Shown here: in pieces, positions 1-64,000 of the stretch
Layout of the letters: every line of letters begins with the position of its first letter
Position numbering within the stretch: position 1 is the first letter of the stretch
The notes under the pieces: generated by a model
Databases searched by the model: none
Told to the model about the DNA's origin: nothing
The model's input: only the letters and a program-made list of their open reading frames with translations
Assembly: GCA_963675295.2 (NCBI GenBank)
Contig: CAXXKJ010000002.1
Span: 800,001 to 864,000 of the forward strand
Source: a bacterium
GTDB lineage: Bacteria > Electryoneota > Electryoneia > Electryoneales > Electryoneaceae
Direction of reading: 5' to 3'
Length of the DNA: 64,000 nt
Made by a program: the position numbers and the translations under genes

Positions 1-336
1 GGTGCCGCAGACGAAATACGAATGATCATGTTCGATCATGCTGAACGCGATGTCGTAATCGTCCGATCCGCCCGTCGCGGGGTAGGAACGGACACGCAGC
101 AGATCGCCGTTGGGACGGGTGCGCACGAGCAGCGGGTCATTGTTGTGCAGGTAGCCGGAAATGCTGGTTCCGAGCAGGGTATAGCCCTGCAGGGAGTTTT
201 GCACGACATCACGTGACACCGCTTCGCCGTTGTACGGTTCATAGACCTGCGTCCATTCGATCGACGGTTCGGCATGAACCATGAAAACGAATGAGAGGCA
301 GAAAAGAACGCCAAGGATGGCTTTTCGTGCGATCAT
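1..336 (-). CDS. Secreted protein, probable beta-propeller, 5' part only (runs off left edge)
   Basis: Not in the ORF track; manual translation from ATG at 336 gives MIARKAILGVLFCLSFVFMVHA-EPSIEWTQVY...DPLLVRTRPNGDLL..., open to position 1. Signal peptide plus WT..Y and DxxG motifs like the other secreted proteins here. Confidence 0.7.
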   Translation of the reverse strand, partial: MIARKAILGVLFCLSFVFMVHAEPSIEWTQVYEPYNGEAVSRDVVQNSLQGYTLLGTSISGYLHNNDPLLVRTRPNGDLLRVRSYPATGGSDDYDIAFSMIEHDHSYFVCGT

Positions 337-539
337 CCTGTAAACCCCATGGAGATAATCGGAGCGAGAGCGCAGACGTTGCTCTCGCCCGTGTTGATGG
401 TCAAACACGCGAAATGTTAGGTGCTTCAGGGAATTTTGATGAAAATAGGCGTCCACCGGGTCAGGACACAACAGGGTGGAACGGCCTCGTTCCGCGCTTG
501 GTATTTTCGGAGAATGTCGCCGCAAGAGTACGAATAAAA

Positions 540-3500
540 TCAGAAATTACTGAGCGGGGTACGTCCTCGCCGCTGTTCCAACTGGACATCCTGCAGCATC
601 GGCGCCTTGATCCCGATGCGAAGGTAGAAGCCCTGGCCGATGCCTTGCGGGCTCCAGCGGAACGATCCTTCCCAGCTTTTCAGGTCACGGGTGACATTGA
701 GGCTGGAGGATACAACTTGCTTGCTGATCAGGTCGAGTTGCGTGCTGTAAGAGAACTGCCAGCGTTCGGTCAGGCGCAGGCTGAGGGTGCCGCCGACGGA
801 GAACGTCTCGTTCGGATCCATCGGATTTTCCATCGACAGGCGGTAGCGGATGTTGCCGGTGAAACGCCACGGTGTCCCGGAGCTGGCACCTTGGCCAAAT
901 CGTTCCCTGGTGCTGCCGAAGCGGTCGACTCGTTCGCGAATTTCCTCGGTGCTGAGCGGGTCGGAGGTGGTGTCGACGGGTGCTTCTTCCCGCACCGCGC
1001 GTTGGGCGAAGGGGCTTTTGCCGGCGATGGCGAACTGGGACGACGTCGAAAATGAGGTCATGCGGACGGGGTTGGTCCAGCTGAAATCGTCCGACTCCCA
1101 GTAGAACTTGTCCACCCGCCGGTTCGCCTCCAGATCGTACTGATAGAAGCTGTGCCGGGTCTGGATGTCGATGCTCAGCCGTTCCAGTGGGCCGAGCCGG
1201 TTCTTTCCGCTGATCGGGTTGGCGCGGAAGGACGCGGACAGGTCGCCGAATTTGAGGCTATCGGCGGCGAAATTGTAGCTGGTGGACAGGTTGTAGGTGA
1301 ACAGATCCGTCTTCGCCTCGATCTCCTCGCCTTCCTGGTCGAGCAGGATGCGCTTCATCTGGAACAGGTTGTTGAGGCTGAAGTTGAGCGCCAGTTGACG
1401 GCCGCGGGATGTCCCGCCGAGCAGGCTGCCGGTGTAGCGGTCCCGTTCATAGCTGAACGTGGAATCGACGTAGGTCGTGTCGCCATCGGCGTCCACCTCG
1501 GGTAGCGCGAGAGTGCGTTGCAGCTGCTGGTAGTAGCCGAATTCCGGGTCGGAAAAGTCCGGACGGAAGCTCATGCTGATGGTCGGCGTAACGACGTGAC
1601 GGATGGTGTTGACTGTCCAGCGGTTGATCGGGAAATAACCGTACAGCTTGGTCGTTGTGTTCAGGCTGGCGTTGAAAGTGCGGCGCTGGTAGAATCCGCG
1701 TTCCTGCGCCGATTGCGGGGTACCGTTACCGTCGATGTACCAGGCGCGGCGTTCCAGCAACCAGTCTTCGTTGTAGCTGATGCTGGGATTGAGGTTGAAA
1801 TACTTGGCGACTTTCTGCGGCGCGCTGAAACGCAGGTTGTGTTCGAAGCCGCTGCGCCAGGTTTCTTCGAGCTCGTCTTCGCTGTTCCGGTCCTCGTCCC
1901 GCTTGTTCTGGAACCGGTTGTTGTACGACATCGAGATGCTGTTGAACCACTTTTCCTCGTTGTCGTCACGTTGTGATAAGCGTTCTCCCGGCGCGAGACG
2001 CGGCTGCGGCGGTTCGTACAACAATCCCTTGTCGGACTTTTTCTTCTCCTGTTCGCTGGGGAAGAAGTAGATCCGGCCGTGATTGTAGCTGACGTTCGGC
2101 AGGGTCTGGTTGTTGCTCTGATCGGACAGATCCTGCGCGTGGTTGAGGTTCATGGTCAGCGAGTTGCCCTGTGTCGGCCAGTTCTTGCTGAAGGTGGCGT
2201 TGCTGCGGATCTGCTGGTTAACACGGGTCAGCGCGTCGTTTGAGTAGTTGTTGTAGTATGTGCTGCGGCTGACGAAGGTCGCATCTACGTTGAGGCGCGT
2301 GTTCTTGTCGAATTCCTGGCGGTGGATCATGCGCAGATCCCAGCCGTTCTGGCCGGTGTTGCTGTTGTCGATCGACCCGCTGAGGGTGCCGGAATACCGG
2401 TAGCGGTCCTTGTAGACCAGTGTCGACTCCAGCATGATGCCGGTTTTCTCGTAGAAGTCGAGCTTCGTCTCCAGATCCCAGTAGTCGGACGCCGCCCAGT
2501 AATACCCGAAGTCCTGCAGGTTGCGCCCCCGGTCGCCGCTCTGGCCGTAGGATGGGATCAGGATGCCGCTGCGCCGCCCGCGTTCAATCGAGAACACGCC
2601 GAACGGCACCGCGAACACCGGCACTTCGCCGAACCGCAAGACCACCGGCTTGCCGACGACCTTGTCGCCGACAATCATCTTCATTTCGTTGCCGGTGAAC
2701 TTGTAGTCGGGTGGGTTTTCGTAGCTGGTGGTGAAGTAGCCGTCTTTTACGTACAGCACGTCGTCGCTGACCTTCTGGATCTGGGTGCCGTGGTAGATGC
2801 CGATACCGTACTCGGTGCTGCCGTGCTCGATGTATCCCTGCCGGGTCTTCATGTTGACCTTGAGCAGCTCACCCTCAAGCTCCTCGCCGCCGTCGCTGAA
2901 GGTCGGCATGCCGACGTACATGACCGTGTCGATTTCGGTGTTGGTCGTGTCGGTGTAGACGGTATCGAGGGCGGGCGTGGCGGTCATCGTGTCACGGTTC
3001 CAGTCGACTTCGATGCGATGCGCGCGCAGGATCATGCCCTTGTAGTCGACGGTCGCGTTTCCGGTCAGGATGGTGCGGCGTTCCGGCACGACGAAAAAGA
3101 TGTCCTCGGCGGAATAGGCGATGCTGGTGTCGAGGTCGGACTCGGCACGGTCGGGCGTGGCCAGAGAATCGGCGGCCAGCGTATCCGGCATTTCGCTCTG
3201 CAGGCTGTCGGCGGCGGCGCTGTCGGGCATGGGTATGGCGAGCCTGGCCTGCTGCGCGAGCAGGGAATCCGGCAGCTGGCTCGGTGGGATGAAGCCACGC
3301 ATCACCGGCGGGCCGTCAAGCTGAATCAACGAGGAATCCGCCGCCGTACTGTCGCCGGGTGCGGTGAAGGGGGAGACGTCTACCCCGACTCCGGAACCTC
3401 CGCCCTGTGTTTCACCGGTTACGCCTTCTCGGCTCATCTCGGCACCGTCCGATCCGGGACCAGGCGAGAGCACGATGCCGCCGATGTAGCCGTCGGACGT

Positions 3501-3800
3501 GCCGCTGCCTTGGCCGTCACCGCTGGCGCCGGATTCCCCCGGACCGGATTCACCCTGATCACCGGGTCGGGACTCGTCACCATCTCCGGGTTCGGCAGGT
3601 TCTTCGGACTCGGCGGGGATTTCCGTGGACGGAGTTTCCCGGGCAAACCGGACTGTATCTGCGGTATTGACGGTGTCGTATTGAGCGGGGATGGTCTCAA
3701 CCGTTGGTTGCCGGGACGCGCACGCGGCAAACAGCACCGTGAGCGCGAGAGCGATCACCAGGCTCAACAGAGAACGCTGTCGTGTCGGCCGCCGGTTCAC
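540..3800 (-). CDS. lptD: LPS-assembly protein LptD (Bacteroidota-type) with long N-terminal low-complexity extension
   Basis: OstA-like region (YSAEDI...LTGNATVDY...AHRI), FTTS...Y, PFGVFS...RRSGILIPSYG, GYYWAASDYWD, followed by a long beta-barrel. GTG start overlaps the rarA stop (GTGA). Confidence 0.85.
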   Translation of the reverse strand: MNRRPTRQRSLLSLVIALALTVLFAACASRQPTVETIPAQYDTVNTADTVRFARETPSTEIPAESEEPAEPGDGDESRPGDQGESGPGESGASGDGQGSGTSDGYIGGIVLSPGPGSDGAEMSREGVTGETQGGGSGVGVDVSPFTAPGDSTAADSSLIQLDGPPVMRGFIPPSQLPDSLLAQQARLAIPMPDSAAADSLQSEMPDTLAADSLATPDRAESDLDTSIAYSAEDIFFVVPERRTILTGNATVDYKGMILRAHRIEVDWNRDTMTATPALDTVYTDTTNTEIDTVMYVGMPTFSDGGEELEGELLKVNMKTRQGYIEHGSTEYGIGIYHGTQIQKVSDDVLYVKDGYFTTSYENPPDYKFTGNEMKMIVGDKVVGKPVVLRFGEVPVFAVPFGVFSIERGRRSGILIPSYGQSGDRGRNLQDFGYYWAASDYWDLETKLDFYEKTGIMLESTLVYKDRYRYSGTLSGSIDNSNTGQNGWDLRMIHRQEFDKNTRLNVDATFVSRSTYYNNYSNDALTRVNQQIRSNATFSKNWPTQGNSLTMNLNHAQDLSDQSNNQTLPNVSYNHGRIYFFPSEQEKKKSDKGLLYEPPQPRLAPGERLSQRDDNEEKWFNSISMSYNNRFQNKRDEDRNSEDELEETWRSGFEHNLRFSAPQKVAKYFNLNPSISYNEDWLLERRAWYIDGNGTPQSAQERGFYQRRTFNASLNTTTKLYGYFPINRWTVNTIRHVVTPTISMSFRPDFSDPEFGYYQQLQRTLALPEVDADGDTTYVDSTFSYERDRYTGSLLGGTSRGRQLALNFSLNNLFQMKRILLDQEGEEIEAKTDLFTYNLSTSYNFAADSLKFGDLSASFRANPISGKNRLGPLERLSIDIQTRHSFYQYDLEANRRVDKFYWESDDFSWTNPVRMTSFSTSSQFAIAGKSPFAQRAVREEAPVDTTSDPLSTEEIRERVDRFGSTRERFGQGASSGTPWRFTGNIRYRLSMENPMDPNETFSVGGTLSLRLTERWQFSYSTQLDLISKQVVSSSLNVTRDLKSWEGSFRWSPQGIGQGFYLRIGIKAPMLQDVQLEQRRGRTPLSNF

Positions 3801-5326
3801 TCCGATCCCTCACGTGTCTCGGAATCCTGCTCACCTGTGGGACCGTTTTCAGGACGCTTCGTTTCACCCTTCGCTGGCTTGCCCTGCGATCCGGTTTCAG
3901 CGGACGTGCCCGTGTCCGCTTGCGGACGCGGACGATCTGCCGTCTGACCAGCCCTGCTGGCGGAGCCATCAGGGGCACGTTCACTCTGATCCTCCACCTG
4001 ACCAGCCTGGGCGTGAATCGCGCGCACATTCTCCAGCCGGTCGGCGATGGCGGCTTCGGACCCGTACCGTTTCGGGCGGTAGAAGCGCGTCCCCTCCAGT
4101 TCCGGTGGCAGACCGGGCATTGGCGAGACGGCATTCGGCTGATCGTGCGAATAGAGGTAGCCTTCGCTGTAGCCGGACGCCTTCATCAGCTTGGTCGGCG
4201 CGTTCCGCAGGTGCATCGGCACCGGCCGCTGCTTGCCTTTCGCGACGAGGTCGAGCGCTTCGTTGATCGCCATGTAGGCAGCGTTGGATTTCGGCGAGGA
4301 GGCGAGGTATGTCGTCACCTGCGCGAGCGTGATCCGTGCTTCCGGCATGCCGATGGTGTGGACAGCGTCGAATGCCGCCTGCGCCAGCAGCAGCGCGTTA
4401 GGGTTGGCGTTGCCGATATCCTCGCTGGCGAGGATCACCAGCCGCCGGGCGATGAAACGCGGTTCCTCGCCGGCATGCAGCATCCGCGCGAGCCAGTAGA
4501 TCGCGGCGTCCGGATCGGAATTGCGCACGCACTTGATGAACGCGCTGATGGTATCGTAATGCGTCTCACCGGCTTTGTCGTAGCGGCTGACGGCTTGCTG
4601 CGCGACGCGTTGCACCAGCGGCAACGTGATGGTATCGGCGGACTCGTACTCAGCGGTCTCGATCGTGCGCTCGAGCAGGTTCAGCAGCTCGCGGGCGTCA
4701 CCGTTAGCGAGGTCGAGCAACGCGGTGTGGGCGTTTTCGTCAAAGGTAACCGGCGTTTCCTTCAGCACATCGTCTTCGGTCAGCGCACGCTGGAACAGGG
4801 TGTCAAGTTGTTCGCTTCCGAGCGGCTGGAACCGGTACACGCGACAGCGGCTGAGCAACGGCGAGATGACTTCGAACGACGGATTTTCCGTCGTCGCGCC
4901 GATCAGTGTCAGCACCCCTTCCTCGACCGCGTGCAGGAGTGCGTCCTGCTGTGCCTTGTTGAAGCGGTGGATTTCGTCGATGAAAAGCAGCGTGCGGGCG
5001 TTCGCGGCACGGCGTTGCCGTGCGGCGGTGATCACTTTGCGCACATCGCCGACCCCGGACGCCACCGCGCTAAGCTGATCAAAGACCGCTTCGACGTGCT
5101 GCGCGACCAGCCGTGCGAGGGTTGTCTTCCCGACTCCCGGACCGCCCCAGAAGATCATCGAATGCAACCGTCCCTTGTCAAGCAGCGGGCGCAACGCACC
5201 CTGCGGGCCGATCAGGTGCTCCTGGCCGACGAACTGGTCGACGGTTCGCGGACGCAGACGTTCCGCGAGCGGCGCGGACGGGTTCGCGGATGCGGAATCG
5301 GATGAGTCGAAAAGGCTGTCCGGCAT
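3797..5326 (-). CDS. rarA: Replication-associated recombination protein A (RarA/MgsA AAA+ ATPase)
   Basis: APLAERLRP, Walker [61 protein letters not shown]. Start moved to ATG 5326 (MPDSLF). Confidence 0.95.
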
Positions 5327-5557
5327 TGAAGGTGCGGTCGTGTGACGTGAATGAAATGGGATCGCCGTAAAGTCCAAAGATAGAGCGCCACGCAAGACCG
5401 GGCAAAGAGAGGGCGGGTTCCCCGGCTGTACGGGAGTTTCAGCTGGGCCACACGGGTGCCGCCGGGGAAACGAGAAGCGCGTCTGTTTGTCTTGTGGTCG
5501 CCTGACGCAGGCAGTACACTCCGTGCAACACCAAACCAACAACCCGGAGAGATACTC

Positions 5558-5875
5558 ATGGCAGATCAGCCGACGCCGCAGGGCCCGCAGGGCCAGAAGA
5601 TTCAGATTCATATTGACGAAGCCGTCGCGGACGGTCACTACTCGAACCTCGTGGCGATCAACCACAGCCCGGCGGAATTTGTGCTCGATTTCGTGCGCAT
5701 GGTGCCGATGGTACCGAAAGCAAAGGTGCAGACCCGTGTGCTGATGGCGCCGATTCACGCCAAGTCGCTGGTCAAGGCGCTCGAGCAGAACATCAAGAAG
5801 TATGAGGACCAGTACGGCGAGATCAAAATGCAGGGTCCGGAAGGCCACGACAAGACGTTCGGTTTCCAGTCGTAA
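5558..5875 (+). CDS. DUF3467-family small protein
   Basis: IQIHIDEAVADGHYSNLVAINHSPAEFVLDF...RVLMAPIHAK...YEDQYGEI; GGAG RBS before ATG 5558. Confidence 0.85.
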   Translation: MADQPTPQGPQGQKIQIHIDEAVADGHYSNLVAINHSPAEFVLDFVRMVPMVPKAKVQTRVLMAPIHAKSLVKALEQNIKKYEDQYGEIKMQGPEGHDKTFGFQS

Positions 5876-5902
5876 GTCATGCGCGAACAGTTTCGACGAC
5901 GT

Positions 5903-5930
5903 CAACCCGGCTTTTGATAAGGTCGGGTTG
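5903..5930 (+). terminator. Stem-loop, probable terminator
   Basis: caacccggc...gtcgggttg hairpin 27 nt after the stop; weak U-tract. Confidence 0.4.
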
Positions 5931-6036
5931 TCTGCTCAGCGGGATCGAGTTGTGAAGTCATACCATGGAGCGTAGATTTAACTGATTGCTGTATCAAAGA
6001 AATGCCGTTGAAATTAAAAATCGACTCGAGGTTGTT

Positions 6037-8907
6037 ATGCGATTCTCCTGTCCAGCCCAACTCCTGCCTGGATTGCTTGTCCTGTTTATTTTTCTCGTTT
6101 CAACAACCCTTAGCCGGGGTCAGGCCGTGATGTTCGGCGATGTGGTGACACTCTGTGAATCGTATGACATCAAGGGTATGGCGGTGATGGATGTGGATGC
6201 CGACAACCTCCTGGATGTGGTTGCAGCCGCGAAAGCTGAGGGTCAGATCGTCTGGTACCGCAATCTAGGCGTCGACAGTGGCTTTGGTCCGGCGACTGTT
6301 CTCACGACCTACAACGATGATGTTGTCGCGATCGAGCCGGCGGACGTGGATAACGACGGCGACCTTGACTTGTTGTATTCGCTCTATCAGCCGGGAGCAA
6401 TACTCCTGTACATCAATGCAGACGGTGCTGGCAATTTTACCGGCCCGTATATCGTGGATGATGACTGTTTGTACGTTCGGATGATTAAAATGGGTGATAT
6501 TGACGGGGATGGCGACCTCGATATCCTGGCGGCACCGTACTGGTATGAGAATATCAACGGCGCGCAAGGTCAGTTCGGCGATGCCCAGTGGATCACAGGG
6601 GCAAATGGGGGGTCAGATTTCGATATCGCAGACGTGGATCAGGATGGCGACAACGATGTCCTGATCGCCTCAACAAGCAACGATGAAATGCAGTGGTTCA
6701 AGAACGTTGATGGGTTGGGAACGTTCGATACCGGTGGGGCGTTCGCCCTCAACCAAAGCGGCGACATGTATTTCGATGTGGCGGATATTGACGGCGATGG
6801 CGATCCCGATATCGTCCTGACTGACAATTCCACCCTGAGCTACCGCGAGAACCTGTATGGAACCGGTGTCATGTGGGGAAATGAGGTCATCTATGAACAG
6901 GGCGGAACGTCATTGATCTGTGTGGATATCGATGGGGACGCAGACCTTGATCCGGTTATGACATGCAACGATCAGGTTCTCTGGTTTGAGAACCTCGACC
7001 AGACCGGTCAATTCAGCGATGTCCATGTTGCGGCAAATGACGATACGGATTTCGATCTCGTTCAGGCAGCCGACCTGGACAACGACCATGATCTGGATTT
7101 GATCACCGTCTCCACCGAGTTCGATCAAGTCATGTGGTTCGAGAACCTGGATCACTTCGGCACTTATGGCGAGCGGCAGTTTGTCAGCATCTTGACCAGC
7201 GGCGCAACATCAGTCAATTACACAGATTTGGACGGCGATTCGGACAATGATATCCTCGTCGCGTCGGCGTGGAATGATGCGATTGCGTGGTTGGAAAATC
7301 GTGACGGTCTCGGCGACTTCTCTGATCCGGTGCTGGTATCCGGCGATGTCCACATTCCCACCTGCGTGTTCAGCGCGGATCTGGATGGAGATGGCGACGA
7401 GGATGTGCTGTCTGCGTCCCGGGGTGACGACAAAATCGCGTGGTACGAAAATCTGGATGGCGCGGCCTCATTCGGTCCGCAGCAGATCTTGACCGATCAG
7501 GCGCTGTCGGCAACGGATGTGCGCGCGGCAGACTTGGACGGGGATGGGGATCTGGATGTTCTTGCTGCAGTTGGCGGCCTGCACGGGATCGGGTGGTTCG
7601 AGAACCTAGATGGAGCGGGGACTTTTGGCCCCGCCCGGGTTGTGACATTGGATCTCGCCAAGGCGACAAGCGTTTTCGCCGCCGACCTCGATGGGGACAC
7701 GGATCTCGATGTGCTTGGCACCTCCCAGGCCGACGACAAAGTGGTCTGGCTGGAAAACCTGGATGGACTGGGAAACTTTGGCAATCAACAGGAGTTGACG
7801 CACGCCATCCCGAAGGCATCCGCCGTCTGCAGCACCGACCTCGACGGGGATGGCGACATGGATGTGATCGCCACCGGTTCCGGGTACTGCCGGGTGTTTG
7901 TCTTTGTCAATCAGGATGGCGCCGGAACCTTCACCACGCATCAAGCCGGGTACCGAAATCTGGACGCGAACGCCATCACAGCAGCCGATCTGGACGGTGA
8001 CGGTGATCAGGATTTCATCGTCACGTACGAGTGGGGCGTCGCCTGGTATGAAAACCGTGACCCGGAAAACGCGTTCCTGTTCAGTCGTCATCTGGCAACG
8101 CTGTACAAGGCCAGCAGTGTGCAGGCCGGCGATCTGGACGGGGATACTGATCCAGACGTCCTTGTCGGAAACGTGCAAGGCAAAGCGGTAACATGGGTGG
8201 AAAATCTGGGCGCGCCGCCGGTATCGCTCACGGCAACCGGCACCAGCACATCGATTCCGGCATCCGGCGGGACGTTAACCTACGATGTTCACTTCACCTA
8301 TGATTTCAACCAACCGGCAACGGGATTGGACTACTGGGCTGTGGTGTATCGGCAGGAGCCGAGCTCGCATGGCAGCAGGCGAGTGTTTCAGCAGTCGTTC
8401 AACGCGACACCGGGGATGGATGTGGAGGTATCCATCACGCACGAGGTTCCCGCGACGTTTCGAAACGGGTCGTTCCTGTACTATGCCTACGTCGGATACT
8501 GGGGTAGTTCCCACTATCTGCTGGATGTGTTTCCGTTTACGAAAGGAACCGGTACCGGCAACGGAACGTTTGATCCGGAATCCTGGAGCACGACAGGCGG
8601 ATTTGCGGACATGAAAACGAGTTCCACAGCTGACCCACCAGCATCTTTTTCCGTCGGAACAGTGACTCCGAATCCGTTCAACGCGATGGCCACGGTGCAG
8701 ATTGATCTGCCGGAAGCGACTCACCTTCGGCTGGCTGTATACAATGTGCTCGGGCAACATGTCATCACCCTCATCGACCAGCAGGTTGAGCCTGGAGCAC
8801 GATCTTTCAGCATCAATGGGAGCGACATCACGGCAGGGGTCTACTTCCTTCGGGTGGAGACCTCGACGGGCTACCACGATGTCCGGAAGCTGGTATTGCT
8901 GAAATAA
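6037..8907 (+). CDS. FG-GAP/VCBS-repeat beta-propeller protein with Ig-like domain and T9SS-type C-terminal sorting domain
   Basis: Signal peptide; about 14 repeats of ADLDGDGDxDV...W.ENLDGxGxF; C-terminal PNPFN...VYNVLGQ...GVYF...KLVLLK. Confidence 0.9.
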   Translation: MRFSCPAQLLPGLLVLFIFLVSTTLSRGQAVMFGDVVTLCESYDIKGMAVMDVDADNLLDVVAAAKAEGQIVWYRNLGVDSGFGPATVLTTYNDDVVAIEPADVDNDGDLDLLYSLYQPGAILLYINADGAGNFTGPYIVDDDCLYVRMIKMGDIDGDGDLDILAAPYWYENINGAQGQFGDAQWITGANGGSDFDIADVDQDGDNDVLIASTSNDEMQWFKNVDGLGTFDTGGAFALNQSGDMYFDVADIDGDGDPDIVLTDNSTLSYRENLYGTGVMWGNEVIYEQGGTSLICVDIDGDADLDPVMTCNDQVLWFENLDQTGQFSDVHVAANDDTDFDLVQAADLDNDHDLDLITVSTEFDQVMWFENLDHFGTYGERQFVSILTSGATSVNYTDLDGDSDNDILVASAWNDAIAWLENRDGLGDFSDPVLVSGDVHIPTCVFSADLDGDGDEDVLSASRGDDKIAWYENLDGAASFGPQQILTDQALSATDVRAADLDGDGDLDVLAAVGGLHGIGWFENLDGAGTFGPARVVTLDLAKATSVFAADLDGDTDLDVLGTSQADDKVVWLENLDGLGNFGNQQELTHAIPKASAVCSTDLDGDGDMDVIATGSGYCRVFVFVNQDGAGTFTTHQAGYRNLDANAITAADLDGDGDQDFIVTYEWGVAWYENRDPENAFLFSRHLATLYKASSVQAGDLDGDTDPDVLVGNVQGKAVTWVENLGAPPVSLTATGTSTSIPASGGTLTYDVHFTYDFNQPATGLDYWAVVYRQEPSSHGSRRVFQQSFNATPGMDVEVSITHEVPATFRNGSFLYYAYVGYWGSSHYLLDVFPFTKGTGTGNGTFDPESWSTTGGFADMKTSSTADPPASFSVGTVTPNPFNAMATVQIDLPEATHLRLAVYNVLGQHVITLIDQQVEPGARSFSINGSDITAGVYFLRVETSTGYHDVRKLVLLK

Positions 8908-8971
8908 TGCGAATACGACTTGTGCCCCGGGAGACAGTGGGCACGTGTCCGATCATTCAGATGAGAAACAC

Positions 8972-9000
8972 GACCCGGGTTCGGCGAACCCGGGTCATTT
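8972..9000. terminator. Intrinsic terminator between convergent genes
   Basis: gacccgggttc-ggc-gaacccgggtc perfect 11-bp stem followed by attt. Confidence 0.65.
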
Positions 9001-9122
9001 GCATGTGACAATTCAGCGGTCGGGAGAATTCATAGCTCCTGATCGTTGTGACACTTCCCAAGGTGAGCGGCGCTAATCCTGCAAAAAACAGGGATACGTA
9101 ACGGTGTACGTATCCCCGATAG

Positions 9123-9157
9123 AGTCTCTGACTCACAACTCATCACTAACTACTCAC
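9123..9157. repeat. Degenerate 7-bp tandem array just past the gcvT stop
   Basis: gactcac aactcat cactaac tactcac. Confidence 0.7.
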
Positions 9158-9165
9158 AGCTGCCG

Positions 9166-10254
9166 TCAGTACGGCCGCTTGTAGAACGGCGTTTCGACGA
9201 CACGCGCGGGTTTGCGTTTGCCACGGATATCGAGTTCGAACTTGGTGCCGACGGCGGTAAACTCCTTCGTCAGGTACGCGAGGCCGATGCCCTTGTCGAG
9301 GGACGGCGACCACGCGCCGCTGGTGACATCCCCGATCTTCGTGTCGCCCTGGTAGCATTCGTAGCCGTGACGCGGGATCGCCTTTTCTTCCACCTCAAAG
9401 CCGATCAACTTGCGGCCGAGGCCTTTTTCCTTGGCGGCGAGCACGGCTTCCCGTCCGATGAACTCTCCCTTGTTGACCTTGGTGATCCAGCCGAGGCCGG
9501 CTTCCAGCGGGTTGTGTTCGTCGTCGATGTCGTTGCCGTAGAGCGCGAATTTCATCTCGAGCCGCAGGGTGTCACGTGCGCCGAGGCCGATCGGTTCGAT
9601 GCCGAACTCGGCGCCGGCTTCCATCACGGCGTCCCAGACTGCCGGCGCGGATTCATTGTCAACGTACAGCTCGAAGCCCGCTTCGCCGGTGTAACCGGTG
9701 GCGGAGATGACCGCGCGCTGCCCGGCGACTTCGCCCTCACGGAACCAGTAGAACTTGATGTCCTCGAGGTTGGTGTCGGTGAGTTTCTGGATCACGGCGG
9801 GCGCGTTCCGGCCCTGCACCGCGAGCAGGCTCATGCGGTGGGAGGCGTCATCGATGGTGACAGTCGACGGCGCGTGCTGCTCGATCCACGCCAAGTCTTT
9901 CGCGTGGTTCGCGGCGTTGACCACGAGCATGAAACGGTCTTCGAAACGGTACACGATCAGGTCGTCGATGAAGCCGCCGTTTTCGTACAACATCGCCGAA
10001 TATTGCGCCTGGTTGATCTGCAGCTTGGCGGGGTTGTTAACGGTGATCTTGTTGATGAAATCGAGCGCGCCGTCGCCCTTGATCCAGATTTCGCCCATGT
10101 GGGAAACATCGAACACGCCCACCGATTCACGCACCTTCTGGTGTTCGGCAGTGATCGAATGGTACTGGATCGGCATGATGTAACCGGCGAACGGGACCAG
10201 CTTCGCCCCGGCGGCGACATGTTTCTCGTGCAATGCGGTTTGCTTGCCCTCCAT
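9166..10254 (-). CDS. gcvT: Glycine cleavage system aminomethyltransferase T
   Basis: FAGYIMPIQY, FDVSHMGE, VVNAAN, TGYTGEAGFE, GLGARDTLRLE, VTSGAWSPSL. ATG at 10254 with GAGG RBS. Confidence 0.97.
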   Translation of the reverse strand: MEGKQTALHEKHVAAGAKLVPFAGYIMPIQYHSITAEHQKVRESVGVFDVSHMGEIWIKGDGALDFINKITVNNPAKLQINQAQYSAMLYENGGFIDDLIVYRFEDRFMLVVNAANHAKDLAWIEQHAPSTVTIDDASHRMSLLAVQGRNAPAVIQKLTDTNLEDIKFYWFREGEVAGQRAVISATGYTGEAGFELYVDNESAPAVWDAVMEAGAEFGIEPIGLGARDTLRLEMKFALYGNDIDDEHNPLEAGLGWITKVNKGEFIGREAVLAAKEKGLGRKLIGFEVEEKAIPRHGYECYQGDTKIGDVTSGAWSPSLDKGIGLAYLTKEFTAVGTKFELDIRGKRKPARVVETPFYKRPY

Positions 10255-10272
10255 GGGGCCTCCTCTAAAAGC

Positions 10273-10304
10273 AGTCGTGAGTCCTGAGTCTTGAGTCCTG
10301 AGTG
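10273..10304. repeat. 7-bp tandem array upstream of gcvT
   Basis: agtcgtg agtcctg agtcttg agtcctg agtg. Confidence 0.85.
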
Positions 10305-10348
10305 AAACACCAACCCAAGACAAGGAATCAAACGGTATCGTTAAAAAC

Positions 10349-10374
10349 AGTTATGAGTTGTGAGTTGTGAGTCG
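10349..10374. repeat. Second 7-bp tandem array upstream of gcvT
   Basis: agttatg agttgtg agttgtg agtcg. Confidence 0.8.
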
Positions 10375-10510
10375 AAGAAAAAACTCCATATCCCGCAGAT
10401 CGAGCTCGAAAGGACTTCTGTACCAGATTTAATATCAAGGCCAATCGATACCAGATCTGAATATGAGCAATATGCTGTGAATAAAAAAGCACGCTGCTAA
10501 AACTGACTAC

Positions 10511-11041
10511 TTAATCTAAATTATTTGACTCGTAGCTTCGAATTTCATTTTTTAGACTTTCAATTTTCTCCTTATCTGCCCGTAGTTTTTGTTTTTCTTT
10601 CTCTTTTTTTCTTAAAAGCTTTAACTGTTTTTGTAACTCTTTTACTCTTTTCTTAGTTTTAATTCTTTCTAAGTCACGCGGATCTTCTCCATATTTATTA
10701 ACTCCTTTTGTTCCTGGAAAAAAAGCTACATATATTACCAATAATACGCTAATAAAAGGAACAAAACATAAATATAAAAAGTATTTGGACTTATTTAGGT
10801 CATGAAGTCTTTTAGAAAATAAACTATGAACTAATAATAAAAACATTAGAGCAATAAGTATTCGAATAATCCAAAGATAATCTCCCTCCTGTCCTATAAG
10901 CTCTGGACGCCTTATAAGTATAAAGAATATTAGATTAAACAAAAAATTTAGCGGCCAAAAGTACACATTAAAAGGAAGTCTTGATATTCTACCTTCATCT
11001 TCAAATAGGTAATAAAAGAGTTTTGAAGAAACGCTTTTCAT
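10511..11041 (-). CDS. DUF805-family membrane protein with Lys/Glu coiled-coil tail; very AT-rich
   Basis: F..EGRISR, KRLHDLNKS, PGTKGVNKYGEDP are DUF805 hallmarks. Confidence 0.85.
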   Translation of the reverse strand: MKSVSSKLFYYLFEDEGRISRLPFNVYFWPLNFLFNLIFFILIRRPELIGQEGDYLWIIRILIALMFLLLVHSLFSKRLHDLNKSKYFLYLCFVPFISVLLVIYVAFFPGTKGVNKYGEDPRDLERIKTKKRVKELQKQLKLLRKKEKEKQKLRADKEKIESLKNEIRSYESNNLD

Positions 11042-11062
11042 GTCAAGATCCTATCCTAAGGG

Positions 11063-12010
11063 CTAAGCATAAATCAGTTTATTTACTTTCTCCACAATCT
11101 TCCACCAGCGCAACCCATACAGGTCGAGCAGTTCTTCGCTGTCGCCGGAACGGCCGTAGCGGTCTTCGACGGCAACATAGTCCATCGGTACCGGCGCATG
11201 TTTGCTGACTGTCTGCGCCACGACAGACGCGAGGCCGCCGTGCAGCTGGTGTTCTTCCGCGGTGACAATCGCCTTTGTCTCACGGGCCGCGGAAAGGATA
11301 ACCTCCGTATCCAGCGGTTTCAAGGTGCTCATGTTGATCACCCGGAGGCCAATGCCGTCCTCGGCGAGCTTGTCGTGCGCCAACAAGGCTTCCGCAACCA
11401 TGGTACCAATGGCGATGCAGGTGGCGTCGTTGCCCTCGGCCATGATCCGGGCCTTGCCGACCTCGAACGGGTCCGTTTCGGTGGTGACAATCGGCACGGA
11501 TTCGCGTCCGAAGCGGATGTACACGGGTCCGTTGATCGCGTGCGCCGCTTCCACCGCCTTGCGTGTTTCCCAGTAGTCGGCGGGGGTGAGCACGGTGTAG
11601 TTCGGCAACGCCAGCATGCACGCGAGGTCTTCCATCATCTGGTGCGTCGCGCCGTCCGGACCAACACTGAGCCCTGAGTGCGCCCCGCCGATCTTGACGT
11701 TGCACGGTGTGTAGCCGACCGTCACCCGCAGTTGATCGTACACCCGTCCGACGCCGAACGCGCTGTAGGTCACGTAAAACGTCACCTTGCCCATCAGTGA
11801 CATTCCGGCCGCGGCGTTGACCATGTGCATCTCGCTGATGCCCATCTCATAAAACCGGTCGGGCCAGCGTTCGCCGAAACGGTCGACGTTGCACGAGATC
11901 GCGTTGTCGCCAACCATCACGACCACGTCGCCGTGTTGTTCGCCGATGTCGATCAGGCCGTCGCCCCAGCCTTCACGTGTCTTTTTGCGGTCGAACGTGC
12001 GCATCGTCAT
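11063..12010 (-). CDS. Transketolase, C-terminal subunit
   Basis: RFYEMGISE, RVYDQLR, HSGLSVGPDGATHQ, GPVYIRFGR, TLKPLD, TAEEHQ..GGL. ATG 12010 overlaps the upstream stop. Confidence 0.93.
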   Translation of the reverse strand: MTMRTFDRKKTREGWGDGLIDIGEQHGDVVVMVGDNAISCNVDRFGERWPDRFYEMGISEMHMVNAAAGMSLMGKVTFYVTYSAFGVGRVYDQLRVTVGYTPCNVKIGGAHSGLSVGPDGATHQMMEDLACMLALPNYTVLTPADYWETRKAVEAAHAINGPVYIRFGRESVPIVTTETDPFEVGKARIMAEGNDATCIAIGTMVAEALLAHDKLAEDGIGLRVINMSTLKPLDTEVILSAARETKAIVTAEEHQLHGGLASVVAQTVSKHAPVPMDYVAVEDRYGRSGDSEELLDLYGLRWWKIVEKVNKLIYA

Positions 12011-12906
12011 GCGGTCACCTCCGATCCCGCGAGACGCGCCCGCCATTCATCGTAACTGGTGCCGATTTGCATCAACGCCGTGTTCGCCTGGTCGACGGTT
12101 GGCGGTTTGCCGTGCCAACGGTAATCGTCCTCGATATCACGCCACCCTTTGCCCATGAGAGTGTGTGCGAGGATGACGGTCGGCTGTTGCGTCAGCTGGT
12201 CGGCCTCACGCAAGGCGTCCAGGATCTGGTTCATGTCATGTCCGTCGATCTCGAGCACATGCCAGTTGAACGATTCCCACTTCTCCGCCAGAGGTGCGAT
12301 GCCGATGACATCCTCGACGCGTCCGTCAATCTGCGCGCCGTTGTAGTCGACAATCGCGGTCAGGTTGTCGCAGTGGTAATGGGCTGCCGACAGCGCTGCC
12401 TCCCAGATCGAGCCCTCTTGCAATTCGCCGTCGCCGAGACAGCAGTAAATCCGCCGCGGGTGCTTGTCCAGCTTGGACGCCATCGCCACACCGATCGCGA
12501 CGCTCAGTCCCTGGCCCAATGATCCGGCGGACGCCTCGATGCCCGGTGTGTCATGCGCGGACGGATGCCCCTGCAGATTGCCCTTCAATTGCCGGAAGCC
12601 GAGCAGTTCGGAAAGCGGGAAGTAGCCTCGTTCCGCCATCACCGAGTAGATCAACGGCGAGATGTGCGCGTTGGACACATTCCAGAAGTCGCGGTCGTCG
12701 AAGGACGGGTTGCGTGGGTCGATGGTCGCGGCATGAAACAGGATCGCGGTGATGAAATCGCAGGCAGACAGCGAGCCGCCGGTGTGGCCGCTGTTCGCGT
12801 TGGCGATCATCGTCAGGATGTCACGGCGGACATCGGTCGCGATCGTACGGAGCTCGTCGGCGGGTAGCTCGAGACGGCCGGGGGCGGTTCGATCCACAGT
12901 CGGCAT
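12007..12906 (-). CDS. Transketolase, N-terminal (TPP-binding) subunit
   Basis: SGHTGGSLS, LQGHP, GSLGQGLS, GDGELQEGSIWEA, DGHD, WHGK. Start at ATG 12906. Confidence 0.93.
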   Translation of the reverse strand: MPTVDRTAPGRLELPADELRTIATDVRRDILTMIANANSGHTGGSLSACDFITAILFHAATIDPRNPSFDDRDFWNVSNAHISPLIYSVMAERGYFPLSELLGFRQLKGNLQGHPSAHDTPGIEASAGSLGQGLSVAIGVAMASKLDKHPRRIYCCLGDGELQEGSIWEAALSAAHYHCDNLTAIVDYNGAQIDGRVEDVIGIAPLAEKWESFNWHVLEIDGHDMNQILDALREADQLTQQPTVILAHTLMGKGWRDIEDDYRWHGKPPTVDQANTALMQIGTSYDEWRARLAGSEVTA

Positions 12907-13058
12907 AGCGTTGCGTTTCCATGAGTTGCGCCAGGGGTGCGCGGGAAGGTAGAGCGTGCTCGGGGGACAAGGCAACTCAGGGGCGAGAATCAGACGCAGA
13001 TCGTCCAAGCGATTGTGCAGGGAAAATCCAGCTTGCATCAGGACGTCAGTTCCGCAGA

Positions 13059-14537
13059 CTACTTCAGCAGGATGACGCGCCGGGTTTGGGTCTGGCCGTT
13101 GGCATCCAGTTGCAGGAAATAGGTACCAGATGTCAGGTTTTTCGCTGTCCAGGAATACTCATGCCTGCCAGCCGGGAAAGCGACTGGCGCGATTGGAACG
13201 TTGATCAAACGTCCCAGCACGTCAAACACGTTTGCCGATACAACCGCTGGAGCGGGCAGGGTGAACGTCAGGGTAATGGTTGAGTTAAACGGGTTGGGAT
13301 AGACGGATTCGATGGCGAAATCTGCCGGGAACACTGGGTCCGTCCCCTCATCAATGCCGGAGGGATTCATGGAGTATTTCCGCAAGACACCCTGGTAGAA
13401 CGTCTCGTCAGATCCATCAACCAAGCGTCTTCCAGACACGAGGAACTCATCTGGGCCAGCCATGAGAACGCTGCTCAGATTGGAGATACTGTCCGGTTCA
13501 ATCGTCCAATCCAGGTCACCCTCACCTGTGAACGATCCGACGGTTGGATCACCGTCCATGCTACCCACCCAGAGCAGTGGGTAAGGCGGTTCGCCGGCGG
13601 GATATGCTTCGTCCACGGATTTGATTTCGATGTCATCAAGCGGGGTAAACCACAGCAGCGCGCCGTCCGGTGTATATTTCCCGATTCCCATGTTCGAGTA
13701 GATGATGATGTTTTGGTCGTACGTACGCATCATCTTCGGTTGGCTGCGGTAGTCATATTGTGGATCTCGAAATTCGTTGGTGTAGCGATGCTCCACGACG
13801 TTGAAGTAGGAATCCAACTGGATCAGGTAGTCATTGTCCTGGATATCACCGGGGAGTCGGCCGCGGAAGTAGACGAAGATCATATTTCCTGAATAGACAA
13901 GGATATCCTTGATCGAATCGTAGCTGAATTGAACTCCGGTGAACGTCCACGGCAGGATATGTTGTTGCACGGGGTCACCATCCAGCTCGCGCTGCTGGAA
14001 CACGATGAATTCGGGATCGTAATCGTACTCGTTCTGGACGTACCCCACAATCATCTGGCCGAAAATGTCCAGAGAAGGATATGCCCTGATCGCACCCAGC
14101 CAGGCATCCTCATGCGTGGTGGAGTATGTGATCGTACCTGATGGTGAACAGTTTCCGTAATGCATGAGGCAGCCGTAAGGCTCATCGTTAATGATGAGTC
14201 CGTAAAGGCAGGATTCAGACATGGTGACGCTGATGTTGGTGAAATAATGGCCGTGATTGGGCCACACTTCACGTTCCCAAACTTGTTCGCCCTGATCATC
14301 CATGCGGCAGATGTAATTCTCAGTGATGTTGTCGTAATGCAAACCGAGCCAATGCGAGGTATCAAGAGTCATGTAAAAGCCACCACTTGGTATGCCTGCA
14401 AGCTCCGTGACGTTATAGTAATCCTCGTACTGCGGGCGGTCGGTGCCGAAGATCTGTGTCCAGACTTCGTAGGGTTGAGCAAAGGCGGCCTGTACCGGGA
14501 CAATAACGAGAAGCAGGATGGAGGCGAGCGTTTTCAT
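13059..14537 (-). CDS. Secreted probable beta-propeller protein with T9SS-type C-terminal domain
   Basis: Signal peptide MKTLASILLLV...AFA; C-terminal YPNPFN...FDVLGR...SGTYF...VILLK. Paralog of 24607..26157. Confidence 0.8.
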   Translation of the reverse strand: MKTLASILLLVIVPVQAAFAQPYEVWTQIFGTDRPQYEDYYNVTELAGIPSGGFYMTLDTSHWLGLHYDNITENYICRMDDQGEQVWEREVWPNHGHYFTNISVTMSESCLYGLIINDEPYGCLMHYGNCSPSGTITYSTTHEDAWLGAIRAYPSLDIFGQMIVGYVQNEYDYDPEFIVFQQRELDGDPVQQHILPWTFTGVQFSYDSIKDILVYSGNMIFVYFRGRLPGDIQDNDYLIQLDSYFNVVEHRYTNEFRDPQYDYRSQPKMMRTYDQNIIIYSNMGIGKYTPDGALLWFTPLDDIEIKSVDEAYPAGEPPYPLLWVGSMDGDPTVGSFTGEGDLDWTIEPDSISNLSSVLMAGPDEFLVSGRRLVDGSDETFYQGVLRKYSMNPSGIDEGTDPVFPADFAIESVYPNPFNSTITLTFTLPAPAVVSANVFDVLGRLINVPIAPVAFPAGRHEYSWTAKNLTSGTYFLQLDANGQTQTRRVILLK

Positions 14538-14646
14538 AGGTTCACTCACATCAAATCAGCATGGGTTCAAAGCATATCCAGTAATATACGACTGCTTAGT
14601 CGAAAGATGGAAATCGCGGAACATGTTCCCTGATTCATCCAGGAAC

Positions 14647-15882
14647 TCACATCTTGTCCCCATCATACCGTTGCAGCAGTTGCATGATCAGGCCGGACAG
14701 CAGCCACAGCACCGCCGCGACGACGAGCGCGGTGATGGTGCCGAAAACGTGCATTACCAGCAACGCCAGCAGCGGCGCGAACATCCCGCGCAGACCCATC
14801 GCGGCGAGGTGGACCGCCTGGAACGAGCCGGCGTCTTCGTTGGCCGCGAAGCGCACGCTGGAGATGTTCCACAACACCGCAACCCCGCCCATCGCGACGC
14901 CGAACATGATGAAAGACGCGTACACGAACGGCAGCGCCAGCGAGTCAAACACTCCGGCGCAGATCAGTAACAGTGGAAAGATCGCCAGCAGCGAGAATAC
15001 TCGTGCGGCGAGCGTGTGCACCGGCATACGGTCGAACCAGCGTCCAAACAGCCAGATCGAGGGGATCACGACCAGCTGGTAGATCGTGCCACGCGCGAAT
15101 CCGATGGTGGTGTAGTCGAGCTGCAGTTCATCGACGAGAAACAGCGGCACCACGGGCAGGGTCGTCATGAATGCGATCCCGTAGACCATGAACCCCAGCT
15201 CGAAACGGAAAAAGTCGGGGCGATTTTTCAACAGTTGGACCATCTCAACCAGCGGCTGGGTGAAGACAGAAGTGCTGAACCGTTCGAGCCGGGCGGAACG
15301 GTCGGCGCGTGTCGGCATGGACGCGAACGCAATCGTCGAGACCATGTTGAACACGGCGGCGAAGAGGAAGACATGCCGGTAGCCGCCGGTTTCACGGTCC
15401 ATCCAGTAGCCTGCGGACACGGACACGACGGCGGCGATCGCTTCACGGATGCCGATCGAGGTGCCAAACAGTCCGCCCTGTTTGGCTTTGTCGACGTGTT
15501 GCTGCAGAATCCGGTTCTGCCCGGTGAGCTGAATGGTGAACGGCAGGTAGAAGACGATGAACACGATCAGGAGGTGGTAGACGTTGCTGACAAACGCCCC
15601 GCCGGCCAGTGCGAGGCTGCTGATAACACCCGAAATGAGAATGTAGGGCCGTTGGTCGCGTCCCTTCAGCATCCGCCCCGCCCACAAGGCGGCGAGGCTG
15701 CTGACAGGCATCACCATGGTGATCAACGTGACCCAGAGGGGATTGGCGAGCAAGTCCTTGCGTGCGATGACTTCGCCGAACCGCAGCACAGCCATGGTTG
15801 GCCCGGCGAACGATACGGCCAGCATGAAGCGTGACCGCAGGGCGTCGGTGGGGGTTCGCAGGTTGAGGTACCAGGTGCGCAT
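14647..15882 (-). CDS. MFS transporter
   Basis: About 12 hydrophobic segments in two bundles; LFGRWFDRM motif. Start uncertain (15882 ATG or 15936 GTG). Confidence 0.8.
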   Translation of the reverse strand: MRTWYLNLRTPTDALRSRFMLAVSFAGPTMAVLRFGEVIARKDLLANPLWVTLITMVMPVSSLAALWAGRMLKGRDQRPYILISGVISSLALAGGAFVSNVYHLLIVFIVFYLPFTIQLTGQNRILQQHVDKAKQGGLFGTSIGIREAIAAVVSVSAGYWMDRETGGYRHVFLFAAVFNMVSTIAFASMPTRADRSARLERFSTSVFTQPLVEMVQLLKNRPDFFRFELGFMVYGIAFMTTLPVVPLFLVDELQLDYTTIGFARGTIYQLVVIPSIWLFGRWFDRMPVHTLAARVFSLLAIFPLLLICAGVFDSLALPFVYASFIMFGVAMGGVAVLWNISSVRFAANEDAGSFQAVHLAAMGLRGMFAPLLALLVMHVFGTITALVVAAVLWLLSGLIMQLLQRYDGDKM

Positions 15883-16165
15883 GGGGTGGAAGGTAAGGGT
15901 TGAAAGATTGGAACGGGGTTGGGTTCGGGAGACCACAGATGTAAAGCCTGTTTTCGAGGTATGGGCTTTGGAGCAATCATCGACACTGTCGTATACTTAT
16001 TCGAGCAAATCGATTTACTGGTTTGTGCCGGGATTCCGTAATTGTCAGGGGAGGTCGGAATTCCGCTATCAGAAGCTGGTTTGACCTATTTGCCACATCC
16101 GCAGGCCGTTCATTCAGCGTGGATCTCCCCGGGTCATTGATGTCGATCGAACGTCGAGGCGTCTC

Positions 16166-17419
16166 ATGAGTATCCGGTCACGTGTCTCATCCTTCCTGTC
16201 TATCCTGATTCTTCTCAGTCTAGTTGCCGGCTGCAACATTGACCAGGAACCGGTCATTGACGGGATGGGTGTGAGCAAGCACCTCGAGAAAATGCTGGCC
16301 ACCGACGATGAACGGTTGATCGACAAGTTCATGGAAGCGTCGATTGCGGCGGGCGGGGACGGCGTCCCGTACATCATCAAGGCGTGGAAGAAGAACACCG
16401 ACGTCGAATCCCGTTGCCGGTTGGCGAGCGTGATCGAGGGTGTTGGTCCGGAAGCGGCGGACATGGTACCGTACCTGCTGGAAGAACTGGACGCGATCGA
16501 TGAGCTGCGGGTTTCGTGCGCAGCGATGGCGTTGGGCGGCATCGGCCCGGCGGCGGCCCCGGCGGTGGAACGGCTGGGTGATCTGCTGCGGGCATCGGAT
16601 TACAGCACGCAGGCCAGCCTGCTGTATGCGCTTGGTGGGATCGGGGAAGCTTCCGCCTCCCAGGTGCAGTTGATCAAGGAAGCGGTGGAACGCGAGCAGA
16701 CCAGCGCGATCGCGTTGAAGGCCTTGAGCCGGATGGGCGAAGCGGGTGTGCACGCGATCGAGCCGTGGATGGAGAGTGAGTCCGCGCAACAACGGTTGTG
16801 GGCGGCGGAGGTGTTGTCCGGCATGCCACCGAAGGACGTCTCGATGGTGCTGGACCCGTTGGCGAAGCTGCTGCGGGACAAGGACCCGCGTGTCCGGATT
16901 CAAGCGGCAAAAGCGTTGGGCGGAGCGGGCTCGGACGCGTTGCCGGTGTACCAGAACATCGTGCACGCGTTGCGGGACAGCGACGAAGAGGTGCGTGAGG
17001 CGGTGGTGCAGGCGTTGATCCGCATCGGGCCGGTCGGCGGTAAGGAACTGATCAACGCGTTGACCGACAAGTACTGGTATTCACGCGAAGGCGCGGCGCG
17101 AGTGATCGGCACCTTCTCCTCGCTGGCCGAAACCGCCAAATCGAACCTGATTACGGCGTTGAACGATTCGAACGTGAAGGTACGCGTCGCGGTGATCAAC
17201 GCGCTGACGATCCTCGGCCCGTCGATTACGAATGATATGATTCTGCAGCTGCGGTCGAACCAGCTGTACCGCAAGTTCGGCGGCGCGCGGGTGCTGGGCA
17301 ATATCGGCCCACCGGCGCGTGCGGCCCTGCCCGACCTGCAGAAGCTGCTGCAGGACCGGGACGCGCTGGTCCGCAAGGAAGCCCAGGACGCCATCCTCAA
17401 GATCAGCGGCGAACGGTGA
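16166..17419 (+). CDS. HEAT-repeat lipoprotein
   Basis: Lipobox LVAGC; repeated LxDxDxxVRxxAAxALG.IGP.A..A.P.L units. Confidence 0.85.
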   Translation: MSIRSRVSSFLSILILLSLVAGCNIDQEPVIDGMGVSKHLEKMLATDDERLIDKFMEASIAAGGDGVPYIIKAWKKNTDVESRCRLASVIEGVGPEAADMVPYLLEELDAIDELRVSCAAMALGGIGPAAAPAVERLGDLLRASDYSTQASLLYALGGIGEASASQVQLIKEAVEREQTSAIALKALSRMGEAGVHAIEPWMESESAQQRLWAAEVLSGMPPKDVSMVLDPLAKLLRDKDPRVRIQAAKALGGAGSDALPVYQNIVHALRDSDEEVREAVVQALIRIGPVGGKELINALTDKYWYSREGAARVIGTFSSLAETAKSNLITALNDSNVKVRVAVINALTILGPSITNDMILQLRSNQLYRKFGGARVLGNIGPPARAALPDLQKLLQDRDALVRKEAQDAILKISGER

Positions 17420-17712
17420 TAGCCTGAGTGCATGTGCCCCTGGAGGCATAGGTATTTGGATTCACGTGTGTCTGAAGACATGTGCCCCTGATGGCTCCGC
17501 CAGCAGGGGTTTTCTGAGGTAGGCTAGCCCGCGTTGTCGCAGCCAACACGGGCAAGAGCAACGAATTGATCATCTCGACTCATTTCACACCCTCCGGAAA
17601 TCCTGAGGGTGTTTTATTTGGTGACGGTTTTAGATTGTTGTACCCCACACGTTGCTTTCCACCGTGCTGGATTGACAGATTATATCAACACTCGAAACCC
17701 GAGATCGGACGA

Positions 17713-19482
17713 ATGAAACCCATGGGCCCATCGTACAACTTCCACCGGCCAAAGCTGCTCGCGGTCAAGCTCATACTGTTTGTAATGCTGCTGCTATCAT
17801 CCTCCGCCCTCGCCCAATGGTCTTCTGAGGGTGTTCTGCTGGTAGATCGAGGTCCGTTGTCAGGGGACATGTGTCCGGACGGTCAAGGTGGACTGTGGTA
17901 TGCTCAGCTTGCTACGGATCCTGTTGTTCAGCAGGTTGTTGTCCAGCATCTCGACAGCGAGGGATACCGGTCCTTTGATTTGCAGGGGATTCCCGTGGCG
18001 CGGGATTCGACGCACTACCTGTGTGGAATTCAGCCTGGTCCGGATGGTGATTGCATTGTCATGTACTCGCGTGGCTACCTTGACAACCAGGAAGTGATCT
18101 GGGACATCTATGCGCAACGGATCACCCAGCAGGGCGAACTCTTGTGGGGTGAGTTGGGCCTGGATATCAGCACTCATAGCCACACCTACAAAATGCCGAT
18201 GAGCTTCCTCGGCCATTGGACACTTTCCGATGGCGCTGGTGGATTGTGGGGAATCTGGAGATTGGGTATTGGTAACTATGACGCCTTCGTGTGTGGTGTC
18301 AACGCCGATGGCACACTGAAGTGTCCGGACGGCGATCTCCATGTTGGATTCGCTACCAACAATCAACTACCCTGTGAGTTTGTTGACGATGGCGCGGGGG
18401 GCATGGTCGTCCTTTACGGTACAGATGCTGACGGCTACTGGGGAGTTCGGCACATTTATGCCCAGCGAATCCTTGCTGATGGATCCACGTTGTATGATGA
18501 CGCGTTGCTGGTAATGGACAAACCTCTGGGTAATGCTGATGTCTATGGCAATTGGCACGACATCTATCTTCGCCGTGATCCCCAAGGTGGGTATGTGATC
18601 ACCACACCGATCTATTGGCAGCGGCTTTCTGATGATCTCGTTCCGCAATGGGCGATCGAAGGTGTTGAGGTATATAATACCTGGGAGCCAACCTGGCACT
18701 ATCGTGGTGATCAATCCAGCCCAGTAATCCTTGCGGATCGCACTGTACAACAACTCTGCCTTGACAGCCGTCATGCGCGTCCACGCTTTGAACAACTGCT
18801 GCTTGATGGCACACGCCGTCACGGGACAGACTGGGGGCCTGCCGCAGGTGACAGTACCGTCGAACAATACTCACCGGGACCGGATTTGCTCTCTCCTGAT
18901 GGTGAATCGGTCATTTGCTATTACAAAGGCGCTATTGGTTTCGAGGATTATCAAGAATTCCTGGTTCAACGGATCACACCGGATGGTGATAATATCTGGC
19001 CCCAAATCACAGTTCTTGGTGTTGATAGTTTTTCTTACGGAGTTCAGGAGTATGCTGGTTTCTATCTCGATGATGAAAGTGTTGCATATGTAGCTGGTAG
19101 TGTTGATCCCGCACGTCTTTTCGCGTTCAAAGTCTATATTGACGATGGTTCCGTAGCTGGTGATAATGATGTAGCATCTTCGCCAGTAACCACCAGTCTC
19201 CCTTCGGATTCACCTGTCCTGATCAGCAATGCGTACCCAAATCCGTTCAACAGTAGCGTTGCGTTGACGATCTCGGTTCGCGATCCGGGTGTTTACGACC
19301 TGGCTGTTCACAACGTGCTCGGACAGACCATCCACAGTGAAGCTGTGGACAACCGCACGGCCGGTGAGTTTGTTCAGACCGTGACCCTGCCGGACGGGTG
19401 CGCGTCGGGGATCTACTTCCTCACGTTGCAGCACAGGGATGGCCGCAACCTGAGTCAGAAGAAGGTGGCGTATCTGCGGTGA
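17713..19482 (+). CDS. Secreted repeat protein (DGxGG / IYAQRI repeats) with T9SS-type C-terminal domain
   Basis: Signal peptide ending SSALA-QW; repeats PDGQGG, SDGAGG, IYAQRI..G..LW; C-terminal YPNPFN...HNVLGQ...SGIYF. Confidence 0.8.
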   Translation: MKPMGPSYNFHRPKLLAVKLILFVMLLLSSSALAQWSSEGVLLVDRGPLSGDMCPDGQGGLWYAQLATDPVVQQVVVQHLDSEGYRSFDLQGIPVARDSTHYLCGIQPGPDGDCIVMYSRGYLDNQEVIWDIYAQRITQQGELLWGELGLDISTHSHTYKMPMSFLGHWTLSDGAGGLWGIWRLGIGNYDAFVCGVNADGTLKCPDGDLHVGFATNNQLPCEFVDDGAGGMVVLYGTDADGYWGVRHIYAQRILADGSTLYDDALLVMDKPLGNADVYGNWHDIYLRRDPQGGYVITTPIYWQRLSDDLVPQWAIEGVEVYNTWEPTWHYRGDQSSPVILADRTVQQLCLDSRHARPRFEQLLLDGTRRHGTDWGPAAGDSTVEQYSPGPDLLSPDGESVICYYKGAIGFEDYQEFLVQRITPDGDNIWPQITVLGVDSFSYGVQEYAGFYLDDESVAYVAGSVDPARLFAFKVYIDDGSVAGDNDVASSPVTTSLPSDSPVLISNAYPNPFNSSVALTISVRDPGVYDLAVHNVLGQTIHSEAVDNRTAGEFVQTVTLPDGCASGIYFLTLQHRDGRNLSQKKVAYLR

Positions 19483-19705
19483 TTGGCCCACATAAAGAAC
19501 TTGTTGCGTTGGCGCTTGATGATAAACCAGGGACAGACGGTAGAATTTGTGTGAATTATGTAACGTAAAAACCACCGTCTGTCCCCGATTAAATGCGAGA
19601 CAAGCCTTGTCACCCATCTCACGTCCATGTCCGGTGGAGGCTGGCGCGGGCAGAGGTTTCCTGCCTACGTTCCGGAGCCCGTAACCCCACGTGAGAAAGT
19701 CCGAG

Positions 19706-21346
19706 ATGGCGCACGACGATCGAAGTTCCGCAAGCAGACGTCCCTCCTTTTTGTTGATGCTCGCCGCAGTGCTGGTGGCGTTCGTGGCTGGCCTGGTGGT
19801 CAGCGACGGCCCGGAAGCGGTCGGCATCCCCACCGGTTCGACCAGTCCCGAGCGCAAGTTCCGTGACGTAATCCGTCTGGTTGACCACGCTTACGTCGAT
19901 GAACCAAACGATTCGCTGATGTACGAGGGCGCGATTGTTGGATTGCTCGAGCAGCTCGATCCGCACTCGGTTTACATCCCGCCGAAGGAGCAGGAGGCGG
20001 TGGATGAGACGATGCAGGGCGAATTCAGCGGGATCGGCATCCAGTTTGAGATCAGGGACGGTGTGATCACGGTCGTCAGCCCGATCCCCGGCACCCCGGC
20101 GGATCGAATGGGCCTGCGTGCCGGCGACCAGATCGTGGAGATCGAGGGTGTCAGCGCGATTGGCATCTCGAACGACGATGTGCGCAAGAAATTGCGCGGG
20201 GCGGAGGGGACGCAGGTCAACATCAGCGTCCGCCGTCCGGGCAAGAGCGAGCTCATCAAGCTCACATTGACGCGTGGTAAGATCCCGATTCACTCGGTGG
20301 AAGCCTCGTTCCTGCTGGACGACGGCAAGACGGGCTACATTATGATCAGCCAGTTCACCGCCGTGACCGAGTCTGAGCTCGAGCAGGCGCTGGACGATCT
20401 CGAGCGGCAGGGGATGACGCAGCTGGTGCTCGACCTGCGCGGCAACTCCGGCGGATACCGTGTCCAGGCGCATGAGGTGGCGGACAAGTTCCTCACCGCC
20501 GACCAGGTGATCCTGACGACGAAGGGTCGTGCGGAGGGCACCAGCGACACACTCTGGTCGACCAGCAATACGCATGCGTACATGCCACTGATCGTGCTGG
20601 TGAGCAACGGGACTGCGTCCGCGAGCGAGATCGTCGCCGGCGCGATCCAGGATCTTGACCGTGGCCTGGTGCTGGGTCAGCCGACATTCGGCAAGGGGCT
20701 GGTGCAATACCCGTTCGAGCTGAATGATGGCAGCGTGGTGCGGATTACGATCAGCCGCTGGTATACGCCCACCGGGCGTTGTGTGCAGCGTCCATGGGAC
20801 GATGGCATCGGCGAGTACCTGATGGGCGCGTACCGTGACGGATCGGACATGGATTCGCTGGAAATTTCTTCGCCGGACAGCCTTGGCGAACCATTTTACA
20901 CGCGTACCGGGCGCAAGGTGTACGGCGAGCGAGGCATTCAGCCGGACGTATTAATCCATCCGGGGTTGTTGAGCGACTATGGAGCAGACCTGTTGAGTGA
21001 GCGCATTCTGTTCGACTGGTCGCAGGAGCTGGCGTCGCAGATGGGTCAGCCGACGATGCCGTTTGACGAGTTCCTCCGGAGTTGGCAGCCGACACGCGCG
21101 CAGCTGCAAGATTTATTTGCGTATGCCGCGGACAGAGACCTCGAGTATGACGCGGAAGGCTGGACTCAGGACGCGGATTATCTCGAGAACCAGATCCGTG
21201 CGGAGGTGGCGCAACGCCTGTACAATGGGCGAAATTACCTCTGGCAGGTGTTGATTAACGGGGACGCGACGGTGGACAGCGCACTGACTCGGATGGGCGA
21301 GGCGGATGCGCTTGCACGGTCGGGTTCACTCGAGGAGAGCGGTTGA
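19706..21346 (+). CDS. S41A C-terminal processing protease (CtpA/Prc family)
   Basis: LDPHSVY, PDZ GIGIQF, LDLRGNSGGY, ASASEIVAGAIQD, TFGKGLVQ, WYTPTGR, GIQPD. Confidence 0.95.
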   Translation: MAHDDRSSASRRPSFLLMLAAVLVAFVAGLVVSDGPEAVGIPTGSTSPERKFRDVIRLVDHAYVDEPNDSLMYEGAIVGLLEQLDPHSVYIPPKEQEAVDETMQGEFSGIGIQFEIRDGVITVVSPIPGTPADRMGLRAGDQIVEIEGVSAIGISNDDVRKKLRGAEGTQVNISVRRPGKSELIKLTLTRGKIPIHSVEASFLLDDGKTGYIMISQFTAVTESELEQALDDLERQGMTQLVLDLRGNSGGYRVQAHEVADKFLTADQVILTTKGRAEGTSDTLWSTSNTHAYMPLIVLVSNGTASASEIVAGAIQDLDRGLVLGQPTFGKGLVQYPFELNDGSVVRITISRWYTPTGRCVQRPWDDGIGEYLMGAYRDGSDMDSLEISSPDSLGEPFYTRTGRKVYGERGIQPDVLIHPGLLSDYGADLLSERILFDWSQELASQMGQPTMPFDEFLRSWQPTRAQLQDLFAYAADRDLEYDAEGWTQDADYLENQIRAEVAQRLYNGRNYLWQVLINGDATVDSALTRMGEADALARSGSLEESG

Positions 21347-21469
21347 TTCTTTTTCCGCTTCTCGGTAAACTTAGAGACTGTACGTCACATCTTTACAAAA
21401 CACACTAAGGGGCGTTCCAAATGCTGAAGCTGGTCATGGCTCAGCACGTCCGTTACGAGGGAGGCCGGA

Positions 21470-22114
21470 ATGGTTGAGCTGTTTCTGCGAGGCGGTGACT
21501 TCATGTGGCCGATTCTCGCCGTGTTCATTATCGGTTTGATGTTCGTGATCGAGCGTTTCATCAGCCTTTCCATGTCCACGGTGAATACGAAGAAGTTCGT
21601 GGTGAAGGTGAACCAGGCTCTTCAGGAAGGTGGCCCACAGGCGGCGAAGGAAGTTTGCGAGAAGACGCGTGGTCCGATTGCTTCGGTGTTCCACGCCGGC
21701 TTGCAGCGCATGGGCATGGGCATTGACGCGGTTGAAAAGAACATCATGAACGCGGGTCAGATCGAGATGAGCTTCCTCGAGAAGAACCTCGTCTGGTTGA
21801 GCACCGTGATTGCGATTGCCCCGATGCTTGGGTTTACCGGTACGGTTTCCGGTATGGTTGGCGCGTTCGACGCGATCGCGGCGGCGAACAACATTTCGCC
21901 GTCCATCGTTGCGGATGGTATTTCGCAGGCGCTGTTGACGACGCTGTTTGGTCTGATCGTCGCGATGATCATTCAGTTCTTCAACAACTTCTTCGTGTCT
22001 CGCATCGACAAGATCGTCGGTGACATGCAGGAAGCGTCGGTCGAGTTTGTCGACACGCTTCTCGAGTACGAAGCGGCGCACCCGGAAGTCACGCGTGGTG
22101 GCACCAACGGTTAA
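21470..22114 (+). CDS. exbB: MotA/TolQ/ExbB proton channel protein
   Basis: GGDFMWPI, IAPMLGFTGTVSGM, GISQALLTTLFGL; GGAGG RBS. Confidence 0.9.
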   Translation: MVELFLRGGDFMWPILAVFIIGLMFVIERFISLSMSTVNTKKFVVKVNQALQEGGPQAAKEVCEKTRGPIASVFHAGLQRMGMGIDAVEKNIMNAGQIEMSFLEKNLVWLSTVIAIAPMLGFTGTVSGMVGAFDAIAAANNISPSIVADGISQALLTTLFGLIVAMIIQFFNNFFVSRIDKIVGDMQEASVEFVDTLLEYEAAHPEVTRGGTNG

Positions 22115-22135
22115 CCAGCCACCTCGGAGGCGAGT

Positions 22136-22561
22136 ATGGCCTTATTGAAACGGAGAATCCGCGGTGAGGATGATATCCCGACGGCATCGCTGCCGGATAT
22201 CGTGTTCATGCTGCTGATTTTCTTCCTGGTCACGACGACCATCGACATCGATATCGGCATTCCGATGCAGTTGCCGGATCGTGGCGGTGAGTTCAAGGTG
22301 AACCCGGAGAACATCAGCAACGTGCTGATTAACGCGCAGGGGCAGATCCTCATCGACGACGAGCTGACCGACATCACCCAGGTGCAGGAAGTGACGCGCA
22401 CGAAGGTGGAAACGCGTGGGCTCGATGCGGATGGCAAGCCGAAGCTGATCGTGTCGATCAAGACGGAGAAGGGGACGAAGTACGACGCCTTCATCCAGGT
22501 ATTGGACGCGGTCAAAGCTGCCGGGGCAACGAAAATCTCCATTGCCGAACCGGAAAGTTAA
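22136..22561 (+). CDS. exbD: Biopolymer transporter ExbD
   Basis: IPTASLPDIVFMLLIFFLVTT transmembrane segment with conserved Asp. Confidence 0.9.
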   Translation: MALLKRRIRGEDDIPTASLPDIVFMLLIFFLVTTTIDIDIGIPMQLPDRGGEFKVNPENISNVLINAQGQILIDDELTDITQVQEVTRTKVETRGLDADGKPKLIVSIKTEKGTKYDAFIQVLDAVKAAGATKISIAEPES

Positions 22562-22575
22562 GGGGGAAGGTCTAG

Positions 22576-22980
22576 ATGCAGTTTGCCAAGAAAACGAAGG
22601 CAGGCGCGGACATTCCCACAGCCTCGCTGCCGGACATCATTTTCATGCTGCTGATCTTCTTCATGGTCGTGACCGTGTTCAAGGAGTTTAACGGTCTTCC
22701 GGTGCTGTTGCCGGCGGCCCGCACGACGGAGAAGCTTGAGTCCAAGCGGAACATCGCCTATTTGTGGGCGGACAAGCTTGGGCGTGTGTCGGTGGATGAC
22801 AAGATCGTGACGATGGATGACATCGAACCGATCATGGCGGAGAAGTTCGCCGGGAACCGCCGTATCATTATCAGCATGAAAATAGATAAGGACGTCGAGA
22901 TGGGTCTCGTGACGGATATTCAGGAACAGTTGCGGGATGCCTATACATTGCGTGTCAGTTATGCCACGCGGCTTAAATAA
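22576..22980 (+). CDS. exbD: Biopolymer transporter ExbD (second copy)
   Basis: IPTASLPDIIFMLLIFFMVVT, IDKDVEMG. Confidence 0.9.
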   Translation: MQFAKKTKAGADIPTASLPDIIFMLLIFFMVVTVFKEFNGLPVLLPAARTTEKLESKRNIAYLWADKLGRVSVDDKIVTMDDIEPIMAEKFAGNRRIIISMKIDKDVEMGLVTDIQEQLRDAYTLRVSYATRLK

Positions 22981-22999
22981 CTGACGGGAGGATCCGCCC

Positions 23000-23659
23000 A
23001 TGCTTTCCTACAAACAACCGGAAGCGGAAGTGCGGCTGCGCTACCCGAAGCTCGTTGAGCTCGGGCTGGTGATCTCCCTGCTGATCGTGATTGTTGTCTT
23101 TCTTGTTTCGAAACGGCTTGACAATGAAGTAACCATCAAGTTGGCGGAAGAAGTCGTCCTCGAGACAGAAGAGATCCCGATTACGAAGCAGGTGAAGCGT
23201 CCGCCTCCGCCCGCCCGTCCGACCATTCCGATCGAAGACCCGGAAGTGGACATCGAAGCGGACCTGGCGTTTGAGGACATTGACGATATCGACTGGACGA
23301 TGGATGCTCCGCCTCCGCCTCCCAGTGTGGAAGAGGAAATCGTCGAGTTCTTCCTCGTCGAGGAACCGCCGCAGATCGTCGGCGGCACTCAGGCGCTGTA
23401 CGATTACATGAAGCGTAACAACCTGTACCCGGAGATGGCGCAGAACGCGCAGATCGAAGGAGACGTGATCATCGAGTTCATCGTCGATACGAACGGCAAC
23501 CCGACGGGCGTGATTGTCAAGCAGGAACGTCCGCAGGGGCTGGGCTTCGGCGAAGCCGGTGTCAAGGCGATCTCGGCGATGAAATTCTCGCCGGGCATGC
23601 AGCGTGACCGCGCGGTTCAGGTCCGCATGCAGCAGCCGATCCGCTTCAGGTTGCAGTAA
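23000..23659 (+). CDS. tonB: Energy transducer TonB
   Basis: N-terminal TM, Pro-rich linker, YPEMAQ...EGDVIIEFIVD..G, FSPGMQR...V...PIRF. Confidence 0.9.
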   Translation: MLSYKQPEAEVRLRYPKLVELGLVISLLIVIVVFLVSKRLDNEVTIKLAEEVVLETEEIPITKQVKRPPPPARPTIPIEDPEVDIEADLAFEDIDDIDWTMDAPPPPPSVEEEIVEFFLVEEPPQIVGGTQALYDYMKRNNLYPEMAQNAQIEGDVIIEFIVDTNGNPTGVIVKQERPQGLGFGEAGVKAISAMKFSPGMQRDRAVQVRMQQPIRFRLQ

Positions 23660-23682
23660 TCGTCGTCTGATACAGGAATTAC

Positions 23683-23714
23683 AGGGCGTTCCGAGAAACC
23701 GGGACGCCTTTTTT
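23683..23714 (+). terminator. Rho-independent terminator
   Basis: agggcgttcc...gggacgcctt hairpin followed by a T-run. Confidence 0.75.
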
Positions 23715-23811
23715 GTCTCTGTCTCGCTCCGGTGAATTTCAGAAAGTTGCGAGATTTGCTTGTGCTGAGCCGGATTCCCGTTCAGGTTAAAAGAGAGGGC
23801 ACGGGTAACCT

Positions 23812-24480
23812 GTGGAGGAGACAGTGGATACGAACGGGAAGCGCGGTTCGGCGAAAGAGTCCTATCCGAAAGTGGTGGAGGTCAGCGCGATCCTCGCGTT
23901 GCTGCTGGTGACGGTTGTCTTTCTGTTGTGGAAGACGGACCATCGCGAAACGGCGGCGGTTGAGCCCGAGGAAACGGTGCTGGAGGTGACGGATGTGCCG
24001 TACATCCCACCGGCGAAACGTCCGCCCGCACCGGAACGTCCCAGCCTGCCCATCGAGGATCCGGAGATGCCACTTGAGGACGATCTGACGATGATTGACA
24101 GCGACGTGTACCAGTATCCGGACTTCGACGTGGTATCAAACCTCACGTTCGACAACGAACCGGTTGACTTTTTCGCGGTGGAGAAACGGCCGGAAATGAT
24201 TGGCGGCGTGGCGGCGTTGTACCGCTACATGATGGACAACAACCTGTACCCGGATTTCGCACGCCGGAACGGGAAGAACGGGAAGGTGCTGATCCAGTTT
24301 ACGGTCGGTGAGGACGGCAAGCCGTACGATTTCGAGGTGCTTGGCGAACAGCCGCTCGGGTTCGGCTTCGCGGATTCTGCGATCGAAGCGATTTCGGCGA
24401 TGCGGTTCACTCCCGGCATGCAACGCGACCGCGCGGTCAAGGTGCGGATGCAGCAGCCGATCGAATTCCGGACGAAGTAG
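23812..24480 (+). CDS. tonB: Energy transducer TonB paralog
   Basis: Aligns with 23000..23659 along its length (YPK.VE, RPP.P.RP..PIEDPE, NNLYP, PGMQRDRAV.VRMQQPI). Confidence 0.88.
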   Translation: MEETVDTNGKRGSAKESYPKVVEVSAILALLLVTVVFLLWKTDHRETAAVEPEETVLEVTDVPYIPPAKRPPAPERPSLPIEDPEMPLEDDLTMIDSDVYQYPDFDVVSNLTFDNEPVDFFAVEKRPEMIGGVAALYRYMMDNNLYPDFARRNGKNGKVLIQFTVGEDGKPYDFEVLGEQPLGFGFADSAIEAISAMRFTPGMQRDRAVKVRMQQPIEFRTK

Positions 24481-24606
24481 GCGCTGAGTATACGTGAGAG
24501 CCTGTGATCATGAATCTGGCCCGTGTCGGATGTTGGCCGACACGGGCATTCTCTGTTTTCTCGCGTATATTGGCTGATATCGAATGCATCAGGAGTGAGG
24601 TGACCA

Positions 24607-26157
24607 ATGAAATGTGGATTCTGGATTTCCTGCCTGCTTGTGCTTGTGCTGACTTCTCTGTCCGCGAACGCGCAACTCGCCGAACAATGGCGCTGGAAAT
24701 ACGGCGCCACCAGCTCGAGCTACAACCACTACCACGATTTTGTCCATATCAGCCCGCACCCGGGCGGGGGCTACTATCTCGTCGATCAAGTCTATGCGGA
24801 TGACCGGTACGACTACTACGGCTACTGGCAAAGTGACTTGCTGCACGTGGAAGAGAATGCGGACCAGACGTGGCGCGTGATGGGGTCCAGGGATCTCGGG
24901 GGCGGCCAGTTGGCGGATCTGGATATCGGGTACGACGAGGGCATGCGGTCGGGGACGGTGGACCCGGTCGGGAATGGATACGGATACACGTGTTACATGG
25001 ACTACAAGTGCTACTACCCATCCGGGCAAATCCGTTATTCAGGTACCGGAAGCAATGACGGTACGATAGCGGACTGGCTGGGCGCGGTACGTATCTACCC
25101 GGATTTGAGCGTTCCCGGTGATGCCGGCTGCACATTCATCGCGTATACCCTGGATTACAATGCGGGTGATTACTATTCCCCCGCTGACATCAGACTGAAA
25201 TTGAAACGCTTCGACGGGGACGGCGAGGAGGTAGTCGCTCAAGACTGGGATCTGGGCTATGCGTGGAGCGGTGATACGGTCGCGAAGGTTGTGAATTCTG
25301 GTCTGGTCAAGTCAGCGAATCAGATCTATCTCTATGTTCGCGGCAAAAATTTTCCGTTCAGCCAGAATCAGGTGGACGCTGATTATCTCGTGATGGTCGA
25401 TGGCGACCTGAACTTCTGCTGGGCGGTTGAAACGCCGGATTTCAACCCGAATTACCAACCGCTTGGCGAAACGGTGTCGATGCAACTGACACGAGATCGT
25501 TCGCTGCTACTGCAGTCGGCTGTCGGCATTGGGAAGTACACCCCGAACGGCGAGCAGCTGTGGTTTACCAATCTCGATCAGTACGTTTCCAACGCGGTCA
25601 CGATCGACGTTCCCACGAATCCCACCATCTACTATTTCGTCGGGTATAACCCGTTGGATGACAATGCCCCGGTGCTGGGGGTGTTGTCCGAAACCGGCGA
25701 GCTGATCTATGTCCAGGAGATTCCCGGCCTGGCGGATGCGTCCAGTGTGTACGTGGACGGGCTGTATAACGTTGTCGTAGGCGGCGCGATACAGGATCAC
25801 AACCCGTACTACAATGTGTATTACGAACGTGCGATTCTGATCGGCTACGGGAATACGTCCGGTGTGCCTGGTGAGGACAGCGAAGCCGTCCGTCAGTTCA
25901 CCCTGCACCCGGTCTACCCGAACCCGTTCAACTCGACCACGACGATCTCGGTGGATGTGGCGCAGCCGTCGCTGGTAAACCTGAGCGTGTTTGACGTGCT
26001 CGGGCGTGAGGTGGCGGTGCTGCGTGAAGGCTGGACGGTATCGCCCGGCACGCACCAGGTGGCGTGGGATGCGTCGAATGTCGCCGGCGGGACGTACTTC
26101 CTCCATGCTTCTGTCGGCGACCAGCAGCGGACACAACGGCTGGTGCTGGTGAAGTAG
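24607..26157 (+). CDS. Secreted probable beta-propeller protein with T9SS-type C-terminal domain
   Basis: Signal peptide ending SANA-Q; GAGG RBS; C-terminal YPNPFN...FDVLGREV...GTYF...LVLVK. Confidence 0.82.
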   Translation: MKCGFWISCLLVLVLTSLSANAQLAEQWRWKYGATSSSYNHYHDFVHISPHPGGGYYLVDQVYADDRYDYYGYWQSDLLHVEENADQTWRVMGSRDLGGGQLADLDIGYDEGMRSGTVDPVGNGYGYTCYMDYKCYYPSGQIRYSGTGSNDGTIADWLGAVRIYPDLSVPGDAGCTFIAYTLDYNAGDYYSPADIRLKLKRFDGDGEEVVAQDWDLGYAWSGDTVAKVVNSGLVKSANQIYLYVRGKNFPFSQNQVDADYLVMVDGDLNFCWAVETPDFNPNYQPLGETVSMQLTRDRSLLLQSAVGIGKYTPNGEQLWFTNLDQYVSNAVTIDVPTNPTIYYFVGYNPLDDNAPVLGVLSETGELIYVQEIPGLADASSVYVDGLYNVVVGGAIQDHNPYYNVYYERAILIGYGNTSGVPGEDSEAVRQFTLHPVYPNPFNSTTTISVDVAQPSLVNLSVFDVLGREVAVLREGWTVSPGTHQVAWDASNVAGGTYFLHASVGDQQRTQRLVLVK

Positions 26158-26194
26158 ACAGTCAGCGGTCTGCGGACGTGGTCGACGAACTGCG

Positions 26195-26266
26195 GGGTGG
26201 CGGACTGCGTGCTACGGACTGCGGGTGGCGGACTGCGTGCTACGGACTGCGGGTGGCGGACTGCGT
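26195..26266. repeat. Heptamer array organised as a 28-bp higher-order repeat (2.6 copies)
   Basis: (gggtggc ggactgc gtgctac ggactgc)x2 plus gggtggcggactgcgt. Confidence 0.9.
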
Positions 26267-26278
26267 TAAGTCTCTATC

Positions 26279-26304
26279 TTACCACGGACTTAAGTCCGTG
26301 GTAA
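26279..26304. repeat. REP-like perfect palindrome (CCACGGA...TCCGTGG family)
   Basis: ttaccacggacttaagtccgtggtaa is its own reverse complement. Confidence 0.8.
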
Positions 26305-26472
26305 TTTGTTGGTTGTCATCCTGATGCCTCGCAGGCGCGAGAAGGATCGCATCGTTCATCGATGTCGGGGTAGACATTCGCACGCCCAGGAGACCACCCT
26401 GACGTTCATCGTATGTATTCCCGCTTATAACAACCTGTTTGCCCTCGTGTCTCTCTACCAGAGCCCCCCCAC

Positions 26473-26501
26473 TTGCATTATAATAGACCAGTCGTTATAA
26501 T
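26473..26501 (+). promoter_or_regulatory. Sigma70 promoter of the tetR gene with overlapping operator
   Basis: TTGCAT (26473-78), 17-bp spacer, TATAAT (26496-501). The spacer holds TAGACCAGTC. Confidence 0.8.
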
Positions 26502-26507
26502 TGGGGC

Positions 26508-27107
26508 ATGACAAAGGCACAGGAAACACGGCAGCGCATCATCAGCACCACGATGGATCTGTTGATGCAACAAGGCTACCACGCCACCGGGCTGAACCAA
26601 ATCGTGCAGGAGAGCAACGCTCCGAAGGGTTCACTTTATTTCCATTTCCCGAAGGGGAAAGAGGAAATTGTCGCCGAGGCGTTGAACCTGGCGGGCGAAT
26701 GGAACTGCAATCATGTCGCGGAAGCGTTGCAGGCGCATGAATCGGTCGCGGAGGCGGTGGCGGCCATCACGATGAGTTTCGCGCATTTGCTGGAAGAGGA
26801 CAACTACGGCAAGAGTTGTGCGCTACTGACGGTTGCGCAGGAAGTTGGCGAAGAGGATACGATGCTGCGCCAGGCGTTGGACGCCGGTTTCGCCGGGTGG
26901 TACCAGCTGTTCGTGGACATGTTTGTCAAGGCGCAGTTTCCGCAACAGGCGGCGGAGCGGTGGGCGGATCTGGCCTTGTCGGCGATTGAGGGCGCGCAGG
27001 CATTGGCGCGTGGGCAACGGTCGGTGCGGCCGCTGGAGAACACCGCAGCGATGTTGCGGCTGTTGATCGGCAACGCGCAGCAGATGTATGCGATGAACGA
27101 GGGCTGA
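26508..27107 (+). CDS. TetR/AcrR regulator, LmrA/YxaF-like
   Basis: QGYHATGLNQI...APKGSLYFHFPKGKEE helix-turn-helix; EGA..LAR..RS..PL at the C-terminus. Confidence 0.92.
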   Translation: MTKAQETRQRIISTTMDLLMQQGYHATGLNQIVQESNAPKGSLYFHFPKGKEEIVAEALNLAGEWNCNHVAEALQAHESVAEAVAAITMSFAHLLEEDNYGKSCALLTVAQEVGEEDTMLRQALDAGFAGWYQLFVDMFVKAQFPQQAAERWADLALSAIEGAQALARGQRSVRPLENTAAMLRLLIGNAQQMYAMNEG

Positions 27108-27199
27108 GCCGGGCATCCTGAACAGCCACGGCAGCAGGTTCAGGCGACGACAAACCCCGGGCATTTCCCGGTGGTGGAGGCAGGATACCGCGATACGGA

Positions 27200-27218
27200 T
27201 AGTAGACCGGTCGTTATA
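27200..27218. promoter_or_regulatory. Probable TetR operator, copy 2
   Basis: tagtagaccggtcgttata vs taatagaccagtcgttata at 26481-26499. Confidence 0.7.
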
Positions 27219-27346
27219 GAGGAGGCGGTAATGTTGATTTTGCTCGGATTGTGCAGACAGAGAAACAGGATTTAGCCGGACGAATCTCAGGGCTGACACG
27301 GCGCAGCTCGGGAGGTGTAAACCCCGGCGGAAACCGTGGAACGATA

Positions 27347-27365
27347 GACTAGACCAGTCATGATA
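27347..27365. promoter_or_regulatory. Probable TetR operator, copy 3
   Basis: gactagaccagtcatgata, 40 bp upstream of the NmrA-like ATG. Confidence 0.65.
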
Positions 27366-27404
27366 ACGTTGCAGAAAGAAACAAAACCAGAAAGGGAGTA
27401 TCTC

Positions 27405-28292
27405 ATGTACGTGATCACTGGAGCAACAGGCAACACTGGAAAGCGCATCTCTCACGCATTGTTGGACGCTGGCAAGCAGGTACGTGTCGTTGGGCGCAGC
27501 GCGGAGCGGATGCAGGAATTTGCGGACAAGGGTGCGGATGTGTTCGTCGGCGATTTGAACGACCAGACGGCGATGGGAAAGGCGTTCAACGGTGCGTCGG
27601 CGGCCTATGTCATGGTCCCGCCGAAGTATGACGCCGAGGATTTCCGCGGCTATCAGAACGAGGTGATAGAATCGCTGGCGAACGCGTTGGAGCAGAGCCA
27701 GGTCAAGCATGTGGTGACGTTGAGCAGTGTCGGTGCGGAGATGCCGTCGGGCAATGGGCCGGTCGCGGGCTTGTATGACATGGAGCAGCGGTTGAACAAG
27801 CTGGACGAGATCCACATTCTGCACCTGCGTCCCGGCTATTTCATGGAAAATACGATGATGCAGATCGGCACGATCAAGGCGATGGGCTTTGCGGGCACGC
27901 CGGTCAAGCCGGATGCGACGTTCGGTATGATCGCGACGCAAGACATCGCGGCTTACGCTATCAAGCGTCTGCTGGCGTTGGATTTCACCGGCCATTCGCA
28001 TCAGGAATTGCAGGGCAACCGTGACGTATCGTACGGCGAGATAACGAAGCTGTACGGCGAGAAGATCGGAAAGCCGGATCTTGAGTATGTTCAGTTTCCG
28101 CCGGACCAGGCGCTGCAGGGCATGATGCAGGCTGGATTGAGTCAGTCGGCGGCGGAAATGATGGTCGAATTGGGCGAGGGGCTGAATAAGGGCGAGGTTC
28201 GTCCGCACGAGCCGCGCAACGACGAGAACACCACTCCGACGACGATCGAACAGTTCGCCGAGTTCTGGGCAGCGGCGTACAACGCGTCATAA
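27405..28292 (+). CDS. NmrA-family NAD(P)-binding oxidoreductase
   Basis: ITGATGNTG Rossmann motif, LSSVGA, LRPGYFMEN, IATQDIA; GGGAG RBS before ATG 27405. Confidence 0.9.
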   Translation: MYVITGATGNTGKRISHALLDAGKQVRVVGRSAERMQEFADKGADVFVGDLNDQTAMGKAFNGASAAYVMVPPKYDAEDFRGYQNEVIESLANALEQSQVKHVVTLSSVGAEMPSGNGPVAGLYDMEQRLNKLDEIHILHLRPGYFMENTMMQIGTIKAMGFAGTPVKPDATFGMIATQDIAAYAIKRLLALDFTGHSHQELQGNRDVSYGEITKLYGEKIGKPDLEYVQFPPDQALQGMMQAGLSQSAAEMMVELGEGLNKGEVRPHEPRNDENTTPTTIEQFAEFWAAAYNAS

Positions 28293-28341
28293 TTCCACAC
28301 TTCCGGGTGAGTTCCCGGGTGCATGGATTGACCATAGATCG

Positions 28342-28377
28342 AACGGGACAGGCAAAACGCTTGTCCCGTTTTCTTTT
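28342..28377 (+). terminator. Rho-independent terminator
   Basis: aacgggacaggc...gcttgtcccgtt followed by ttctttt. Confidence 0.8.
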
Positions 28378-28547
28378 GGGTCAATTCCCAAAAGCGCCGA
28401 CCACGATTGCCCGCCGCAATCGTGTCACTTTTACGTGTTTGTTCTGAAAATATAAAGAGTTGTGAGAAGATGGTACATCAGAACTGGCACGAAAATGGCT
28501 ACGATTCTGATACTGATTATCATAAGTTTGGCCTCAAGGGAAGCTTC

Positions 28548-30638
28548 ATGCACAGGATACTCAGCGAAAATCACGCGCAGGCAAATGAGCCGGTGATCAC
28601 GAGAAAACGTATCAATCTGACCGTTGTCTCGTTGTCCATGATCATCGGTGGGCTGATCGTCATTTACTACAATTCCCTCAAGGGCACGTTCACCGACCTG
28701 CCGTACATCCTCGTACTGATCGCAACGGCCTTCACGGCGCTTCTGGTTGAACGTCTGGGCAAGACTCAGCTCGGTTTCAACCTGCTGGTTCTAGCCGGTT
28801 TTTTCCTCTCATTTTCGCTGCAGATCGTCTACGGTCCGGAGAACCTGATCAGCCTGATGATCCTGCCAGCTGTGCTCGTGCTGGGTGCTCACCTGGTTCT
28901 GCAAAACCATCTGCACTTCCTCTACGCCCTGGGATTTGCCACCGTCCTGTTGCCTCCGCTGCTGCAGGTGCAGTTCGCGGAGCAGTTGTATGGCACTACG
29001 AGCGTGTTCGAATTCACCGATCTTCTGGACAGACTTGTGGTTACCGCGATCTCCGTTGTCGTGGTTCACCTTTTCGTCAAGGATTGGCGCTCGGCCCTGT
29101 TTGAACGTTGGAAGCAGGCTGAGATTGTCGCGCAATCGCCGGATCCGATCCTGATTACGGACAATCGCTACATCATCGAATACGTCAATCCGTCCTTCTG
29201 CAACACCTTCGGGTACGAGCAGGACGATGTGATCGGCCGCGAGGTGACGACACTGTTTGGCACTCAGGAGAATCAGACGTCGGCGGCAGAGATCAAGCAG
29301 CGGCTGGAGCGGGATCATTTCTGGAACGGCCGGTTTATTCGTCCCAAGAAGGACGGCACGCCGGTTACCGTCAGCGTGATGATTTCGGCGTTGCTCAATG
29401 AGTCAGGTGAGATCACCAATTTCTACGAGTTTTCGCGTGATATCAGCAAAGAATTGGATCTCGAGAAGCAATTGCTTCAGGCCCAGAAGATGGAAGTTGT
29501 CGGGCAACTGGCGGGGGGTGTGGCGCATGACTTCAACAACATCCTGCAGGTGATCTACAGCCATACTCAGCTTGGCCAGCTCCAGCACAGCAAGCAGGAC
29601 CCGGCGAATGAACATTTTGTTTCAATCGAAGCCGCCGCCGATCGTGCTGGCACGCTTGTTCAGCGGATGCTCGCGTTCAGCCGCCAGCAGGTGTTGCAGG
29701 TGACGAACTACGATCTGAACGCGGACTTGTCGAACACGCTGCGCATGATCCGGCGTGTGATCGGTGAACGGATCAACCTGGTCTGGCAGCCGGACACCAC
29801 CATCAAACATGTAGTCGCCGACCGGGGTCAGATCGAACAGGTGATGATGAATCTGTGCATTAACGCCCGGGATGCGATGCCGGACGGCGGGCGGTTGCTG
29901 GTGCGAACGTCGGTGGTTCAGTTCGACGAGAAGACCTCTGAACGGCCACGGTGGGCGAAGGAAGATGAGTATATCGCGATAAAAGTGTCCGACACGGGTA
30001 CCGGAATTCCACCCGAAATCGCCAATCGCATTTTCGAACCCTTCTTCACCACCAAGGGTGAGGGCAAGGGAACCGGGCTTGGACTGTCAACAGCCTACGG
30101 CATCATACTGCAACATCAGGGCATGCTGGAAGTCAGTAGTGAGGCGGGGAAGGGATCAACGTTCACTGTGTATTTGCCTCAGACGAGGGAGATTGCACAC
30201 CAGGAGACCGAGATGGATACCTCGAAGGCGGCCAGTGATATCAGCGATTTGACGGTTCTGGTTGCTGAAGATGACGGGTACGTGCGCAAGACGGTCGCAC
30301 GCATTCTCGAACATGAGGGGTGCCGCGTAATCCTCGCTGAAAATGGGCTGATCGGCCTGGAGAAGTACAAAAGCCACCGCAATGAAATCACCTGCATCAT
30401 CAGCGATATCGTGATGCCGGAGATGGAAGGCCTGGAGATGTACGAGCACATCCAGCAACTTGGGAATGAAGTGCCGGTTCTGTTCACGAGCGGGTACAGC
30501 GGCCGGTTCACGCTGGACGAGATTACCGACAATGAGCTGGCGTTCCTGCCCAAACCGTTCAAGCGTCAGGAGCTGCTTGAAAAGCTGGAGCAGTTGTGCT
30601 GGCCACAGTCAACAAATGGTCGCGTCGTCGCAGAGTAA
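28548..30638 (+). CDS. Membrane PAS hybrid sensor histidine kinase / response regulator
   Basis: About 6 TM segments, PAS, H-box LAGGVAHDFNN, NLCINARDAM, DTGTG, FFTTK, GTGLGL, receiver (AEDD, SDIVMP, KPF). Start approximate. Confidence 0.92.
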   Translation: MHRILSENHAQANEPVITRKRINLTVVSLSMIIGGLIVIYYNSLKGTFTDLPYILVLIATAFTALLVERLGKTQLGFNLLVLAGFFLSFSLQIVYGPENLISLMILPAVLVLGAHLVLQNHLHFLYALGFATVLLPPLLQVQFAEQLYGTTSVFEFTDLLDRLVVTAISVVVVHLFVKDWRSALFERWKQAEIVAQSPDPILITDNRYIIEYVNPSFCNTFGYEQDDVIGREVTTLFGTQENQTSAAEIKQRLERDHFWNGRFIRPKKDGTPVTVSVMISALLNESGEITNFYEFSRDISKELDLEKQLLQAQKMEVVGQLAGGVAHDFNNILQVIYSHTQLGQLQHSKQDPANEHFVSIEAAADRAGTLVQRMLAFSRQQVLQVTNYDLNADLSNTLRMIRRVIGERINLVWQPDTTIKHVVADRGQIEQVMMNLCINARDAMPDGGRLLVRTSVVQFDEKTSERPRWAKEDEYIAIKVSDTGTGIPPEIANRIFEPFFTTKGEGKGTGLGLSTAYGIILQHQGMLEVSSEAGKGSTFTVYLPQTREIAHQETEMDTSKAASDISDLTVLVAEDDGYVRKTVARILEHEGCRVILAENGLIGLEKYKSHRNEITCIISDIVMPEMEGLEMYEHIQQLGNEVPVLFTSGYSGRFTLDEITDNELAFLPKPFKRQELLEKLEQLCWPQSTNGRVVAE

Positions 30639-30685
30639 CCGGATCACTGGCTGCCAGAACCACCCACCAACTGGGCGAAGACGGT

Positions 30686-32881
30686 TTATTTCAGCACCGT
30701 CACCTTGCGGCCGAGGGACTGCCCGTCCTCGGTGGCCAGCTGCAGCAGGTAGGTGCCGGACGCCAGCGAGTTGGCGTTCAGTGAGACTGTATGCTGCCCG
30801 GCAGTGAACACCCCGCGCGCCACGACACCCACCTTTTGACCCAGCAGGTTGTACAACGCGAGTTCCGCACGCACCGGCCGTGGCAACGAGATTACCGCCG
30901 TCGCGCGGGCGTTGAACGGGTTTGGATACAACGTTGAGATCGCGAACTGATCCGGCAGGGTTGAAGTTTCCGACTCCGGCGCGTCGTTGACGATGAACTC
31001 AGCCAACGGCAGCACATCAATCTTGCCATAGCCCCACGTTGTGTTCGGCACGGTTCCGGTGTACTGGTCGCTGACGGCATGATCCATCAACACCTGCCGC
31101 ACCATGTGACCCAGCGGCAGATCGGCTCCGTGCAGGTACCAGTTGGCCATCACGGCAGCCGTCGCGCCAGATGCGGCGGGGCAGGCCATCGACGTTCCGC
31201 GGAAAAGGACATAATCCCCCGGTGTACCGGGTGCGTCGCCGGGATTCAGCAGGATATAGTTGTCGTAGCTGCCGCCGGGCTGAAGGCTGGAAACGTCGCC
31301 GTCCCGCGCGGACGCGATCATGCTTCCTGGCGAGGCGATGTCCGGTTTCTGCAGACCGTCAATACGTGGTCCGATGCTGGAGAAGGACGCGATGTCGCCA
31401 ATCGTGCCGGACGCAGTGTGTGGATCCCCGTCATAGTCTTCCCACTCGGTGCGGCTGGTGTAGGCCGCAACCGCTATGGCGCCGTCCGCGATGGCCGGAG
31501 AACCGACAGTGTACTGCGGATCGCCGTTATTGAATTCGTACCCGATGCTGTACGGCCCAAGGGTTTGTACACCGACATACAGGTGGAACTCCTGGTCATG
31601 ATCGGAGTTGTTGGCGATCGTGATGTAGCGGTGGTCGGCGTTGCTTGGCAGCACCTCGTCCCCGAGCAGGTAACGGGATTCGGTCCCACGCGGAGATTGC
31701 TGCTGGTCGCTGACGGTCGCGTCCAACTGCAGGAAATTGTTGTCGTATGCGGCGACGTCGAAGAAGGTGCGGTCGTCGGTGTTCGGGCCGTCATAGGCAA
31801 TCACGTTCACCAGGAACACTTGCCCCGTCGCCCACGGCGATACCGTGAGGCCGATGAACGCCGACTGAGTGTTCGCGGGCACGGTCAACGAATAATGGTG
31901 ATCGTCGTTGGCGCTGTTACCCGCCGAGATGAAGACGATCATGCCGTCATCGACGACGTAATCCACGGCCTGTTCGTTCTCCATGGAACCGTCGAGGAAC
32001 TCGTTGAAATAGCCGTAGGACATGGACGCGACGTCGCAGTCGTAGTAGTCCCGCGCGGCGATGAAGGAATGTGTCACACCAGCGGAGGTTTCCAGCCCTT
32101 CGGCATCGTTTCCGATCTTGAGGAACACCAGCTCTGCCTCGGTCGCCATACCGGCGTAGAGGCCGCCGGACGCGGTCCCGCGTCCGAGCACCGTCCCGGA
32201 GACATGGGTGCCGTGCCCGGTGACAGTGTTGCCGACGGTGAAGTTGCTGTCCGGCCATTCGCTGTAGTCGACCGCGTGTACCGGGACCGGAATGTCCGGA
32301 TGGTCAACATCGACGCCGGAGTCGAGCACCGCGACACGTACCCCGTTCCCCTGGTTGTACACCGCGCCGTAGGAGGTCACGGCGGCGTTGACACCGTTCA
32401 GCTCCCGGGCGATATCGTTCTGCGGCGCGAGCACGTCCTCACCGTTGCCCAGCCGTTTCACGAATGGCAGCAGCGCGAGGTCGTCGATCTCGTTCACCGG
32501 CACCCGTGCGAGAAAGAAGCCCGTCGGATGGTTTTCCAGCGGCGGAATCCAGTCGGAGAGGATCAGTTCGGCGCCGGTGGCGGCCATGGCGTCAATTTGT
32601 GCCGGGCTGGGATAGGCGTCCAGGTGAACGTAGACCAGGTGGTCGCCCGTTGCACGCGTGGACGCGTCCCCACGGACCAGCCAGCCTTCCACACTGGAAG
32701 CCGGCCAGGTTTGATCGGCGAGGCGTTGCTTGGCCACGAGCTGCATTTGCAACGATCCGGACAGCTTCTGCCGGGCTTCAGCGGGCATGTCGGGCAGCGC
32801 GAGCTGCGTAGCGGCGAACGACGACACGGCGAACGATACGATCAGCGCGATCACATACATCGAAAACAGCGGGCGACTCAT
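30686..32881 (-). CDS. S8 subtilisin-like serine peptidase with insertion domain and T9SS-type C-terminal domain
   Basis: VAVLDSG, GHGTHVSG, SAGN, KPDIASPG, GTSMACP, YPNPFN. ATG 32881 has a GAGGA RBS. Confidence 0.92.
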   Translation of the reverse strand: MSRPLFSMYVIALIVSFAVSSFAATQLALPDMPAEARQKLSGSLQMQLVAKQRLADQTWPASSVEGWLVRGDASTRATGDHLVYVHLDAYPSPAQIDAMAATGAELILSDWIPPLENHPTGFFLARVPVNEIDDLALLPFVKRLGNGEDVLAPQNDIARELNGVNAAVTSYGAVYNQGNGVRVAVLDSGVDVDHPDIPVPVHAVDYSEWPDSNFTVGNTVTGHGTHVSGTVLGRGTASGGLYAGMATEAELVFLKIGNDAEGLETSAGVTHSFIAARDYYDCDVASMSYGYFNEFLDGSMENEQAVDYVVDDGMIVFISAGNSANDDHHYSLTVPANTQSAFIGLTVSPWATGQVFLVNVIAYDGPNTDDRTFFDVAAYDNNFLQLDATVSDQQQSPRGTESRYLLGDEVLPSNADHRYITIANNSDHDQEFHLYVGVQTLGPYSIGYEFNNGDPQYTVGSPAIADGAIAVAAYTSRTEWEDYDGDPHTASGTIGDIASFSSIGPRIDGLQKPDIASPGSMIASARDGDVSSLQPGGSYDNYILLNPGDAPGTPGDYVLFRGTSMACPAASGATAAVMANWYLHGADLPLGHMVRQVLMDHAVSDQYTGTVPNTTWGYGKIDVLPLAEFIVNDAPESETSTLPDQFAISTLYPNPFNARATAVISLPRPVRAELALYNLLGQKVGVVARGVFTAGQHTVSLNANSLASGTYLLQLATEDGQSLGRKVTVLK

Positions 32882-32990
32882 GAAATCAGTCCTCAGGTTG
32901 AACATCGGTGCGGGGGGAACTTCGTAGACCCAAGAGTAAGGTAGCTCAAGATATGGGGTTACTCAAACGCAGGAGGGATGGAAGGTGCAT

Positions 32991-33029
32991 AACAAACCGG
33001 GGACACGTTGTCATCGACGTGTCCCCGGT
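32991..33029 (-). terminator. Rho-independent terminator
   Basis: accggggacacgt...acgtgtccccggt 13-bp stem followed by TTGTT on the minus strand. Confidence 0.75.
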
Positions 33030-33042
33030 GGTTCAAGTGTTT

Positions 33043-33075
33043 AACTCACCACTCATCACTCATTACTCACAACTG
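33043..33075. repeat. 7-bp tandem array past the stop of 33084..35981
   Basis: aactcac cactcat cactcat tactcac aactg. Confidence 0.8.
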
Positions 33076-33083
33076 TCTTTCAC

Positions 33084-35981
33084 CTACTTCATCAACACGA
33101 CCTTGCGCATCTCGTTCAGCTTGCCGGGGACATTGGCGTGGACGAAATACACACCACTGGCGAGCGACGCTCCGTCAATCGTGAGACGGTGGTTGCCGGC
33201 CGCGAAGGTGCCATCTGCGATGGTCGCGACCTGCTGACCCATCACGTTGATCACAGTCACCTCGAGCGCAGAGGTTTCCGGCAGTGAGAGGCTAATTGTA
33301 GTGGTCGGGTTGAACGGGTTCGGCGCAATCAATCCGACACGGAACTCGGTCGGCAACGGTTTCGCTGACACCGGTTCATCGGCCGAGAAGTCAAGCACCT
33401 GGTGTTGCCACTCGGTCACGGTTCCTTCGGTGTTGAAGTCATCGCCCTTGTAAAAGAGGAACGAGTCGGTCGCCATGGCGTCCGGGTAGAATCCGACATT
33501 GGCATGAACAACGTAGACACCGTCTGACAACCAGCCGGGAACGGCGTTTTCGATCGATGCGATGTCGATCTCCCGGTACGGCCACATGCTGAAGGTGGCG
33601 GTGCGGTAAGCATGCACCATGCCACCGTTCGGGCCGAGCACGTCGATCCAGTAGTTCAGGTTTTCAATCCAGGAATCGACATTCGACGCGATGTTCAACG
33701 CGTAGAACAAGCTGCCACCATTCGACGGAATCCCAGTTTGCAACGGCGTTGCGTTTACCGTTACATCCGGCAGGTCGTCCGCCTCGGAGATCGTCGCGGT
33801 GAGGTGATGGCCAAAGCCGGTGCTGAAGTCACCGTTCAGGGCGTCCTGCAAATCATAGAACTGGTTGGATTGATGCTGGTTCGGGTTGGTCCGGAAGGGG
33901 AACGGCTGGTAGTACCCATCCATGCCTTCGTCGGTAATCTCCGCCCAGATCCAGAAGTTGCCCGTCAGGTTCTGAAGTTGTGGGAAACCGGAGATGTCGA
34001 AATTGACCATGTACTCACCGGTATAGCCCGGGTCCACGTCGAAGTAGTACGTACCGCTCCAGATCTCGTTTGCCGGAGTCGGACCATCCGGGAAGATGTG
34101 GAAATTCATCGACGCATTGACCGGAGCACCACCCGCCGCGGAGTGGAAGAAGGTGCGGAAGTTGATCATGTCGATGTTGTAGGTCATCCCGGCGAAGAAA
34201 TCCGGGTTGATTTCATCCGGTACGAGGTGGACCACCGGTCCGTCGTTGGCGTCGGTAACAGTCAGCGAGCCGGAGTAACTGCGCGAGTCGCAGCCCATTT
34301 CGAACTGTTCCGGCGGGAGCACGTCAATCTCAACCTGGTAGCTGTCGTTTTCCGGAATCTCATCCTGATACGTGTGGTACGCATCCAGCTGGTTGAACCC
34401 GAGGTCAGCCATCTGCGGCAACCAGATTCCGTCTTGCGGGCTGTCCGGATGCCAGAGGTCGAGGTTCAGCGATTCGCCCGGATCCAGCGAATACGGCCCG
34501 TTTGGCCACAACGGGTATACCGCGCCATTCAGATCCCAGAACGCCATGAATTCGTCGGCCGGATCGGTGGACAGGTTGCTGACGACGATGTCTCCGTCCA
34601 CCGGAATGTCGACCGTGGTCGGGTACGGAATGCCCATGGTGATCGCGACATCGGAGGATAACTGATCCTTGAAGATCAGGATGTCGTCAATCCGGAAGAA
34701 GGAGAAGTCGGGCGGTGTTTCCGGGCAGTGGAAATAAATCCGGAGTTTGACGCCGTCCAAGCCGGCGAGGTTGGTGATGTCCCAGTCCCAGGTGTAGCCG
34801 GAGGTGCTGAACGAGGTCCAGATCCCGTCCGTACCGCCAACGTAGACATAGTTGTTCGCTCCCGGGGCAGCCCACTGCTCGGTGATTGGATTGTAGAGCT
34901 CCGGCCGCCAGTAGAACTCATCGGGGAAGTTGTTGGTGTATTCCAGATCAATGCACATGAACAGGTCAAGCCACAGGCTTTCACCGGGATTGACATCCGG
35001 CAGGTTGAATTCCGGGCTTTCGGCGTACTGGTCCTGCATTTCCAGAAGCTGTTCTTCCACCCCGAGGTAGTGGGTCGGCGAATGGGCATTAGCGGCGTTG
35101 TCAATGATCTGCAACGTGATCGGCAGCCCGCCACTGATCTCGGCGCGGGTCAGGAAGGTTGGATCGCCGCCGATGTTACCGCCGTCCGCATCCTCGAACC
35201 AGACGGTCACATCATCCTGCGCGACTTTCAGGTCATCAACCTGCAAGCCGAACATGTCCGGATTGTTGTTGGAATCGTAGGCCGTGTCCGAACCGAAGGC
35301 GACCGCGACATAGACCGTTGCGTAGCTGGCGTAGTCGTTCAGCAGGAACCGTTCCTCGGTCCACGTTGTGCAGAACGGCTCGGTGCCTTCGCCCGCCCAC
35401 GCGGGGAACGGACCCGGGTCCGGCATGTACAGCTCGAACGCTTCGACGTTTGTTTCAGTGTATTGCGGCGACTGAGCCAGCGGATTAATGATCATACGTT
35501 GGCAGTCTTCCGGCGCGGTCCCGGGTGTGTCGCTGTACATCACCCAGACATTGGCACCGTCCCAATTGCCATCTTCGCAATAGGCACGGAACCAGAAGTT
35601 GAAAATGATCGAATCGGCGTCCACAGACAATGGCAGCGCCGGACTGACCATGAAGTCGAGCCAGTCGTTCTCGTAGCCGCCCATCGGCGGGTTACCGACG
35701 TTCGGATCAAAACATCGCCAGCTGTCGCCGCTCCACGATTCCCAATCATCCGTTGCCCAGTGACTGGCTACGTTCGATGGATCGTAGAATGTCCATCCCG
35801 ATGGATCGGTTTCGAAGTCCTCAAACCAGACATCAACATCATCCGGGACCGGCGTTTCGGGTACGTTGATCCCAGGTACCATCTTCGTGGTTGTACGTTG
35901 CGGAGTGAATTGTACTGGTGAGGCAATGACACCCCCCACGAGCAGCATGGCGAGGAAACTGTAGATCGTCTTGCGTAGCAT
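33084..35981 (-). CDS. Large secreted multi-beta-sandwich protein (adhesin/MAM-like modules) with T9SS-type C-terminal domain
   Basis: Signal peptide; WFEDFE...W, MVSPAL, WDGANV, GLQVDDL, FFRIDDI jelly-roll motifs; PNPFNP...SGVYF...KVVLMK. Confidence 0.78.
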   Translation of the reverse strand: MLRKTIYSFLAMLLVGGVIASPVQFTPQRTTTKMVPGINVPETPVPDDVDVWFEDFETDPSGWTFYDPSNVASHWATDDWESWSGDSWRCFDPNVGNPPMGGYENDWLDFMVSPALPLSVDADSIIFNFWFRAYCEDGNWDGANVWVMYSDTPGTAPEDCQRMIINPLAQSPQYTETNVEAFELYMPDPGPFPAWAGEGTEPFCTTWTEERFLLNDYASYATVYVAVAFGSDTAYDSNNNPDMFGLQVDDLKVAQDDVTVWFEDADGGNIGGDPTFLTRAEISGGLPITLQIIDNAANAHSPTHYLGVEEQLLEMQDQYAESPEFNLPDVNPGESLWLDLFMCIDLEYTNNFPDEFYWRPELYNPITEQWAAPGANNYVYVGGTDGIWTSFSTSGYTWDWDITNLAGLDGVKLRIYFHCPETPPDFSFFRIDDILIFKDQLSSDVAITMGIPYPTTVDIPVDGDIVVSNLSTDPADEFMAFWDLNGAVYPLWPNGPYSLDPGESLNLDLWHPDSPQDGIWLPQMADLGFNQLDAYHTYQDEIPENDSYQVEIDVLPPEQFEMGCDSRSYSGSLTVTDANDGPVVHLVPDEINPDFFAGMTYNIDMINFRTFFHSAAGGAPVNASMNFHIFPDGPTPANEIWSGTYYFDVDPGYTGEYMVNFDISGFPQLQNLTGNFWIWAEITDEGMDGYYQPFPFRTNPNQHQSNQFYDLQDALNGDFSTGFGHHLTATISEADDLPDVTVNATPLQTGIPSNGGSLFYALNIASNVDSWIENLNYWIDVLGPNGGMVHAYRTATFSMWPYREIDIASIENAVPGWLSDGVYVVHANVGFYPDAMATDSFLFYKGDDFNTEGTVTEWQHQVLDFSADEPVSAKPLPTEFRVGLIAPNPFNPTTTISLSLPETSALEVTVINVMGQQVATIADGTFAAGNHRLTIDGASLASGVYFVHANVPGKLNEMRKVVLMK

Positions 35982-36223
35982 GTGCACACCCCCGTCTTGT
36001 TTGGTACAGCTGATTAAACCTGGACCCAATAATCCGGCCGCTTGATTGGCCGGTTATGCAAAACTAAGATATCAGTGATTGCGTGTATGTGAATTACAAT
36101 GATGAATCGAAATAACTTTACCTTCGTGAGAGACAAACAAGAAAAATGGACCGGCGTGTTAACACCAGTCCATTTCGTCGATTAGGATAAAAGGCTAAGA
36201 ACTTGTTGAAGTTCGGGGAGCTT

Positions 36224-37264
36224 TCAATACCCAACCCCCATCGGTTTTTCGTCCTCGTCCACATCCACTTTACCGCGAAATACCCAGTAGATCGTGGCGG
36301 TGTAGGCGAGCACCAGCGGCATCCCGATCGCGGCAATGATCAGCATCACCATCAGCGTTTTCTCCGACGATGAAGCGTTCGCCGCGTGGAGGCTGTTGCC
36401 GGCAATGCTGGAGTGGATCATGTCCGGGAACATGCCGATGCCGTACAGGATCATCAGGAAGATGATCGAGAAGCAGCTGGAGAGGAACGCGAACCACTCG
36501 CGGTTGTGGTGGATCTCGCGGGGCACATTGGCGATCGCGAGCACACTCAGCAGCGGCACAACGAACAGCCACGGATGTTGCAGGAAAGGTTCGGCCATGT
36601 GCGGCACGAAGAACAGTGTCGCGAGGGTGGTCAGGACATAGAAGCCGATGAACACCAGAATCGCGGGACGGATCCAGCGCCGGATGAACGCGTTCAGTTC
36701 GCCGCTGGTTTTCAGCACGAGATAGATCGAGCCGTGCATTACGAACAGTGCGACTGCGGTCAGGCCAACCAGCACCGAGTACGGGTTCAATTGCGCGATC
36801 AGGTTGCCGTAGTACTCGTGGTCTTCCGTCAACGGGACACCGATTGCGATGTTGCCGAGCGCGACACCCATGATCAGCGGTGCGAGCACGCTCGATCCGG
36901 CGAATGCGTAGTCCCAGAATTTGCGCCAGGTATCCGAATCTCGTGCAGACCGCACCTCAATTGACACCGCGCGGAAGATGAGCATGAACAGCAGCAGGAT
37001 CAGTGCGAGGTAGAAGCCGGAAAACGCGGTCGCATAGGCCATTGGAAACGCCGCGAACAACGCGCCGCCGCCGGTGATCAGCCAGACTTCGTTCCCGTCC
37101 CAAACCGGGCCGATTGCACGCAGCATGGTTTGCCGGTGGGCGTCATTTTTTGTCAGCAGGAACAGCCCGCCGATGCCGAGGTCGAAGCCGTCCAGGATCG
37201 CATAGCCGGTGAACAGCACGCCGACCAGGATCCACCAGGTCGTTTGCAGCCAGGTGATTTCCAT
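36224..37264 (-). CDS. cydB: Cytochrome bd ubiquinol oxidase subunit II
   Basis: YAILDGFDLG, IGPVWDGNEVWL, FAAFP, IFRAVSIE, YWVFRGKV. Confidence 0.97.
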   Translation of the reverse strand: MEITWLQTTWWILVGVLFTGYAILDGFDLGIGGLFLLTKNDAHRQTMLRAIGPVWDGNEVWLITGGGALFAAFPMAYATAFSGFYLALILLLFMLIFRAVSIEVRSARDSDTWRKFWDYAFAGSSVLAPLIMGVALGNIAIGVPLTEDHEYYGNLIAQLNPYSVLVGLTAVALFVMHGSIYLVLKTSGELNAFIRRWIRPAILVFIGFYVLTTLATLFFVPHMAEPFLQHPWLFVVPLLSVLAIANVPREIHHNREWFAFLSSCFSIIFLMILYGIGMFPDMIHSSIAGNSLHAANASSSEKTLMVMLIIAAIGMPLVLAYTATIYWVFRGKVDVDEDEKPMGVGY

Positions 37265-38616
37265 CAGGCGCGCCTCCCTTCCTTGACATACTGGTCGTAA
37301 GTGCCCGGGCCGGTCTTGATTTTCTTGTCGAGCAAGGCGACAAACATGACGAACAGGCCGAGATACACGATTGTGAACAGGATCAGGCTGGCCATCACCG
37401 CGCTGCCACTGACTGTTGGCGAGATGCCGTCAACCGTCCTCATCAGGCCGTAAACAATCCACGGCTGCCGTCCCACTTCCGCTGCGGCCCAGCCGATCTG
37501 ATTTCCGATCTGCGGCAGCAGCACCGTCAGCACCATGATCCACAGCATCCAGCGCAGCTTGAACAGGTGCCCGGTCCAGGCGAGTATCCCACCCAGCAGT
37601 GACAGGCCGATCAGCGCCATCCCGATCGTAACCATGATGTGGTACATCTGGAACACAGTGTTCACTGGCGGCCACTCGTCCTCGGGGAACGCATTCAGGC
37701 CGGTGACTTCGTAGCCGGTGTCACCAGCGATCAACCAGCTCAGCATGCCGGGGATCGCGAGCGATTTCGTTTGCCGGTTGGCCTCGTCCACCCAGCCGAT
37801 GATCGACAGCGGCGCGTTGGACACCTTGTCCTCGAACTGGCCTTCGAACGCTGCGAGCTTCGCCGGTTGGGTTTCCGCGACGGTGATCGCGCTGCCGTGG
37901 CCGGTGGTCAGCTGGCCGAGGCTGGCGACAATCGCCAGCACGAACGCGATCTTCATCGACGCTTTCGCGAAGTCGGTGTGCCGGTTCTTGATCAGGTAGA
38001 AAGCGCTGACGCTGAGTACGATCCACGCGCCCGCCTGCCACGCACCCATGAACGAGTGCGTCAGCCGGTCCATCGTGCTAGGGTTGAACACGACGGCCCA
38101 GAAGTCGGTGATTTCCGCTCGCGGACCGGTGGGGGTTTCCACGATATGGAAGCCGGTGGGCGTTTGCATCCAGCTGTTGGCGACGATGATCCAGACCGCG
38201 CTGAAGTGTGAGCCGAGCATCACCATCCAGGTCGCGAACCAGTGCCAGCCGGGCCGGACCTTGTCCCAGCCGAACAGGACGATGGCGAGGAAGCCGGATT
38301 CGAGGAAGAAGGCGAACACGCCTTCCGCGGCGAGGGCCGAGCCAAACACATCTCCGACATAGCGCGAATAGTTCGACCAGTTGGTGCCGAATTGGAACTC
38401 CATCACGATGCCGGTCGCCACTCCGACAGCGAACACGAGGCCGAAGATTTTAGTCCAGAACTTCGTCATCTGGAGGTATTCCGGCCGCTTCGTTTTCAGC
38501 CACAACCCTTCCATGATGACAAGTATCAACCCTAGTCCGATGCTGATGGGTGGGTAGATGTAGTGAAATCCCACCGTCAGCGCGAACTGGATTCTCGATA
38601 ACAGGGCAACATCCAT
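37264..38616 (-). CDS. cydA: Cytochrome bd ubiquinol oxidase subunit I
   Basis: SRIQFALT..FH, EFQFGTNW, AFFLES, ANSWMQTP, QPAKLAAFEG, EVGRQPW. Confidence 0.97.
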   Translation of the reverse strand: MDVALLSRIQFALTVGFHYIYPPISIGLGLILVIMEGLWLKTKRPEYLQMTKFWTKIFGLVFAVGVATGIVMEFQFGTNWSNYSRYVGDVFGSALAAEGVFAFFLESGFLAIVLFGWDKVRPGWHWFATWMVMLGSHFSAVWIIVANSWMQTPTGFHIVETPTGPRAEITDFWAVVFNPSTMDRLTHSFMGAWQAGAWIVLSVSAFYLIKNRHTDFAKASMKIAFVLAIVASLGQLTTGHGSAITVAETQPAKLAAFEGQFEDKVSNAPLSIIGWVDEANRQTKSLAIPGMLSWLIAGDTGYEVTGLNAFPEDEWPPVNTVFQMYHIMVTIGMALIGLSLLGGILAWTGHLFKLRWMLWIMVLTVLLPQIGNQIGWAAAEVGRQPWIVYGLMRTVDGISPTVSGSAVMASLILFTIVYLGLFVMFVALLDKKIKTGPGTYDQYVKEGRRA

Positions 38617-38738
38617 GTGCGTCTCGCCGCTTGGTTTGTGTATGTGATCGTGTGGATGTCAGGGTGTTGTCCGCGCGCGCTGTCCGTGGCTGATCGGGTA
38701 GTGCCCCGCCTCAGAACAATCGAACGTTGGTGCAACCT

Positions 38739-38756
38739 TTGCGAACAGATTCACAA
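38739..38756. promoter_or_regulatory. Rex operator-like site upstream of cydAB
   Basis: TTGCGAA-caga-TTCACAA, one mismatch to TTGTGAAnnnnTTCACAA. Confidence 0.7.
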
Positions 38757-39162
38757 AGCCTTATACACGGCACATGTTATCAGCCGTCCGGCGGTCCCAT
38801 GCTGGATGGGGTGGGGGGGCGGACGGACGGACGAACGAGAGTGAAAGTACGGCTGGTTCAATCTCATCTCAAGATCTGACCCGGGCTACCCCTCACGGAG
38901 GGCGACATGGTAACCATGCTCTCCTGGAATCTGGATCGAGCCGGACTTGAAACAGGATTCTAACTCCAATATCATCTTCAACTTGGCATCGAGTATTGGG
39001 AGGAGTTTCTGCTTATTTTTTCTAAAGTTGAGTGTCTGTTGTTGCGGATCGGAAACAATTTGTGAACTGTATTTTTTGCGGAACAACCGTATATTTAGTC
39101 TTGTTGATATGTGAGGTATGCCTCAAGCTGGATTCGGTGATCTTACCTGGATCGGGAGGAAT

Positions 39163-40338
39163 GTGGCTGACGATCCCAGATCTGATGTGTTGGAATTGAG
39201 AAAGTTTGTCGCGCCGGAATTCGTGCATGGTGCCGGTGCGCGGCATTTGCTACCTCAGTACATCCAGAACTTCCGTGCGAAGCATGTGTTGCTGGTGTCG
39301 GATCCCGGTGTTTGTGCGGCTGGTTGGGTTGATCCGTTGGCGGCGGCTTTGCAGCAGGATGGAGTCGAGTTCACGCTTTTCACCGACGTTACCCCGAATC
39401 CAAAGGACTACGAAGTCATTGCGGGTCACGAAGTGTATCTCGAGAACGAATGTGATGCGATTGTCGCGGTGGGTGGCGGAAGCCCGATGGATTGCGCGAA
39501 GGGCATTGGCATCCTGGCGACCAATGGCGGCGACATTCTCGAGTTCGAGGGCGTGGACAACATCGCGCGACCGTTGCCTCCAATGATCTTCATCCCGACG
39601 ACGGCAGGCACGGCGGCGGATGTCTCGCAGTTTGCAATTATAACGGATGTCACGCGTGCGACGAAAATCGCGGTCATCAGCAAGGCGTTGATCCCGGACA
39701 TTTCATTGACCGATCCGGAGACAACGGTCACGATGGGGCCGGAGCTGACGGCGCACGTGGGTATGGATGTGTTGACGCATGCGGTCGAGGCGTTGGGGTC
39801 CAACGCCAGTTCGCCGATCACGGACATGCACGCGCTTGAGGCGGCACGTCTGGTGTTCACACACCTCCGTACCGCGATCGCAGAACCGGAAAATATGATC
39901 GCGCGGGAGGGGATGATGCGTGCCAGCCTGCAGGCGGGACTGGCTTTCTCCAACGCGAGTCTTGGGTTGGTCCACGCCATGGCGCACAGCCTTGGCGGAA
40001 ATAAAGATTTACCGCATGGCGAGTGCAACGCGATCCTGTTGCCGTGGGTGATGCGGTTCAATGTGGAAGCTGCACGGGAGAAATACCTCAAACTTGCCGG
40101 GGTGATTCCCGGGTTGTCGCCATCCTCGACGGAGAATGCGACCCTGAACCGGGTGATTGAGGCAGTAGCCAACTTGCAGCGTGATGTGGGGGCGAACATT
40201 CCGCTGTCGCAAATCGGAGTACAGAAAGGTGATCTAAGGGAGCTGGCGGCGCTTGCGTGCGCGGATCCGTGCGTGGTAACCAACCCGCGGTCACCGTCGG
40301 AATCTGACGTGGAGAAGTTGTTTGAACAAGCCCTCTGA
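39163..40338 (+). CDS. ercA: Iron-containing alcohol dehydrogenase-like protein, ErcA-type
   Basis: LRKFVAPE N-terminus, GGGSPMDCAK, PTTAGT..DVSQF, metal ligands DVLTH/HAMAH/PHG. Start 39163 (GTG after GGGAGG) or 39118. Confidence 0.75.
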   Translation: MADDPRSDVLELRKFVAPEFVHGAGARHLLPQYIQNFRAKHVLLVSDPGVCAAGWVDPLAAALQQDGVEFTLFTDVTPNPKDYEVIAGHEVYLENECDAIVAVGGGSPMDCAKGIGILATNGGDILEFEGVDNIARPLPPMIFIPTTAGTAADVSQFAIITDVTRATKIAVISKALIPDISLTDPETTVTMGPELTAHVGMDVLTHAVEALGSNASSPITDMHALEAARLVFTHLRTAIAEPENMIAREGMMRASLQAGLAFSNASLGLVHAMAHSLGGNKDLPHGECNAILLPWVMRFNVEAAREKYLKLAGVIPGLSPSSTENATLNRVIEAVANLQRDVGANIPLSQIGVQKGDLRELAALACADPCVVTNPRSPSESDVEKLFEQAL

Positions 40339-42328
40339 CCGCAATAACGACCCGTCCAAGGAAGATCTGAGAAGGAAAGTACTCGGGCTCGGGGAACGCT
40401 CAATGCACAAGAGCTATTACCCGGCATTGCAGGCTCGAGTCCGTGATCTGGAACGGTTCCGCCGTCTGTTGGACTACACGGACGACGGGATTTTCATGTT
40501 GGAAATGCCCGCCGGGCGGATCATTGACGCCAACGCGGCGGCCTCGGAACTCACCCGTCACTCGATGAAGCAGTTGTTGACCAAGCATTTCGCCGATTTC
40601 TTGCCGGCGGATGATTGGGAACAGCATTTCCTCGGTGCATTTGAATCATCCTCCCACCCGAAGAAGTCGATGTTCATCACCCGGATCGAACCTCTCGGTG
40701 CCAGTGAGTTGTTTGTTGAAGTGTCGGTCAGCTTCGAGAAGTTGGACGACACGCTGTATTCGATCGTCGTCGTGCGTGATGTAACCGAGGCGCTGCAGAC
40801 ACGTGAAAATTTACGGCAACTGGACGAAATCATCCGGCAGAGTCCGTTAATTGTGTTCATCACCGATGCGCAGGGCAATATTCAATATGTCAACCCGGCA
40901 TTCAGCAAGGTGACGCAGTACAAGCCAAGTGATGTTCTGGGTAAGAATCCACGGTTGCTGCAGTCGGGGAAAACGCCGGCGGAAACGTACCGCGATCTGT
41001 GGACCACGATTCTGGACGGGCGTGTATGGCGCGGTGAATTGTGCAACCGCAAGAAAAACGGTGAAGAGTATTGGGAAAGCGTAATCATTTTCCCGTTTCG
41101 TGATCACCAGGGTGAGATCTCGAATTTCGTCGGCATCAAGCAGGATATCACGGATTCGCGGCGGCTGAACGAACACCTGCAGCATCAGCAGAAGATGGAT
41201 GCGGTCGGACGGTTGGCCGGTGGCATTGCGCACGATTTCAACAACCTGCTCACCGTGATCCACGGAAACCTGGACCTGTTGATGGCCCGGGTGGATGATC
41301 GCTTCAGCGACTTCGAAGGCGATCTGATGAAGGGCATTCTGAAGGCGACAGACCAAGCTGCGACGATGACGCAGCAGCTGCTGGCCTTCAGCCGCAAGCA
41401 AGTAATGCGGACGCGGCAGGTGTCGGTCAACGAAGTGTTGCTCGACATGAAGAACATGATCCGCCGTCTGGTACCGGAATCCATTGAATTGGACACGCAG
41501 CTATCGCAGCAGGATCTGTTCTCGCTGGCGGATCCAGGGCAGTTGAACCAGGTGGTGCTGAACCTGGTGATCAACGCGGTCCACGCGATGCCGGAAGGCG
41601 GGAAGCTGACGCTTTCGACATACCTCTACGCTCCGCGCACGGGCAACATCTGTCCGACCTGCAAATTGCCATTTGACAGCGAATATGCGGTGATTCGTGT
41701 GCGGGATACAGGCTCGGGGATCAAACCGGAGATTCAGGACAAGATCTTCGACGCGTTCTTCACGACCAAGGATCACGGCGAGGGGACCGGGCTTGGGTTG
41801 TCGATGGTGTACGGGATTGTGCGTCAGTTCAGCGGTCACGTGAAGTTCAGTTCGGAAATCGGACGTGGCAGCGATTTCGAGATTCTGCTACCGCTGGTCG
41901 ATCCCGATTTTGGCAGGGATGCCGAGGAATTGCAGGATATCCGTGGCGGCCGGGAACACATTCTTGTTGTCGAGGACGAGGGCAGTGTGCGTGATATCGT
42001 GCTGCGCATCCTGAAACGACACGGGTACACGGCGGAAGCGGTCGAATCGGCAATTGTCGCCGGCGAACGGCTTGACATGATGGATACGCTGCCGGACCTG
42101 ATCATCTCGGATATCGTGATGCCGGGCCAGTCGGGGCTGAATTTCCTCGCGCAGTTGCGGAAGACGCATCCGACCGTGCCGACATTGCTCATCTCCGGGT
42201 ATTCACCCGATGTCGACATGATCCAGGAGAGCGGCGCGGCTTTTCTGGCGAAACCGTTCAAGACCCGCGAGCTGCTGGAAAAGGTACGCGAGGTGTTGGA
42301 CAAAGCGACGTCATCCAGTCAGGAATGA
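40322..42328 (+). CDS. Cytoplasmic PAS-PAS hybrid histidine kinase, ErcS-like
   Basis: N-terminal LGLGERSMHKSYYPAL motif, two PAS domains, AHDFNN, HATPase and receiver domains; overlaps the end of the ADH-like gene. Confidence 0.88.
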   Translation: MNKPSDRNNDPSKEDLRRKVLGLGERSMHKSYYPALQARVRDLERFRRLLDYTDDGIFMLEMPAGRIIDANAAASELTRHSMKQLLTKHFADFLPADDWEQHFLGAFESSSHPKKSMFITRIEPLGASELFVEVSVSFEKLDDTLYSIVVVRDVTEALQTRENLRQLDEIIRQSPLIVFITDAQGNIQYVNPAFSKVTQYKPSDVLGKNPRLLQSGKTPAETYRDLWTTILDGRVWRGELCNRKKNGEEYWESVIIFPFRDHQGEISNFVGIKQDITDSRRLNEHLQHQQKMDAVGRLAGGIAHDFNNLLTVIHGNLDLLMARVDDRFSDFEGDLMKGILKATDQAATMTQQLLAFSRKQVMRTRQVSVNEVLLDMKNMIRRLVPESIELDTQLSQQDLFSLADPGQLNQVVLNLVINAVHAMPEGGKLTLSTYLYAPRTGNICPTCKLPFDSEYAVIRVRDTGSGIKPEIQDKIFDAFFTTKDHGEGTGLGLSMVYGIVRQFSGHVKFSSEIGRGSDFEILLPLVDPDFGRDAEELQDIRGGREHILVVEDEGSVRDIVLRILKRHGYTAEAVESAIVAGERLDMMDTLPDLIISDIVMPGQSGLNFLAQLRKTHPTVPTLLISGYSPDVDMIQESGAAFLAKPFKTRELLEKVREVLDKATSSSQE

Positions 42329-42432
42329 GCTTGTCAAGAAGATCTCGTCGACGATGCGATCCCGGATTTGCCTGTCCGGGGTTCGCGGTCCCATACTCCC
42401 GCGTTGAGTAAACACAAACCTGCAAGCGATCC

Positions 42433-42765
42433 ATGTCAAAGAACAAACGTCGTGACGGGCTGGTGTTTTCCACCGGGCCTGTCCGCTCAGAACCTGAACC
42501 GGAGTCCCCGGACACGGGAAAACCGTCCGGACCGTCGGAAGCCGTGCTACGTATCGAGAAGAAGGGGCGTGGGGGAAAGACGGTGACCCTTGTTGAATTG
42601 CGCAACACGCATCAGCCGCGCGCGAAGGAGATTGGTAAAAAGCTGAAAAGCGCGTGCGGGGTCGGCGGCACGACCCGGGGGTTGGTGATTGAGGTGCAGG
42701 GTGATCAGCGCGACGCGGTCCGTCCGATCCTGGAGAAGGAAGGGTTTCGTGTCCGGGGTGGGTGA
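42433..42765 (+). CDS. yciH: Translation initiation factor SUI1/YciH family
   Basis: LVFSTG, EKKGRGGKTVT, LKSACGVGGT, IEVQGDQR. Confidence 0.92.
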   Translation: MSKNKRRDGLVFSTGPVRSEPEPESPDTGKPSGPSEAVLRIEKKGRGGKTVTLVELRNTHQPRAKEIGKKLKSACGVGGTTRGLVIEVQGDQRDAVRPILEKEGFRVRGG

Positions 42766-42960
42766 ATGGTGTAGTTGCTGTGATTGCTTGAACCATTTTT
42801 GTCTCCGATTTACGGAGTCCGGCGTTGCCCGGAGCGTTAGGCAGGTCTACCTTTTGCAGCGAACCCCATTGTTTCGTTAACTGATCAGTTCTGCAACACG
42901 GGACGGTTTTCGTGCGACCTGAAAAAGCCCCCCGTCCCTTGCAAGCACTGGGAGAATGTT

Positions 42961-43893
42961 GTGGCACGATATCCGTTTCCCCTCTGGCTGCGAGCGTCTC
43001 GTCCGTTTTCGTTCACGGCCTCGGCGACCCCGATTCTGCTCGGCACCGCGCTGGCGTTTTATCAAACCGGCCATGTCGATGTGATCATGTTCGTCGCGGC
43101 ATTGCTGGGTGGTGTCCTGCTGCACGCCGGCACCAACCTGATCAGCGACTATTTCGACTATTCCAAGGGTGTCGACCGTGAGGAAACCTACGGCGGCAGC
43201 CGCATCCTGGTTGAAAAGACAATGCAGCCAAAGGACGTGTTGACCGGCGGCCTGATCGCCTTCGGGCTGGCCTTCCTGATCGGTGTCTACCTGGTCTGGT
43301 CGTACGGCTGGCCGATTGTGATGTTCGGTCTCGCCGGCATCGCGGGCGGGTATTTCTACACCGCCGGGCCGGTGGGCTACAAGTACCGTGCGTTGGGCGA
43401 ATTCCTCGTCTTCACGCTGATGGGCCCGTTGATGGTCTGGGGCGCGCACTTTGTTCAGGTCGGCGAGCTGCAGTGGATGGTGCAGGTCGGCAATGTGCAG
43501 ATTGCGCCGCTGCTGGTCAGTTTGCCGGTGGGAATTCTGGTCGCGGCGATTCTGTTCGCGAACAACCTGCGCGACATCGAGGACGACAACGAGAGTGGCT
43601 ACCACACACAGGCGAGCCTGCTCGGGCGGAAGAAGGCACGGATCGTCTACGCCGGCTTCCTCTACAGCGCGTATCTGGTGCTGGTGGCGCTGGTCGTGTT
43701 CAAGATGATGCCGATCTGGGCGCTGCTGCCGTTCATTTCGATCCCGGCGGCGTTGAAGGTGAACAAGGTGATCCAGGAATCGCTGAAGCATGACCGTGGC
43801 CACCTGGCGATGGTGGACGTTATGACCGCGCAACTGCACTTCCAGTTCGGTATCCTGCTGACGATCGGAATCGTGATCGGGTATTGGGTGTAG
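42961..43893 (+). CDS. menA: 1,4-dihydroxy-2-naphthoate prenyltransferase
   Basis: RPFSFTAS, NLISDYFDY.KGVD, YTAGP..YKY..LGE, ANNLRDIEDD. Confidence 0.9.
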   Translation: MARYPFPLWLRASRPFSFTASATPILLGTALAFYQTGHVDVIMFVAALLGGVLLHAGTNLISDYFDYSKGVDREETYGGSRILVEKTMQPKDVLTGGLIAFGLAFLIGVYLVWSYGWPIVMFGLAGIAGGYFYTAGPVGYKYRALGEFLVFTLMGPLMVWGAHFVQVGELQWMVQVGNVQIAPLLVSLPVGILVAAILFANNLRDIEDDNESGYHTQASLLGRKKARIVYAGFLYSAYLVLVALVVFKMMPIWALLPFISIPAALKVNKVIQESLKHDRGHLAMVDVMTAQLHFQFGILLTIGIVIGYWV

Positions 43894-43900
43894 CACAACC

Positions 43901-43931
43901 AGCTGTGAGCGATGAGCTCTGAGCTGTGAGT
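43901..43931. repeat. 7-bp tandem array after the menA stop
   Basis: agctgtg agcgatg agctctg agctgtg agt. Confidence 0.8.
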
Positions 43932-43937
43932 AAAATC

Positions 43938-43969
43938 GAACTGCCACGGAGGTGCATCCGTGGCAGTTC
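43938..43969. repeat. REP-like palindrome (CCACGGA...TCCGTGG family); may act as a terminator
   Basis: gaactgccacgga-ggtgca-tccgtggcagttc, 13-bp perfect stem. Confidence 0.8.
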
Positions 43970-44094
43970 TTGTTTAACTTAAGTATAAAGGGGACAGACG
44001 TATTATTAGGTGAAACTAAGCACGAGCAAACCACGTCTGTCTCTATTTATTCGACACTCAGTTTATGCTAAGAGAGTCATAAAAGAGGTGGTTT

Positions 44095-45645
44095 ATGATC
44101 TATTTCAAAAAACACCAACAACTAAAATTTATTAGTATCGCTATACTAATAATATTTCCTTCGCTAGCAATTGCACAAGTCACAAGAGAATGGGTTCGTA
44201 CATTTGATTTGGATTATCATGGCGATGTGCTAGAACTTACAAACGGTAGATATCTTTTCACAAAATATACAGACAACAGAGAATATATTATTATAAGAAC
44301 AAATGGAAGATACCAAGATAGCCTATCTTATGCTGGCTATGATGATACAGGTTTTAACTTAGAACAAATAGATAATGATAAAGTTATTACAACAATGTTA
44401 AATTATGGAGATGATGCTAGGTTTGCATTGTTGTCGATTTATGATGGTATTTTATGGGATTCTGAATCATTTATAGGGAGTATATCATCTATACATAAAT
44501 ATAATAATAATTTTATTGTAACAGGAGTACATCGTATCAGTGCTACAAATGAAAATGCTGTCGTTGTACGTTATGATAGCAATGGAATGATTATATGGCA
44601 TAGTGAATATGATGAGCAGGGAATGGAATCTGCAAGAGACGCTTGTATTAGTGTCACAGGTAATATATATGTAATAATATCAAATGGATTACAACTACGA
44701 TTAAAAATTATTGACGAATCAGGCGATGAAATAAATGAATACCAGTATGATGGTTCTTGGATTATGTCACCACATGCGATAGAGATGATGCCCGATGGTA
44801 ATCTGTTTGTAAAAGGGACATTTTACTTTACACAGGATGACGCTAATTACGCGATGATTCTTTCCCCTGATGGCGATCTACTGACCGTCTGGGACGACCC
44901 GTACACTGGCGATTACTGGGACAATGATGTCTGGCTATTGCCAGATGGAGGGTTTCTGTCCACGCATATCGGAGATATCGGACAGCCGTTTCACTATGAA
45001 ATCGAGTTCATCTGCTACGATGGTTCCTGGAATGAACTCTGGCGCAATTCGGAGGTTGATTTTGAAAGGCGATACTCTGCGGTTAATTCTTATACCGGAT
45101 ATATCACCTCTGACCGCTCCATGTTGTTTTACGGGCAGTTCCAGCATGGTGACTATGAATGGGATGCTCTGCTTCTGAAGTATGATTTGGCACCAAGTGA
45201 CCTTGAAATTGATGTCTTCCGGTACAGCAACCGTGGAGTCCCTGCTCCCGGCCGGTTTTACTGGCATGGCACATTGATCAACAACACTGATGCAGATATC
45301 AACACAGCCGTTTGGGTACTTGTGCGCGGGCCGGACGGTTATCCCAGCGAACCGCTGCGAGTATGGGAGGACATCACCGTCCCAGCGAACGGCACGTACG
45401 AAGCCGATTTGCGGCAGAACATCCCGGCGGACGCTGCGAGTGGCGAGTACAACTACATCGTGCGAGCCGGACTAGAATACAATCCGGGACAGTTGCAACA
45501 CAGCATTCAAGCCTACTTCCCACTCACCATCACCGGTGGCGCTGCTGTCGATCTCGATCCGCCTCGTGTGCGTGGTGTCGTCGCCGCGCCGTTTGAGGGG
45601 CCGGCGATGGTCGAGCTCGCGCCAGAAGTAAAGAAGGCAAACTAG
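44095..45645 (+). CDS. Secreted probable beta-propeller plus Ig-like domain, no sorting domain; compositionally chimeric
   Basis: Signal peptide ending AIA-Q; EWVRTF, YDSNG.IIW; GAGGTGG RBS; AT-rich 5' half and GC-rich 3' end. Confidence 0.78.
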   Translation: MIYFKKHQQLKFISIAILIIFPSLAIAQVTREWVRTFDLDYHGDVLELTNGRYLFTKYTDNREYIIIRTNGRYQDSLSYAGYDDTGFNLEQIDNDKVITTMLNYGDDARFALLSIYDGILWDSESFIGSISSIHKYNNNFIVTGVHRISATNENAVVVRYDSNGMIIWHSEYDEQGMESARDACISVTGNIYVIISNGLQLRLKIIDESGDEINEYQYDGSWIMSPHAIEMMPDGNLFVKGTFYFTQDDANYAMILSPDGDLLTVWDDPYTGDYWDNDVWLLPDGGFLSTHIGDIGQPFHYEIEFICYDGSWNELWRNSEVDFERRYSAVNSYTGYITSDRSMLFYGQFQHGDYEWDALLLKYDLAPSDLEIDVFRYSNRGVPAPGRFYWHGTLINNTDADINTAVWVLVRGPDGYPSEPLRVWEDITVPANGTYEADLRQNIPADAASGEYNYIVRAGLEYNPGQLQHSIQAYFPLTITGGAAVDLDPPRVRGVVAAPFEGPAMVELAPEVKKAN

Positions 45646-45811
45646 CTCAAGTTTTACGGACTCCCGGATCGCAAGACGATCCGGTCTACCCGCCTGAATG
45701 AACCTGCCTGCAGTTCCGTTCCTGCAAACAGGCCCCGTGTCCCCGTTGCCCTGCTCTCTCGCGCAACGCTACTTTCTCTCCAATTCTCCATCACCGTAGA
45801 GGACGTTTCCC

Positions 45812-46450
45812 ATGGATATCTGGACCATTGTCCGGGACGCCAGCCTGGTCAACCAACTGCTCCTGGTGCTGCTGATCCTGCTCTCGATTCTGAGTTGGGG
45901 GGTGGTACTCGAACGTTGGCGGTATTTCCGTGTCGCGAAGAAGGCCGACCTCGAATTCTTCGGCGCGCTACGTGGCAGCCTCGACGCGACGCAGGTGCAT
46001 CGCATCGCGGAGGCGAAACGGAAGTCTCCGGCGGGCAAGGTCTACCTCGCGACGGAGCGGGAACTGCAACGGTTGAACAAGCATGACGCGTCGGCGTGGG
46101 CGGAGGTACTCGACATCGAGGGCAACATCCTGCGTGTGGACGGCGAGCGCGGGCTGCCGTTGTTGGCGATTGTCGCCTCGACGGCGCCGTTTGTCGGTCT
46201 GCTCGGCACGGTCTGGGGGGTAATGGTAGCGTTCCTCAAGCTCGGCGGGATGGAGGGCCAGCCGGCGCTGGAGGTGGTCGGGCCGGGCATCGCGGAGGCG
46301 TTGATCGCGACCGCGATGGGTCTGTTCGCCGCGATTCCGGCGGTGGTGGCGTACAACATCTTCTCCGCCGCGCAACGAAATCTGCTGTTGCGGAGTGAAG
46401 AGTTTGGACGCCGGCTGGTGGTGTCGATCCGTTCGGGCGGAGGTTTCTGA
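45812..46450 (+). CDS. tolQ: TolQ (MotA/TolQ/ExbB family)
   Basis: SILSWGV, APFVGLLGTVWGVM, VGPGIAEALIATAMGLFAAIPAV..YN; lies upstream of tolB. Confidence 0.9.
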   Translation: MDIWTIVRDASLVNQLLLVLLILLSILSWGVVLERWRYFRVAKKADLEFFGALRGSLDATQVHRIAEAKRKSPAGKVYLATERELQRLNKHDASAWAEVLDIEGNILRVDGERGLPLLAIVASTAPFVGLLGTVWGVMVAFLKLGGMEGQPALEVVGPGIAEALIATAMGLFAAIPAVVAYNIFSAAQRNLLLRSEEFGRRLVVSIRSGGGF

Positions 46451-46878
46451 TGAACCTGCAGGGCAGATCGAAGGAAGGCGACCTGCAGCAGATGCCGGAA
46501 ATCAACGTGGTGCCGTTGATCGACGTGTTCCTTGTGCTGCTGGTGATTTTCATGATCACCGCGCCGGTGATCAAGACGGCGATCGACATGGGTCTGCCGC
46601 AGGCGGAAACCGCGACCGCGGATCCGTCGCAGGGGATCACGGTCAAGATCCTGCAGGACGGTACGGTGTGGATTGATGAGGAACGTGTGTCGTTGCAGGC
46701 GTTCCCGTCGCGGTTCCGGGATATTTACTCGAACACGGGGCCGGGCGGTGATTTTCAGCCGGTGTTTCTCGCGGCGGGTGAGGAGGTGCCGTACGGGACG
46801 GTGGTGACGGTGCTGGATGAACTCCGCCTCGCGGGAGTTGAGGATCTCGGCCTGTTGACGCAGAAGGAAAGTCGGTGA
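46450..46878 (+). CDS. tolR: TolR (ExbD/TolR family)
   Basis: EINVVPLIDVFLVLLVIFMITAP, VPYGTVV. Confidence 0.9.
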   Translation: MNLQGRSKEGDLQQMPEINVVPLIDVFLVLLVIFMITAPVIKTAIDMGLPQAETATADPSQGITVKILQDGTVWIDEERVSLQAFPSRFRDIYSNTGPGGDFQPVFLAAGEEVPYGTVVTVLDELRLAGVEDLGLLTQKESR

Positions 46879-46879
46879 G

Positions 46880-46987
46880 GAAGTCGAAGGGAAGTCGGAC
46901 AGAAGTACAAAGTCGAAGAGAAGTCGAAAGTCGAACTGAAGTCGAAAGACTAAGGACGAGAGACTAGAGCCCAGAGACGAGAGACGG
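46880..46987. repeat. Two adjacent degenerate short-repeat arrays filling the tolR-tolA spacer
   Basis: AAGTCGA-type units at 46880-46946, then agactaa ggacgag agactag agcccag agacgag agacgg at 46947-46987. Confidence 0.75.
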
Positions 46988-46993
46988 TAGTAC

Positions 46994-47818
46994 ATGCGAA
47001 TTCTGAGCGCGACAACTGGTCAAGCCACACCCCGCAGCCACCTGGTATCCTTTGGTGGCCACGTGGTGCTGGTCGCGCTCGCGTTGATTCTGCCGACGCT
47101 CGGTCTGTTACCGGAACCGAAGACCGAGTTCGAGGTGGAGTTTGTCCGTCTCAAGGGTGGCGGTGAGATGCTGCCCGGCTGGGTGAAACCGACCCCGGCG
47201 CCGCCCGACGAATCGCTCGAACCGGACAACAAGCCGTTGGAGCAGCCAAAGCCGGTGGAAGAGAAGCCGAAACCCGCCGAGCCGGAACCGGCAGCGGTTG
47301 AGCAGGAAAAACCGGCCCCCGCGCCGTCGCAACCAGTAGAGGAAAAGCCGAAGCCGCGTGAGGAAACTCCGGCCGCGACGGGCAATGCGTCTCCAGCTGA
47401 AGAAACAACGGAAGAGTCGGTAGCAGACACCGAAACCGGGTCCACCGCTCCCGCGACCGAGGGAGAAACCGGCGCGGGTGTCGGGGCAAAGCCAGGACCG
47501 GAGGGGCCGGGCATGGGCGCGACCAGCGACCTCGAATTCACCGGTGCGAACGCGTATCTGTCTCGTATCGAAGCCGAGGTACAGCGCCGCTTCAACTTCC
47601 GCGGGAAAGCGTCCGGCAAGGTCGCCGAGTACCATTTCACGCTGGACAAGAAGGGCGAGCTGCATGATCTCGTGCTGATGGTCAGCAGTGGCGTGCCGAG
47701 TCTCGATCTCGCGGCACGCAGCGCGTTAACCCGCGCCAACTTTCCGCCGTTGCCGGGCAGTTTCCCCAGTGACCGCCTCGGCATCACCTACAAATTCCAC
47801 GGAGATGGTTCACGATGA
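46994..47818 (+). CDS. tolA: TolA/TonB-family energy transducer
   Basis: SFGGH TM motif, Pro/Glu-rich linker, YLSRI...SSG..SLDLAA..AL...FPPLP; lies between tolR and tolB. Confidence 0.8.
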   Translation: MRILSATTGQATPRSHLVSFGGHVVLVALALILPTLGLLPEPKTEFEVEFVRLKGGGEMLPGWVKPTPAPPDESLEPDNKPLEQPKPVEEKPKPAEPEPAAVEQEKPAPAPSQPVEEKPKPREETPAATGNASPAEETTEESVADTETGSTAPATEGETGAGVGAKPGPEGPGMGATSDLEFTGANAYLSRIEAEVQRRFNFRGKASGKVAEYHFTLDKKGELHDLVLMVSSGVPSLDLAARSALTRANFPPLPGSFPSDRLGITYKFHGDGSR

Positions 47819-49128
47819 AGCCATCGCGATTGCTTCCGCTGTTGCTGCTGCTGGTGTTTGCCGTTTCGAGTTTGTTGACTGGTCCCGTGTTCGCACAGAC
47901 CAGCGAGGATGAGGATGAAACGACCGAGGTCACACTCGAGGCGTTCGGGCAGGGTTACTACCGTCCGGGGTTGATTTACGGCATCCGGTTCGAGCCGGAA
48001 TTGAACGCCGAGCAGCAGATGGCGTCCAAGCTGTTCGATGAACGCCTGCGGTTCGCGTTGGACTGGTCGGGCTATGTCAATTTGCAGCTGACCGACTCGT
48101 TGACCTTCTCCGGCCCGCCGGAAACCGAACAGGCCGAACCGGAAAGCGAATTGCGAGTTGAAATTGCAGCGGATGAAAGCGATCCGGACCTGGTGTACGC
48201 CACGATCATGCTGGCGGAACCGGAGGGGGAGGCGTGGTACACCGGACGGATCGGGTTCAAGCGATCGTACGCCAATGAGTCCGGCGATGCCGCAGCCGAA
48301 ACGATCATCGTGCAGCTGACCGGGATGACGCCGCCGTTCCGTTCGCGGATCGTGTTTGTCGAGTCGAAGGGGAACAACGTCAAGGAACTGATGCTCGCGA
48401 AGTATGACGGGTCAACCAAGCAGCAGTTGACGAACGACGGCTCAATTGCGTTGTCGCCGAGCTGGTCGCCGGACGCGAAGAGTATCGTCTTCTGCAGTTT
48501 CCGAGACAAGGGCGACGCTGACCTTTTCATCGCCGATCTGGCGGGACGCCGGATCCGTCGCCTCGCCCCGCGTGAGGGCACCGACGCCGCGCCGGCATGG
48601 TCGCCGACGGGCCGGGAGATTGTGTTCGCGGGGTCGAACGGTGAGAACACAAACCTGTACATCGTCGACGCGGATGGCCGCAATCTGCGCAAGCTGACCA
48701 CCACCCGCGGGATCGACACCTCGCCGAGCTGGTCGCCGACCGGGCGGGAGATTGTGTTCATGTCCGACCGCAACGGCCACCCGCACATCTACCGCATGGA
48801 CAAGTACGGCTCGAATCTGCGTCGTCTCACCTATGAGGGCAGCTACAATTCCGACCCGGCGTGGTCACCGTCCGGCGACCGGATTGTCTACTGCCGCCGC
48901 ACCGACAACGGCTTCCAGCTGCACTCGATAGACCCGTTGGGCGATGTGGATGTCGCGTTGACCAATGAACCCGGCGATCACCTCGACCCGAGTTGGTCGG
49001 CGGACGGGATGAAGATTACGTACTCGTACCGTGGCCGCATCTGGGTGATGAGCGCCGATGGCACCAACCGGCGGCAGCTGGCGTCCGATGGTCTGCAGCC
49101 CGATTGGTCGCCGATTTTGGAACGATAG
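47815..49128 (+). CDS. tolB: TolB beta-propeller (PD40 repeats)
   Basis: Signal peptide; FRSRIVFV; repeated SPSWSP.G..IVF.S. Confidence 0.9.
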   Translation: MKPSRLLPLLLLLVFAVSSLLTGPVFAQTSEDEDETTEVTLEAFGQGYYRPGLIYGIRFEPELNAEQQMASKLFDERLRFALDWSGYVNLQLTDSLTFSGPPETEQAEPESELRVEIAADESDPDLVYATIMLAEPEGEAWYTGRIGFKRSYANESGDAAAETIIVQLTGMTPPFRSRIVFVESKGNNVKELMLAKYDGSTKQQLTNDGSIALSPSWSPDAKSIVFCSFRDKGDADLFIADLAGRRIRRLAPREGTDAAPAWSPTGREIVFAGSNGENTNLYIVDADGRNLRKLTTTRGIDTSPSWSPTGREIVFMSDRNGHPHIYRMDKYGSNLRRLTYEGSYNSDPAWSPSGDRIVYCRRTDNGFQLHSIDPLGDVDVALTNEPGDHLDPSWSADGMKITYSYRGRIWVMSADGTNRRQLASDGLQPDWSPILER

Positions 49129-49158
49129 TCTATGGTCTATGGTCCATGGTCAATGGTT
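49127..49158. repeat. 7-bp tandem array (GGTCTAT type), left flank of the four-helix-bundle gene
   Basis: agtctat ggtctat ggtccat ggtcaat ggtt; starts inside the tolB TAG. Confidence 0.85.
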
Positions 49159-49225
49159 ACACAAAACCACAAAACGGCCATAGCCATCTGAATCGGTATC
49201 TGAAGTATATGGGGGAGAATAACTA

Positions 49226-49588
49226 GTGCGTGATCATACAAACTTGACCGCATTTACGTTGGCTGAGGAGTTGGCTATTGCTGTGTATGTTCATACAAGA
49301 GATTTTCCTCGCGAAGAATTGTTTGGGTTAACATCACAAATGAGAAGGGCTGCAGTCTCGGTCGCCTCAAACATCGTTGAAGGTGCAGCCAGATCAAGTC
49401 ATGCGGATTTCCTGCGATTTCTTGACATTGCGTTCGGTTCGGTCCGTGAACTGGAATTTCAGATATCCCTTGCGGCAAAACTCGACTACCTGCAAGAACC
49501 TCGCAGCACCCAATTGTCGGCCTTGGCACAACGTACTTCGAAAGTGTTGCATGGTTTGATCCAGTCTTTGAAAACGAAAAGACCGTGA
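49226..49588 (+). CDS. Four-helix-bundle protein (TIGR02436 / 23S rRNA IVP-like family)
   Basis: FPREELFGLTSQMRRAAVSVASNIVEG..R....F..FL.IA.GS..EL..Q signature; GGGAG RBS, GTG start. Confidence 0.93.
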   Translation: MRDHTNLTAFTLAEELAIAVYVHTRDFPREELFGLTSQMRRAAVSVASNIVEGAARSSHADFLRFLDIAFGSVRELEFQISLAAKLDYLQEPRSTQLSALAQRTSKVLHGLIQSLKTKRP

Positions 49589-49598
49589 ACTCACACCC

Positions 49599-49703
49599 AG
49601 ACCACAGACCACAGACCACAGACCATAGACCATAGACCAAAGACCATAGACCACAGACCATAGACCATAGACCAAAGACCATAGACCACAGACCATCGAC
49701 CAG
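49599..49703. repeat. 15-unit 7-bp tandem array (AGACCAN), right flank of the four-helix-bundle gene
   Basis: 14 x AGACCA[c/t/a] plus cgaccag; reverse complement of the left-flank unit. Confidence 0.95.
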
Positions 49704-49817
49704 AGCCCCCATCCTCCGCTCCCGGAGGACAGAACAACTGTCCATGGATCTGGGCAACTGCTGGCGGGATGCGCTCCCTGATCGTACGTTAATCCGTGGA
49801 CTTGAACTGAAACGGGG

Positions 49818-51005
49818 GTGCCTTCCATGCGACACGCACAGCTTCGAGTAGCAGCAGCCAGTCAATCCGGCCTTCTTCCTTTTGGTTTCCTTTTAGTTCT
49901 TCTGGTGTGTACGGGACTTGCGATGACCGTGCCCGCCTTGGCGCAGCCGACGCAAACCTGGATCTACGCATTTGATGTCTACTATGTGTTTCAGGATATC
50001 TATGACCTTGCGATCACATCGGACGGCAACGTGGTTGCAGTCGGACGTTGGGATGATCGAGCGAGCGCAGTTAAGCTGGACAGCGATACGGGGCAGGTGC
50101 TGTGGGAATACCACACGAACGACAACGATTCGCAGTTGAACTGTGTAAGTTCGGTTGAAGACGGCAGCGGGGATATGCTGATCGGTGGTTGGAAGAATGA
50201 AGATGCTCTTCTAGCCCGGTTGTCAGCACAGGGTGAATTGATCTGGATGCGGCTCTTCAATCCGAGCCCAACGTTGAATCCCGATTGGATCAGTGATATG
50301 CTGATTCATCCGAGCGGTAATATCTATCTCTGCGGTCTTCTGTCCGGACAGAAGACTTATGCTTGGTTACGTGCTGATGATCCCAGCCAACACCAGGTGT
50401 ATCGCAACTTGCCCGTTGTGATACCCCGTGGGCGACGTCTGGAGGTGGCTTCACCATCCTCATTTCTCATTGGGGGTGACATCTGGAGTGGCACAACGTT
50501 ATATGGTGGAGTAGCACAGGTTTCAACATCCGGTGAGGTAGAGTGGATTCACCAGGCACCCGATGTGAACTACACATACGGAGTAGCTCGGACGCAGGAC
50601 GCTATCACTGTGTTTGTGGGTCCGATGAGTGACTTCGGCGAACCCGTACGTGCATTCATACGCGGCCTCGATGGACAGGGCAATCAGGTCTGGGGGCTGG
50701 AACATGGTGTAGGCGATGATAACAGCGTTTACCACGATGTTTGCCCGGCGAATCCAGGAGGTTCCAATGATGTCTATGTCGTAGGGAATCTGTATGAGCA
50801 GAACGGCGGCCCCAGCCGTCAGGTTTTGCGCCGGATTTCGTCATCCGGGGATATCATCTGGACAGTTTACGGCACGGACGGCATCAGCTACCACAACGAG
50901 TGGCGGGTGGTGAAAGCGCTGAATAATGATGGCGTGATTGTCGCGGGTAAACGATTCGTGGCCCACAACGAAGCCGACCTGGTCATCGAACGCTACGATC
51001 CGTGA
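49818..51005 (+). CDS. Secreted probable beta-propeller, paralog 1 of 3
   Basis: Signal peptide ending ALA-QPTQTW; G...W blade motifs; ends VIERYDP. Start 49818 or 49827. Confidence 0.78.
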   Translation: MPSMRHAQLRVAAASQSGLLPFGFLLVLLVCTGLAMTVPALAQPTQTWIYAFDVYYVFQDIYDLAITSDGNVVAVGRWDDRASAVKLDSDTGQVLWEYHTNDNDSQLNCVSSVEDGSGDMLIGGWKNEDALLARLSAQGELIWMRLFNPSPTLNPDWISDMLIHPSGNIYLCGLLSGQKTYAWLRADDPSQHQVYRNLPVVIPRGRRLEVASPSSFLIGGDIWSGTTLYGGVAQVSTSGEVEWIHQAPDVNYTYGVARTQDAITVFVGPMSDFGEPVRAFIRGLDGQGNQVWGLEHGVGDDNSVYHDVCPANPGGSNDVYVVGNLYEQNGGPSRQVLRRISSSGDIIWTVYGTDGISYHNEWRVVKALNNDGVIVAGKRFVAHNEADLVIERYDP

Positions 51006-51059
51006 TTAACGTAATCTAAGCAGTAGCTACGGGTTTGAAATGATAAGGGGAGATGTCCG

Positions 51060-52241
51060 ATGAAACGAATTTGGACCTACAGCAGAGTTGGTCCCGGCAC
51101 ACACTTCCAGCAGGTGTTGTTTGGCATGGTCGCGCTATTGTTTGTAACGGTGTCCGCGTGCGCCCAGCCGACGCAGACCTGGATTCATGAGTTTCCAACC
51201 CTGCCGTATCCATGGGAATCGGTGCATGAAATGGTGATCACCACGGATGGCCGTGTCGTGGTGGTTGGTGCATGGAACGACATGTGGGGAATTCTGTGTC
51301 TTGACCTTGCCACGGGCGATCCGCTGTGGGAGTTGTCAGGTGGTGATGATCTCACGAGAATGACCAGCGTTGTGACGACGGATGACGGAACGGGTGATAT
51401 CATTGCCGGAGGCCACCCGCAGTTTGACGCGTTTCGTTCCTATCTCACCCGGGTCAATGCGCAGGGGGAGATCGTCTGGTGGCGCGATTTGCAGCACTCA
51501 AGCCTTCCAAACCGCGTGTACACGATACAGGCTCTGATGAGAATGGGCCCTGACAAGGTGTTTGCGTGTGGGCAGATCAACAGCCGGCCAACAATCGGCT
51601 GGGTGAATATCGATAATCCTGGTGTCCACTGGGCACGTTCAATCAATTCAGGGGACGGCCCGTGGACGATGGCAATGGCTCAATATTCCGGTACATCGGT
51701 CCTGATGGGTGGTAAGATCGCTCAGGGCAACAGCTTCAACGGCATCGTACTGAATATGAGCCGCCAGGGCCAGCTACTCTGGGCATACCAGACGAATCAC
51801 ATGATTTCGGTACTTGGGATAGCAAGTACGATGGACGGAACGGTCATCGCGGCCGGGTACGAAAGCAGGTTGGGTGTTCAAGAATACCCCGCCCGCATGG
51901 AGGGATTGAACGCAAACGGTGAGTTTCTCTGGGCAATCGAGCAGGGTTTGGATAATCATAGCCTGTTCTATGATGTGTGCACGACCGATCCGTCTGGATC
52001 GAACGATGTGTACGTCGCGGGAAGTGTCAATGAGGAAGAGGATGGTCCGAACTACCAGCTGGTGCACAAGGTCAGTTCCACGGGCGAGATCATCTGGACA
52101 CTCTACGGTTCAGCCGGAAACAGTGATCAGAACGGTTGGACTGCCGTTGAAGCGCTGGACAATGGCGGACTGGTTGTCGCCGGAGTGCGTTCGCCCGATT
52201 ACCCGGACGAAACGGTCGTGATCGAGCGCTACGATCCGTGA
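51060..52241 (+). CDS. Secreted probable beta-propeller, paralog 2 of 3
   Basis: ACA-QPTQTW ... VIERYDP; GGGGAG RBS. Confidence 0.8.
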   Translation: MKRIWTYSRVGPGTHFQQVLFGMVALLFVTVSACAQPTQTWIHEFPTLPYPWESVHEMVITTDGRVVVVGAWNDMWGILCLDLATGDPLWELSGGDDLTRMTSVVTTDDGTGDIIAGGHPQFDAFRSYLTRVNAQGEIVWWRDLQHSSLPNRVYTIQALMRMGPDKVFACGQINSRPTIGWVNIDNPGVHWARSINSGDGPWTMAMAQYSGTSVLMGGKIAQGNSFNGIVLNMSRQGQLLWAYQTNHMISVLGIASTMDGTVIAAGYESRLGVQEYPARMEGLNANGEFLWAIEQGLDNHSLFYDVCTTDPSGSNDVYVAGSVNEEEDGPNYQLVHKVSSTGEIIWTLYGSAGNSDQNGWTAVEALDNGGLVVAGVRSPDYPDETVVIERYDP

Positions 52242-52339
52242 TCAGGATTTCCAACGGGCAGTGCATGGTTAGACACGATACGGGAATACGGTGCCGGCCG
52301 GAATTTCAGCAATCAGCGCCAGCTACGAGGATATGATTG

Positions 52340-53515
52340 ATGAAGCATGAATGGGATGTTCGTACGGGTGGCTCCGTCACACGGTATTGGCAGATGTGGC
52401 TAGGCCTGGCAGCGATATTGATTGCCGCGGTGCCAGTGTTCGCCCAGCCGACACAAACCTGGACTCACCAGATTTCGGTGCAAGGGATGGCGTATGACAC
52501 CGTTCATGACATGGTGGTGACGCCGGATGGCCGGGTGGTGGTTGTCGGAGCCTGGCACGACATGTGGCGGGTTCGTTGTCTTGATCTTGGCACGGGCGCT
52601 TTTTTGTGGGAGGTCTCCGGAGGTCAGGAGTACTGGATGTTGACCAGTGTGGTGTCTGCGGATGACGGTTCCGGTGATGTAATCGTCGGGGGATATGAAC
52701 GATTCAGCCCGTTCGAAATTTACATCGCCCGCATCGATGCGCAGGGCCATATCGTCTGGGAACGCACGCTTGAGAATCCGAACTACAACCGCGTGTTTAC
52801 CTTAAAGGATCTATTGCGGATAGGACCAGATCGTGTCTATGGCTGCGGCCAGTTCAACAGCCAAACCTCGATCGGGTGGGTCAATATCGACAATCCCAAT
52901 TCGCACCAGGTCTTTTCCTTTGATCGGGAGGAAGGGCCGTGGACGCAATCCCTGGCTAAGTATTCGGATAACTCAATGTTGCTGGGCGGCAATTTCTTTG
53001 AGGGGTATACATTTTTCGCGAATGTACTTCACGTGACGACCTCGGGGCAGATGCTCTGGGTGTATCGCTCCTATGACATGCGGTCGGCGGATTGTCTGGC
53101 TCGAACACTTGACGGCACAACGATGCTTGGGGGGTATCATCCGTATTCCGGTACCGGAGTGTACGCGGCCCGGGTTGAGGCTGTCGATTCGAATGGTGAA
53201 TACCTGTGGTCGATCGAACAGGGTGTAGACTATTTCAGTGTCTTTAACGACATCTGCATGACGGATCCTGCGGGCTCGGATTACGTTTATGTCGCGGGTC
53301 AGGTGGTTGAGGAGCTGGATGGTCCGAACCGTCAGCTGGTGCACAAGGTGAGCTCGACAGGTGAGATCATCTGGACCCTGTACGGTGCGGACGGAGGCAG
53401 CACCGATTGCGAGTACACGGCGGTGGACGCGTTGCCGGATGGTGGTCTGGTTGTCGCTGGAACTCTCTCGGGGTATTCGGTTGGTCAGGTCGTGATCGAA
53501 CGTTACGATCCATGA
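52340..53515 (+). CDS. Secreted probable beta-propeller, paralog 3 of 3
   Basis: VFA-QPTQTW ... VIERYDP; GAGG RBS; start 52337 or 52340. Confidence 0.8.
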   Translation: MKHEWDVRTGGSVTRYWQMWLGLAAILIAAVPVFAQPTQTWTHQISVQGMAYDTVHDMVVTPDGRVVVVGAWHDMWRVRCLDLGTGAFLWEVSGGQEYWMLTSVVSADDGSGDVIVGGYERFSPFEIYIARIDAQGHIVWERTLENPNYNRVFTLKDLLRIGPDRVYGCGQFNSQTSIGWVNIDNPNSHQVFSFDREEGPWTQSLAKYSDNSMLLGGNFFEGYTFFANVLHVTTSGQMLWVYRSYDMRSADCLARTLDGTTMLGGYHPYSGTGVYAARVEAVDSNGEYLWSIEQGVDYFSVFNDICMTDPAGSDYVYVAGQVVEELDGPNRQLVHKVSSTGEIIWTLYGADGGSTDCEYTAVDALPDGGLVVAGTLSGYSVGQVVIERYDP

Positions 53516-53641
53516 TCCAAACGACAGGATCTTATCCAAGCCCCCGTGACCCGGATTGCGCGTGTCTTGGGGCTTGTTTGTTGTACCCGAAAAAAATTCA
53601 CGTATCTTCACTTCCATCGTCCATAGCATAGCCCATAGCTG

Positions 53642-54487
53642 ATGAACTACAACCCTGACCAGATCCGTGCCGCGCTGGATGAGATGGCGCGTTTGAACAC
53701 CGAATCGTCCAACCCGCGCAGTGAAACGTTGAGCGAGCTGAGCACGTCCGCGATCCTCGAGCTGATCAACGAGGAGGACGCGACGGTCCCGGCGATTGTC
53801 AACGCCGCGGTTCCGACTCTGACGAACGTCGTCGAGGCGGCGGTCGGTGCGATCAAGTCCGGCGGACGGCTGGTCTATGTCGGCGCGGGAACCTCGGGCC
53901 GGCTTGGTGTGCTGGACGCCGCCGAGTGTCCACCGACCTACGGCGTTCCGCCCACCATGGTCACCGGCATCATCGCGGGCGGGGACAGCGCGTTGAAGGT
54001 CGCCGCCGAGGGGGCGGAAGATGACGAACAGCAGGCGCTGATTGACCTCGAGGCGCATGGCGTGAACGAAAAGGACACCGTCCTCGGCATCACCGCTCGG
54101 GGTCAGACGCCGTATGTGCGCGCGATCCTGCGCGAGGCAAAGCGGCGCGGTGCGTGGGCCGGGCTGTTGACCTGCAATCCGGTGGCGCATGATCCGGAGC
54201 TGGATGAGCTGGTCGTGCTCGATGTCGGACCGGAGGTGGTAACCGGATCGACGCGGATGAAGGCGGGGCTGGCGACTAAGATGGCGTTGACGATGATCTC
54301 CACCACGACGATGGTCCGCTTGGGTCGTGTCGAGGGCAATCGGATGGTGCGTCTGATGCCGAACTCGACGAAACTCAAGGCGCGTCAGGTGAAGCTGCTG
54401 ATGGAGACGAAGGGGTTGACGTTGGAAGCGGCAGCGGAGCGTCTCGAGGCGGCGGGTGGTGATTTGACGAAAGCACTGGGCATGTGA
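53642..54487 (+). CDS. murQ: N-acetylmuramic acid 6-phosphate etherase
   Basis: TESSNPRS, YVGAGTSGRLGVLDAAECPPTYG, EGAED, GPEVVTGSTRMKAG. Confidence 0.96.
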   Translation: MNYNPDQIRAALDEMARLNTESSNPRSETLSELSTSAILELINEEDATVPAIVNAAVPTLTNVVEAAVGAIKSGGRLVYVGAGTSGRLGVLDAAECPPTYGVPPTMVTGIIAGGDSALKVAAEGAEDDEQQALIDLEAHGVNEKDTVLGITARGQTPYVRAILREAKRRGAWAGLLTCNPVAHDPELDELVVLDVGPEVVTGSTRMKAGLATKMALTMISTTTMVRLGRVEGNRMVRLMPNSTKLKARQVKLLMETKGLTLEAAAERLEAAGGDLTKALGM

Positions 54488-54528
54488 TCCATTGCCGGGC
54501 GGTGGAAGTGTAAAGGGAGGAAAGAGAG

Positions 54529-54870
54529 ATGAAGCTGGTGGAACCGTTCCCGGAGTTTGTCAAGAATCTGCCTGAAATTGATCTGCCGGTTCCGGGCGCG
54601 CGGGGCTGGATGATACAGGGTGCGGGGCAGCAGGTGGTGTTCGCTCAGTTTGACGAAACGGTGGACGTTCCCGAGCACTCCCACTCCGAACAGTGGGAGT
54701 TTGCGTTGGGCGGACGTGTCGATCTGAAAATGGACGGGCAGGTGTTGACGCACACGGCCGGTGAGAATTTCTACATCCCGGCGGGCAAGCCGCACGGCGC
54801 GACGGTACACGCCGGCTACCATGCGATGATGGTGTTCAACGAGTCGGACCGGTACAAACCGAAGGCGTGA
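54529..54870 (+). CDS. Cupin-domain protein
   Basis: VPEHSHSEQW...G...FYIPAG.PHGA. Confidence 0.9.
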   Translation: MKLVEPFPEFVKNLPEIDLPVPGARGWMIQGAGQQVVFAQFDETVDVPEHSHSEQWEFALGGRVDLKMDGQVLTHTAGENFYIPAGKPHGATVHAGYHAMMVFNESDRYKPKA

Positions 54871-54876
54871 ACGAAG

Positions 54877-54904
54877 AGTGATGAGTTGTGAGTCATGAGT
54901 AAGT
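54877..54904. repeat. 7-bp tandem array after the cupin stop
   Basis: agtgatg agttgtg agtcatg agtaagt. Confidence 0.7.
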
Positions 54905-55004
54905 AAACAGCGAACAAATAACAACCTCGTTCGCCCCCGACCAGCTTGCTGGTCGGGTTTGGCCGTGCCGTCAGGGCACATCGCGAACAGAGCGCGTAGA
55001 AAAA

Positions 55005-55036
55005 ACGATGCCACGGATGTGAATCCGTGGCATCGT
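55005..55036. repeat. REP-like palindrome; left direct repeat of the IS
   Basis: acgatgccacggat-gtga-atccgtggcatcgt. Confidence 0.9.
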
Positions 55037-56650
55037 CAGACTGCTGACAAACCCCGTCATTTGATGGGGTTTGTTTTGTATTCACACGGCACATCCTACT
55101 GGTTGGATTTGTGGTATAGTTGGCAGGTTGTGTTTGGTTCTTCGCTCGATTTTTCTATCGAGACCGTTGAGCGTGGTGCGCTGGGATAGAAGACCGGCTA
55201 AATAGGTCCATAGTCTTGAGATAGAGGGGTGTTTCGCCATTGTCATGGCGATCTTCTTCATGTTCTGGCAGGCGGCGGACAGCAGGCATTGTTCACGTGC
55301 TCCGGCTATCGAGCGCAGCCGGGCATAGCGATGGCCATACAGTTGTTTGGCTTCGCCGAAGCTGCGTTCGACCGTCTCCCGTCGTCGCCGGTACGTGGCC
55401 CGTCCGCGTTCTGTCCGAGCGGTCGCGATCATCTTTTCACGGCTGGCCTGCCACACGTGCCGGGTGACCACCTTGCGGTGATTGGCGCTTTCGGTGCATT
55501 GCTGCAACAGGGGACAGAGGACACAGCACGACGGGTCGGAAACATATTCCTGGTAGCCTTCACGTGTCGTCGTGCGATACGGTAGTGTCTGGCCGCCGGG
55601 ACAGTGGTAGACATCCCCCAGCGAATCGTACACAAACAGTCGTTTTGCCAGCATTCCCTTCTTGCGTGTCGTACGTACCGAGCCGATCACGCCGTCGATC
55701 TTTCGATCCTCCAGCCCCTTGCAGATGGCGGCGGTATTGTAGCCGGCGTCGAGACCGACCCTTTCCACCGGGAAGTGGAATTTGCGAATCTGTGTGTCGA
55801 GACGCTCGAGGTAGGGGGTGCTGTCATGTACATTGCCGGGGGTGACATGCGTGTCGGTGATGATTCCGGCCTTGTTGTCTACGGTACGGTGGTCAAGGTA
55901 GAAAAAGCCCTGCGGCTTGCCGTCCCGCACCATGAAGCCGCTGTCCGGATCGGTGGTGCTGACCTTGATTTCCTTTGTCGCCGGCGGTGATGAATCGTCA
56001 TTGTCACGTTTCTTCAGTGGCTTTTTGCCATGCGCCAGGCGATCCGCATCCACCGCCTCTTCCAGATCGGACAGATACGACTTCGTCGCCACTGTCACCT
56101 GCCGCTTCTTGAACTTCTTCTTGTTCGCGCTGGCTTTCAGGTGCGTCGAATCGGTGAACAAGACCCGGCCATCGACCAGGCCACGACGGATCGCCAGCAG
56201 CACGATCTCGTCGAAGATCTCCTGGAAGATGGTGCTTTCACGGAAACGGCGGCGTCGATTCTGGCTGATCGTGGACGCGTCCGGCACCTTGTCACGCAGA
56301 TCCAGCCCGAGGAACCAGCGATAGGCAACATTGACCTGGATCTCACGCACCAGCTGACGCTCGGACCGAATTCCGTACAGGTAACCGATGAACAACATCT
56401 TGAACAGAAGGACAGGGTCAACAGCCGGACGGCCATTGTCGGCGCTGTAGAGATGCTTTACACGATCCCGGATAAACGAAAAATCAATTGCCGCATCAAT
56501 CTTCCGCAAAAGATGATCGTCCGGGACCAAATCGTCAATGTAAATAAGCTCCGCTGCGCTTTGATGAGCTTTGGAAGTAGGTAGCATCTACAAAGATACA
56601 AAACAAATCCCCACAGGTCGAGAGCCCGTGGGGACTTTGTCAGCAGTCTG
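55037..56650 (-). mobile_element. IS1182-family insertion sequence
   Basis: Perfect 15-bp terminal inverted repeats cagactgctgacaaa (55037-51) and tttgtcagcagtctg (56636-50); each end continues into a hairpin and TTTGTTTTGTA; one transposase ORF; 32-bp flanking duplication. Confidence 0.93.
55082..56587 (-). CDS. IS1182-family DDE transposase
   Basis: LVPDDHLLRKID, GRPAVDP..LFKML..GYLYGIRSERQL, DSTHLKA, STTDPDSG, LDAGY, YRRRRETVERSF...K..YG. Confidence 0.95.
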   Translation of the reverse strand: MLPTSKAHQSAAELIYIDDLVPDDHLLRKIDAAIDFSFIRDRVKHLYSADNGRPAVDPVLLFKMLFIGYLYGIRSERQLVREIQVNVAYRWFLGLDLRDKVPDASTISQNRRRRFRESTIFQEIFDEIVLLAIRRGLVDGRVLFTDSTHLKASANKKKFKKRQVTVATKSYLSDLEEAVDADRLAHGKKPLKKRDNDDSSPPATKEIKVSTTDPDSGFMVRDGKPQGFFYLDHRTVDNKAGIITDTHVTPGNVHDSTPYLERLDTQIRKFHFPVERVGLDAGYNTAAICKGLEDRKIDGVIGSVRTTRKKGMLAKRLFVYDSLGDVYHCPGGQTLPYRTTTREGYQEYVSDPSCCVLCPLLQQCTESANHRKVVTRHVWQASREKMIATARTERGRATYRRRRETVERSFGEAKQLYGHRYARLRSIAGAREQCLLSAACQNMKKIAMTMAKHPSISRLWTYLAGLLSQRTTLNGLDRKIERRTKHNLPTIPQIQPVGCAV

Positions 56651-56682
56651 ACGATGCCACGGATTTGAATCCGTGGCATCGT
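56651..56682. repeat. REP-like palindrome; right direct repeat of the IS
   Basis: acgatgccacggat-ttga-atccgtggcatcgt, 31/32 identical to the left copy. Confidence 0.9.
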
Positions 56683-56700
56683 GTTTTTGTCTTGATCTTT

Positions 56701-56747
56701 GTCTCAAGTCTCAAGTCTCAAGACTCAAGACACAGGACTCAGGACTG
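56701..56747. repeat. 7-bp tandem array past the stop of the S8 gene
   Basis: gtctcaa x3, gactcaa, gacacag, gactcag, gactg. Confidence 0.85.
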
Positions 56748-56752
56748 TCCCT

Positions 56753-58951
56753 TTACTTCATCAACATCACCTTCTGGACGAGTGCCTGGCCGCCGTTGAA
56801 CTGCGCGCGGACGAGGTACACGCCGCTGGTGAGGTTGGACGCGTCGAACGTCAGGCTGTGCTGCCCACCGGCGAAACGACCATTCGCGAGCGTCGCGACT
56901 TCCTGGCCGAGCGTGTTAAACACCTGCATCCGCAGGTCGCCGGCGTCCGGCAGGGTCACGTTCAGCGTGGTGGTCGGGTTGAACGGGTTCGGGTAGGCGC
57001 TACCCAGCGCGAATTCGCCCGGCATCGTTTCTTCCGCCGTCGCGATTTCCGCTGACTGCTTCAGATCCCAACCGGTCGAGTTCCAGTTGCCTTCGGATTC
57101 AGTGCCGAGGCTGAACTTGAGGAAGGTGAAGGAATCCTGGTCGATGACGGTACCCGGATACTGGCCGGCCTTGGCGACATAAAGGTATTCACCTTCCGGC
57201 GCGAAGGGCGGAACGTTCTGGTGCACGCCAGTCACGACGATGTCAACACCCGGCTGGAAGTTGACGTTGTAAACGTCCAGCGGATACGTGTTGCCGTTCG
57301 GCAGGATCGCTTCGGTCCAGACCTGGCCCGGTGTCGCGGTGGTGTAGTTGTTGCGGATTTCGGCGTCAAAGATCAGCGTGCCGCCGTTCTGCAGGATTAC
57401 GTACGGCTCGTACAGCGGATCGAGGTTGACGATCACATCGGTCGTCGTCGCTTCCGCCATCAAGACGGCTTGGTACGCGTCAACACGGCCCGCGCCGAAC
57501 ACGTTATCCTTGCCGTTGGAACCGAGATCCAGCGCCGTCGTCTGCAGGATTTCGTCGATCTCTTCCGGGGTCAGGTTCGGGTTGACGCAACGGATCAGGG
57601 CGATGGTCCCGGCCGCGCACGGGGCCGCCATCGACGTACCGGACTTAACGGTGTAGCCGGTGTTGCTGGAGTAGCTGCAGGAGTTAATGCTTTCACCCGG
57701 TGCGGACACGTCCGGCTTGATCAGGCCCTGATTCTGGCCGTTGTTGTAGATGTAGTCAAACCACGGGCTGATGTCTTCCCATGTGACCGGGCCCTGGCTG
57801 GAGTAGGACGAAATGTTGTCGCTGCTGTTGGTCGAGCCGACAGCGATCAGGCCACCTGTTCCGCCCGGTTCAGTCTGGTCGGGATTGTGCCATGGTGAGG
57901 GCACTTTGCCCGGAGATGTAACCTGTCCCGGGGGCGGAGTGCCGCCACCGCCATTACCAGCGGATTTGGTCGAAGTCAGACCGGCGAGCAGTGCCGCGCC
58001 GTAGGCGTCACGGTTGCCCTGGCGCAAGGTTTCGGACGGGTTTCCCCAGCCGAAGCTCATGGTGGTGTGATTGGCACCGTGTTCAATCGCGAAGTCAAGA
58101 CCGGCCCAGCAGTCACTCAGGTCAGCGCTGCCGAAATCGCTCGAGATTTTGACGCACATGATGGTCGCATCCGGCGCGACACCGGCCTGTGTGCCGGCGG
58201 TGCCGTCACTGGCGACGATACCCGCAACGTGGGTTCCGTGACCGTGCGAGTCAATCGGGTCATTGTCGTTGCTGTAGACGTCATATCCGTGGTTCGGGAA
58301 CTGCGCGCCGCCATCCCACAGGTGGTCTGCGAGATCCAGGTGGTGGTAGTTCACGCCGGTGTCCATCACCGCGACGATGATGCCTTCACCGGTATAGCCC
58401 AGGTCCCACGCATCCGGGGCGTTCACCTGGTTCACATGCCATTCAATTTCATCAGTCTGGTTGCCGCCGGGGGTGCCAACTTCTTCGACCGGTTCGATGG
58501 CCGGCACATCCGGCGAGTATTCAATCGCGTTGACGTCGGAACGCTCAGCGAGGCGACGGATCACGGCCGGGGTCAGCTTGGCGGAAATCGCGTTGGCGAC
58601 GACGATCGAACGAATGTTTTCAGCAGTGCCGAGTTGCTCGTCGGCGTACAATTCGCCGAGCACGGCGTCCTGCGAGTCGGCGGCGCGGCTGCTGATTTCA
58701 TCCCACAGGATAGCGCGGCGCTGTTCCATGCTGCGCACACCTTCGACATACATTGCCAATTCCTGCAGGTCCGGACGCGGGTTCATCATGATTACGACCT
58801 CGAGCAGCTCCGCTTCGTCAGCGGCTGCCAGCACGGGGACGAGATGTTCGCCATACACGGACGGAGCAGAGCTCGCGAACGCGGACGGCAGCAGAAACGC
58901 CGCCAATAACATGACAGCGAGGGGGAGACGGAAAATGCGGAAATTCATCAC
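56753..58951 (-). CDS. S8 serine peptidase with Ig-like and T9SS-type C-terminal domains (copy A)
   Basis: Signal peptide and prodomain, VAVMDTG, HGTHVAG, SAGN, KPDVSAPG, GTSMAAP, YPNPFNP. Start GTG 58951 or ATG 58948. Confidence 0.93.
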   Translation of the reverse strand: MMNFRIFRLPLAVMLLAAFLLPSAFASSAPSVYGEHLVPVLAAADEAELLEVVIMMNPRPDLQELAMYVEGVRSMEQRRAILWDEISSRAADSQDAVLGELYADEQLGTAENIRSIVVANAISAKLTPAVIRRLAERSDVNAIEYSPDVPAIEPVEEVGTPGGNQTDEIEWHVNQVNAPDAWDLGYTGEGIIVAVMDTGVNYHHLDLADHLWDGGAQFPNHGYDVYSNDNDPIDSHGHGTHVAGIVASDGTAGTQAGVAPDATIMCVKISSDFGSADLSDCWAGLDFAIEHGANHTTMSFGWGNPSETLRQGNRDAYGAALLAGLTSTKSAGNGGGGTPPPGQVTSPGKVPSPWHNPDQTEPGGTGGLIAVGSTNSSDNISSYSSQGPVTWEDISPWFDYIYNNGQNQGLIKPDVSAPGESINSCSYSSNTGYTVKSGTSMAAPCAAGTIALIRCVNPNLTPEEIDEILQTTALDLGSNGKDNVFGAGRVDAYQAVLMAEATTTDVIVNLDPLYEPYVILQNGGTLIFDAEIRNNYTTATPGQVWTEAILPNGNTYPLDVYNVNFQPGVDIVVTGVHQNVPPFAPEGEYLYVAKAGQYPGTVIDQDSFTFLKFSLGTESEGNWNSTGWDLKQSAEIATAEETMPGEFALGSAYPNPFNPTTTLNVTLPDAGDLRMQVFNTLGQEVATLANGRFAGGQHSLTFDASNLTSGVYLVRAQFNGGQALVQKVMLMK

Positions 58952-59032
58952 AGTTCACCTCAGAGCAAATGTCGCCAGTTCCGTTGTTGGACACGTTGAG
59001 CTCAAAACATACGGAAGCCGGACCCGTTCGGC

Positions 59033-59057
59033 AATCCGAATTTGAGGAATTTGGATT
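59033..59057. promoter_or_regulatory. Inverted repeat upstream of S8 copy A, possible operator
   Basis: AATCCGAATT-tgagg-AATTTGGATT, identical at 63629-63653. Confidence 0.45.
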
Positions 59058-59226
59058 TTCGTCACGTTCCTTTTGAACGCCCGGACTCGGGGAGTTCGAT
59101 GTGAGAATCAGTGATTTGCGATCAACCTGCTTAACGGAAAGTGGCATGGACCTGCATGAAGTTGTATTTTCAACGATCAGCCTGCTTGTCGAACTGGATC
59201 GGTGACCGCATCGACACGAGATTCCT

Positions 59227-60912
59227 ATGAAAAAGCTGCCTGCAATTTCCGCCTTCCTTTTGCTGTTCGCAGCATCATCCCGCGCACAACTACCCTTTGA
59301 GTGGGAACTGGATCTTTCTTCTATTGGCAGCGCATCAGTTTCCAACATCCACATGTCCGGCGACTGCAGCATCGTTCTTGTCGGCGAGGCATATCATGAG
59401 AGTGGCGATCCGTCAGACGACTGGCTAATGGTAGTTCGATGCGCCCCTGATGGATCGGGATACGAATTACATCAGCTTGTTCGAAATGTAGGGGGACACT
59501 TCGGAGGGATGGATGATGATGGAAATCTGTACATTTTCTACGAACACAGGAACGACGTTGATCGCAGAATGAAGCTGAATCCGGCAAACGACATCGAATG
59601 GGATTACGAAAGCTCAATCAATGTCAATTACTACGAAGCTGTTGCCCCCAGACCACTACCTGATGGTGATATGCTGTACCTCAATGCGTACGAAGGGTAT
59701 TACGATGACGGGTCCTGTGAAGCATTGCGAATAAATCCAGAAGGCGAGGTGGTCGATTCCGTCTGGATGGAGCTGAATTCCGGGATCAAAGCGTGGGAAT
59801 TCGCTTACGACGGATTTGTGTATGCGCACGGCAGTAATCACTACGGCGGTGCCAATGATGTGTACCTGTTCAATCCGCTGACAACGGAGATTTCCTGGCA
59901 CTGCAGCATCAACGGTGTAAGTGGTGAGGCGGAAGTGCTGTCTGCGATTCACGACGGCAGTGGAATCATGGTCGCGGGCAACTCCCCTGATGGGTATATG
60001 TTCCTTGCCTCCGTCCGGCAGAATGGGTCCCTGTTCTGGGTGTATACGTTTCCCGCGTTTACTGCCAGTGGCCTGTTCTGCACGCAGCATTACACTGCGA
60101 TCCTGTTCAGCAGCTCGGGCGGGTCGATGGTACGTTACGGCAGCTTCCTGATGGGTGGGCAGTTGGACTGGTTCATGCCGCTCAACGGGATGTCGGAATC
60201 GCTCGTTGCGGTGGCGCAATCCCCAGATGAAGGCTATGTAATCGCTGTCCGCCGCGACTACTTGTTGCACCTGTACAAGCTGGCTGGTGTTAAGGTAACG
60301 GTGGCGAACATAGCGCTGGATCCTCCAGACGATACGAACGACGGCGTGCTCACGTTGGACCTGCTCATCGAAACCGGCGAAGTCCGTGACCATAACGTGG
60401 AAGTGCGGTTGCAGGCGGAACATGTGCCGAGCGGCGAGTTATTGCCCGCGGATTCGCTGGTCGTCTCGCTGACGCGAAATGATGAATTGCCATACACCAT
60501 GTATTACACTCTTCCCGCGGGCTCGCAGGACGGGGACTACAAGCTGCTGATCGACCTGCAATCCCTTGATGGCCGATATTCAAAGCAGAGCACCTCGGAT
60601 TTTAACCTCGGCGCAACTGCGGTAGCTGAATCAAATCCGACTGCGAACTCGTTCACCCTGTTTGACGTGTATCCCAACCCGTTCAATTCATCGACCATGA
60701 TCACGTTGAAATTGAAGCATTCCACTCGGCTTGCGGTGAAGCTGTTCAACGTCAACGGTCAGGTCGTGCGCAACCTGCAAGACGCGCAGCAGACGGTTGT
60801 GGGAGTGCATCGTATCGAGCTGGACGGCTCACAACTGCCGTCCGGGATCTACTTCGCGGTCGTGAGTGACGACCGAACGATTCAGGCGCACAAATTGATC
60901 CTGCTGCGTTAA
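59227..60912 (+). CDS. Secreted probable beta-propeller with T9SS-type C-terminal domain
   Basis: Signal peptide ending SRA-Q; C-terminal YPNPFN...FNVNGQ...SGIYF...KLILLR. Confidence 0.8.
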   Translation: MKKLPAISAFLLLFAASSRAQLPFEWELDLSSIGSASVSNIHMSGDCSIVLVGEAYHESGDPSDDWLMVVRCAPDGSGYELHQLVRNVGGHFGGMDDDGNLYIFYEHRNDVDRRMKLNPANDIEWDYESSINVNYYEAVAPRPLPDGDMLYLNAYEGYYDDGSCEALRINPEGEVVDSVWMELNSGIKAWEFAYDGFVYAHGSNHYGGANDVYLFNPLTTEISWHCSINGVSGEAEVLSAIHDGSGIMVAGNSPDGYMFLASVRQNGSLFWVYTFPAFTASGLFCTQHYTAILFSSSGGSMVRYGSFLMGGQLDWFMPLNGMSESLVAVAQSPDEGYVIAVRRDYLLHLYKLAGVKVTVANIALDPPDDTNDGVLTLDLLIETGEVRDHNVEVRLQAEHVPSGELLPADSLVVSLTRNDELPYTMYYTLPAGSQDGDYKLLIDLQSLDGRYSKQSTSDFNLGATAVAESNPTANSFTLFDVYPNPFNSSTMITLKLKHSTRLAVKLFNVNGQVVRNLQDAQQTVVGVHRIELDGSQLPSGIYFAVVSDDRTIQAHKLILLR

Positions 60913-61048
60913 TATGCAGCGGGCGTTTCTGGCGTGTAATGGCCGTCATTCACCATTCTCTCCACGACAAATGCGACCCCTGACTCGGTGCAACCCGCGC
61001 TGTATCTTATGCGTTCCAAACGAAAGCACGTAACCCCGAAGAACGATC

Positions 61049-61300
61049 AAGCCGCACCACGTACTTGACTAGAACCGTCTCGACGAGCGCTTACCGAGGA
61101 AGAGCGGATGATCCGTGACGCGGTCCGCAGTTGGGTCAGCGACCGCGTCATCCCGAAGATCGACGAAGCGTTTCGTGACCATTTCTTCCCGCAGGAATGG
61201 ATCCCCGAGATGGCGGAGCTCGGCCTGTTCGGGCCGACGTTGCCGGAAGAATACGGCGCGGGGATTGGCGATATCGCGTACGGCCTGGCGATGCAGGAGC
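61049..61300 (+). pseudogene. Truncated, decayed 5' copy of acyl-CoA (glutaryl-CoA) dehydrogenase
   Basis: Aligns to 63803 onward: ATG changed to AAG (61049), TAT changed to TAG (61070-72), 1-bp deletion near 61090; family-like sequence ends after YGLAMQE. Confidence 0.9.
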
Positions 61301-61355
61301 GCAGAGTTGCATGATCCACCATTTTGTTCAGGATCACGCTTTGTCACGCCAAACC

Positions 61356-63548
61356 CTATTTCATCAGGATCACCTTCTGAACGAGGGGGTGGCCGCCGTT
61401 GAACTGCGCGCGGACGAGGTACACGCAGCTGGTGAGGTTGGACGCATCGAACGTCAGGCTGTGCCGCCCACCGGCGAAGCGGCCGTTCGCGAGCGTCGCG
61501 ACTTCCTGGCCGAGCGTGTTGTACACCCGCATCCGCAGATCGCCGGCATCCGGCAGGGTCACGTTCAGCGTGGTGGTCGGGTTGAACGGGTTCGGGTAGG
61601 CGCTACCCAGCGCGAACTCACCCGGGATCGTAGAATCCACCGTCGCGATTTCCGCTGACTGCGTCAGATTCCAACCGGTCGAACTCCAGTCACCTTCAGC
61701 GTCCGCACCGAGGCTGAACTTGAGGAAGACGAAGGAATCCTGGTCGATGATGTTGTTCGGATACTGGCCGGCCTTGGCGATGTAGAGGTATTCACCTTCC
61801 GGCGCGAAGGGCGGGACGTTCTGGTGCACACCGGTCACGACGATATCGACACCCGGCTGGAAGGTGACATTGTAGACATCCAGCGGATAGGTGTTGCCAT
61901 TCGGCAGGATCGCTTCGGTCCAGATCTGGCCCGGAGTCGAGGCTGTATAGGTGTTGCGGATTTCGGCGTCAAAGATCAACGTGCCACCGTTCTGCAGAAC
62001 CACGAACGGTTCATAGAGTGGATCGAGGAGGACGAGAACATCGCTGAGCATCGATTCCGCAATCAATGCGGCCTGGTACGCGTCCACACGACCGGCGCCA
62101 TACACGTTGTCCTTGCCAGTCGCGCCGAGGTCGACGGCGGTCGTCTGCAGGATTACATCTACCTCTTCCGGGGTCAGGTTCGGGTTGATAGAACGGATCA
62201 AGGCGACCGTACCACCCGCGCACGGGGTCGCCATCGATGTGCCTGACTTTACCGTGTAGCCAGTGTTGCTCAGCGAGCACGAGTTGACATTTTCACCCGG
62301 TGCGGTCACATCCGGCTTCAGCAGGCCCTGGTTGGCACCGCCGTTGTAGATGTAGTCATACCACGGGTCGATGCTTTCCCACGTCACCGGACCGTGGCTG
62401 GAGAAAGCCGAAATGTTGTCGCTGCTGTTTGTCGAGCCGACGACGGTCAACCCGCCTGTGCCGCCATCTTCGATCTGGTCGGGATGACGCCACGGGGATG
62501 GAACCCAACCCGGTGCGGAAATCTGCTCTGGCGGGACGTTGAAGCTGGATCCACCGGAGTTTCCAGCCGCCTTGGTGTTGGTCACGCCCGCAAGATGCGC
62601 CATTTCGTACGTGTCGCGGTTGCCCTGGTGCAGGGTTGCGGAAACGTTATACCAACCCGCGCTGATCGTTGTGTGATGCGCTCCATGCGCCACTGACCAG
62701 TCAATACCGGCCCAGAGATCGCTGAGGTCCGCGGCGCCGTCGTCGTTCAAGACCTTGACGCACATGATTGTCGCATCCGGGGCGACACCGGCCTGTGTTC
62801 CGGCAGTACCATCACTGGCGACGATACCGGCAACGTGCGTGCCGTGACCGCGGACGTCCATCGGGTCAAGGTCGTCGTAATAGACGTCATAGCCGTGGTT
62901 CGGGAAGTCCGGGCCGCCGTCCCATAAGTGGTCAGCGAGGTCGACGTGGTTGTAGTTGACGCCGGTGTCCATGACGGCAACGATCACGCCTTCACCGGTG
63001 TAGCCCATGTCCCACACGTCGGGGGCGTTCACCTGGAGCACATGCCATTCGATTTCGTCGGTCTGGTTTCCGCCCGGGGTGCCCGAGGATTCCACTGGTT
63101 CGAGGCACGGCACATCCGGAGAATACTCGATCACATGGATTTCCGGACGGTCGGCGATACGCTGGATCACGGCCGGAGTCAGCTTCGCGGAAATCGCGTT
63201 TGTGAGCACGATCGAACGGATCCGTTCGGCGTGTCCAAGTTGTTCATCGGCATACAGTTCATCGAGGAGGGCGTTTTGAGAATCCGCTGCGCGCTGGCTC
63301 AGTTCCGCATACAGCAGCGAGCGGCGCTGTTCCATGCTGCGCACGCCTTCCAGGTACTGTGTCATTTCCTGAACGTCCGGACGTGGATTCATTAGGATCA
63401 CGACTTCAAGCAGTTCTGTATCGTCAGCAGCGTCAAGGACCGGCACGAGATGTTCACCGTACACAGTCGGAGCTGCGTTCGCGGTCTGAAACAGGAATCC
63501 AACCATCAACAACATGGCCATGAATGGGATGGAACGATGATTCTTCAC
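61356..63548 (-). CDS. S8 serine peptidase with Ig-like and T9SS-type C-terminal domains (copy B)
   Basis: Full-length paralog of 56753..58951 with intact D/H/S motifs (VMDTG, HGTHVAG, GTSMATP). Confidence 0.93.
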   Translation of the reverse strand: MKNHRSIPFMAMLLMVGFLFQTANAAPTVYGEHLVPVLDAADDTELLEVVILMNPRPDVQEMTQYLEGVRSMEQRRSLLYAELSQRAADSQNALLDELYADEQLGHAERIRSIVLTNAISAKLTPAVIQRIADRPEIHVIEYSPDVPCLEPVESSGTPGGNQTDEIEWHVLQVNAPDVWDMGYTGEGVIVAVMDTGVNYNHVDLADHLWDGGPDFPNHGYDVYYDDLDPMDVRGHGTHVAGIVASDGTAGTQAGVAPDATIMCVKVLNDDGAADLSDLWAGIDWSVAHGAHHTTISAGWYNVSATLHQGNRDTYEMAHLAGVTNTKAAGNSGGSSFNVPPEQISAPGWVPSPWRHPDQIEDGGTGGLTVVGSTNSSDNISAFSSHGPVTWESIDPWYDYIYNGGANQGLLKPDVTAPGENVNSCSLSNTGYTVKSGTSMATPCAGGTVALIRSINPNLTPEEVDVILQTTAVDLGATGKDNVYGAGRVDAYQAALIAESMLSDVLVLLDPLYEPFVVLQNGGTLIFDAEIRNTYTASTPGQIWTEAILPNGNTYPLDVYNVTFQPGVDIVVTGVHQNVPPFAPEGEYLYIAKAGQYPNNIIDQDSFVFLKFSLGADAEGDWSSTGWNLTQSAEIATVDSTIPGEFALGSAYPNPFNPTTTLNVTLPDAGDLRMRVYNTLGQEVATLANGRFAGGRHSLTFDASNLTSCVYLVRAQFNGGHPLVQKVILMK

Positions 63549-63628
63549 AAATCACCTGAATTCAAGTATCGGTAGTTCCGTTGTTGTTAGTCTGAACTTG
63601 AAACATACGTAACCTGGCCCAACTCGAC

Positions 63629-63653
63629 AATCCGAATTTGAGGAATTTGGATT
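63629..63653. promoter_or_regulatory. Inverted repeat upstream of S8 copy B, possible operator
   Basis: Identical to 59033-59057. Confidence 0.45.
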
Positions 63654-63802
63654 TTGGTCCCGTTCCTTTCGAACGCGCGGACTCGGGGAGTTCTGCGATA
63701 CTCGAACCCACCTCCAGCGCCCGCCTTTCGCCCCTGACTCGGTGCAACCCGCGCCGTATCTTGCACGTTCCAAACGAAAGCCCGTAACCCTGAGGATCGA
63801 CC

Positions 63803-64000
63803 ATGCCGTACCACGCCCTTGACTATTACCGTCTCGACGAACTGCTCACCGAGGAAGAGCGGATGATCCGTGACGCGGTCCGCAGCTGGGTCAGCGACCG
63901 TGTCATCCCGAAGATCGACGAAGCCTTCCGGGATCATTTCTTCCCGCAGGAATGGATCCCCGAGATGGCCGAGCTCGGCCTGTTCGGGCCGACGTTGCCG
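63803..64000 (+). CDS. gcdH: Acyl-CoA dehydrogenase (glutaryl-CoA dehydrogenase-like), 5' part, runs off right edge
   Basis: Manual translation MPYHALDYYRLDELLTEEERMIRDAVRSWVSDRVIPKI...FPQEWIPEMAELGLFGPTLP; GAGG RBS. Confidence 0.8.
   Translation, partial: MPYHALDYYRLDELLTEEERMIRDAVRSWVSDRVIPKIDEAFRDHFFPQEWIPEMAELGLFGPTLP

What the first reader, a model, noticed from the sequence alone, without database searches (positions are those of the whole stretch)
9123..56747. Heptamer arrays at gene boundaries follow a strand polarity rule
Seen: read on the adjacent gene's sense strand, arrays after stop codons are G-rich. TGAG-type follows gcvT (9123), the 33084 gene (33043), menA (43901), cupin (54877) and S8 copy A (56701); TGGTC-type follows tolB (49127); CGGAC-type follows the 24607 gene (26195). 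Most start within about 10 bp of the stop. Arrays before starts are the C-rich complement: CTCA-type before gcvT (10273, 10349), AGACCA at 49599, CCATAG before murQ (53614-53640), AGAC before tolA (46947). The rule holds for genes on both strands and the period stays 7 while the unit changes. The 46880-46987 pair is the least clean case. Known: heptamer STRRs occur in cyanobacterial intergenic DNA. Inference: a mechanism coupled to transcription direction writes or selects these arrays, and lone arrays may be scars of lost four-helix-bundle cassettes. gcvT has complementary arrays on both sides.
Basis: partly seen in the sequence, partly recalled or inferred. Interest (0 to 1): 0.75.

Follow-up and report, generated by a model that had tools for sequence, protein, structure and literature searches.

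The report
Heptamer arms of four-helix-bundle cassettes
Short seven-base repeats at gene edges look like the inward-facing ends of a tiny insertable DNA element, whose full form carries a small ring-forming protein gene of unknown function, which would explain why such repeats have a fixed orientation in many bacteria.

Summary
The arrays are real: 10 intergenic period-7 arrays against 0.2 expected. The G/C polarity holds for 11 of 13. The exceptions are 46947, which is G-rich, and 49599, which follows the stop of a TIGR02436 four-helix-bundle (4HB) gene and is C-rich.

The rule is not about transcription direction. It equals 'the G-rich strand points away from the nearest gene', the geometry of a convergent inverted pair. 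It is already published for Xanthomonas and Nostoc (PMC4692102). It held for 32 of 42 arrays in 80 TolQ loci.

What I did not find in print is the 4HB link. 18 of 25 4HB loci have locus-matched complementary heptamer arms, against 4 of 114 other genes in those loci. Empty orthologous junctions lack arms, and ORF-less arm pairs also insert and nest.

Best reading: a REPIN-like mini-element family, with the window's lone arrays as its surviving arms. The mobilising enzyme is unknown, and most arrays have no partner arm.

The parts
49123..49159 (+). 5' (G-rich) arm of the four-helix-bundle cassette, TGGTCTA-type, overlapping the tolB stop
   Evidence: (I11: 86% complementary over 35 nt)
49226..49588 (+). 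TIGR02436 / PF05635 four-helix-bundle gene (120 aa), homolog of pentameric Xcc0516; absent in close relative L001
   Evidence: (110.9 bits, cut-off 24), (2GSC E=5e-21)
49595..49702 (+). 3' (C-rich) arm of the cassette, AGACCAY about 15 copies, complementary to the 5' arm
9131..9158 (-). lone TGAG-type arm 7 bp after the gcvT stop (degenerate); absent in L002
10273..10303 (+). TGAG-type arm 18 bp before the gcvT start (G-rich strand points away from gcvT)
10349..10372 (+). second, stacked TGAG-type arm in the same orientation; L002 also has two stacked arms here
26165..26266 (+). degenerate CGGAC-type arm (7/14/28 periodicity) after the 24607 gene
   Evidence: D19
33044..33069 (-). lone TGAG-type arm 14 bp after the stop of the 33084 gene
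43901..43930 (+). lone TGAG-type arm after menA; position, orientation and core kept in L001 and L002
46880..46946 (+). AAGTCG-type G-rich arm after tolR; expanded in L001, absent in L002 (14-bp junction)
46947..46986 (+). AGAGAC-type array before tolA; G-rich, not complementary to 46880-46946 (rule exception)
53614..53638 (+). degenerate CCATAG-type C-rich arm before murQ; at least 7 perfect copies at the matching place in L001
54875..54900 (+). TGAG-type left arm after the cupin gene; likely partner of 56701-56746; absent in L002
55082..56587 (-). IS1182 transposase gene lying between the two arms of the cupin|S8 junction
   Evidence: 477 bits, cut-off 270; I1
56701..56746 (-). TGAG-type arm after S8 copy A (right arm of the cupin|S8 pair); paralog S8 copy B has none

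Best explanation
The arrays are the ends of a family of very small insertion elements built from two convergent, complementary heptamer arrays, usually of about 4-5 units each. The long form encloses a TIGR02436 four-helix-bundle ORF, as at tolB. The short form encloses only a spacer.

SHOWN: both forms occur as clean presence/absence differences at otherwise tight gene junctions, with no arms in the empty sites, and they can nest. Because an element fills a junction, its left arm abuts the left gene and its right arm abuts the right gene, whichever strand those genes are on. That yields 'G-rich after stops, C-rich before starts' for host genes and the reverse for the 4HB gene itself. A host gene with insertions at both of its junctions gets the gcvT pattern.

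INFERRED: the window's lone arrays are surviving arms, left after one arm or the ORF was lost or the junction was rearranged, and slippage then changes the copy number.

SPECULATIVE: the Avd-like 4HB pentamer binds the 7-nt repeats on single-stranded RNA or DNA and, with an enzyme encoded elsewhere, moves its own cassette and the ORF-less copies, as RAYT does for REPINs.
For: 18 of 25 4HB loci (the window plus 24 of 27 plasmid hits) have a complementary arm pair: 16 G-rich 5', 2 ties, 0 C-rich 5'. Controls: 4 of 114 other genes in the same plasmid loci (0 G-rich 5'), 1 of 977 TolQ-locus genes, 0 of 44 other window genes (Fisher p=1.5e-13 against the 114; loci are not independent). Arms match within a locus while the unit differs between loci: 6.05 vs 4.04 of 7 over 21 loci, and permutation p=1e-4 after reducing to 10 unit families.

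One Nostoc-type cassette (arms plus ORF, 82-84% identical) sits in different gene neighbourhoods. Empty orthologous junctions are 3-4 bp with no arms (L097, L107, L108). Two different cassettes occupy neighbouring junctions of one operon (L094 vs L097).

ORF-less arm pairs are inserted inside 4HB ORFs (L104, 182 bp; L102, about 290 bp) and at the next junction, with nesting (L098, L101, L104 vs L094, L097). The L104 insert is a dispersed family (46 plasmid records, 106 places, 30 records at 80% cover or more).

The Azospirillum 23S rRNA intervening sequence is the same design and folds as an arm-closed hairpin. Xcc0516 has a GGGAATC array over its start. The Coxiella IVS has heptamers before its ORF (PMC4990558). 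The geometry rule holds for 32 of 42 arrays in the 80 TolQ loci, against a 397 of 733 baseline in array-free junctions.
Against: Most arrays have no partner: only 8 of 43 in TolQ loci (0.3 expected by chance), and of 7 TGAG arrays in the window only two pair up. No 4HB gene was found in 80 TolQ loci (1.19 Mb) holding 45 arrays. 7 of 25 4HB loci failed the strict heptamer-pair test, and one of them uses octamers (L089).

The menA array keeps its position, about 4 units and its TGAG core across three genomes about 81-86% identical in the region. The core is 94-100% invariant and the other three positions 39-64% (the arrays were picked and phased on that core, so this is partly circular). This looks more like retention than decay.

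The before-start half of the rule is weak outside the window: 13 of 21, against a baseline of 243 of 430. The after-stop half is 19 of 21. No catalytic activity is known for the protein, and the boundaries show no single target-duplication rule. The direct insertion evidence comes from cyanobacterial plasmids, not from this lineage. The direction of the window/L001 difference cannot be polarised, because L002 has a different gene order there.
Confidence: 0.6

Rival explanations
1. Transcription- or translation-coupled selection: arrays arise by slippage and are kept only in the orientation tolerated or useful in 3' and 5' untranslated regions, for example as RNA-protein binding sites or by avoiding Rho-loading or false ribosome-binding sites.
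For: The after-stop side is stronger than the before-start side (19 of 21 vs 13 of 21). The menA and gcvT-start arrays persist in relatives. PMC4679880 proposes translational regulation for TAACTGA arrays, and PMC4692102 shows that most arrays are transcribed.
Against: The rule does not depend on gene strand, and G-on-sense fits worse (27 of 42; 11 of 19 strong arrays). 4HB genes show the reverse polarity. Antisense cassettes keep their arms (L081, L082). An A/C-rich-left family supplies 7 of the 10 violations and several still sit as inverted pairs. Arms appear together by insertion into armless junctions. PMC4692102 found no regulatory role.
Confidence: 0.17
2. The arm pairs are MITE-like elements moved in trans by ordinary transposases (IS200/IS605-type or RAYT-type Y1 enzymes, or others). 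The 4HB gene is only a passenger or a binding protein.
For: The L104-type ORF-less element has conserved ends, inner hairpins and no target duplication in three copies, which recalls IS200/IS605 derivatives (recalled, not tested). The L102 insert shows a 5-bp duplication instead. The window has REP-like hairpin families next to several arrays.
Against: It does not explain why 4HB genes from cyanobacteria, Azospirillum and this genome each carry their own matched unit. No Y1 transposase family was reported for the 45 window ORFs scanned, although the rest of the genome was not seen.
Confidence: 0.2
3. Strict scar model: every lone or paired array marks a site that once held a 4HB ORF which was later deleted.
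For: The L001 tolB junction lacks the ORF but keeps short remnants of both arms (a weak alignment).
Against: ORF-less pairs insert as such, including into intact 4HB genes. The tolR|tolA junction has arrays in the window and in L001 but no 4HB gene in any of the 80 loci. Xanthomonas has 186 arrays.
Confidence: 0.1
4. Neutral replication slippage with a leading-strand bias; the gene-relative polarity is incidental.
For: Copy number varies freely between relatives. Polymerase slippage has been proposed for heptamer excess (cited in PMC4679880 and PMC4692102).
Against: Only 8 of 13 arrays are G-rich on the positively skewed strand. It cannot produce locus-matched complementary arms or clean paired insertions.
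Confidence: 0.04

Closest known systems
GGGAATC / GGGGA(C/T)T repeats of Xanthomonas and Nostoc (PMC4692102; passages, sections 13 and 16, supplement search, and part 1 of 6 of supplement 2 read)
   Same: Intergenic heptamer arrays, mostly 4 units, G-rich on the coding strand within 50 bp after stops and on the non-coding strand before starts; 70-75 cases of convergent inverted repeats in Xanthomonas.
   Different: That study treats one G-tract unit as a quadruplex motif, found no link to mobile elements and did not remark on 4HB genes, although its table lists an array over the Xcc0516 start. The window's units lack G-tracts, and several unit families coexist.
TAACTGA repeats of Beggiatoaceae, cyanobacteria and Bacteroidetes (PMC4679880; abstract, introduction and passages read, supplement searched)
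   Same: Heptamer arrays of 2-6 copies in fixed orientation just before start codons; one reverse-oriented set right after a stop in Flexibacter.
   Different: Single unit; interpreted as translational regulation; no 4HB term found in its supplement.
23S rRNA intervening sequences encoding S23p / TIGR02436 (PMC4990558, passages read)
   Same: A 4HB ORF enclosed by terminal inverted repeats that form an RNA stem; heptamer repeats before the ORF; the Azospirillum case has the same arm design.
   Different: Here the cassette lies between protein genes, not in rRNA helix 45.
REPIN / RAYT system (PMC3116915, abstract read)
   Same: Inverted doublets in extragenic space acting as non-autonomous units, decaying to singlets, with a cognate gene tied to each repeat group.
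   Different: The arms are tandem heptamer arrays rather than single palindromic REPs, and the enclosed gene is a four-helix-bundle protein, not a Y1 tyrosine transposase.
DGR accessory protein Avd (bioRxiv 10.1101/2023.10.23.563531 and PMC10053308, passages read)
   Same: Homologous pentameric four-helix-bundle barrel; Avd binds an RNA element and is needed for reverse transcription.
   Different: The window protein scores below the Avd cut-offs (27.8 vs 80 bits; 24.4 vs 40 bits), and no reverse transcriptase family was hit in the window.
Nostoc trnL intron P6b repeats, class II NNTGAGT (PMC4476775, passages read)
   Same: Same TGAGT core as the window's commonest family, forming an RNA stem.
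   Different: Lies inside a group I intron and was not linked to 4HB genes in the passages seen.

Membership tests
TIGR02436 / PF05635 four-helix-bundle protein | Score above the curated cut-offs | tested here: met
   TIGR02436 110.9 bits (cut-off 24), PF05635 108.9 (cut-off 33.8)
TIGR02436 / PF05635 four-helix-bundle protein | Homology to the solved pentamer Xcc0516 | tested here: met
   2GSC, E=5.4e-21 over residues 2-92; the oligomer state of the window protein itself was not tested
DGR accessory protein Avd | Score above the Avd model cut-offs | tested here: not met
   NF033474 27.8 vs 80; PF22296 24.4 vs 40
DGR accessory protein Avd | Linked reverse transcriptase with template/variable repeats | tested here: not met
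   No RT family among the hits shown for 45 window ORFs; the rest of the genome was not seen
Polar intergenic heptamer repeats (PMC4692102 type) | Period-7 arrays, intergenic, within about 50 bp of a gene end | tested here: met
Polar intergenic heptamer repeats (PMC4692102 type) | G-rich strand points away from the nearest gene | tested here: met
   11 of 13 in the window; 32 of 42 in TolQ loci
Polar intergenic heptamer repeats (PMC4692102 type) | G-tract units able to form a G-quadruplex | tested here: not met
   Window units lack repeated GGG tracts
REPIN / RAYT | Inverted doublets over-represented in extragenic space | tested here: met
   8 of 43 arrays have a complementary partner vs 0.3 expected; most are still singlets
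REPIN / RAYT | Cognate gene is a Y1 (RAYT) tyrosine transposase | tested here: not met
   The enclosed gene is TIGR02436
REPIN / RAYT | Presence/absence at orthologous sites (insertion as a unit) | tested here: met
   Nostoc plasmids; window vs L001, direction unknown
REPIN / RAYT | Transposition intermediates or shown mobilisation by the cognate protein | not testable with these tools
   Needs reads or an assay
Classical MITE / IS derivative | Consistent target-site duplication or target motif | tested here: inconclusive
   5-bp duplication-like ends in L102 and L098/L101, none in L104 or L097
23S rRNA intervening sequence | Located inside a 23S rRNA gene | tested here: not met
   The window cassette lies between tolB and a beta-propeller-like gene; the feature is met for L093

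The most novel reading that the evidence does not exclude
TIGR02436 four-helix-bundle genes, long annotated as '23S rRNA IVS / S23 ribosomal' proteins of unknown function, are the autonomous members of a widespread mobile-element class without a known transposase. Each Avd-like pentamer recognises its own heptamer array, roughly one unit per subunit, and drives insertion of arm-flanked cassettes and of ORF-less arm pairs into gene junctions, rRNA helices and introns. This would make STRRs, the Xanthomonas and Beggiatoa heptamers, rRNA IVSs with ORFs and the bacterial heptamer excess products of one selfish system.
Probability: 0.3. Interest if true: 0.88.

Novelty: new variant of a known kind. 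Interest (0 to 1): 0.62.

Why it matters
Two old puzzles may have one answer: why heptamer repeats are the commonest long simple repeats in bacteria and sit with fixed polarity at gene ends, and what the very large four-helix-bundle family does. The arm/ORF pairing gives a direct test, because each protein comes with its own predicted target unit. The polarity alone is not new. It also warns annotators that 4HB genes found inside cas, nrd, tol or acc operons are probably inserted passengers, not pathway members.

Tried and rejected
Replichore-only orientation: rejected (8 of 13 G-rich on +). G-rich-on-sense transcription rule: fits worse than geometry. 46880/46947 as a complementary pair: rejected. 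G-quadruplex function: units lack G-tracts.

The same polarity for other periods was not seen: period 6, 10 of 18; period 8, 6 of 10; period 9, 8 of 22; period 10, 2 of 10; period 11, 3 of 6.

A 4HB gene at orthologous tol junctions of relatives: 0 of 80 loci. Only 3 of those loci are close relatives, so this is a weak test. 4HB genes in phages: no match. L105 and L106 as scars: rejected, they hold other small ORFs without arms. Array-encoded tails in 120 homologous proteins: a few suggestive C-termini, not scored, not used. Adenine-specific (DGR-like) variation in the units: judged by eye from the unit lists, no consistent pattern, not formally tested.

The protein tree with arm units shows units tracking shallow clades, which co-inheritance alone explains. 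I do not count it as co-evolution. The window cassette's RNA fold is only moderately stable against shuffles (z=-2.6). Rows dropped before counts: plasmid hits H5, H8 and H17 were not fetched (same scores as H4, H7, H18); 2 edge and 1 tied array were left out of 45. Gene ends in the TolQ loci come from my own simple gene caller, which misses atypical genes and misplaces some starts.

Literature searches for the heptamer-arm/4HB link found no paper stating it. The library lacks most subscription papers, and I have an unverified recollection that database curators have noted short tandem repeats beside such genes. Metagenome and viral contig collections stayed unchecked. The genome-level correlation of array count with 4HB copy number could not be run.

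Full report
1. Observation. The window is a GC-rich bacterial contig with tol-pal, gcvT, menA, cydAB and many genes with a secretion-tail domain. The listed arrays are present. A lag-7 detector finds 10 intergenic segments where shuffled intergenic DNA gives 0.185. Periods 5, 6 and 9 give none and period 8 gives two. The TGAG family alone gives 15 matches at 7 sites against 0.35 by chance. Three arrays (9131, 26165, 53614) are too degenerate for the strict detector and rest on family match, TRF and the L001 comparison. Scored by G minus C, 11 of 13 arrays obey the rule. The failures are 46947, which is G-rich and not complementary to its neighbour, and 49595. The latter starts just after the stop of a TIGR02436 gene at 49226-49588. 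With that gene and the IS1182 treated as inserts, the score is 12 of 13. Arrays 54875 and 56701 are best read as one inverted pair split by the IS1182.

2. Restating the rule. 'G-rich after a stop, C-rich before a start, on the sense strand' is the same statement as 'the G-rich strand points from the nearest gene into the intergenic space'. Flipping a gene does not change it, so it carries no information about transcription direction. It is what a convergent inverted pair filling a junction would give. PMC4692102 (passages, sections 13 and 16) already reports this for GGGAATC and GGGGA(C/T)T repeats, including closeness to the 5' neighbour 'irrespective of the ORFs orientation' and 70-75 cases of inverted repeats. 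Part 1 of 6 of its supplement 2 lists such pairs at groES|groEL, atpA|atpG and others. PMC4679880 (abstract, introduction, passages) reports the start-side bias for TAACTGA.

3. Independent test. One genome scan with TolQ returned 80 loci (1.19 Mb). With my own gene calls these held 45 intergenic period-7 arrays, against 4-13 for other periods not divisible by three and 20-25 for periods 6, 9 and 12. After dropping 2 edge cases and 1 tie, 32 of 42 obeyed the geometry rule (p=0.0009). The figures were 26 of 35 without the two closest relatives, 17 of 19 for strong arrays and 18 of 22 taking one per locus. The baseline in array-free junctions was 397 of 733. G-on-sense fitted 27 of 42. The after-stop side was 19 of 21, but the before-start side was only 13 of 21, near its baseline of 243 of 430. 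Seven of the ten violations belong, by eye, to one A/C-rich-left family, several of which still sit as inverted pairs. Only 8 of 43 arrays had a clear partner arm (0.3 expected). No 4HB gene was found in these loci.

4. The four-helix-bundle link. The window protein is a clear TIGR02436/PF05635 member, homologous to pentameric Xcc0516. It has at least 2730 homologs, the best 60-71% identical, including Planctomycetes and Deltaproteobacteria entries. It matched 27 plasmid records and no phage, and I fetched 24 of the 27. Including the window, 18 of 25 loci have complementary heptamer arms, never C-rich first, against 4 of 114 other plasmid-locus genes, 1 of 977 TolQ-locus genes and 0 of 44 window genes. 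Units differ between loci but match within a locus (p=1e-4 on 10 unit families). The sample is mostly cyanobacterial and partly redundant. Of the 7 misses, two have a transposase gene abutting the 5' side, one uses octamers, one is frameshifted, and three have short or degenerate arms visible by eye. Two cassettes lie antisense to both neighbours with unchanged arm order. In Azospirillum the same design is the 23S rRNA intervening sequence. The Coxiella IVS paper notes heptamers before its ORF (passages), and the Xanthomonas table puts an array over the Xcc0516 start.

5. Insertion as a unit. In a Nostoc plasmid operon, 5 records carry the cassette at one junction, 7 are about 418 bp shorter, 1 carries a different cassette at the next junction, and 2 hold other small ORFs. 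I read 2 of the 7 short ones plus L097. Their empty junctions are 3-4 bp and have no arms. The same cassette occurs in other gene neighbourhoods at 82-84% identity. ORF-less arm pairs are inserted inside the 4HB ORFs of L104 and L102. The L104 insert recurs in 46 plasmid records, while for L102 only an inner part recurs. At the upstream junction, L098, L101 and L104 carry ORF-less pairs that L094 lacks (L097 also lacks the L098 insert). In L098 one pair is nested in another, which produces stacked same-direction arms and gives the sandwiched host gene a C-arm before its start and a G-arm after its stop. That is the gcvT pattern.

6. Close relatives of the window. L001 (TolQ 98%) lacks the tolB 4HB gene but keeps short arm-like remnants. 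It has expanded arrays and two REP-like inserts at tolR|tolA. L002 (84%) has a 14-bp tolR|tolA junction and no array after gcvT or the cupin gene. It has a different unit after S8, but keeps TGAG arrays after menA and before gcvT. Within the window, S8 copy A has an array and its 91%-identical paralog has none. Arrays therefore come and go on a short time scale, but some persist with an invariant four-base core.

7. Mechanism. Shown: arm/ORF architecture, locus-matched complementarity, and clean presence/absence of long and short forms. Inferred: the window's lone arrays derive from such elements by loss of one arm or by junction rearrangement, with slippage changing copy number. Speculative: the protein is homologous to Avd, a positively charged pentamer that binds an RNA element and is needed for DGR reverse transcription (passages), so it may bind the 4-5 units of an arm and recruit an enzyme encoded elsewhere. 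It is not Avd by score, and no RT family was hit in the window. The end structures are inconsistent, and one ORF-less family recalls IS200/IS605 derivatives (recalled), so mobilisation by an ordinary transposase remains open. The prevalence and persistence of lone arms leave room for selection on some of them.

8. Comparison and novelty. It works like REPIN/RAYT (abstract read) but fails membership, because the cognate gene is not a Y1 transposase. The polarity is known, and the TGAGT core matches the Nostoc trnL P6b class II motif (passages). PMC3936711 (passages) treats these genes as cas-associated, and PMC8700078 (passages) lists them as strain-specific, both consistent with insertion. Eight searches found no paper stating that 4HB genes are generally enclosed by matched heptamer arms, within a library that lacks most subscription journals. 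I read only part of the supplements of PMC4692102, and bioRxiv supplements were not available.

9. Verdict. Observation partly confirmed. Interpretation partly supported: the 4HB link holds, transcription coupling does not, and the scar model is only one route. New variant of a known kind, interest 0.62.

Noticed in passing
window 55000-56687: IS1182 sits in a palindromic hairpin that is present on both sides of it. The same hairpin family occurs at 26282 and 43944, each just after a heptamer array.
   Followed up: partly
window 3926-3978 and 17482-17534; L001 11230-11455 and 13664-13690: A second REP-like repeat family. Two copies are inserted in the tolR|tolA array of L001 and a piece lies in its tolB junction.
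   Followed up: partly
window 56753-64000: Duplication of an S8 peptidase gene with its upstream region. The first acyl-CoA dehydrogenase copy (61108-61314) is only an N-terminal fragment.
   Followed up: partly
window 49818-53515: Three paralogous beta-propeller-like genes between the 4HB cassette and murQ; one copy seen in L001 before the contig ends, none in L002.
   Followed up: no
window 5986-63548: About ten genes end in a Por_Secre_tail (T9SS-type) domain in an organism whose TolQ relatives include unnamed MAGs, Delongbacteria and Eisenbacteria.
   Followed up: no
window 49160-49176, 10304-10348; L002 1360-1425: Left arms are often followed by an A/C-rich tail, and arm plus tail appears duplicated before gcvT in both genomes.
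   Followed up: no
L027, L036, L052, L071: An A/C-rich-left heptamer family forms inverted pairs with the opposite G/C polarity.
   Followed up: partly
L089 19830-20360; L003 9470-9830; L029 1839-1920: Octamer arms flank the Gemmatirosa 4HB gene, and related period-8/9 arrays occur in TolQ loci, so the period is not always 7.
   Followed up: no
L083, L088, L090: 4HB cassettes lie inside cas operons (cas6|cas4, cas10|cmr3), probably as passengers.
   Followed up: partly
window 42433-42765 and 5558-5875: Small genes missed in my first gene list: a SUI1-family gene and a DUF3467 gene, the latter implying a shorter RarA than the longest ORF.
   Followed up: yes

Follow-up and report, generated by a model that had tools for sequence, protein, structure and literature searches.

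Is the small gene behind a tolB-like gene in this bacterial DNA, together with the two repeat arrays enclosing it, a single unit, and if so, is that unit a spreading cassette, a regulatory arrangement of a resident gene, or chance? In the window, by which we mean the whole 64-kb stretch of DNA analysed, we confirm that a small PF05635/TIGR02436 gene is enclosed by inverted arrays of heptamers. The features concerned are as follows, in window coordinates.

47815..49128, plus strand: tolB-like beta-propeller gene (PD40 repeats; TIGR02800 at 275.2 bits, below the cut-off of 343)
49123..49159, plus strand: left (upstream) heptamer array (Tandem Repeats Finder, periodicity run, inverted-repeat arm and pattern search)
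49160..49225, plus strand: leader of 66 nt from the left array to the start codon (read from the sequence and from Tandem Repeats Finder)
49226..49588, plus strand: 120-aa four-helix-bundle gene (PF05635/TIGR02436) with GTG start and TGA stop (profile matches, homologue alignment and model)
49599..49702, plus strand: right (downstream) heptamer array, AGACCA[C/T/A] (Tandem Repeats Finder, periodicity, inverted repeats and pattern search)
49713..49728, plus strand: short G+C-rich hairpin, CCTCCG / CGGAGG with a 4-nt loop and no T-run (read from the sequence)

A four-helix-bundle gene between complementary heptamer arrays

Tandem Repeats Finder (TRF) placed the left array at 49128-49157 (period 7, 4.3 copies, 91% matches, unit GTCTATG), within a periodicity run spanning 49123-49159. 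Its units read, in order, GGTCTAT, GGTCTAT, GGTCCAT and GGTCAAT, and are G/T-rich on the coding strand. As the original prediction had it, the array begins in the stop codon of the tolB-like gene, the first base of the TRF call being the G of its TAG (49126-49128). The right array (49599-49702, period 7, 14.9 copies, 89% matches, unit AGACCAT) starts 10 nt past the TGA (49586-49588) of the 120-aa gene, in agreement with the spacing and the roughly 15 units first described. Left and right units are reverse complements of each other, and an inverted-repeat search found arms of 30 nt that pair in four registers at 87-90% complementarity, along with a further arm pair of 35 nt that is 86% complementary. 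Because the 30-nt arms are complementary in four different registers, the sliding of the stem proposed from the first inspection is real.

The computed duplex of the two arrays has an energy of -48.4 kcal/mol, and in the predicted fold of a 611-nt RNA the arrays form the outer stem (minimum free energy -174.8 kcal/mol, z = -2.87, matched by 0 of 20 shuffles). A two-unit pattern of 14 nt, searched with at most two mismatches, gave 17 matches in the 64-kb window, every one within the two arrays, against an expectation of 0.29 from shuffled sequence (17 was reached in 0 of 100 shuffles); the heptamer unit of the window cassette is absent elsewhere in the window. The leader holds the direct repeat CACAAAAC twice, at 49160-49175, and a Shine-Dalgarno-like GGGGGAG (49211-49217) 8 nt upstream of the GTG start. 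The left array itself, 66 nt from the gene start, has no Shine-Dalgarno-like word and a stop codon in its first unit only. Just outside the right array, the hairpin at 49713..49728 drew no terminator call, and its place as part of the cassette is uncertain. A scan found two terminator-like sites, which is within expectation and neither of them at a cassette end, and the stretch 48900-49950 showed no sigma-70-like promoter.

The encoded protein is a four-helix bundle under purifying selection. Its scores place it in both families (PF05635, 108.9 bits against a cut-off of 33.8; TIGR02436, 110.9 bits against 24), with PF05635 and bAvd its only Pfam matches, and the GTG start aligns with M1 of the homologues, in which M1, R2, D3 and H4 are invariant. 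A predicted model (pLDDT 95.4) has helices at residues 8-23, 29-54, 59-85 and 93-117; the best structural match of this model is 2GSC (TM 0.93, 42% identity), and 2RLD also matches (TM 0.81); both are deposited with five chains, an indirect hint of a homo-pentamer. With a pI of 9.3 and no known catalytic fold, the protein has 2GSC, 2RLD and Avd as its closest structures. Values of dN/dS lie between 0.02 and 0.17 in 10 of 10 close homologue pairs, and the family is conserved across phyla at 55-72% identity. Apparent fused forms in two loci (L054 and L004) proved to be artefacts of alignments that had run past the stop codon; a 312-codon frame (L024) was excluded from counts.

The cassette sits between the tolB-like gene, which closes a row of tolQ, tolR, a TonB_C-domain gene and tolB-like, and a beta-propeller-like gene. 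Relatives of the tolB-like gene are named TolB by their sources, and its C-terminus ends where theirs do, so the cassette did not shorten it. The GC content of the 120-aa gene is 47.4%, below the 61.6% of the tolB-like gene, as had been noted at the outset, and the window as a whole is at 57.3%. The gene has neither a transposase nor a reverse transcriptase as a neighbour in a scan of 27 window ORFs, and the nearest transposase is 5.5 kb off. A private repeat unit, low GC and the lack of any promoter-like site found are traits of the window copy that speak for a spreading cassette.

Period-7 arrays accompany the gene family

A protein-based search yielded 79 loci, taken from the best 80 of 579 confirmed matches. 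Translated searches (tblastn) located 86 copies in these loci and one in the window, of which 84 are of intact length; the 73 with at least 200 nt on both sides form the survey set. At the lax threshold, a period-7 array lies within 200 nt of 59 of the 73 homologues (both sides 32, upstream only 13, downstream only 14, none 14), and at the strict threshold the corresponding numbers are 18, 10, 14 and 31, where 0.014 (strict) or 0.034 (lax) arrays would be expected per 200-nt flank. Many loci are orthologous (for example, a group adjacent to tRNA-Cys), and copies are therefore not independent observations.

The enrichment is confined to period 7: 87 arrays lie near the genes (1.47/kb) versus 23 far from them (0.070/kb), and each of the periods 5, 6 and 8-12 has 0-2 arrays near genes. 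Within 150 nt of the genes, array density reaches 2.84/kb versus 0.24/kb in far non-ORF DNA, a roughly 12-fold difference. The median distance from an array to the start codon is 46 nt at the strict threshold and 20 nt at the lax one; for the stop codon the values are 13 and 9 nt. Of the 23 far arrays, six are in the window and the remainder in the loci; TRF reports six solo heptamer arrays in the window away from the gene, whose units differ from that of the cassette.

The arms co-vary and keep their polarity

The original prediction hung on whether the flanking arrays of other family members are complementary and co-vary in unit sequence, and they do. Taken as its reverse complement, the upstream unit matches its own downstream unit at 6.56 of 7 positions, against 4.75 ± 0.22 for swapped partners, a match reached in 0 of 2000 permutations; compared in direct orientation, the units agree at 3.78 of 7. 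In a first-pass list, drawn up with uncorrected stop codons in 10 copies, nine different units occur among the 11 perfect pairs. The arrays also keep a fixed polarity, with G exceeding C in 31/36 upstream arrays and C exceeding G in 37/40 downstream arrays. Of 12 distant plasmid homologues (33-43% identity), seven are flanked by clear inverted arrays, whose scores are 14.5-31.5 versus about 7-8 in shuffles. The data show that, in many phyla, the gene belongs together with its complementary heptamer arrays as a single unit whose arms co-vary.

At least two reading frames are closed by stops in 25 of 36 G-rich arrays (null 37%), and Shine-Dalgarno-like words occur on the G-rich strand in 20 of 36 upstream arrays (null 17%). 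Stem mismatches across 56 copies comprise 46 G.T and 48 A.C (p = 0.92), and since the stems have no G.U preference, conservation cannot be of sense-strand RNA pairing alone; such a lack of preference fits a constraint on DNA and a constraint on both strands equally well. Some copies depart from the pattern. At locus L082 the long arrays are direct and not inverted, L087 has a direct score above its inverted one, and the flanks of L023 look by eye like direct-orientation arrays; these three, like the 14 of 73 copies without an array at the lax threshold, speak against a cassette.

Copies are discrete and lie in unrelated contexts

Similarity between copies breaks off at the arrays, with alignments of 425-587 nt: the alignment of L052 with L057 runs from -41 to +29 (427 nt, 92% identity), that of L039 with L075 from -41 to +27 (88%), and that of L025 with L073 over 587 nt (97%). 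Homologues lie in tRNA gene arrays, CRISPR-cas operons, beside ribonucleotide reductase genes and in the tol operon. Taken together with the ribosomal intervening sequences discussed below, the data place the unit in mRNA operons and tRNA gene arrays as well as in rRNA. A search for rRNA in 10 of the 79 loci turned up none, the 64-kb window gave no match to Rfam families, and 50,697 phage records gave 0 matches.

All 11 annotated plasmid cases lie between two co-oriented genes, eight in sense and three in antisense. Crude calls of neighbour orientation do not confirm this pattern: by longest ORF (n = 59) they gave 20 ++, 16 +-, 15 -+, 7 -- and 1 undecided, and by GC3 they gave 9 ++, 7 -+ and 7 +-, with the remainder undecided.

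In two copies, L039 and L074, a perfect outer inverted repeat of 14 bp is accompanied by a direct duplication of 8 bp. A family-wide scan for 8-bp target duplications returned the same distribution as controls shifted by 9, 15 and 21 nt, with only L039 at 8/8 and L073 at 7/8 (L074, beyond the reach of the scan, was recognised by visual inspection), and no target duplication is visible at the window copy. At L017, an inverted array pair without a gene lies at 467-494 / 520-540. The proposal of an IVS-like or mobile unit thus holds in part: the unit is recurrent and discrete, its homology ends at the arrays and it has the design of a 23S rRNA intervening sequence (IVS), but the mismatches carry no signal of a constraint on sense-strand RNA alone.

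Possible origin and action of the cassette

Our leading explanation, to which we give about an even chance, is that 49123-49702 (approximately 580 nt) is a compact, horizontally spreading cassette and a non-ribosomal form of the ORF-bearing 23S IVS. Selection would then act on base pairing between the arms and not on a fixed sequence, and in any transcript through the cassette, from either strand, the arms would pair into a long stem tolerant of slippage. By analogy with the action of RNase III on the homologous rRNA element, a double-strand RNase could cut this stem, which would separate the cassette RNA from the host RNA and make insertion between the genes of a transcription unit tolerable. 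The inward G-rich arrays, with stops in several frames and Shine-Dalgarno-like words, may end host translation, and the ORF could then be translated from host transcripts. The basic, Avd-like protein would target nucleic acid, the likeliest sites being the arrays or the stem, and would maintain or spread the cassette. On the side of translation, a ribosome-binding site inside the stem would be a hindrance, which speaks against the cassette. On the same side of the balance are the Coxiella ORF discussed below, the distance and sparse translation signals of the left array in the window, the lack of a G.U preference, the target-duplication scan that matched its controls and the orthology among loci.

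An alternative with some chance of being right, though on the whole improbable, is that the arrays are terminal inverted repeats made up of protein-binding sites in tandem, recognised by the encoded four-helix bundle or by a transposase acting in trans, and that the cassette moves as DNA, with gene-less pairs as its miniature derivatives, comparable to REP/REPIN sequences and their RAYT gene or to miniature elements and their parent. The outer repeats and duplications of L039 and L074 point this way, as do the gene-less pair at L017, the high conservation of the family across phyla and the 70 convergent heptamer array pairs given for Xanthomonas campestris in the accessible portion of one survey (PMC4692102); an absence of G.U bias is likewise what one would expect if the sequence of duplex DNA is what counts. 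Nevertheless, the perfect pairs carry at least nine units while the protein stays 55-70% identical, and recognition by sequence would require specificity to shift time and again, which base pairing does not. Movement as DNA also sits poorly with a protein that has no known catalytic fold, with the 27 scanned window ORFs offering no transposase or reverse transcriptase beside the gene, and with target duplications that are neither general nor visible at the window copy.

It is quite unlikely that the arrays instead regulate a domesticated host gene in cis, its 5' and 3' arrays pairing to control the stability or translation of its own mRNA without any mobility. Such regulation would suit arrays that abut start and stop codons, Shine-Dalgarno-like words in 20 of the 36 upstream arrays, strong purifying selection on the protein and the effect on expression that part of a Nostoc preprint ascribes to heptamers near start codons (10.1101/2022.06.06.494920). 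A domesticated gene accounts less well for similarity that stops at the arrays while the surroundings differ, a GC content 14 points under that of the neighbour, copies in unrelated contexts and target duplications in two copies.

Coincidence, in which the heptamers are generic slippage-prone or G-quadruplex-forming intergenic DNA where the gene tends to lie, is already disfavoured and very improbable: solo arrays away from the gene, the bacterial heptamer excess documented in the sections available of two surveys (PMC4692102, PMC4679880), the direct arrays of L082 and the similar-looking flanks of L023 lend it something, but it has to contend with a 12-fold density over other non-ORF DNA of the same loci, partner-specific complementarity, fixed polarity relative to the gene and a window unit found only at the cassette; most units, having only GG runs, are also poor quadruplex formers.

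Comparison with known systems

Miniature inverted-repeat elements (MITEs) and mobile insertion cassettes are short, have inverted ends and no transposase of their own, and insert between genes. The cassette is alike in these respects, and the 8-bp duplication in L039 and L074 recalls them. Unlike them, the cassette has a conserved gene under purifying selection and ends that are tandem arrays of variable length, and in its family target duplications are not general.

REP/REPIN sequences and their RAYT genes have a comparable layout: inverted copies of a short repeat stand on either side of a single gene, and gene-less copies of the repeat are scattered between operon genes. The RAYT is an HUH/Y1 transposase, and REPs are single palindromes, not tandem heptamers. 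The cassette resembles this system by analogy only, in architecture and in a possible action in trans: its protein is a four-helix bundle without a known catalytic site and not an HUH/Y1 transposase. The gene is flanked by inverted arrays, and their unit does not recur elsewhere in the 64 kb.

Avd of the diversity-generating retroelements (DGRs) has the same fold (4DWL, TM 0.76; 8UB7, TM 0.79), but identity to the window protein is just 10-12%, and the Avd profiles stay below their cut-offs (NF033474, 27.8 bits vs 80; PF22296, 24.4 vs 40). No reverse transcriptase was found among the 27 window ORFs scanned, nor a template/variable repeat pair near the gene. In the excerpted text of a recent preprint, Avd is a basic pentameric barrel that binds stem-loop RNA, and sequences on either side of the DGR template form a duplex (10.1101/2023.10.23.563531).

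Close to the window cassette stand the ORF-bearing 23S IVSs of Leptospira and Coxiella, which share its protein family, PF05635 being named after the IVS. Their conserved ORF was reportedly described in 1993, and to our knowledge structures have been solved for it but no function is known. In both systems the order of parts is inverted terminal repeat, ORF, inverted terminal repeat. As far as the portion available of the Coxiella study goes (PMC4990558), that IVS is 428-444 nt long with a terminal stem of 28 bp, and tandem GACAGAT heptamers, two or three by strain, lie directly before the ORF; RNase III cuts the stem, with the 5' cut at the first heptamer, and the authors consider the ORF probably not expressed. 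Family copies of 425-587 nt and the approximately 580 nt of the window copy compare well with this size. Like an IVS, the window copy is a PF05635 ORF within stem-forming inverted repeats (30 nt at 90%, -48.4 kcal/mol), but it follows a tolB-like gene and does not lie in 23S helix 9, 25 or 45, and it has no Rfam match. It differs further in that its arms are pure tandem arrays of up to 15 units, and in that excision by RNase III is known, from that same portion of the study, for the Coxiella element only. The Coxiella paper, in the part available, treats the heptamers as a local trait of one species and not of the family; in open-licence PubMed Central and bioRxiv it is the only work we found to link PF05635/TIGR02436 to flanking heptamer arrays.

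Heptamer repeats have also been described in their own right, as the cyanobacterial STRR and GGGGA(C/T)T, the GGGAATC of Xanthomonas and the TAACTGA of Beggiatoaceae. They resemble the window arrays in being tandem 7-nt units in intergenic spacers, often by start codons, and, going by the published excerpts, often in convergent pairs like the inverted arrays of the cassette. They differ in that their arrays far outnumber the genes, whereas the unit of the window cassette is not dispersed within 64 kb. The Xanthomonas pairs listed are separated by 21-135 nt, and many of them stand between neighbouring genes within a single operon (PMC4692102, part 1 of supplement 2). The rows available of the published heptamer tables include a 4-unit array that spans the start codon of XCC0516 (the protein of PDB 2GSC and so the best structural match of the window protein) and a 129-nt array 55 nt upstream of alr0549, listed as a "four helix bundle protein" in a separate paper. 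The available portions of the heptamer-table papers do not remark on a link between these arrays and the two genes; in those of PMC4692102 and PMC4679880 the family goes unmentioned, and "23S", "four helix" and "intervening" have 0 occurrences. The Nostoc preprint, in the text available, calls the binding partner of heptamer repeats "yet to be identified" (10.1101/2022.06.06.494920).

Two old puzzles, the conserved IVS ORF without a function and the excess of intergenic heptamers without an identified binding partner, are joined here. As a speculative reading, which we hold to be unlikely, PF05635/TIGR02436 would be the missing partner of bacterial heptamer repeats: the gene with its inverted arrays would stand as the autonomous element, the solo arrays and gene-less pairs (Xanthomonas GGGAATC, STRR-type repeats and the solo arrays of the window) would be its derivatives or targets, and an Avd-like pentamer without enzymatic activity would sustain or spread them in the manner of REPIN/RAYT, though with a protein of a new kind. 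If true, this would account for the excess of heptamers among bacteria as well as for what the IVS ORF is there to do. The cassettes may define a class of very small mobile elements without a recognisable recombinase, and in annotation, heptamer arrays beside PF05635/TIGR02436 genes are to be treated as parts of an element and not as generic simple repeats.

Layout and pairing of the arrays in the window

We found that the four-helix-bundle gene behind the tolB-like gene lies between two tandem arrays of period 7:

Features of the cassette and its upstream neighbor
47815-49128, + strand: tolB-like gene, stop codon TAG at 49126-49128
49128-49157: left (upstream) array, beginning in the tolB-like stop codon, 4.3 copies, unit GTCTATG
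66-nt leader: Shine-Dalgarno-like GGGGGAG 8 nt before the GTG at 49226
49226-49588: four-helix-bundle ORF from its GTG, 120 codons
10-nt spacer
49599-49702: right (downstream) array, 14.9 copies, unit AGACCAT

Each unit is the reverse complement of the other, and a repeat search gave 87-90% pairing between 30-nt arms in four registers. The RNA duplex of left and right arrays is predicted at -48.4 kcal/mol, and the array stem is the outermost helix of the folded 611-nt RNA (z = -2.87; 0 of 20 shuffles equally stable). All 17 window matches to the two-unit repeat pattern lie inside the two arrays (0.29 expected), and the GC content of the gene is 47.4% versus 61.6% for the tolB-like gene. The original prediction had claimed this placement of both arrays, complementary units able to pair in sliding registers, and a gene lower in GC than tolB; as an observation it holds in every detail, the lower GC included. 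An exact 8-nt direct repeat, CACAAAAC, occurs twice at 49160-49175, directly after the left array.

Recurrence and co-variation across the family

Homologous loci came from a genome scan with the family alignment, in which the best 80 of 579 confirmed matches were kept (79 loci). They belong for the most part to Planctomycetota, with others in Verrucomicrobiota, Hydrogenedentota, Lentisphaerota, Nitrospira, Desulfobacterota, Myxococcota, Chloroflexota, Acidobacteriota, Actinomycetota and Bacteroidota, and hold 86 gene copies (tblastn). Arrays were counted from 84 copies of intact length, using the 73 whose two flanks each reach 200 nt or more.

Arrays flanking 73 gene copies
Strict threshold: both sides 18, upstream only 10, downstream only 14, none 31 (background expectation 0.014 arrays per flank)
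Lax threshold: both sides 32, upstream only 13, downstream only 14, none 14 (background expectation 0.034 per flank)

Up to 350 nt from the genes there were 87 period-7 arrays (1.47/kb), versus 23 farther off (0.070/kb), and every other period from 5 to 12 gave 0-2 arrays near genes. Array density was 2.84/kb within 150 nt of genes versus 0.24/kb in far non-ORF DNA of the same loci. Most copies scored as array-free keep degenerate heptamer-like inverted repeats abutting the start and stop codons.

Whether left and right arrays are complementary and co-vary throughout the family was the check proposed with the original prediction, and the outcome was positive. Agreement between the downstream unit and the reverse-complemented upstream unit is 6.56 out of 7 positions in the 18 strict pairs; exchanging partners among loci lowers it to 4.75 ± 0.22 (6.56 reached in 0 of 2000 permutations), and comparing units directly gives 3.78. 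In a preliminary list made before stop-codon correction, 11 perfect pairs represent nine different units (e.g. GGTAGGC/GCCTACC, GCTTCGG/AGCCCGA, CTCGTCT/GAGAGAC and, in the window, CTATGGT/CCATAGA), so complementarity is kept while sequence changes; the count of distinct units is the safer measure, as several groups of loci are orthologous and copies are thus not independent. The arrays are also polar, with G exceeding C in 31/36 upstream arrays and C exceeding G in 37/40 downstream arrays; the G-rich strand points inward from both sides.

More distant homologues on plasmids (26 tblastn records, nearly all cyanobacterial, 33-43% identity) were examined for flanking arrays in 12 cases. Seven have clear inverted arrays, scoring 14.5-31.5 versus 7-8 for shuffles (e.g. 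Nostoc GTAGGGA/TCCCTAC, Calothrix GGGTGTA/CTACACC). Inverted arrays are weak in L084 and L085, a search around L081 found none, L087 has a period-8 array without a complement, and L082, on a Pseudanabaena plasmid, has long arrays that are direct, not inverted (AAAGCTA x14 upstream, AAAGCCA x10 downstream). All 11 annotated plasmid cases lie between two co-oriented genes, such as cas6 and cas4, cas10 and cmr3, or two ribonucleotide reductase genes (8 sense, 3 antisense); the pattern did not reappear in crude ORF calls for the 79 loci. L082, L086 and L088 place family genes inside CRISPR-cas operons (cas6|cas4 twice, cas10|cmr3).

Cassette boundaries and genomic settings

In all-against-all blastn, some pairs of copies, whose flanks of 900 nt or more on either side are unrelated, are alike over gene and arrays alone: L052/L057 (92% identity, 427 nt, -41 to +29), L039/L075 (88%, -41 to +27), the two copies of L060 (87%, -133 to +30) and L025/L073 (97%, 587 nt). 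Strong purifying selection acts on the protein, dN/dS being 0.02-0.17 in 10/10 close pairs. The design is seen to recur, to be specific to period 7 and polar, to co-vary between its two arms and to end at unit boundaries, with the protein selected as just described. The family test, which might have come out negative, supports the core of the original prediction: a self-contained IVS-like cassette.

Dense tRNA gene arrays surround the gene at 17/79 loci, and in 15 of these it is on the strand opposite to the tRNAs:

Loci within tRNA gene arrays
L006, L016, L019, L022, L025, L027, L035, L036, L038
L041, L045, L056, L060, L070, L071, L072, L073

These tRNA arrays reach 25 tRNA genes in 6.3 kb, several contain two or three copies of the four-helix gene, and solo heptamer arrays occur in tRNA spacers too. 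A search of 50,697 phage records gave no copy of the gene. Contigs L017 and L020, titled Trueperaceae and Anaerosomatales, share a stretch of 1504 nt with the cassette in it at 92% identity, which could reflect recent transfer or a binning error. Among Planctomycetota loci L008, L010, L034, L053 and L054, similarity sets in at the cassette start codon and extends for over 1 kb into a large conserved downstream gene; upstream of the start codon the sequence differs (L010).

The encoded protein and its surroundings

Profile searches identify the window protein as a clear PF05635/TIGR02436 member that scores under the cut-offs of the Avd models. Its predicted structure (alignment of 30 sequences) has four helices with pLDDT 95.4, and the predicted model best matches XCC0516 of Xanthomonas campestris (2GSC; TM 0.93, 42% identity), followed by BT_0352 (2RLD), bacteriophage Avd (4DWL, TM 0.76) and Avd chains of a DGR ribonucleoprotein. 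Five chains are deposited for both 2GSC and 2RLD. The protein is basic (pI 9.3) and has 4149 relatives at E ≤ 0.001 in a word-indexed protein search, the best at 72% identity.

The window contains one copy of the gene (tblastn), and no adjacent reverse transcriptase or transposase was found among 27 window ORFs scanned; the nearest transposase gene is the following:

55082-56587, - strand: DDE transposase gene (DUF772 + DDE_Tnp_1_6)

The TolB-like protein, 70% identical to a Calditrichaeota protein, has a C-terminus that coincides with the ends of its relatives, so the gene is not truncated by the cassette. No pal gene follows it. Directly downstream of the cassette, 49818-53515 holds three tandem paralogous genes (395, 393 and 392 aa) with signal-peptide-like N-termini, a common C-terminal VIERYDP and weak beta-propeller matches only. 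T9SS sorting domains were found among the window proteins; together with the TolB match they make Calditrichota the probable affiliation of the host.

Pairing in transcripts or constraint on DNA

We propose that the region 49123-49702 may be a small selfish cassette, with inverted heptamer arrays under selection for pairing, a stem that would set it apart within host transcripts, and a four-helix protein that would act on nucleic acid; we regard this reading as about evenly balanced between true and false. The main rival, which we consider rather unlikely, is a DNA-level element in which, as with REP/RAYT, the arrays would be binding sites in tandem. Consistent with it, L039 (about 2950-3402) and L074 (about 2953-3365) carry a perfect 14-bp outer inverted repeat GTAACTACTCAGGT around the arrays and an 8-bp direct duplication on both sides (TATTTTAA in L039, GTTACTTG in L074), a sequence signature of insertion as DNA; L074 lacks the downstream array, its outer repeat beginning within the stop codon. 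However, a family-wide scan found duplications of this 8-bp type no more often than in controls, and no flanking duplication was seen at the window copy.

Stem mismatches are balanced, with 46 G.U-compatible (G.T) versus 48 A.C in 56 stems. Because the former do not outnumber the latter, pairing in sense RNA alone is not what is kept. This balance fits DNA-level constraint, and also fits pairing required in transcripts of either strand, a plausible need because copies occur both ways relative to host transcription.

On their G-rich strand, arrays put stop codons into two or more reading frames in 25/36 cases (unit-shuffled null 37%) and contain GGAG, GAGG or AGGA in 20/36 (null 17%). These signals would suit a cassette translated from host transcripts. 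The left array of the window shows neither frame closure nor GGAG-type words, the tolB stop codon apart.

Comparison with published heptamer repeats and intervening sequences

Heptamer arrays also occur in the window without an adjoining four-helix gene, each in a spacer between co-oriented genes (ORF list):

Six solo heptamer arrays of the window
10273-10303: unit AGTCCTG
10349-10372: unit AGTTGTG
33044-33069: unit ACTCATC
43901-43930: unit AGCTGTG
46955-46986: unit GACGAGA
56703-56746 (also delimited as 56699-56746): unit CTCAAGA, flanked by the DDE transposase gene and an S8 peptidase gene's stop codon

Two of these units, at 10273 and 56726, mirror each other as reverse complements over a distance of 46 kb. 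The arrays at 10273-10372 adjoin a DUF805 gene (10511-11041, - strand) that is visibly A+T-rich in a 57% GC window and is possibly foreign DNA. The spacer from tolR to a TonB_C-domain gene (46879-46993) is full of irregularly spaced GAAGTCG words, followed by GACGAGA, GACTAGA, GCCCAGA, GACGAGA and GACGGTA, the last of them 4 nt upstream of the ATG at 46994.

An unexplained excess of heptamer repeats in bacteria is on record (PMC4692102, PMC4679880), and neither of these papers mentions the PF05635/TIGR02436 family. Supplement 2 of PMC4692102 lists a 4-unit GGGAATC-type array over the start codon of XCC0516, the 2GSC protein, and, 55 nt upstream of alr0549 in Nostoc PCC 7120, a GGGGATT array of 129 nt; alr0549 is named 'four helix bundle protein' in a table of PMC8491059. 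For X. campestris, the text of PMC4692102 gives a total of 70 convergent array pairs; the pairs inspected in the supplement are 21-135 nt apart and many lie within operons (e.g. groES|groEL, atpA|atpG). They look like gene-less cassettes. At L017 (467-494 and 520-540), an inverted pair made of a CTGGAGG-type and then a CCTCCAG-type array, separated by 25 nt and without a gene, resembles an empty or miniature cassette. The boldest reading would make PF05635/TIGR02436 proteins the missing partner of heptamer repeats across bacteria as a whole; we rate it as unlikely. In the open-licence literature searched (PubMed Central and bioRxiv), we found no statement of a family-wide link between gene and heptamers.

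Avd, the DGR relative, is described in a preprint as binding stem-loop RNA, with template-flanking sequences forming a duplex (10.1101/2023.10.23.563531); the target of the window protein would likewise be nucleic acid. According to PMC4990558, the Coxiella IVS has 428 nt, a 28-bp terminal stem and two or three tandem GACAGAT heptamers directly 5' of its S23p ORF, the first heptamer being the RNase III cleavage site; its authors regard the heptamers as a local feature and judge the ORF to be dispensable. By analogy with RNase III cutting of this rRNA form, the array stem of the cassette may be cleaved within host transcripts.
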